Of a DNA stretch of 64,000 nt, positions 1 to 64,000 are shown one piece after another. The notes under the pieces are model-generated. The model had not been told where the DNA came from, searched no databases, and was given only the letters and a program-made list of their open reading frames with translations. The DNA comes from Hemiscyllium ocellatum (taxonomy: Eukaryota): assembly GCF_020745735.1 (NCBI RefSeq), contig NC_083433.1, forward strand, positions 12,783,363 through 12,847,362, read 5' to 3'. Within the stretch, counting starts at the first letter, position 1. Each line of letters begins with the position of its first letter. A program made the translations under genes and the position numbers.

Positions 1-1743
1 GGTGGGTCTGAACAGGATGCTTTTCAGATAATTGGTGCAGACTCAATGGGCTGAATGGCTTCAGCCTGCACTGGAGGGAGTCTGTCAGCATGACTTGATT
101 GTTCACAATAAAAGGTTTTATGTTGTGGAATAAATATGTTGAGGACCCAAACCCTCTCTGAAGGCTGCAGTGTATGCTCACTACAAAATTCACACAATCA
201 CCAGGACAGCCCCCTCCCTAACCCACGATCCCTGAAACCCCAAAGATGAAGGAGCAGCTATACAGGAGAGTCAGCAGCTCTAGGTTTCCTTTCAGAAGGA
301 CAGCACTCCCCAACTTGGAGAGAAATCACTGCTCCTTCAACATCACTGGGTCAAATCAAACTGCATCAGGAGAATCCTTCACCCTATGGGAAGCTGGGAG
401 GAAGCTTGGATCAGCTTCGATTGCAAACTACTGACTTTAGCAGCAAGAGTAAATCAGATGGAAGCATCTAACCTCAAGCATTGCTGTTATTCCCAGATCA
501 CTGTCATCCTGCCCATTTCAGCTGTAGGTGATGATGAGAGCATGTGTATTAACTCAATGCAGCTCAGGAGAATTTCTTCAGCTGCCTCCCAGGAATGTGC
601 ATCTGTAGGGAAGGTTTGCAGTGAATGATCCCAGCTCTGGGTGGGCAGGCATGAAGATTATTGAAAGTGCTGGAGCAGTGTTAGGAGTGAGTCTTCAGAT
701 AGGGAGGTACACAAAATTGAGGGAGATACAGTAGGATAGCATTGCTACTGCTAGGAAAAGCTCCCCCCTGGTGTGGATTGACTCTTTGTTGTGCTAGAAT
801 GGGTATTTAATCAAGGTGCTTATCATCAGGAGGTGCATGTTTGACTCACTACAGACAAATGAACTGGTTGACATACCCAACTGCTAATGGCTGCAACAAG
901 GCAAGGGGTGAAGATCACAGGCCTCTGTGCTGGCCCTGTTTTGAACCCTGACTGGCTCCAGAGGCTGGGCTCAGGTAAAGAAAACAGCACCATCTAGAAT
1001 ATCCAGGTCATGTTAGAGCTCCATTGGGAGTTATACCAGACAGGTTGAGATCATATCCTTCCCAGGTTAGCTGGTTCCTCCATACAGCCCAATAGACCTT
1101 ACCCAAGGCCAGCAGGAATAGGTGAACAGATCAGGTCACCCAGATCATGCAGTTTGACTCCAAATTGTGGAGTACTTCTAAACACATTGATGTTGGGGGT
1201 GAACTCTTCATGGGCAAACCTGGAAGTGAACATGGAATCAAAGATGTGGGGCATCTAGGGAAATTGATCTCTCAAGTTGATCTTTTGAAGAGGAACACAC
1301 ACTTCCTTGCACACGGTTTGATATAACGCACAACTGTAGGCATTGAGCCAGAAGAGTATAATTCTTGGACAAAAGAATCATTAGATGGAGTATAAAACCT
1401 GAGTGTAAAACATTCTGGGGAGGATAGCTTGCATTTTAGTTACAACAACTCCATCTAGTTATTCCTGTCCAATGGGGTGTGGAGTGTTGGCCGAGGGGAA
1501 AGAGTGATGAGGATACATTTAGTGAGGTGTTTTAGTCCGGTATATGAGCCAAATTGCAGAGTGATTTACTGGCATCAAGCTCTCCAGAAATCAGCAAGTA
1601 CAAGGTTTTATTCATTTCCATTCAGGTGGTACAGCCATTACATTCTTGCCAACATGCTCCTTCTCCCTGGGTGGGGGAAGCCAGATTGTCCAAGTGAAGT
1701 CAGTAATGCATTCAGACAAAAGCAGACAGTCCCCCATGTCCCA

Positions 1744-4700
1744 CTAACTGCTGTCCTCCAGTGAGAGCCTGTCAAACAGGTACTCTCCCAGCCCATTCTC
1801 AGCAGCTCCCAGATGCTTCAGGTTGGTGATGTAGTCCCCAGGTTGTTTGATTATCTCAATCTCCTCATCCAAGTAGTGGGTCTCCAGGAAGTCACAGCTG
1901 GAACACAGGAATAGCACAACATTACATTAGCACAATCCAAGACAGTTTGGAGAATTCCAACTGCAAAATACACTGGGCAGTACTAGCTCTGGACAACCCC
2001 GAAACATCCAGCAAACAACTAGAAATGTTGTACTGGTGAATATATTAGCCTCTCAAATGGCAAGATATGCCATTTAAGTGGAGCTGAGTTGTATTGTGGT
2101 GTATGGTGATCATTCCACTGCAATGGTCCTGAATGGGGATTCAGTGGATAATATCACTTCAGCATTCCCACTAGATTACAATCCAAGTTCCTGCTTGACC
2201 TTATTGCTGAGCAGTTGTAACATGGATCATTCCAGATCCACACTGGGTGGTTACAATGTTATATCTGGACAAAGTTAAAAATCACAACAACAGGTTAGAG
2301 TAGACAAATTTATTCAGAAGCACTGCTCCTTCAGGTGGTTGTGGAGTATTAGTTTGGAAGCTAGAGCTTTGAATAAGCCTGTTGGACTAAAACCTGGTGT
2401 GGTGTTAGTTTTAACATTGTCCACCCCAGTTTGACACCGGCATCTCCAAATCACATCTCCCCAAATGTTGCATTATTGAATTTCAAACCCACAAAGACCA
2501 ACCAGTGAGGTGTTGCCCTGAGGGTGTGGCAGTGATGAGAATGAGGGGGTGGTGAAGCTTACATGAGGGTCAGTCTGGGCAGTGGCGAGTTGGTGTAGAT
2601 CCAGCAAACTGATTCACATTCTTCTCCAGAATCAGGGCAACCTGCATTGCCTGCAGAACGTTACCCCACTCATCCCTCTCTGGCTTCTGAAACATGGAAA
2701 CAAAAAGGGCAGTTAAGGATCAGAATCAGAATCCCGACAGTGGGATGAAGCAGGTCATTTTGCCCATTTGTCCACATCAACCCTCCAGAGGGTCCCAACT
2801 GACCCAACCCATCCCTGTAATCTTGTTTAGTGAAAAAGATATCCCTGGAAACCCATCCCTGTAATCCTGTTTATGGAAAAATGTAGGCTGTGTATCCCTG
2901 GAAACTGGGCAAACTAGCCTGACTAAACTGACCTGCACATCTGAGCTATGTGCAAACTGAGCAGTTCCCAGTGGCTGGAATTGGACCTGGGTCCCTGGCA
3001 CTGAGACAGTGCAGTGCCAGTACCATCCTCAAGTCCAGAAGATGGTTTGAGGAGGAAGGGTTTTAGTGGGATCTCAAGAAACTGGAGAAATATGGAATGC
3101 ACCACCTGAGGAATGTGGGGGAGGCTGTAGTCCAATGATATTGCAGCAACATCTGGACAAATACTTCAAATGCCAGGGTACAGTGGGCAAAGGACTAAGT
3201 GCAGGAGGATGGGATTAGTGTAGTTTGGTCAACATCGATATGGTAGTCCAAAGGGCCAGTTCCTATGCTGTGACTGGGAGATGGAAGAGATCATAAGGGA
3301 AAGTCCAGCAACAGCTCTTCACTGCCCCTTCAGGGTGAGCAAACCCTATTCCCAATGGCTTGAAGCCACATCACAAGAGCAGCCATTCCCCTCCCCAACA
3401 TTCCCACCTTCACATCCTGGTGGAGGACTGCCTCCACACTGATTCTGGAATTTCAGCAGCTTCTCTGCATGTTCCTGCTTCTCCTGGGACTGAGCTTTGA
3501 AGAACTGGGAGAAATGGTGCAGGGCAACATCATCCCGGTCAAAGTACGACATCTGAAAGAGAACCATTTCCATCCCATTAACACATCACTGGCCCCAATT
3601 CTAGTCGTCAGAAGTAGAGACTAATTTAGTCCTCAAATCAGACTGACTATTCAAGCAGTTATTAATCCTCTGCATTCTCAACCAGGGTTTAATATCCCAG
3701 TGTTGTCCAGTGAGCCAGCAGCTCTTAACCCCAGCTTCCTCCTGGGGACATGCAACATCCATGTTTTAATTTGGATTAAACAGCTGGAGAGTTGCTCAGC
3801 AGGTCTGGTACAGATCAGAGGAGAGAAACACTGAATTCATGTTTCTGAACATTAACACCATTAGAATTGGAAGATATTAGACATGAACTGAAACTCTTCA
3901 ATAAGGGAGGTATTTAGAGTGATAGGTACCAAATGGGACGAGATTAATGCAGGATATCTGGCTGGCAGGGAAGCGTTGCTTAGAGGGTCTGTTTCTGTGC
4001 AGACCAGGTCTAGGATGGTAGATTTCAAGTATTCTGCATGAAACCAACTGAAGTTGTAACCTTTAACAAGGTGAGGGTTCAGTTGGATGAACAAGGAAAA
4101 CCACTGGAGTACTAAGTGCAGTCTACTCCATTCAACATTAACCAGAGGGTAATACCCAGTCCCCAGGACATGGAGATACAAAACTGATATCAGAACACAG
4201 GGACAGGAGGCCATTCAGCCCCTCAAGCTTGTTCTGCCATTCAGTGAGAAAGTAACCATGAGGTTGCTGCAAGGCACTACATTGTTCCTTTGGGGCTGAC
4301 CTGGAAAAATGGATGTTGGACACTGCTGGCACTAATTTAGTCAGGAGAGAGTTTTGTGCAACTTGTACATCATTGGGATTGTTTGTACCATACATTTGAT
4401 CAGTACAAGTGTGTTCATATCAGAGGATGGATGGAAGGGAATGAGTGGAATGGGAATGAGAGAAAGGGGACCTGGTGTTTGCTGAGGAAAGCCTGTACAA
4501 GGAGCTTTTGAATTGTAAGCAAGCAACTGAGTGATTAGAAAAGTGTAACTCGATCAAGGAAGAGTCCGATACAGAGAAAACCTCAGGCAACTCAGATTAA
4601 CCATTACATCAAGCTGGTGACATCATCTGCAGGTAAATGGAAAAGCACTGTGCTTGGTTTGACTTGAGCAGTTTAAACCATTGATTTACCCCCATATTTG

Positions 4701-6495
4701 ACAAACATTGAACCATCATGCTCAGAAGTGAAATGTTAATGTTACTCCTCTAAGCAGGATGTTTCATCCTTGGTTTGTGTCCCCCTCAAGATGGGTCCTA
4801 AAGGCAGAGGTGCTGCCATGTCTGGGAATAGCTTCATCAAACAATGGCAGGGGAGTGGCTAGTTCAGTTATTCTCCAATCTTGGTTTGTGTTAACAGGCA
4901 GAAGCTGCTGGGAGCAGAGAAGCTGTTCCTCTGAAACTAAGTTCCATGCTTCAAACAGATGTTTCTTACTTAAACACTCTAAAACCTCTCCTGCCAGCAT
5001 GTGGAGTTTGTATTTATCATTTGCTAAAGGGGGTGTTTTTGGGCTGTTGTGGGTATGGGAACAGCTCCTTTGTTATGTTGCAATTGAGTCCATTGGGTTC
5101 AAAGTAGTTGGATTGTCTTAAAGTCTGTTTCCTTTGGTCGGTGCTTCTACCATAGAATGTAGATCGTTGTTTTTATAAACAAGAGAGTGATATGACCAGC
5201 TACATCTCCCCTGGATTATACACTGTACAACTGCCTTTATAACAAGGAAAGGTTAGGGTCTGGGCAACCTTAGTGGTTTTGACAGATCCAGACTGGGCCC
5301 CAACAGTTGGTGGAGGATTATGAAGGGGCACGACTCAGATCAGAGTGGAAGTGAGTGATCCATCCTTATTAAAAGCTAACTGGTTCACCAATGAAAGCTA
5401 TTCCCACTTCCATCAGACAGCTCGAGGGATTTCAGCCTCATCTCATGAGAGGGGACCTGTAAAACAGAGCAGCCCAGAGTGTGATGAATATTCACCACAT
5501 ATCTGGATGTGTGTACCTACAACATTCAAGCAGACACCATCCAGGATAAAACAGCCCACTCCATTGGTACTGCATTCTCCACCTCCCTTCAGTGTCCATT
5601 ATCTACCAGGTACCCTGCAGCACTCACGTAACACCTTCCAAATAGGACATTCTAACACTTCAGAAGGGTATGGACAAATCATTACTGGGAAAAAAGTGGG
5701 TCACTTTAGTTCTCATTCCATCCTGATTTGAAGGTCTCAATTGTTTCAGTCATAGAGTCAAATTTCAGACTACTCCAGCACATTGACTCTTCCTCCAGGT
5801 GAAGGGATGGACAACAAGTAGCTACCTGACCACCCACACATGAATAGTGAATGCAGAAAGCCAGATAGGCCTCAACTGGAGCCTATTTAAGTGCAGGCCA
5901 ATCACAGCCTGACATTAAATACCTCTGCTCAGATAAGCCAAGTATCATTGATAAACACTGCCATAACTCCCTTTTACAACATCAAAACTAGTATGATGCA
6001 TATTTAGCATTAGCAGAAAATAAACCAAATATACTAGAATACATTAAAGCAGCAGAAAGGCAAATGGTCAATGGATACCTCCATATGGTTGGCTTAAGTG
6101 GTTTCTAAGCTATTCCTTTAAATTATGCTGTTTTGACAACCCTAGGGAAATGACAGTTCCTGCCTATGACAGTCATATCAGGGAATTATACATTAACCAA
6201 GAACACTTCACCTTGCATGCATTATTGCACATCAGTATCATACCTCATTATTGCTAATAACATCACATTTATCTTCAATTGTGAAATAGGTAAGAGCTGC
6301 AAAAGTCAATCTACGGAAGCATCAAGTTAATTAGAAATAAGGAAAAGCTTACTTCGCATAATAGAAGCAATTATAAATAGAGACAACACTCACCAAAGAC
6401 TGATAGAGATAGGAGGCAGTGAGCTCCAGGTTAATCTGCTTGTTGAAAGTAGCTTCACAATCCTGGTGATAGTTTTGACAAATCTGGGAAGCCAT
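1744..6495 (-). pseudogene. Ferritin subunit pseudogene (array copy 1)
   Basis: Exons 6394-6495 (102 bp, [34 protein letters not shown]), 3408-3552 (145 vs 147 bp), 2563-2686 (124 vs 126 bp) and 1744-1897 (154 vs 156 bp), all with GT/AG boundaries. Exons 2, 3 and 4 each lack 2 bp. The exon 2 frameshift gives a TGA a few codons into exon 3. The TATA box is also altered (TATGAATAAAA vs TATAAATAAAA). Confidence 0.9.
2271..2452. mobile_element. Degenerate inverted Penelope-derived repeat in intron 3 (also about 38428-38642 and 54286-54503)
   Basis: AAAGTTAAAAATCAC...CAGGTT... at one end and its reverse complement plus ...ACACCGGCATCTCCAAATC at the other. Same family as 16564-16700. Absent from copies 2, 3, 4, 6 and 8. 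Confidence 0.6.
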
Positions 6496-6596
6496 TTTGT
6501 GACAAATATTGCACTACTTGCCCATTCAAGACAAATCACAAGCCAACCACAAACTTAGAATTACCACCAACTCTACCTAAATCATCACAGACTTTG

Positions 6597-6800
6597 GACT
6601 TTTATTCATACTTGAGGAACAATACTAATTTTATTAAGCAGGAAATGACATCATCAGTGATGGCCAATCACTCTTGTTAATCAATCAATCAGCTGCCATG
6701 TCCATTCAGCGCAGAATGGGAATTGGATCCAGAAGCCAATTAGAATTGACAACTGTTCGATGATGAAATTAGTGATTGACCTCTTACACAAGTGCAAATT
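6597..6800 (-). promoter_or_regulatory. Proximal promoter of copy 1 (degenerate TATA and DR1)
   Basis: Homologous to the promoter blocks of copies 2-7. CCAAT and TGACATCA are retained; TATA and DR1 are mutated. Confidence 0.55.
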
Positions 6801-7719
6801 CTCTAAGTATATCTACCTGAAAATGAGATTAAAATATACTCTGAAACTTCACTATTGTATTTGAGCTTGTGTATTAAGACATGCTGAAAACAGATTTACG
6901 AATTTTGTTAGTTTGTTACTCCGAGGGATTTGTCTTCCTACCTTTTGAATGACAGTGTTGGGAGTCCATTGAAAAATGGCTAGATTTTGTTGACGTTAAA
7001 TATTTGCCTATTGATTGACTGTGACAGAAATACAGTGCTTTTGGGTCATCCAGTGCAGGCAACTGATGTACTTTGTGGATCCATTCTGAATCTGCTGTGA
7101 TTTCTTTGACCTTAGGTCTCAGGAAGCCCAGTTTACAAACCAAAACACTAAATGTGCTGAGTGTGTCAGCCATGTAGTAGGTCTCAGGCCTCCATGTTTA
7201 TATTGTTGTTAGAAACGTACTGCATGATCAACTTTTCAACTCCATGTTCAGTTTTAATTGTTTCAAGATGAACTGGCCCTCAACTCAAGGATGTTTCCAA
7301 GTGGAGAGATTCTGGTTGTGTTTACATTGTATTCTGTCGAACGTACAGCTCAGAAACTGGCCTCCCAACTCGACGTGGTCCATACGCACATCTTTATGGA
7401 CATGAAAGTATCTCAACATAAAGTTGAATATGTTGAACTGAGCAGCCTCCAGTGGAATGGTGGGCGGTGAGAGTTTTGGGGATTGAAGGTCCCCATTCAA
7501 TGTTAGGGTATGAACACAGCTTTGACGGATGGATTGGTGGAAGCAAGTTACTTTGACCCAATAACTTTCTCAAATACCAGGTTACAGTCTAGCCATTACT
7601 TGTCAGATTGAGTTACAAGTTTGAATATTATACATGGAACCACGGTCAGAGGTCAACCCTGATAAATATTCATGGTGATGAGAGTAAGTCAGAGGCTGGG
7701 AATTCTGTTGTGAATTTCT

Positions 7720-7960
7720 CAACTCCTGCCTTTCCAAAGCCTCTCCAGCATCTACAAGACCAAAGTTAGGAAAAGTGGTGGGATACTTTCCAATTTTCTG
7801 GCTGAATACAGCCCCAAGAACACTGACGGAGCCCCAGGGAAATCTCTCACCATCCTGAGTTGGAACAATATCACTGTTTCTGAATCCAAGTCCCGGACGC
7901 CCCCCTCAGCAGCAGCAGCAGCAGCATCATCTGGTCACTCCCACACCAGGGAGCCTTCTG
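7720..7960 (+). mobile_element. Ancient LINE ORF2/3' remnant upstream of each copy, containing a CAG microsatellite
   Basis: Degenerate translation LLTFQSLSTIYKTKVR resembles post-RT LINE sequence (TIYKxxVRxxxEY). A related remnant lies in intron 1 at about 5470-5680. Confidence 0.45.
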
Positions 7961-8020
7961 ATTGGCACACTGAAGATTGAACAATAAAAACCACCCTGCA
8001 ATGGGGTGGGGGAGTGCAAT

Positions 8021-8300
8021 ACTAGAGGGGCATAGGCTTAAGGTGAGAGGGGAATGATTAAATGTAGGGACGTGAGCGGCAACCTTTTCAGAGACAGTAT
8101 GCTGCGTTCATGGAATGAGCTGCCAGAGGAAGTGGTGTAGGTGGGTACAATTATAACATTTAAAAGTTTTTTGGATGGATATATGAATGGGAAGGTTTTA
8201 GAGGACCAAATGCAAGCAGGAGGGTCTAGTTCAGTTTTGGAAATCTGTTCAGCATGGACAGGTTGGGCCAAAGGGTCTGCTTCTGTGATTTATGACTCTG
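8021..8300 (+). mobile_element. CR1/HER1-type LINE 3' fragment (paralogues at about 35662, 43262, 51529, 59146; related fragments in intron 1 at about 12318, 21045, 30283, 47603)
   Basis: ACTAGAGGGGCATAGGCTTAAGGTGAGAGG...TGGAATGAGCTGCCAGAGGAAGTGGT...GGGCCAAAGGG...TATGACTCT tail, typical of CR1-clade 3' ends. Confidence 0.75.
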
Positions 8301-8327
8301 ATAATATACAACATGTTCCTTTAGGTT

Positions 8328-8608
8328 GGCACGGTGGCTCAGTGGCTAGTAGTGCTGCCTCACAGCACCAGGGACCTGGGTTTGATTCCAGCCTTGGATC
8401 ACTACCTGCGTGGAATTTGCATGTTCTCCCTGTGTCTGTGCGGGTTACCTCGGAGTGCTCAAGTTTCCTCCCGCAGTCCAAAGCTGTGCAGGTTTGGTAG
8501 ATTGGCCATGGGAAATGCAGGGTTAAGGGGATTGGCTGGTCTGAACAGGATGCTGTTCAGATGGTTGGTGCAGACTCAATGGGCTGAATGTCCTCTTCTG
8601 CCACTGTG
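8328..8608 (+). mobile_element. tRNA-derived HE1/V-SINE-like element (paralogues at about 1-85, 16778-17050, 25915-26190, 35960-36225, 43579-43870, 51826-52090)
   Basis: A box (TGGCTCAGTGG) and B box (GGTTTGATTCC), V-domain-like GTGGAATTTGCATGTTCTCCCTGTGTCTG, and a LINE-like tail GACTCAATGGGCTGAATG. Confidence 0.8.
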
Positions 8609-8819
8609 AGTATGACTTGATTGTTGTATTGTGGAATAAATATATTTAAGGACTCACATGTCCCTGAATGCTGCAGTATGTACTTGTTACAAAAGTCTCA
8701 AACATACACCAGGATATCTCTGACAGCCCTCTCCTTAGCCCCTGATACCTAAAACCTTGAAAAATAAAGGAAACAGCTGTACTGGAGTCAGCATCTCCAG
8801 GTTTCCTCTCCCAGTCACA

Positions 8820-9010
8820 CCACTGTTTACAGAGCAGTGTGATGCCAAAGGCCTGTGTTCAATTCCCATCACTAATTCAAGGTTACTATGAAGGAGTCTC
8901 CTTCTCAACCTCTTCCCTCACTTGAACTCTGGTGGCCCTCAGGTTTAATACATCATCAGTCTCCCCTTTCTCTAATGAGAGCACAGCCCAATGGTCTGGT
9001 AAGACTATGA
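8820..9010 (+). mobile_element. Second SINE-like repeat (paralogues at about 17455, 26645, 44110)
   Basis: B-box-like GTTCAATTCCC followed by GGTTACTATGAAGGAGTCTCCTTCTCAACCTC...CTAATGAGAG. Absent at the equivalent positions near 300, 36460 and 52330. Confidence 0.55.
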
Positions 9011-10167
9011 CAACACAACTCCCAACTTGGTCAGAAAATCACTGCTCCATCAACATCACAGAATCAAATCAAACTGCATCAGGAGAATCCTTCACCCCAT
9101 GGGAAGCTGGGACTGCAAACTGCTGACTTTAGCATCTAACCCTGAGCATTGCTGTGTTATTCCCAGGTCACTATCATCCTGCTCATTTCAGCTGTAGGTG
9201 GCAATGGAGTGTGTGTTGTTATCTAATACAGCTCAGGAGAATTTTATTTAGCTGACTCACTGCAATTGACTGACAGGAATGCTTGGTGAATTTCCCAGCT
9301 GTGGGCTGACAGGCTTGAGGTTAATCAAAGGGCAGGAGTATTGCTTGGAGTTCATCATTAGGGCTGTCACTGTGTCTCCCTCCCTATCTCCCCCACCCTG
9401 CTGCATGCATGGACTCCTTGAAGTAGAATGGTTCCCTAACAAGAGCTGTATGTTTGACCAGTTAATTCCTCCAGTTGTCTGACTCAATGTGCCCAACTGC
9501 CAGTTGGTGAGAAGACAAGGGGCAAAGAGCACAGGCCTGTGAGCTGTTCTAAACTCCAACTGGCTCCCTGTGCTGGGCCCACAGGGGAAGAAAACAGCAC
9601 CATTTAGAATGAACTAGTCATGTTAGAGCTCCAGTGGGAGCAGTGCTGAACAAGATGCGATTATATCATTTGGAGGTTAGCTGGTTCCTCCATCTGGGCA
9701 GATACCAGAGTACGATGGACCTCATCCAAAGGCCAGGGGGAAGGGAAGGAGCTAACCATTTGATGGACCAGTCTGGAAGTGAACATGGAATCAAAGATGT
9801 GGAATGTCTATGGAAAGTAATATCTGGACTGGATCTTTGAAGATGCATGGAAACTTCCTTTCACTAAGTCTGTTTGGGTATAATTGTACTCAAGTCCAGA
9901 AAAGAATTGTGTTGGACAAAAGGATTAGAGGTTTGACACCCCACAGACTGAAATCCACTAGTTGAAGTCAGTTTTTTGGGGTGGGGGGAAAGAGATGCAG
10001 GCAGGGAACCAGAGCAAAAAGCATTTAGTGAGGTGTTTTAGTCCAGTGATGTGATGGGCTAAAAATTGCATGATTACTGGCATCATCTCATGAGAGCCTG
10101 ATAAAGCAAATTCATATGAAGTATCAGTGGTCTGAACGATGGACAATAAGCATGATCAATACAAGAT

Positions 10168-10173
10168 TTTATT
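10168..10173 (-). terminator. Polyadenylation signal AATAAA of copy 2 (equivalents at 1607, 18933, 28155, 37764, 45450, 53627, 63351)
   Basis: AATAAA on the minus strand about 120-140 nt after the stop codon, at the end of a 3' UTR conserved in all eight copies. Confidence 0.8.
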
Positions 10174-10294
10174 CATTTCCATTCAGGTGGTACAGCCATT
10201 ACATTCTTGCCAACATGCTCCTTCTCTCTGGGTGGGGGAAGCCAGATTGTCCAAGTGAAGTCAGTAATGCATTCAGACAGTCCCCCATGCTCCA

Positions 10295-34276: not shown

Positions 34277-34470
34277 CTTTTATTTATACTTCAGGCGCAA
34301 GCCCTCATTTTATTCTGCAGGAAATGACATCATCAGTCATCATCAATCACTCTTGTTAATCTATCGATCAGCTGCCATGTCCAATCAGCACAGAATGGGA
34401 ATTGGATTCAGAAGCCAATCAGAATTGACAATGAGTCGATGATGGAATTGCGGATTGGCCTTTGACCTTT
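34277..34470 (-). promoter_or_regulatory. Proximal promoter of copy 4
   Basis: TATA, GGAAATGACATCA, E-box CAGCTG (34369-34374), CCAAT boxes, DR1-like 34456-34468. Confidence 0.65.
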
Positions 34471-37400
34471 TGCACAAGTGCAAATTCTGTAAGTGTATCT
34501 ACCTGAAAATGAGAATAAAACATACTCTAAAACTTTGCTAATGCGTCTGAGGTTGTGTATTAAGAAATGCTCAACACAGATTTGCAGAATTCTGTTAGTT
34601 TGTTACTCTGAAGGATTTGTCCTCCTACCTTTTGAATGACAGTGTTGGGAATCCATCAAAAAATATCCATTGACATTAAACATTTACCTATTGATTGATA
34701 GTGGCAGAGATAAAGTGCTTTTGGATCATCTAGTGCAGGCAACTGATGTACTTTGTGGATCCTTTCTGAATCTGCTGTGATCTCTTTGACTTTAGGTCTC
34801 AGGAAGCCCAGTTTAAAACCAAAACACTAAATGTGCTGAGTGTGTCAGCCATGTAGTAGGCCTCAGGCCTCCATGTTTAAATTGTTGTTAGAAACATATT
34901 GCATGTTCGACTTTTCTATCTCCATCTTTAGTTTTTAATTGTTTCAAGATGAACTGGCCCTCAACTCAAGGATGTTTCCAAAAGTGGGAAAGTTTGGTTC
35001 TGTTTACATTGCATTCTGTAGAACGTACAGCTCAGAAACTGGCCTCCCAGCTCAACATGGTCCATACCCACAGCGATATGGACATGAGGGTCTCTCAACC
35101 TAAAGTTGAATGTGTTGAACTGAGCAGCCTCCAGTGGAATGGTGAGCTGTGAGAGGTTGCAATCTAGCCCAATCTTGTCGAAATGAGTAACAAGTTTGAA
35201 TATTATACACATAACCACGGTCAGAGGTCAACCCTGATAAATATTCACGGCGATGAGAGTAAGTCAGAGGCTGGGAATTCTGTTGTGAATTTCTCAACTC
35301 CTGACTTTCCAAAGCCTCTCCACCATCTACAAGACCAAAGTTAGGAAACGTGATGGGATACTTTCCAATCTTCTGTCTGAATACAGCCCCAAGAACACTG
35401 ACGGAGCCCCAGGGAAATCTCTCACCATACTGAGTTGGAACAATATCACTGTTTCTGAATCCAAGTCCCGGACGCCCCCCCTCAGCAGCAGCAGCAGCAG
35501 CAGCATCTGGTCACTCCCACACCAGGTGGGCTGTAATAACCAGCTCATCACCACCTCCTGAAGGGGAACTGCGGCTGGGCACGAAACGGAGCCTTCTGAT
35601 TGGCACACTGACGATAGACCGAATAAAAATCACCCTGTGACGGGGTGGGGGGGTGTCCAACACTAGAGGGGCATAGGCTTAAGGTGAGAGGGGAAAGATT
35701 AAAAATAGGGATGTGAGGGGCAACATTTTCAGAGAGAGTGTGCTGCGTTCATGGAACGAGCTGCCAGAGGAAGTGCTGGAGGTGGGTACAATTACATTTG
35801 TCGAGCATTTGAAGGGAAGGCTTTGAGAGGGATGGGGCCAAATGCAAGGAAGTAGAACTAGTTCAGTTTTGAAAACCCTGTCAGTATGGATAGATTGGGA
35901 CAAAGGGTCTGCTCCTGTGATGTATGACTCTAATACGTATACAACAGCATGTTCCTTTAGGGTGGCACAGTGGTTAGCACTGCTGCCTCATAGCACCAGG
36001 GACCGGAGTTTGATTCCAGCCTTGGGTAAGTGTCTGTGTGAAGTTTGCATGTTCACCCCATGTTTGTGTGGGTTTCCTGAGTGCTCTAGTTTCCTCCCAC
36101 AGACCAACGGTACAGGTTTGGTGAATTAGCCATGGGAAATGTAGGTTTATGGGAAAATGGTATGGGTCTGAGGATCATGCTGTTCAACTCAAATAGCCTC
36201 TTCCCACACTGTATGGAGTCTGTTAGCATGACTTAAGATTGACTACAATGAAAGGATTTATGTGGTGGCTTGAATTCGTTAAATGCCTTAAAGCCACCCC
36301 CCACCTACACTGAAGGTTGCAGTATGCACTAGCTACAAAATTCACTGAAACAATCACCAGGATGTCGCTAACAGCCCCCTCCCTAACCTCCGATCCCTGA
36401 AACCTTGAAAGATAAATGAAACAGCTGTAGAGGAGAGTCAGCATCTCCAGGTTTCCTTTCAGAAGGACAGCACTCCCCACCTTGGAGAGAAATCGCTGCT
36501 CTTTCAACATCACTGGGTCAAATCAAACTGCATCAGGAGAATCCTTCAGCACATGGGAAGCTGGGAGGAAGCTCGGATCAGCTTGGACTGCAAACTGCTG
36601 ACTTTAGCAGCAAGAGTAAATCAGATGGAAGCATCTAACCTCAAGCATTGCTGTTATTCCCAGATCACAGTCATCCTGCTCATTTCAGCTGTAGATAGCA
36701 ATGAGAACGTTTGTATTAATCCAATGCAGCTCAAGAGAATTCCTTGTGCCGACTCTCTGGAATGTGTCTGCCGGGACTGTTTGCAGTGAATTTTCCCAAC
36801 TTTGGGCCGGCAGGCTTGAAGTTTATTGAAAGGCTGGGAGTGCATCCTCTGCTAGGGAGGGAAGGACAATGGAACATCACTGCTATTTTTGGGAAAGAAA
36901 CCCCAGTGCAGATCAACTCCTGGCTGAGAGAGTGGGTATTTCATCAAGGTTCCCAGCAGGAGAGAAAAAAAGTGAACTGGTCAGTGTGCCCAGCTGCTAG
37001 TGGCTTTAAACAAGGCAAGGGGTGAAAAAGCACAGGCCCCTGTGCTGGTCCTGTTTTGACCTCCAACTGGCTCCTGAGGCCAGAGGAGAGGGAAAGAAAA
37101 TGGCACTGTTTAGAATATCCTGGTTACATTAGAGACCCAATGGGAAGCTAGACCAGGCAAGTTGAGGTCATATCATTCCCAGGTTATTGGGTTCCTCTGG
37201 CTGGGTAGAGACTAGAGCCTGATGGACCTCAATCAAGGCTAACAGAAAGATGCTAACAGATCCAGTCATCCAGATCATGTAGTTTGACTCCAAATTGTTG
37301 AGTAGTGCTAAAGAGAATAAAGACATTGATGTGGAGGTGAACATTTGATAGGCAAATCTGGAAGAGAACATGGACTCGAAGATGGGGATGTCTTGAACTG

Positions 37401-37901
37401 ACCTTTTGAAAGAGGTATGAAAAACTTCCTTGCAGTTTACAAATTGTGCTCAGATCTAGATGAGTGTAATTCTTGGACAAGAGAATTATTAAAAAGGTTT
37501 TAAACTCCAGACTGCAACTCCCAACCTCATTCTAGGACAGGATAGCTTGAATTTATAGCCATTACAATTCCATTTAGTTATTCCTGTCCAATGGGGTGCA
37601 GGGCAAAAGAGAAGAGACATCTAGTGAGGGGTTTTAGTCCACGGATGTGATGAGCCAAATTGCAGAATGATTACTGGCTTCAAGCTCACCAGAGATCACA
37701 AACAAAATCAAGTGAAGGATCAGTGATCTGAATGATGGACAATAAGCAAGATCAATAGAAGATTTTATTCATTTCCATTTCAGGTGGTACAGCCATTACA
37801 TTCTTGCCAACATGCTCCTTCTCCCTGGGTGGGGGAAGCCAGATTGTCCAAGTGAAGTCAGTAATGCATTCAGACAAAAGCCAACAGTCCCCCAGGCCCC
37901 A

Positions 37902-41710
<3,809 letters not shown>

Positions 41711-41776
41711 TTTGTGATGAATACTATACTACTTACCTACCCAAGCCAACTACCTAAATCATCACTCTCTTTGGAC

Positions 41777-41965
41777 TTTTATTTATACTCCAGGAACAGA
41801 CCCTCATTATATTAAGCAGGAAGTGACATCATCAGTGATGGCCAATCACTCTTGCTAATCAATCAGCTGTCATGTCCAATCAGCGCAGAATGGGAATTTG
41901 ATCCCGAAGACAACCAGAATTCACAACTGGTTAATGATGGAATTGCTGATTGACCTTTGACCTCT
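41777..41965 (-). promoter_or_regulatory. Proximal promoter of copy 5
   Basis: TATA 41777-41787, GGAAGTGACATCA near 41819-41831, CCAAT at 41842 and 41876, E-box 41864-41869, perfect DR1 TGACCTTTGACCT at 41951-41963. Confidence 0.7.
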
Positions 41966-43578
41966 GACACAAGTTCAAATTCTCTAAGTGTATCTACCTG
42001 AAAATGAGAATAAAACATGCTCTGAAACTTCGCCATTGTATCTGAGGTTGTGTATTAAGACATACAGATTTGCAGAATTCTGTTAGTTTGTTACTCTGAG
42101 GAATTTGTCTCCCTACCTTTTGAATGACAGTGTTGGGAGTCCATTGAAAAATGGCTAGATTTTATTGAAATTACGTATTTGCATATTGATTGACAGTAAC
42201 AGAAATAAAGTGCTGTTGGATCATCTAGTGCAGGCAACTGATGAACTTTGTGGATCCATTCTGAATCTGCTGTGATCTCCTTGACCTTAGGTCTCAGGAA
42301 GCCCAGTATGAAAATAAAAACATTAACTGTGCTGAGAGATTGAATAGAGTGCCATGCGGTAGGCCTCAGGCCTTCATTTCTAAATTGCTGTTAGAAACTT
42401 ATTGCATGATCAACTTTTCTATCGTTACATTCAGTCTTTAATTATTTCAAGAACAGCTAACCCTCAACTCAAGCAGTTTCCAAGTGGGGAGATTCTGGTT
42501 CTGTTTACATTGCATTCTGTAAAATGTGCAGCTCAGAAACTGGCCTCCCAACTCAACATGGTCCATAGCCACAGCGATATGGACATGAGGGTCTCTCAAC
42601 ATAAAGTTGAATGTGTTGAACTGAGCAGCCTCCAGTGGAATGGTGGGCTGTGAGAGTTTGGGGATTGAAGGTCCCCACTCAATGTTAGGGTATGATCACA
42701 GCCTTGACGGATGGATTGGTGGAAGCAAGTTACTTTGACCCAATAACATTCTCAAATACCAGGTTGCAATCTAGCTCTATCTTGTCGGATTGAGTTACAA
42801 GTTTGAATATTATACATGGAACCACGGTCAGAGGTCAACCCTGATAAATATTCAAGGTGTTGAGAGTAAGTCAGAGGCTGGGAATTCTGTTGTGAATTTC
42901 TCAACTCCTGACTTTCTAAAGCCTCTCCACCATCTACAAGACCAAAGTTAGGAAAAGTGGTGGGATACTTTCCAATTTTTTGTCTGAATGCAGCCCCAAG
43001 AACACTGACGGAGCCCCAGGGAAATCTCTCACCATCCTGAGTTGGAACAATATTACCGTTTCTGAATCCAAGTCTCGGACGCCCCCCTTCAGCAGCAGCA
43101 GCAGCAGCATCTGGTCTCTCCCACACCAGGTGGGCTGTAATAACCAGCTCATCACCACCTCCTGAAGGGTAACTGCGGCTGGGCACGAAACGGAGCCTTC
43201 TGATTGGCACACTGACGATTGACCAATAAAAACCACCCTGTGACGGGGTAGGCTGTCCAACACTAGAGGGGCATAGGCTTAAGGTGAGCGGGGAAAGATT
43301 AAAAATAGGGACATGAGGGGCAACATTTTCAGAGAGAGGGTGCTGCTTATGTGGAAGGAGCTGCCGGAGGAAGTTGTGGAGGCGGGTACAATTATAACAT
43401 TTAAAAGACATTTGGACAGATACATGAATAGGAAAGTTTTAGAGGGATGTTGGCCATATACAGGCAAGTGGGTCTCGTTCAGTTGTGGAAATCTGGTCGG
43501 CATGGACAGGTTGGGCCAAAGGGTTTGCTTCTGTGATGCATGACTCTAATGGTGTGCAACAGCGTGTTTCTTTAGGGA

Positions 43579-43870
43579 GGCACGGTGGCTCAGTGGTTAG
43601 CACTGCTGCCTCACAGAGCCAGGGACCTGGGTTTAATTCCAGCCTCGGGTGACTATCTGTGTGGAGTTTGCATGTTCTCCCTGTGGCCGTGTGGGTTTCC
43701 TCTGAGTGCTCCAGTTTCCTCCCACAGTCCAAAGATGTGCAGGATTGGTGGATTGGCTATGGGAAATGCAGGGTTAAGGGGATTGGGTGGGTCTCCACAG
43801 GATGCTGTTCAGACCATTGGTGCAGACTCAATGGGCTGAATGGTCTCTTCCTGCTCTTTAGGGAGTCTGT
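43579..43870 (+). mobile_element. HE1/V-SINE-like element upstream of copy 5
   Basis: Best-preserved copy: GGCACGGTGGCTCAGTGGTTAGCACTGCTGCCTCACAG...CCTCCCACAGTCCAAAGATGTGCAGG. Confidence 0.85.
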
Positions 43871-45586
43871 CGGCATGACTGGATTGATTAAATTAAAAGG
43901 ATGTATGTAGTGGAATAAATATATCGACGGCCTTAAACACCCACCTCCTCTTTGAAGGCTGCAGTGTGTAATAGCTACAAAAATCACTGAAACAATTGCC
44001 AGGCTGTCTCCGACAGCCCCCTCCTTAACCCATAACCCCTGAAACCTTGAAAGATAAAGGAAACAGCTATACTGGTGTTAGCATCTCCAGGTTCCCTCTC
44101 CCAGTCACACCATGGTTTACACAGCAGTGTGACACCTGCTGGTTCAATTCCCATCACTGATTCAAGGTTACTATGAAGGAATCTCCTCAACCTCTTCCCT
44201 CACGTCAGGTCTGATGGCCCTCAGATTTAATCACCATCAGTTGCTTCTCGGTCTAATGAGAGCACAGCCCCAATGGTCTGGTAAGACAATGGCACCACAA
44301 CTCCCAACTTGGGCAGAAATCACTGCTCCTTCAACATCACTGGGTCAAGTCAAACTGCATCAGGAGAATCCTTCAGCCCATAGGAAGCTTTGATCAGCTT
44401 GGACTGCAAACATTAGCAGCAAGAATAAATCAAGATGGCAGCAACTAACCTTGACCTGTTGCTGTGTTATTCCCAGGGCATTGCCATCCTGCTCATTTCA
44501 GCTGTAGGTGGCAATGGAGAGTGTGTGCATTGTAATCTAATACAGCTCAGGAGAATTTGTTTGGCTGACAAGAATGCTTGGGGTCAATTTCCCCAGCTCT
44601 GGGCTGGCAGGCTTGAAGTTTATCCAAGTAGAGGAGTGGTACGAGCAGTGAGTCTGTATATAGGGAGGGACAGTAAATGGAGGGAAGCTATAGTGGGACT
44701 ATATTGCTACTTCTGTAATGGAGTTCTTCCCTGTGTGGAAGGGTTCCTTGATTCAACACCCATTCTAGCTCAACAGCAGTATGTTTGGCCAGTTTATCCT
44801 CCACTGCGTCAGACAATATGTTCACCTGCTCACAGCAGAGAGAAGGGGTGGTGATCACAGCTCCATAGGCTGGAGCTACAGGAAGAAAACAGCACCCTTT
44901 AGTATGGACTAGTCATGTCAGATTTCTAGTGGGAGCTGTACTAGACAAGTTGAGATCATATCATTCCCAGATTAGCCGGTTCCTCCAACTGGGCAAAACC
45001 AAGAGCCTGATGGACCTCACTCAAGGCCTATGGGAAGAGGTGAACACCTGGTGGGCAAATCTGGAAGTGATTGAGGAATCAAAAGCTGTGGAATGTCTAG
45101 ATTTGATCTTTAGATATTTCCTTTCACAAAGTTTGGTTGGGTACACCAGACTGCAATCCCCCATCCTAGTTTTGGACTGGGTTGGGGGGTGGGTGGTGCG
45201 GCTGGGAAGTGGGGGCAAGGTAGCTCAAAATTTGTCATCACTACACAACTTCATCTTGTAATCTTTGTTCAATTGGCTAGGGGTTGGTGGGTGAGGAAAG
45301 ATTAATAAAAATTTTACTCCAGTGGAGGTGAGGAGCCAAAAAAATTATAGAATGATTACTAGCATCAAGCCCTCCAGAGATAGTGAACAAATTAGAACAA
45401 AGGATCAGCGATCCTAATGATAGACAGTAAGGTCAAATCAATAGAAGATTTTATTCATTTCCATTCAGGTGGTACAGCCATTACATTCTTGCCAACATAC
45501 TCCTTCTCCCTGGGTGGGGGAAGCCAGATTGTCCAAGTGAAGTCAGTAATGCATTCAGACAAAAGCAGACAGTCCCCCATGCCCCA

Positions 45587-50039
<4,453 letters not shown>

Positions 50040-50141
50040 TTTGTAATGAATGTTGTGTTACCTCACTCCCTAAAACAATTCACAGCCCAACCACAAATTC
50101 AGCTTTAGCACCAACTATACCAAAACCATCACAACCGTTGG

Positions 50142-50340
50142 ACTTTTATTTATACTTCAGGCGCAAGCCCTCATTTTATTCTGCAGGAAATGACATCATC
50201 AGTCATCATCAATCACTCTTGTTAATCTATCGATCAGCTGCCATGTCCAATCAGCACAGAATGGGAATTGGATTCAGAAGCCAATCAGAATTGACAATGA
50301 GTCGATGATGGAATTGCGGATTGGCCTTTGACCTTTTGCA
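50142..50340 (-). promoter_or_regulatory. Proximal promoter of copy 6
   Basis: Essentially the same sequence as the copy 4 promoter. Confidence 0.65.
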
Positions 50341-53300
50341 CAAGTGCAAATTCTGTAAGTGTATCTACCTGAAAATGAGAATAAAACATACTCTAAAACT
50401 TTGCTAATGCGTCTGAGGTTGTGTATTAAGAAATGCTCAACACAGATTTGCAGAATTCCGTTAGTTTGTTACTCTGAGGGATTTGTCCTCCTACCTTTTG
50501 AATGACAGTGTTGGGAGTCCATCAAAAAATATCCATTGACATTAAACATTTGCCTATTGATTGATAGTGGCAGAGATAAAGTGCTTTTGGATCATCTAGT
50601 GCAGGCAACTGATGTACTTTGTGGATCCTTTCTGAATCTGCTGTGATCTCTTTGAACTTAGGTCTCAGGAAGCCCAGTTTAAAACCAAAACACTAAATGT
50701 GCTGAGTGTGTCAGCCATGTAGTAGGCCTCAGGCCTCCATGTTTAAATTGTTGTTAGAAACATATTGCATGTTCGACTTTTCTATCTCCATCTTTAGTTT
50801 TTAATTGTTTCAAGATGAACTGGCCCTCAACTCAAGGATGTTTCCAAAAGTGGGAAAGTTTGGTTCTGTTTACATTGCATTCTGTAGAACGTACAGCTCA
50901 GAAACTGGCCTCCCAGCTCAACATGGTCCATACCCACAGCGATATGGACATGAGGGTCTCTCAACCTAAAGTTGAATGTGTTGAACTGAGCAGCCTCCAG
51001 TGGAATGGTGGGCTGTGAGAGGTTGCAATCTAGCCCAATCTTGTCGAAATGAGTAACAAGTTTGAATATTATACACATAACCACGGTCAGAGGTCAACCC
51101 TGATAAACATTCACGGCGATGAGAGTAAGTCAGAGGCTGGGAATTCTGTTGTGAATTTCTCAACTCCTGACTTTCCAAAGCCTCTCCACCATCTACAAGA
51201 CCAAAGTTAGGAAACGTGATGGGATACTTTCCAATCTTCTGTCTGAATACAGCCCCAAGAACACTGACGGAGCCCCAGGGAAATCTCTCACCATACTGAG
51301 TTGGAACAATATCACTGTTTCTGAATCCAAGTCCCGGACGCCCCCCCTCAGCAGCAGCAGCAGCAGCAGCATCTGGTCACTCCCACACCAGGTGGGCTGT
51401 AATAACCAGCTCATCACCACCTCCTGAAGGGCAACTGCGGCTGGGCACGAAACGGAGCCTTCTGATTGGCACACTGACGATAGACCGAATAAAAATCACC
51501 CTGTGACGGGGTGAGGGGGTGTCCAACACTAGAGGGGCATAGGCTTAAGGTGAGAGGGGAAAGATTAAAAATAGGGATGTGAGGGGCAACATTTTCAGAG
51601 AGAGTGTGCTGCGTTCATGGAACGAGCTGCCAGAGGAAGTGCTGGAGGTGGGTACAATTACATTTGTCGAGCATTTGAAGGGAAGGCTTTGAGAGGGATG
51701 GGGCCAAATGCAAGGAAGTAGAACTAGTTCAGTTTTGAAAACCCTGTCAGCATGGATAGATTGGGACAAAGGGTCTGCTCCTGTGATGTATGACTCTAAT
51801 ACGTATACAACAGCATGTTCCTTTAGGGTGGCACAGTGGTTAGCACTGCTGCCTCATAGCACCAGGGACCGGAGTTTGATTCCAGCCTTGGGTAAGTGTC
51901 TGTGTGAAGTTTGCATGTTCACCCCATGTTTGTGTGGGTTTCCTGAGTGCTCTAGTTTCCTCCCACAGACCAACGGTACAGGTTTGGTGAATTAGCCATG
52001 GGAAATGTAGGTTTATGGGAAAATGATATGGGTCTGAGGATCATGCTGTTCAACTCAAATAGCCTCTTCCCACACTGTATGGAGTCTGTTAGCATGACTT
52101 AAGATTGACTACAATGAAAGGATTTATGTGGTGGCTTGAATTCGTTAAATGCCTTAAAGCCACCCCCCACCTACACTGAAGGTTGCAGTATGCACTAGCT
52201 ACAAAATTCACTGAAACAATCACCAGGATGTCGCTAACAGCCCCCTCCCTAACCTCCGATCCCTGAAACCTTGAAAGATAAATGAAACAGCTGTAGAGGA
52301 GAGTCAGCATCTCCAGGTTTCCTTTCAGAAGGACAGCACTCCCCACCTTGGAGAGAAATCGCTGCTCTTTCAACATCACTGGGTCAAATCAAACTGCATC
52401 AGGAGAATTCTTCAGCACATGGGAAGCTGGGAGGAAGCTCGGATCAGCTTGGACTGCAAACTTTAGCAGCAAGAGTAAATCAGATGGAAGCATCTAACCT
52501 CAAGCATTGCTGTTATTCCCAGATCACAGTCATCCTGCCCATTTCAGCTGTAGATAGCAATGAGAACATTTGTATTAATCCAATGCAGCTCAAGAGAATT
52601 CCTTGTGCCGACTCTCTGGAATGTGTCTGCCGGGACTGTTTGCAGTGAATTTTCCCAACTTTGGGCCGGCAGGCTTGAAGTTTATTGAAAGGCTGGGAGT
52701 GCATCCTCTGCTAGGGAGGGAAGGACAATGGAACATCACTGCTATTTTTGGGAAAGAAACCCCAGTGCAGATCAACTCCTGGCTGAGAGAGTGGGTATTT
52801 AGTCAAGGTTCCCAGCAGGAGAGAGAAAAAAAAAAGTGAACTGGTCAGTGTGCCCAGCTGCTAGTGGCTTTAAACAAGGCAAGGGGTGAAAAAGCACAGG
52901 CCCCTGTGCTGGTCCTGTTTTGACCTCCAACTGGCTCCTGAGGCCAGAGGAGAGGGAAAGAAAATGGCACTGTTTAGAATATCCTGGTTACATTAGAGAC
53001 CCAATGGGAAGCTAGACCAGGCAAGTTGAGGTCATATCATTCCCAGGTTATTGGGTTCCTCAGTCTGGGTAGAGACTAGAGCCTGATGGACCTCAATCAA
53101 GGCTAACAGCAAGATGCTAACAGATCCAGTCATCCAGATCATGGAGTTTGACTCCAAATTGTTGAGTACTGCTGAAGAGAATAAAGACATTGATGTTGAG
53201 GTGAACATTTGATAGGCAAATCTGGAAGAGAACATGGAATCAAAGATGGGGATGTCTTGAACTGACCTTTGAAAGGAAAGGAATGAAAACTTCCTCGCAG

Positions 53301-53764
53301 TTTACAATTGTGCTCAGATCTAGATGAGTGTAATTCTTGGACAAGAGAGTTATTAGAAGGTTTTAAACTCCAGACTGCAACTCCCAACCTCATTCTAGGA
53401 CAGGATAGCTTGAATTTATAGCCATTACAATTCCATTTAGTTATTCCTGTCCAATGGGGTGCAGGGCAAAAGAGAAGAGACATCTAGTGAGGGGTTTTAG
53501 TCCACTGATGTGATGAGCCATATTGCAGAATGAATACTGGCATCAAGCTCACCAGAGATCACAAACAAATTCAAGTGAAGGATCAGTGATCTGAATGATG
53601 GACAGTAAGCAAGATCAATACAAGGTTTTATTCATTTCCATTTCAGGTGGTACAGCCATTACATTCTTGCCAACATGCTCCTTCTCCCTGGGTGGGGGAA
53701 GCCAGATTGTCCAAGTGAAGTCAGTAATGCATTCAGACAAAAGCAGACAGTCCCCCATGCTCCA

Positions 53765-57575
<3,811 letters not shown>

Positions 57576-57640
57576 TTTGTGATGAATACTATACTGCTTA
57601 CCTACCCAAGCCAACCACCTAAATCATCACTCTCTTTGGA

Positions 57641-57830
57641 CTTTTATTTATACTCCAGGAACAGACCCTCATTATATTAAGCAGGAAGTGACATCATCAG
57701 TGACGGCCAATCACTCTTGCTAATCAATCAGCTGTCATGTCCAATCAGCGCAGAATGGGAATTGGATCCAGAAGACAATCAGAATTCACAACTGGTTAAT
57801 GATGGAATTGCTGATTGACCTTTGACCTCT
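57641..57830 (-). promoter_or_regulatory. Proximal promoter of copy 7
   Basis: TATA, GGAAGTGACATCA, CCAAT boxes, perfect DR1 at 57816-57828. Confidence 0.7.
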
Positions 57831-58954
57831 GACACAAGTTCAAATTCTCTAAGGGTATCTACCTGAAAATGAGAATAAAACATGCTCTGAAACTACGCAA
57901 TTGTATCCGAGGTTGTGTATTAAGACATACAGATTTGTAGAATTCTGTTAGTTTGTTACTCTGAGGAATTTGTCTTCCTACCTTTTGAATGACAGTGTTG
58001 GGAGTCCATTGAAAAATGGCTAGATTTTATTGAAATTACGTATTTGCATATTGATTGACAGTAACAGAAATAAAGTGCTGTTGGATCATCTAGTGCAGGC
58101 AACTGATATACTTTGTGGATCCATTCTGAATCTGCTGTGATCTCTTTGACCTTAGGTCTCAGGAAGTCCAGTATGAAAATAAAAACACTAAATGTGCTGA
58201 CAGATTGAATAGAGTGCCATGCGGTAGGCCTCAGGCCTTCATTTCTAAATTGCTGTTAGAAACTTATTGCATGATCAACTTTTCTATCGTTACATTCAGT
58301 CTTTAATTGTTTCAAGAACAGCTAACCCTCAACTCAAGCAGTTTCCAAGTGGGGAGATTCTGGTTCTGTTTACATTGCATTCTGTAAAATGTGCAGCTCA
58401 GAAACTGGCCTCCCAGCTCAACATGGTCCATAGCCACAGCGATATGGACATGAGGGTCTCTCAACCTAATGTTGAATGTGTTGAACTGAGCAGCCTCCAG
58501 TGGAATGGTGGGCTGTGAGAGTTTGGGGATTGAAGGTCCCCACTCAATGTTAGGGTATGATCACAGCCTTGACGGATGGATTGGTGGAAGCAAGTTACTT
58601 TGACCCAATAACTTTCTCAAATACCAGGTTACCATCTAGCCTTATCGTTTCGGATTGAGTTACAAGTTTGAATATTATACATGGAACCACGGTCAGAGGT
58701 CAACCCTGATAAATATTCATGGTGATGAGAGTAAGTCAGAGGCTGGGAATTCTGTTGTGCATTTCTCAACTCCTGACTTTCCAAAGCCTCTCCACCATCT
58801 ACAAGACCAAAGTTAGGAAAAGTGTTGGGATACATTCCAATTTTCTGGCTGAATACAGCCCCAAGAACACTGACGGAGTCCTTGGGAAATCTCTCACCAT
58901 CCTGAGTTGGAACAATATCACTGTTTCTGAATCCAAGTCCCGGACGCCCCCCCT

Positions 58955-58990
<36 letters not shown>
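58955..58990. repeat. (CAG)12 microsatellite; paralogous (CAG)6-7 at 7907, 35483, 43090, 51349
   Basis: Counted directly. Confidence 0.95.
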
Positions 58991-58993
<3 letters not shown>

Positions 58994-59450
58994 CTGGTCT
59001 CTCCCACACCAGGTGGGCTGTAATAACCAGCTCATCACCACCTCCTGAAGGGTAACTGCGGCTGGGCACGAAACGCAGCGTTCTGATTGGCACACTGAAG
59101 ATTGACCAACAAAAACACCCTGTGACGGGGTGGGGGTGTGCAACACTAGAGGGCTTAAGGTGAGAGGGGAAAGATTAAAAATAGGGATGTGAGGGGCAAC
59201 CTTTCCAGCGATAGTGTGCTTTCTACATGGAATGAGCTGCCAGTGTTGGAGGCGGGTACAATTACAACATTTAAAAGATGTTTGGACAGATACGTGAATG
59301 GGAAGGTTTTAGATGGATGTCGAGCATATGAAGGCAAGTGGGACTCATTTAATTTTGGAAATCTGGTTGGCATGGACAGGTTGGACTGAAGGGTTTGTTT
59401 CTGTGATGGATGACTCTATGACTCTAATGTTGTGCAACATGTTCCTTCAG

Positions 59451-62400
59451 GGTGGCGTGGTAGCTCAGTGGTTAGCACTGCTGCCTCACAGCTCCAGGGA
59501 CCTGGGTTTGATTCTAGCCTCGAGCACAAAGCTGTTGACCCCAGGAAACATTGAGGAGCTCAAGAGGGACTGCGCAGGTTGGAGAACCATGAAGCCTCTC
59601 TTTGAGTCCCCAGCGGATTGGTGAGAAACAGTAAAAGGGAACATCAAGAGGTTCTTCATCCTCAAAGGTGTTCAGGAGGTGAGAGAGAGGTGGGGAAAAC
59701 TGTCCCAGCTCCAGGAAAGTATGCAGAACTTGTTCCTGCTGCAGACGATGGGGGTCGATGTCACGGAGGACCTCCAGGAGGTGAAGGGCCAGCAAGCCTC
59801 CCTCATTGCCTTGGAGGCCACCAAGATAATCTTCTGGCCAAGTGTCCGCTCGGTGGAGCAGGACGAGACGTGCTCACATTTCTTCTTCCAGAAGGTGCAC
59901 AAAGCGAGTTCCGTGCTCAGCAGCCTGAAGGAAGAAGATGGCTCGATAACGTCATCTCAGGCTGACATCATGAGGATCAGCAAATCCTTCTATGTCAGTC
60001 TGTATGATGCGAAGCCAAACAATAGCGCGGCCTCCCAGTTATTCCTGTCCTCTATCATGGAGGTCTCAGATGACAGAACACGCGAGAGGCTGGACCAGCC
60101 GCTATCTCTGGACGAGCTGACCAAGGCCCTCGAGTCCTTCCAAAAGAATAAAGCTCCAAGAAGCGAAGGCTTACAGGTTGAGCTCTATTCTGCTCTGTGG
60201 GACTTGATTGGCCAGGACCTGCTGGAGATGTATGTCAGTATGCTTCGGGCAGGTACCATGAGTGAATCCGTGAGGAAAGGCATCATCCCCCTCATCTACA
60301 AGCGGAAGGGGGAGAGGGAGGAACTCAAACATTGGAGACCAATCACACTGTTGAATGCGGATTACAAAATTTTATCAAAGGTAATCGCCAACCGGGTCAG
60401 GTCTGCTCTGGGGTCGGTGGTTCACCCTGACCAAACCTGTGCTATGCCGGGCAGGAAGATCGCTGAGAGTCTCGCACTCCTCAGGGATACGATCGCCTAC
60501 GTGCAGGATAGAGGGTTGGACACCTGCCTGATCAGCCTGGACCAGGAGAAAGCCTTTGACAGGATATCACACAGGTATATGAGAGATGTTCTCTCCAAAA
60601 TGGGCTTTGGGGAAGAAATCTGCAATTGGATCAGACTGCTCTACACCAACATTGTCAGTACAGTCTCAATCAATGGGTGGGAATCAGATAGCTTCCCAGT
60701 CAGATCTGGAGTCAGGCAGGGCTGCTCTCTCTCTCCTGCCTTGTTTGTGTGCTGCATAGAGCCATTTGCCGAGTCCATCAGGAAAGATGCGAGCCTGAGA
60801 GGGGTGACTATTCCTGGCAGCGGGGGCCTGCAGGTTAAGGCCCCCCCTGTACATGGATGACATCGCTGTTTTCTGCTCGGATCCACTGTCTGTGCGCAGA
60901 CTCATGTGCATATATGACCAGTTCGAACAGGCCTCGGGGGCCAAGGTAAACCGAGGCAAGAGCGAGGCCATGCTCTTCGGGAACGGGGCCGACCAATCCT
61001 CGATCCCCTTCACTGTCAGGACCGACCACCTGAAGGTGCTGGGTATTTGGTTCAGAGGGGGTGGGGCGGGCACCAAGTCTTGGGGGGAGTGTGAAGCAGA
61101 AACTGGGCAGATGGAAGCTACGGTCACTCTCCATCGTGGGAAAAACCTGGTCATCAGGTGTGAGGCACTGTCATTGCTGTTATATGTGACACAGGTGTGG
61201 CTTATTCCCAGAACCTGTGCCGCTGCCGTCACTCAGACCATCTTCCAATTTATATGGAGATCAAAGATGGACCGGATCCGAAGGGACTCGCTATACAAAG
61301 ATCTGGGCAATGGGGGAAAAAATACACCCAATGCCACCCTCACCCTGATGGCCACCTTTGTGTGTGGCTGCATCAAACTGTGTGTGGATCCCCGGTACGC
61401 AAACACCAAGCGTCACTACATACTGAGGTTCTACCTGTCCCCGGTGTTGCGAATGATGGGCCTGGCCTCACTGCTGCGGAGCGCTCCGAGTAGTTGGAGC
61501 GTTCCGTATCACCTGTCCTTCGTGGAAAAGTTTATGAAGAAAAATACCTTTGACCACAAGTCCATGAGGAAGTGGTCAGCACGTAGTGTCCTTGAGACCC
61601 CTTCGGGAAAAGGAGAGGGCGGATCCTATCGAGCAGTTCCCTGAGCAGACTGTCAAAGCCATTTGGCAGAATGCCTCATCGCCAGAACTTTCCAACAAGC
61701 ACCGAGACATGGCTTGGCTGGTGGTGAGAAGGGCTCTGCCTGAGATCTTTAATGCACGCCCGGACTCTCAGCCGCACTGCACGCTGCCCTCGAAGTGGCT
61801 GCGGGGGGGGGGAATGACTGTCACACACCTCCTTCTGGAATGTGCCTCTGCAGAGGCAGGCAGTGGTGTTTGTCGAGGTTCGTCCCGAGCAGTGCCGTGA
61901 CATGGGACTCCATGCTCTGTTCCCCAGGACAAATATCAACTGTGCCTGGAGGATCATCAACTCAGTGAAGGATGCTCTCTGGGTGGTCCGAAACCTGTTG
62001 ATCTTCTAGCTGAAGGAGTTGACCCCGACTGAGTGTTGCAGACTGGCACATTCCAAGGTCCAGGACTACGTGTTGAGGGATACGCTGAAGCTTGGGGCAG
62101 CTGCTGCCAAGGTGCAGTGGGTAAGAGACCCCTGTGTAACATCTGCCTGCCTAAGAAGAACAGGGGGCCCACGCCATCATTTGGGCTCTGCTGACGCCTC
62201 AGCTAAATATATGGGCATATGATTTATATATAGGTCTGTACATTTATCAATGATAAATTCTGATCGATGTAAAGAAATGGAATGTTTACATATGTATGGC
62301 ATGACCAACTATGTAGACCAAAATATTGTGATTAAAGTATATTTTTGAAATAAAAACACTCTAGCCTCAGCTGACTGAGTGTGGAGTTTGTATGTTCTCC

Positions 62401-62525
62401 ATGTCTGTGGGCTTCCTCCCATAGGCCAAAGATGTGCAGAATCAGTGGATTGGCCATGGGAAATGTAGGGTTAAGGGGATTGAGTGTTCAGACTCAATGG
62501 GCTGAATGGTCTTTTCTTGCCCTGT
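59451..62525 (+). mobile_element. HE1-like SINE upstream of copy 7, split by the Tx1 insertion
   Basis: 5' part 59451-59521 and 3' part 62360-62525 join to give the paralogue of 43579-43870. Confidence 0.8.
59522..62359 (+). mobile_element. 5'-truncated, frameshifted Tx1/L1-clade non-LTR retrotransposon (ORF2 RT)
   Basis: Motifs WRPITLLNADYKILSK, DQEKAFDRISH, GVRQGCSLSP and YMDD (frameshift near 60850), plus a degenerate C-terminal zinc knuckle (TVTHLLLEC) and an A-rich 3' end. 9-bp TSD TCTAGCCTC at 59513-59521 and 62360-62368. Interrupts a SINE. Confidence 0.92.
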
Positions 62526-63488
62526 GCATCTATAATTATAGGGAGGAACAGTAAAGTGAGGGAGCCATAGCAAGACTATATTGTTACTTCAGGAATGAAG
62601 TCTTCCTGTGGCTAGGCTCCTTGATTAGATACCCATTCTGCTCAAAGGCCCCCATCAAGAGCTTTGTTTGAGTTGTTTATCCTCAATTTGTCTGACACTG
62701 GCCAACTACTTACAGCAGTGACAAGACAAGGGGCAAAGAGCACAGGCCCCTGTGCTGGTCCAAACCAAACCAGCACTGGCTGAGGCTAGAGCCACAGGAA
62801 GAAAACAGCAACATTAGAATGAATGAGTTAGTCACTTCAGAGTTCCCATTAGAGCTGTACTGGACAAGTTGAGATCATATTCTCAGGTTAGCTAGTTCCA
62901 ACTGGGCAGAACTAGGGGCCTGATGGACCTCATTGAAAGGCCTGTGGGAAAGAGGTGAACACCTAGTGGTCAAATCTGGAAGTGAACATTGGACATCCCA
63001 CATATTTGATTCAGACAGTCTTTTGAAGAGCTATGGAAACTGTCACAATTTGCTACAACTGTACCCATTAAGTTCAGAAAAGTATAATTGCTGGACAAAA
63101 GAATTAAAGGTTTGATATCCCACAGACTGCAATTCCAACCCAAAGTCTAGTTTTGGGTTGGAGTGGGGGGGCAGGGTAGCTTGAATTTGTCACTATGTAG
63201 AACTCCACCTAATTATCTTTGTCCAATTGGCTGGGGATGTGGGTGAGGAAAAGAAATTAGTAAATTTTAGTCCAGTGATGTGATGAGCTGGACTGCAGAA
63301 TGATTACTAGCATCAAGCTTTGTGTGAAGTATGTTGTCTGAATGACAGATTTTATTCATTTCCATTCAGGTGGTACAGCCATTACATTCTTGCCAACATG
63401 CTCCTTCTCCCTGGGAGGGGGAAGCCAGATTGTCCAAGTGAAGTCAGTAATGCATTCAGACAAAGAGCAGACAGTCCCCCATGCCCCA

Positions 63489-63642
63489 CTAACTGCTGTC
63501 CTCCAGTGAGAGCCTGTCAAACAGGTACTCTCCCAGCCCATTCTCAGGAGCTCCCAGACGCTTCAGGTTGGTGATGTAGTCCCCATGTCGCTTGATGATC
63601 TCAACCTCCTCATCCAAATAGTGGGTCTCCAGGAAGTCTCAG
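63489..63642 (-). pseudogene. Last exon of ferritin array copy 8 (rest lies beyond the window; probably a pseudogene)
   Basis: Exon 4 homologue is 154 bp rather than 156 bp (2-bp loss at its 5' end). The acceptor reads CAT instead of CAG (63643-63645). The 3' UTR and AATAAA (63351-63356) are present. Confidence 0.8.
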
Positions 63643-64000
63643 ATGGAACACAGGAATAGCACAGCTCATTACATTAGCACAATCCAAGACCTGTTTACAA
63701 TTCCCACTGCAAAACAGGCTGGGCCATATTGCTCCAGACAGGAAAGTCAAGCTAATGGCTGGATATTGTGCCAGGGAGGATGATAGCATTTCAGCTTCAG
63801 TTTCTTAACAGGAAACTGGTTGTATTGTGGTGTACAGTGATCATTCTACTGCAATGGTCCTGAATGGGGATTTAGTGGCCAATATCACTTCAGCATTCAC
63901 ACCAGATTACAATCCAAGTTCCTCCTTAACCTTATTGCTGAACAGTTGTAACATCAGTATGGATCTGGAGTGATCAATGTTACATCTGGTCCAAGTGTTG

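Follow-up and report, generated by a model that had tools for sequence, protein, structure and literature searches.

A tandem array of intron-containing ferritin genes with an altered ferroxidase centre in the epaulette shark Hemiscyllium ocellatum

Organization of the ferritin array

The window, that is, the whole 64-kb stretch of Hemiscyllium ocellatum DNA analysed here (GCA_020745735.1), lies in a chromosome record of 50,073,909 bp (50 Mb), and its gene content consists of ferritin genes only. Eight ferritin units were found, all on the minus strand and arranged head-to-tail with a repeat period of 7.7-9.7 kb, six of them being intact (Table 1). Comparison of the four exon peptides with the window by tblastn gave eight matches to exon 4 and seven to each of exons 1-3. 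The E-values of these matches (1e-15 to 1e-49), together with the match of exons 2-4 to the Pfam Ferritin family (PF00210), mean that chance similarity is no concern.

Copies 2-7 each have an open coding sequence of 531 nt, encoding 176 amino acids in four coding exons, and are interrupted by three phase 0 introns with GT/AG at every splice junction, at positions that we take to be the same as in FTH1 and FTL. The products of three of the six intact copies are identical to RefSeq proteins of H. ocellatum, with the caveat that such models may come from homology-driven prediction: copy 3 (P0280, XP_060705148.1, the called gene span being 5232 bp in both), copy 5 (P0275, XP_060705519.1) and copy 6 (P0324, XP_060705620.1). 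Chiloscyllium punctatum has four genes for a protein identical to that of copy 6, and C. plagiosum encodes this protein as well.

The two remaining units are decayed. Copy 1 has lost 2 bp independently in each of exons 2, 3 and 4 (near 3429, 2610 and 1896), with two in-frame stops as the result; in its promoter, TATA has mutated to TATGAA and one of the CCAAT boxes is missing through deletion. In copy 8, the splice acceptor is changed from AG to AT and exon 4 has a 2-bp deletion, which falls in the same short TG run as the exon 4 deletion of copy 1.

The original prediction of at least eight copies, six of them intact, is borne out by the tblastn exon counts and by the exact exon and splice maps. 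The array had also been described as open at both ends, and indeed copy 8 continues beyond base 64000, whereas the left edge consists of upstream-like DNA. The resemblance claimed between bases 1-700 and the upstream DNA of copies 4 and 6 was located at 206-673; its counterparts precede the ATGs of these two copies by 2.2-2.7 kb, so that the left edge has the appearance of DNA upstream of one more copy. The host, predicted to be a cartilaginous fish, was identified as such by the RefSeq identities of copies 3, 5 and 6.

Table 1. Positions of ferritin units and associated features in the 64-kb window.
Feature	Position	Strand	Details
Copy 1, pseudogene	1744-6495	-	Exons 6394-6495, 3408-3552, 2563-2686, 1744-1897
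Copy 2, intact, 176 aa	10295-15165	-	Exons 15064-15165, 11757-11903, 10913-11038, 10295-10450; GT-AG, open ORF
Copy 3, intact	19071-24302	-	Exons 24201-24302, 20489-20635, 19689-19814, 19071-19226
Copy 4, intact, H65Q	28292-34173	-	Exons 34072-34173, 29733-29879, 28908-29033, 28292-28447
Copy 5, intact	37902-41710	-	Exons 41609-41710, 39519-39665, 38749-38874, 37902-38057
Copy 6, intact	45587-50039	-	Exons 49938-50039, 47052-47198, 46204-46329, 45587-45742
Copy 7, intact	53765-57575	-	Exons 57474-57575, 55367-55513, 54607-54732, 53765-53920
Copy 8, exon 4 only within the window	63489-63642	-	Remainder past base 64000
Promoter of copy 6 (example)	50040-50389	-	Conserved block of ~330 nt, present upstream of every copy
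TATA motifs, copies 2-7	15258-15273, 24395-24410, 34274-34289, 41773-41788, 50140-50155, 57638-57653	-	From alignment
Poly(A) signal AATAAA, copy 6	45449-45454	-	From 3' UTR alignment
AATAAA, remaining copies	1606-1611, 10167-10172, 18932-18937, 28154-28159, 37763-37768, 53626-53631, 63350-63355	-	From alignment
Two-gene block, copies 4 and 5	28028-43647		Re-duplicated as 45312-59522 (copies 6 and 7), 16 kb
Left-edge stretch	206-673		87-88% identical to 36371-36837 and 52237-52696
Retroelement fragment, copy 4 intron 1	31752-32669	-	306-aa ORF; weak Pfam GIY-YIG match
Reverse-transcriptase ORF, spacer between copies 7 and 8	59679-60857	+	Pfam RVT_1, E = 1e-26

Promoters, untranslated regions and search for iron-responsive elements

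Alignment of the upstream regions revealed a TATA motif that is invariant in copies 2-7, accompanied by 2-6 CCAAT/ATTGG motifs per copy within 360 nt upstream, vs. 1.1 expected in this length. Between TATA and ATG lies a leader of variable length (63-101 nt), the least conserved portion of the upstream region. At the other end, the 3' UTR (~140 nt) is nearly invariant as far as AATAAA, conservation dropping sharply just beyond.

Ferritin is known as a low-copy gene under iron-dependent translational control through the iron-responsive element (IRE), which FTL mRNAs carry. In the whole window, on both strands, no Rfam match to the IRE was obtained at the gathering score or at E<=10, and no IRE hairpin (C-bulge/CAGUGN with 5 pairs) was found on the sense strand. 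A single IRE-like hit with four of the five pairs, at 15517, is absent from the other copies.

Encoded proteins

The full-length protein aligned without gaps to frog M ferritin over residues 1-176 (E = 1e-84), and the product of copies 2-7 is, as judged from its sequence, a cytosolic, H/M-like ferritin subunit devoid of signal or transit peptide. None of these copies has the complete H/M di-iron centre (E27, Y34, E61, E62, H65, E107, Q141). At these positions (27, 34, 61, 62, 65, 107 and 141), copies 2, 3, 5, 6 and 7 read E-Y-E-K-H-E-E and copy 4 reads E-Y-E-K-Q-E-E. The change E62K (human H numbering), common to copies 2-7, entails the loss of the bridging ferroxidase glutamate, and Q141E is present in carpet-shark members, including these copies. 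Positions 57 and 60 are occupied by A and Q, and the three-fold channel residues are kept. The K62 protein may thus be a catalytically poor, L-like structural subunit, a reading based on one or two residues; residual ferroxidase activity is possible, with E27, Y34, E61, H65 and E107 retained. The suggestion that the array produces a specialised subunit fits both the E62K change at the ferroxidase centre and the lack of IRE in the window.

The closest solved structure is that of bullfrog M ferritin (PDB 1MFR and variants), which has ~70% identity by eye, the same length and the same exon-encoded helices. However, its centre is complete, with E58 and Q137 (frog numbering) where K and E occur in the shark protein.

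Duplication history and divergence

Birth and death of copies, part of the original prediction, is visible in the two decayed copies with a common lesion, in the duplication of a 16-kb block and in the chimeric make-up of copy 3, whose 5' half is like copy 2 and whose 3' half is like copies 4 and 6. Within the duplicated block, 28028-31489 is 94.7% identical to 45312-48806, and 32944-43647 is 96.0% identical to 48803-59522 over 10.8 kb. In copy 4, a retroelement fragment enlarges intron 1, which measures 4192 nt vs. 2739 nt for the paralogous intron of copy 6, where the fragment is absent. The GIY-YIG match of this fragment is sub-threshold (21.9 bits vs. a cut-off of 22.6); GIY-YIG domains occur in Penelope-type elements. 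The region at 59.5-62.4 kb had no counterpart in the other ferritin spacers of the window.

Introns differ by 4-30% between units (p-distance up to 0.32). The two most similar units are 4-5% apart over 10.8 kb, and the introns of the other units are 15-30% divergent. Units are also distinguished by specific indels, including different retroelement insertions. In contrast with intron divergences of 20-30%, synonymous divergence between copies is low (dS 0.018-0.055), with a 3' UTR divergence of 0.014-0.05 and dN/dS of 0.18-0.46.

Phylogeny and distribution of the K62 lineage

Sequences with K62 were found in five shark orders (Orectolobiformes, Carcharhiniformes, Lamniformes, Heterodontiformes and Hexanchiformes) and form one clade in the maximum-likelihood (ML) tree (support 100/99). 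Its sister is the group formed by canonical elasmobranch ferritins and one from Callorhinchus (100/86), tetrapod L chains being placed elsewhere (100/100). Nevertheless, when a clade of K62 and L sequences was imposed, the constraint was not rejected by the AU test (lnL difference 1.14, p = 0.44). The ferritin tree that had been proposed as a check on the array thus sets K62 apart from tetrapod L chains in its ML topology, but leaves their union unrejected. Early-branching K62 members (Heptranchias, Heterodontus, lamniforms and carcharhiniforms) retain Q141, indicating that E141 is a late change, and a separate origin of E62K was detected within the canonical clade, in Heptranchias P0207.

Other distinct K62-lineage proteins of H. 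ocellatum are encoded on the same chromosome. In C. punctatum, each of the four genes identical to copy 6 is flanked on both sides by same-strand ferritin genes (176 aa, once 147 aa), with gene starts ~8-11 kb apart, and same-strand ferritin genes also flank the copy-6-identical gene of C. plagiosum in an independent assembly. Clusters at 90% identity contain 19-180 member sequences in several sharks, and the lineage, with large families, was also found in whale, basking, white, zebra, cat and sevengill sharks.

Discussion

Whether such an array had been described was left open in the original prediction. The phenomenon has been reported for Greenland and white sharks in a 2024 preprint, and the genes studied here already exist as RefSeq models. 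The Greenland shark genome is reported to contain 155 FTL and 179 FTH1 copies, grouped into three clusters that are syntenic with white shark and show ovary-specific expression (bioRxiv 10.1101/2024.09.09.611499). The H. ocellatum array is another instance of these ferritin mega-clusters, with which it shares tandem arrangement, introns, many full-length copies, antiquity and occurrence in distant sharks. Two sequence types, FTL-like and FTH1-like, are distinguished in the preprint. The E62K lineage, the absent IRE, the promoter and the exon-restricted homogenization go unmentioned in the preprint's single paragraph on ferritin. The copies labelled FTL there probably correspond to the K62 lineage, a link on which the preprint itself is silent; its claim that 90% or more of the amino acids are shared with the human orthologues is at odds with the ~65% identity between shark K62 relatives and a turtle L chain.

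We consider it probable (roughly 0.7) that the window is a slice of a large, ancient ferritin array yielding an L-like bulk subunit by gene dosage. The 64 kb would represent a portion of a much larger epaulette shark array that grows and decays by unequal crossing-over, with copies 4 and 5 giving rise to 6 and 7 by segmental duplication and copy 3 arising as a chimeric unit. The 2-bp loss in the same TG run of copies 1 and 8 suggests that a dead unit itself may have been copied, recurrent slippage in the run being also possible. Near-identical mRNA-coding parts amid drifting introns would be the outcome of gene conversion over short tracts combined with purifying selection, although low dS could partly be due to selection on the mRNA instead of gene conversion. 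Each intact unit would be a self-contained gene, with a TATA/CCAAT promoter, an IRE-less leader, four exons and a 3' UTR ending at AATAAA, its output presumably scaling with the number of genes and the activity of their promoters instead of being set by IRP/IRE translational control. The product may co-assemble with ferroxidase-active subunits from the canonical ferritin arrays of this chromosome. By analogy with the Greenland shark preprint, from which the tissue is taken, the purpose would most likely be bulk ferritin in ovary or oocyte.

K62 is the hallmark replacement of L chains. As in tetrapod FTL, it replaces the bridging glutamate of the shark protein, E141 of the carpet-shark copies is also shared with L chains, and a role as structural partner of catalytic subunits is expected. 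These features would be explained if an L chain already present in the jawed-vertebrate ancestor had later been amplified in sharks, and the 71-75% identity of exon 4 to reptile and amphibian L chains, the outcome of the AU test and the FTL label given in the preprint to part of the shark copies point the same way. Such orthology is nonetheless unlikely in our view: the ML topology joins K62 to the canonical elasmobranch clade, the E141 resemblance is of late origin, and E62K arose separately in Heptranchias P0207. Moreover, the shark proteins keep E27 and H65, which are replaced in L chains, and lack the L-specific nucleation glutamates at 57 and 60; unlike FTL, their genes have no IRE and occur in many intron-containing copies rather than one. 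Somewhat less than even odds are given to a shark-born lineage, not orthologous to FTL, that became L-like independently through loss of the ferroxidase bridge, left IRP/IRE control and supplies, from very many TATA/CCAAT-driven genes, the bulk structural partner of an oocyte iron depot.

Other explanations fare worse. An array made up mostly of neutral by-products of segmental duplication, silent or redundant copies heading to decay, could account for the two dead units with their common lesion and for introns and spacers strewn with retroelement fragments, but this is improbable given six units with open frames, all splice sites, invariant TATA and poly(A) signal, the dN/dS values, the identity of one protein in three species and the retention of the lineage in five shark orders. 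An adaptation confined to the epaulette shark, a hypoxia-tolerant species in which the ferritins would buffer iron as an antioxidant defence at re-oxygenation, finds some backing in the capacity of ferritin to limit iron-driven oxidative damage and in the hadal snailfish, in which a tandem expansion of fthl27 to 14 copies has been linked to ROS tolerance. In both cases a ferritin gene with introns was duplicated in tandem and a benefit through dosage has been proposed; however, the snailfish expansion is much smaller, recent, lineage-specific and H-like, whereas the shark arrays are old, far exceed it in size and comprise a ferroxidase-defective lineage, and the occurrence of this lineage in sharks of quite different lifestyles makes an epaulette-specific adaptation very improbable. 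Assemblies are error-prone at tandem repeats, and many copies might in principle be haplotype duplications or mis-expanded repeats. Intron divergence and unit-specific retroelement insertions make collapse or haplotype artefacts unlikely, and the same-strand arrays in the independent Chiloscyllium assemblies further reduce this explanation to the least credible of all.

Sharks thus possess very many intron-containing ferritin copies, which in this slice are IRE-less and have a catalytic site predicted to be disabled. If expressed, they would constitute a natural experiment in which gene-number dosage replaces translational control. The array also bears on how many times the split between catalytic and structural ferritin subunits evolved and, if the shark-born origin of K62 is true, it would represent a second, convergent H/L division of labour in vertebrates.

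Structure of the ferritin gene array

A tblastn comparison of the window with peptides from the four exons of one copy gave eight matches to exon 4 and seven to each of exons 1-3, every one on the minus strand and with a period of 7.7-9.7 kb, in agreement with the original prediction of eight head-to-tail minus-strand ferritin copies. Exact exon ends were set by anchored pattern matching. As had also been proposed, six copies (copies 2-7, counted from left to right) are intact: their joined exons form a 531-nt reading frame (176 codons plus stop) interrupted by three phase-0 introns, with GT/AG at all junctions, and exons 2-4 match the Pfam Ferritin family. In copy 1, three short deletions create stops, and both the TATA box and one CCAAT box of the promoter are damaged. 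Copy 8 crosses the right edge, and the acceptor of its exon 4 is AT, not AG. Both copy 1 and copy 8 have lost 2 bp from one and the same short TG run in exon 4, which may mean that an already dead unit was duplicated, with recurrent slippage as a possible alternative. At the left edge, the similarity described earlier to DNA upstream of copies 4 and 6 was recovered at bases 206-673 (87-88% identity to DNA 2.2-2.7 kb upstream of both), so that the earlier description was correct on all points tested. No tandem repeats within the window were reported by Tandem Repeats Finder, because the array period exceeds the limit of the program.

Retroelement debris was found in two places. The ORF in intron 1 of copy 4 scored 21.9 bits against Pfam GIY-YIG (cut-off 22.6), a domain carried by Penelope-type elements; this ORF explains both the strong GC skew seen at 30-34 kb and why the intron is longer than that of copy 6. 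The reverse-transcriptase ORF lies in the GC-rich spacer that separates copy 7 from copy 8; it is followed by a second ORF of 263 aa that had no Pfam match, and neither has a counterpart in the other spacers.

Features of the ferritin array with their window coordinates
Feature	Position	Strand	Remarks
Copy 1	1744-6495	-	2-bp deletion in each of exons 2, 3 and 4
Copy 3	19071-24302	-	Chimera of copy-2-like and copy-4/6-like parts
Retroelement fragment, copy 4 intron 1	31752-32669	-	306-aa ORF; weak, sub-threshold GIY-YIG match
Reverse-transcriptase ORF and second ORF, copies 7-8 spacer	59679-61644	+	RVT_1, E = 1e-26
Copy 8	63489-63642	-	Exon 4 alone within the window

Authenticity of the copies and counterparts in other carpet sharks

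The window's ferritin genes are already RefSeq models. The proteins of copies 3, 5 and 6 are identical at every residue to H. ocellatum XP_060705148.1, XP_060705519.1 and XP_060705620.1, respectively, and the gene of copy 3 is placed on a 50,073,909-bp record of GCA_020745735.1, with a matching span of 5232 bp, and is flanked on either side by 176-aa ferritin genes. The two most similar blocks, 28028-43647 (copies 4 and 5) and 45312-59522 (copies 6 and 7), show 94.7-96.0% identity; introns of the remaining unit pairs are 15-30% divergent, and each unit has insertions of its own. This divergence is too large for haplotype duplication or assembly stutter, and the array is judged to be real.

At least five further distinct H. 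ocellatum proteins with lysine at position 62 (K62; human H numbering is used throughout) are encoded on the same chromosome outside the window. Chiloscyllium punctatum has four genes, and C. plagiosum one, for the copy-6 protein; each of the four C. punctatum genes is bordered on both sides by ferritin genes of the same strand, with starts ~8-11 kb away. Several shark RefSeq ferritin models (P0341-P0345 and P0350 in our protein set) are 240-290 aa long and score as expected for more than one ferritin unit; they are probably fused exons of adjacent array members, an annotation hazard in such arrays.

Probable exchange and conversion among copies

The promoter, exon 1 and intron 1 of copy 3 resemble copy 2 (90-95% identity), whereas introns 2-3 and the 3' flank are similar to those of copies 4 and 6 (91%; intron p-distance 0.04-0.09, or 0.04-0.08 for copy 4 alone, against 0.22-0.29 between introns 2-3 of copies 3 and 2). 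Judged from these alignments, the mosaic bears the footprint of unequal exchange. Among the intact copies, every pair shows low synonymous divergence (0.018-0.055) and a 1.4-5% difference in the first 150 nt of the 3' UTR, whereas intron differences in these pairs reach 30%. Together with dN/dS values of 0.18-0.46, this contrast suggests exon-confined gene conversion combined with purifying selection. Conversion mediated by cDNA was considered for the exon-only homogenisation and set aside, since the 5' leader is part of the mRNA and yet is the least conserved segment.

Promoter, leader and 3' UTR

A conserved block of ~330 nt is present directly upstream of every ATG, with a TATA motif that is invariant in copies 2-7 and, in the 360 nt upstream, 2-6 CCAAT/ATTGG boxes versus 1.1 expected. 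The TATA motif lies 63-101 nt from the ATG, so the 5' UTR is necessarily short. The 3' UTR is nearly invariant as far as AATAAA, and alignment is lost shortly beyond. Comparison with a C. punctatum contig, one-third of which is N, gave no promoter match.

The ferritin copies in the window lack an iron-responsive element (IRE). An Rfam scan of the window gave no IRE match at the gathering score, nor did either strand give one at E<=10, and a direct sense-strand search of the window for the C-bulge/CAGUGN hairpin found only one imperfect site, upstream of copy 2 and missing from the other copies.

Predicted properties of the protein

Among solved structures, bullfrog M ferritin is the closest, and the protein aligns with it over 176 residues without gaps. 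The N-terminus begins straight at helix A, leaving no leader peptide. Five of the seven ferroxidase residues are retained (E27, Y34, E61, H65 and E107), and two are replaced, E62 by lysine and Q141 by glutamate. E62 bridges both irons of the ferroxidase centre, and established work on H and L chains places K62 of L chains in the metal site, which points to a catalytically poor, structural subunit. At positions 57 and 60, the additional nucleation sites of L chains, the protein has A and Q. Copy 4 alone has lost a second ferroxidase ligand through H65Q (exon 2, 29733-29879); reptile L chains have the same residue at this position. The most variable position across the intact copies is residue 19 (41654-41656 and paralogous codons), occupied by K in copies 2, 3, 4 and 6, by M in copy 5 and by A in copy 7.

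Relatives and origin of the K62 lineage

Exon 4 alone, searched against a representative library, retrieved only unnamed 50%-level representatives; named shark proteins were reached with a stop-free 118-aa stretch containing this exon as query. K62 was found with E141 in zebra, whale, bamboo and epaulette sharks, and with Q141 in basking, white, smooth-hound, cat and horn sharks. In P0165, the only sevengill protein of the K62 clade that was examined, position 65 is additionally occupied by R. Clusters at 90% identity contain 19-180 member sequences in several sharks, consistent with the family being very large. Rays and chimaeras contributed no member of the clade to the best 120 matches, which is weak negative evidence.

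A first quick tree including long-branch library representatives was poorly resolved. The ferritin tree suggested alongside the original prediction was built by maximum likelihood from 76 sequences, after removal of these representatives and addition of lamprey, chimaera, coelacanth, ray-finned fish and bird references. The K62 lineage forms a single clade (support 100/99) whose internal branching broadly agrees with shark relationships, sister to the canonical elasmobranch ferritins plus one chimaera ferritin (100/86), and tetrapod L chains form a separate clade (100/100). A grouping of K62 and L chains as one clade was not rejected by the AU test (p = 0.44). Orthology of the K62 genes to FTL nevertheless seems unlikely, and convergence with L chains is favoured because E141 is restricted to carpet sharks, E27 and H65 are retained, and E62K arose again in the canonical clade: the Heptranchias perlo (sevengill) protein P0207, which is K62/Q141, was placed inside that clade. 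Thus, this predicted ferroxidase-disabling change is a recurrent one in shark ferritin arrays.

Relation to known ferritin expansions

No paper dealing with ferritin of the epaulette shark emerged from full-text literature searches. Whether such a cluster had been described was a question left by the original prediction, and the phenomenon is already reported for other sharks. A preprint on the Greenland shark genome reports 155 FTL and 179 FTH1 copies, of which ~80% fall into three clusters whose synteny is shared by the white shark; the expansion is dated to 250 million years ago or earlier, and expression of the largest cluster is reported as ovary-specific (bioRxiv 10.1101/2024.09.09.611499). 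Among teleosts, the hadal snailfish offers a parallel in its fthl27 expansion (14 copies). The earlier interpretation, an amplified, birth-and-death ferritin cluster possibly serving bulk production of a specialised subunit, is sound. The character of the K62 lineage appears to be absent from print, as does its likely independence from tetrapod FTL. The predicted subunit is an unusual one, encoded without an IRE and with its ferroxidase bridge broken.
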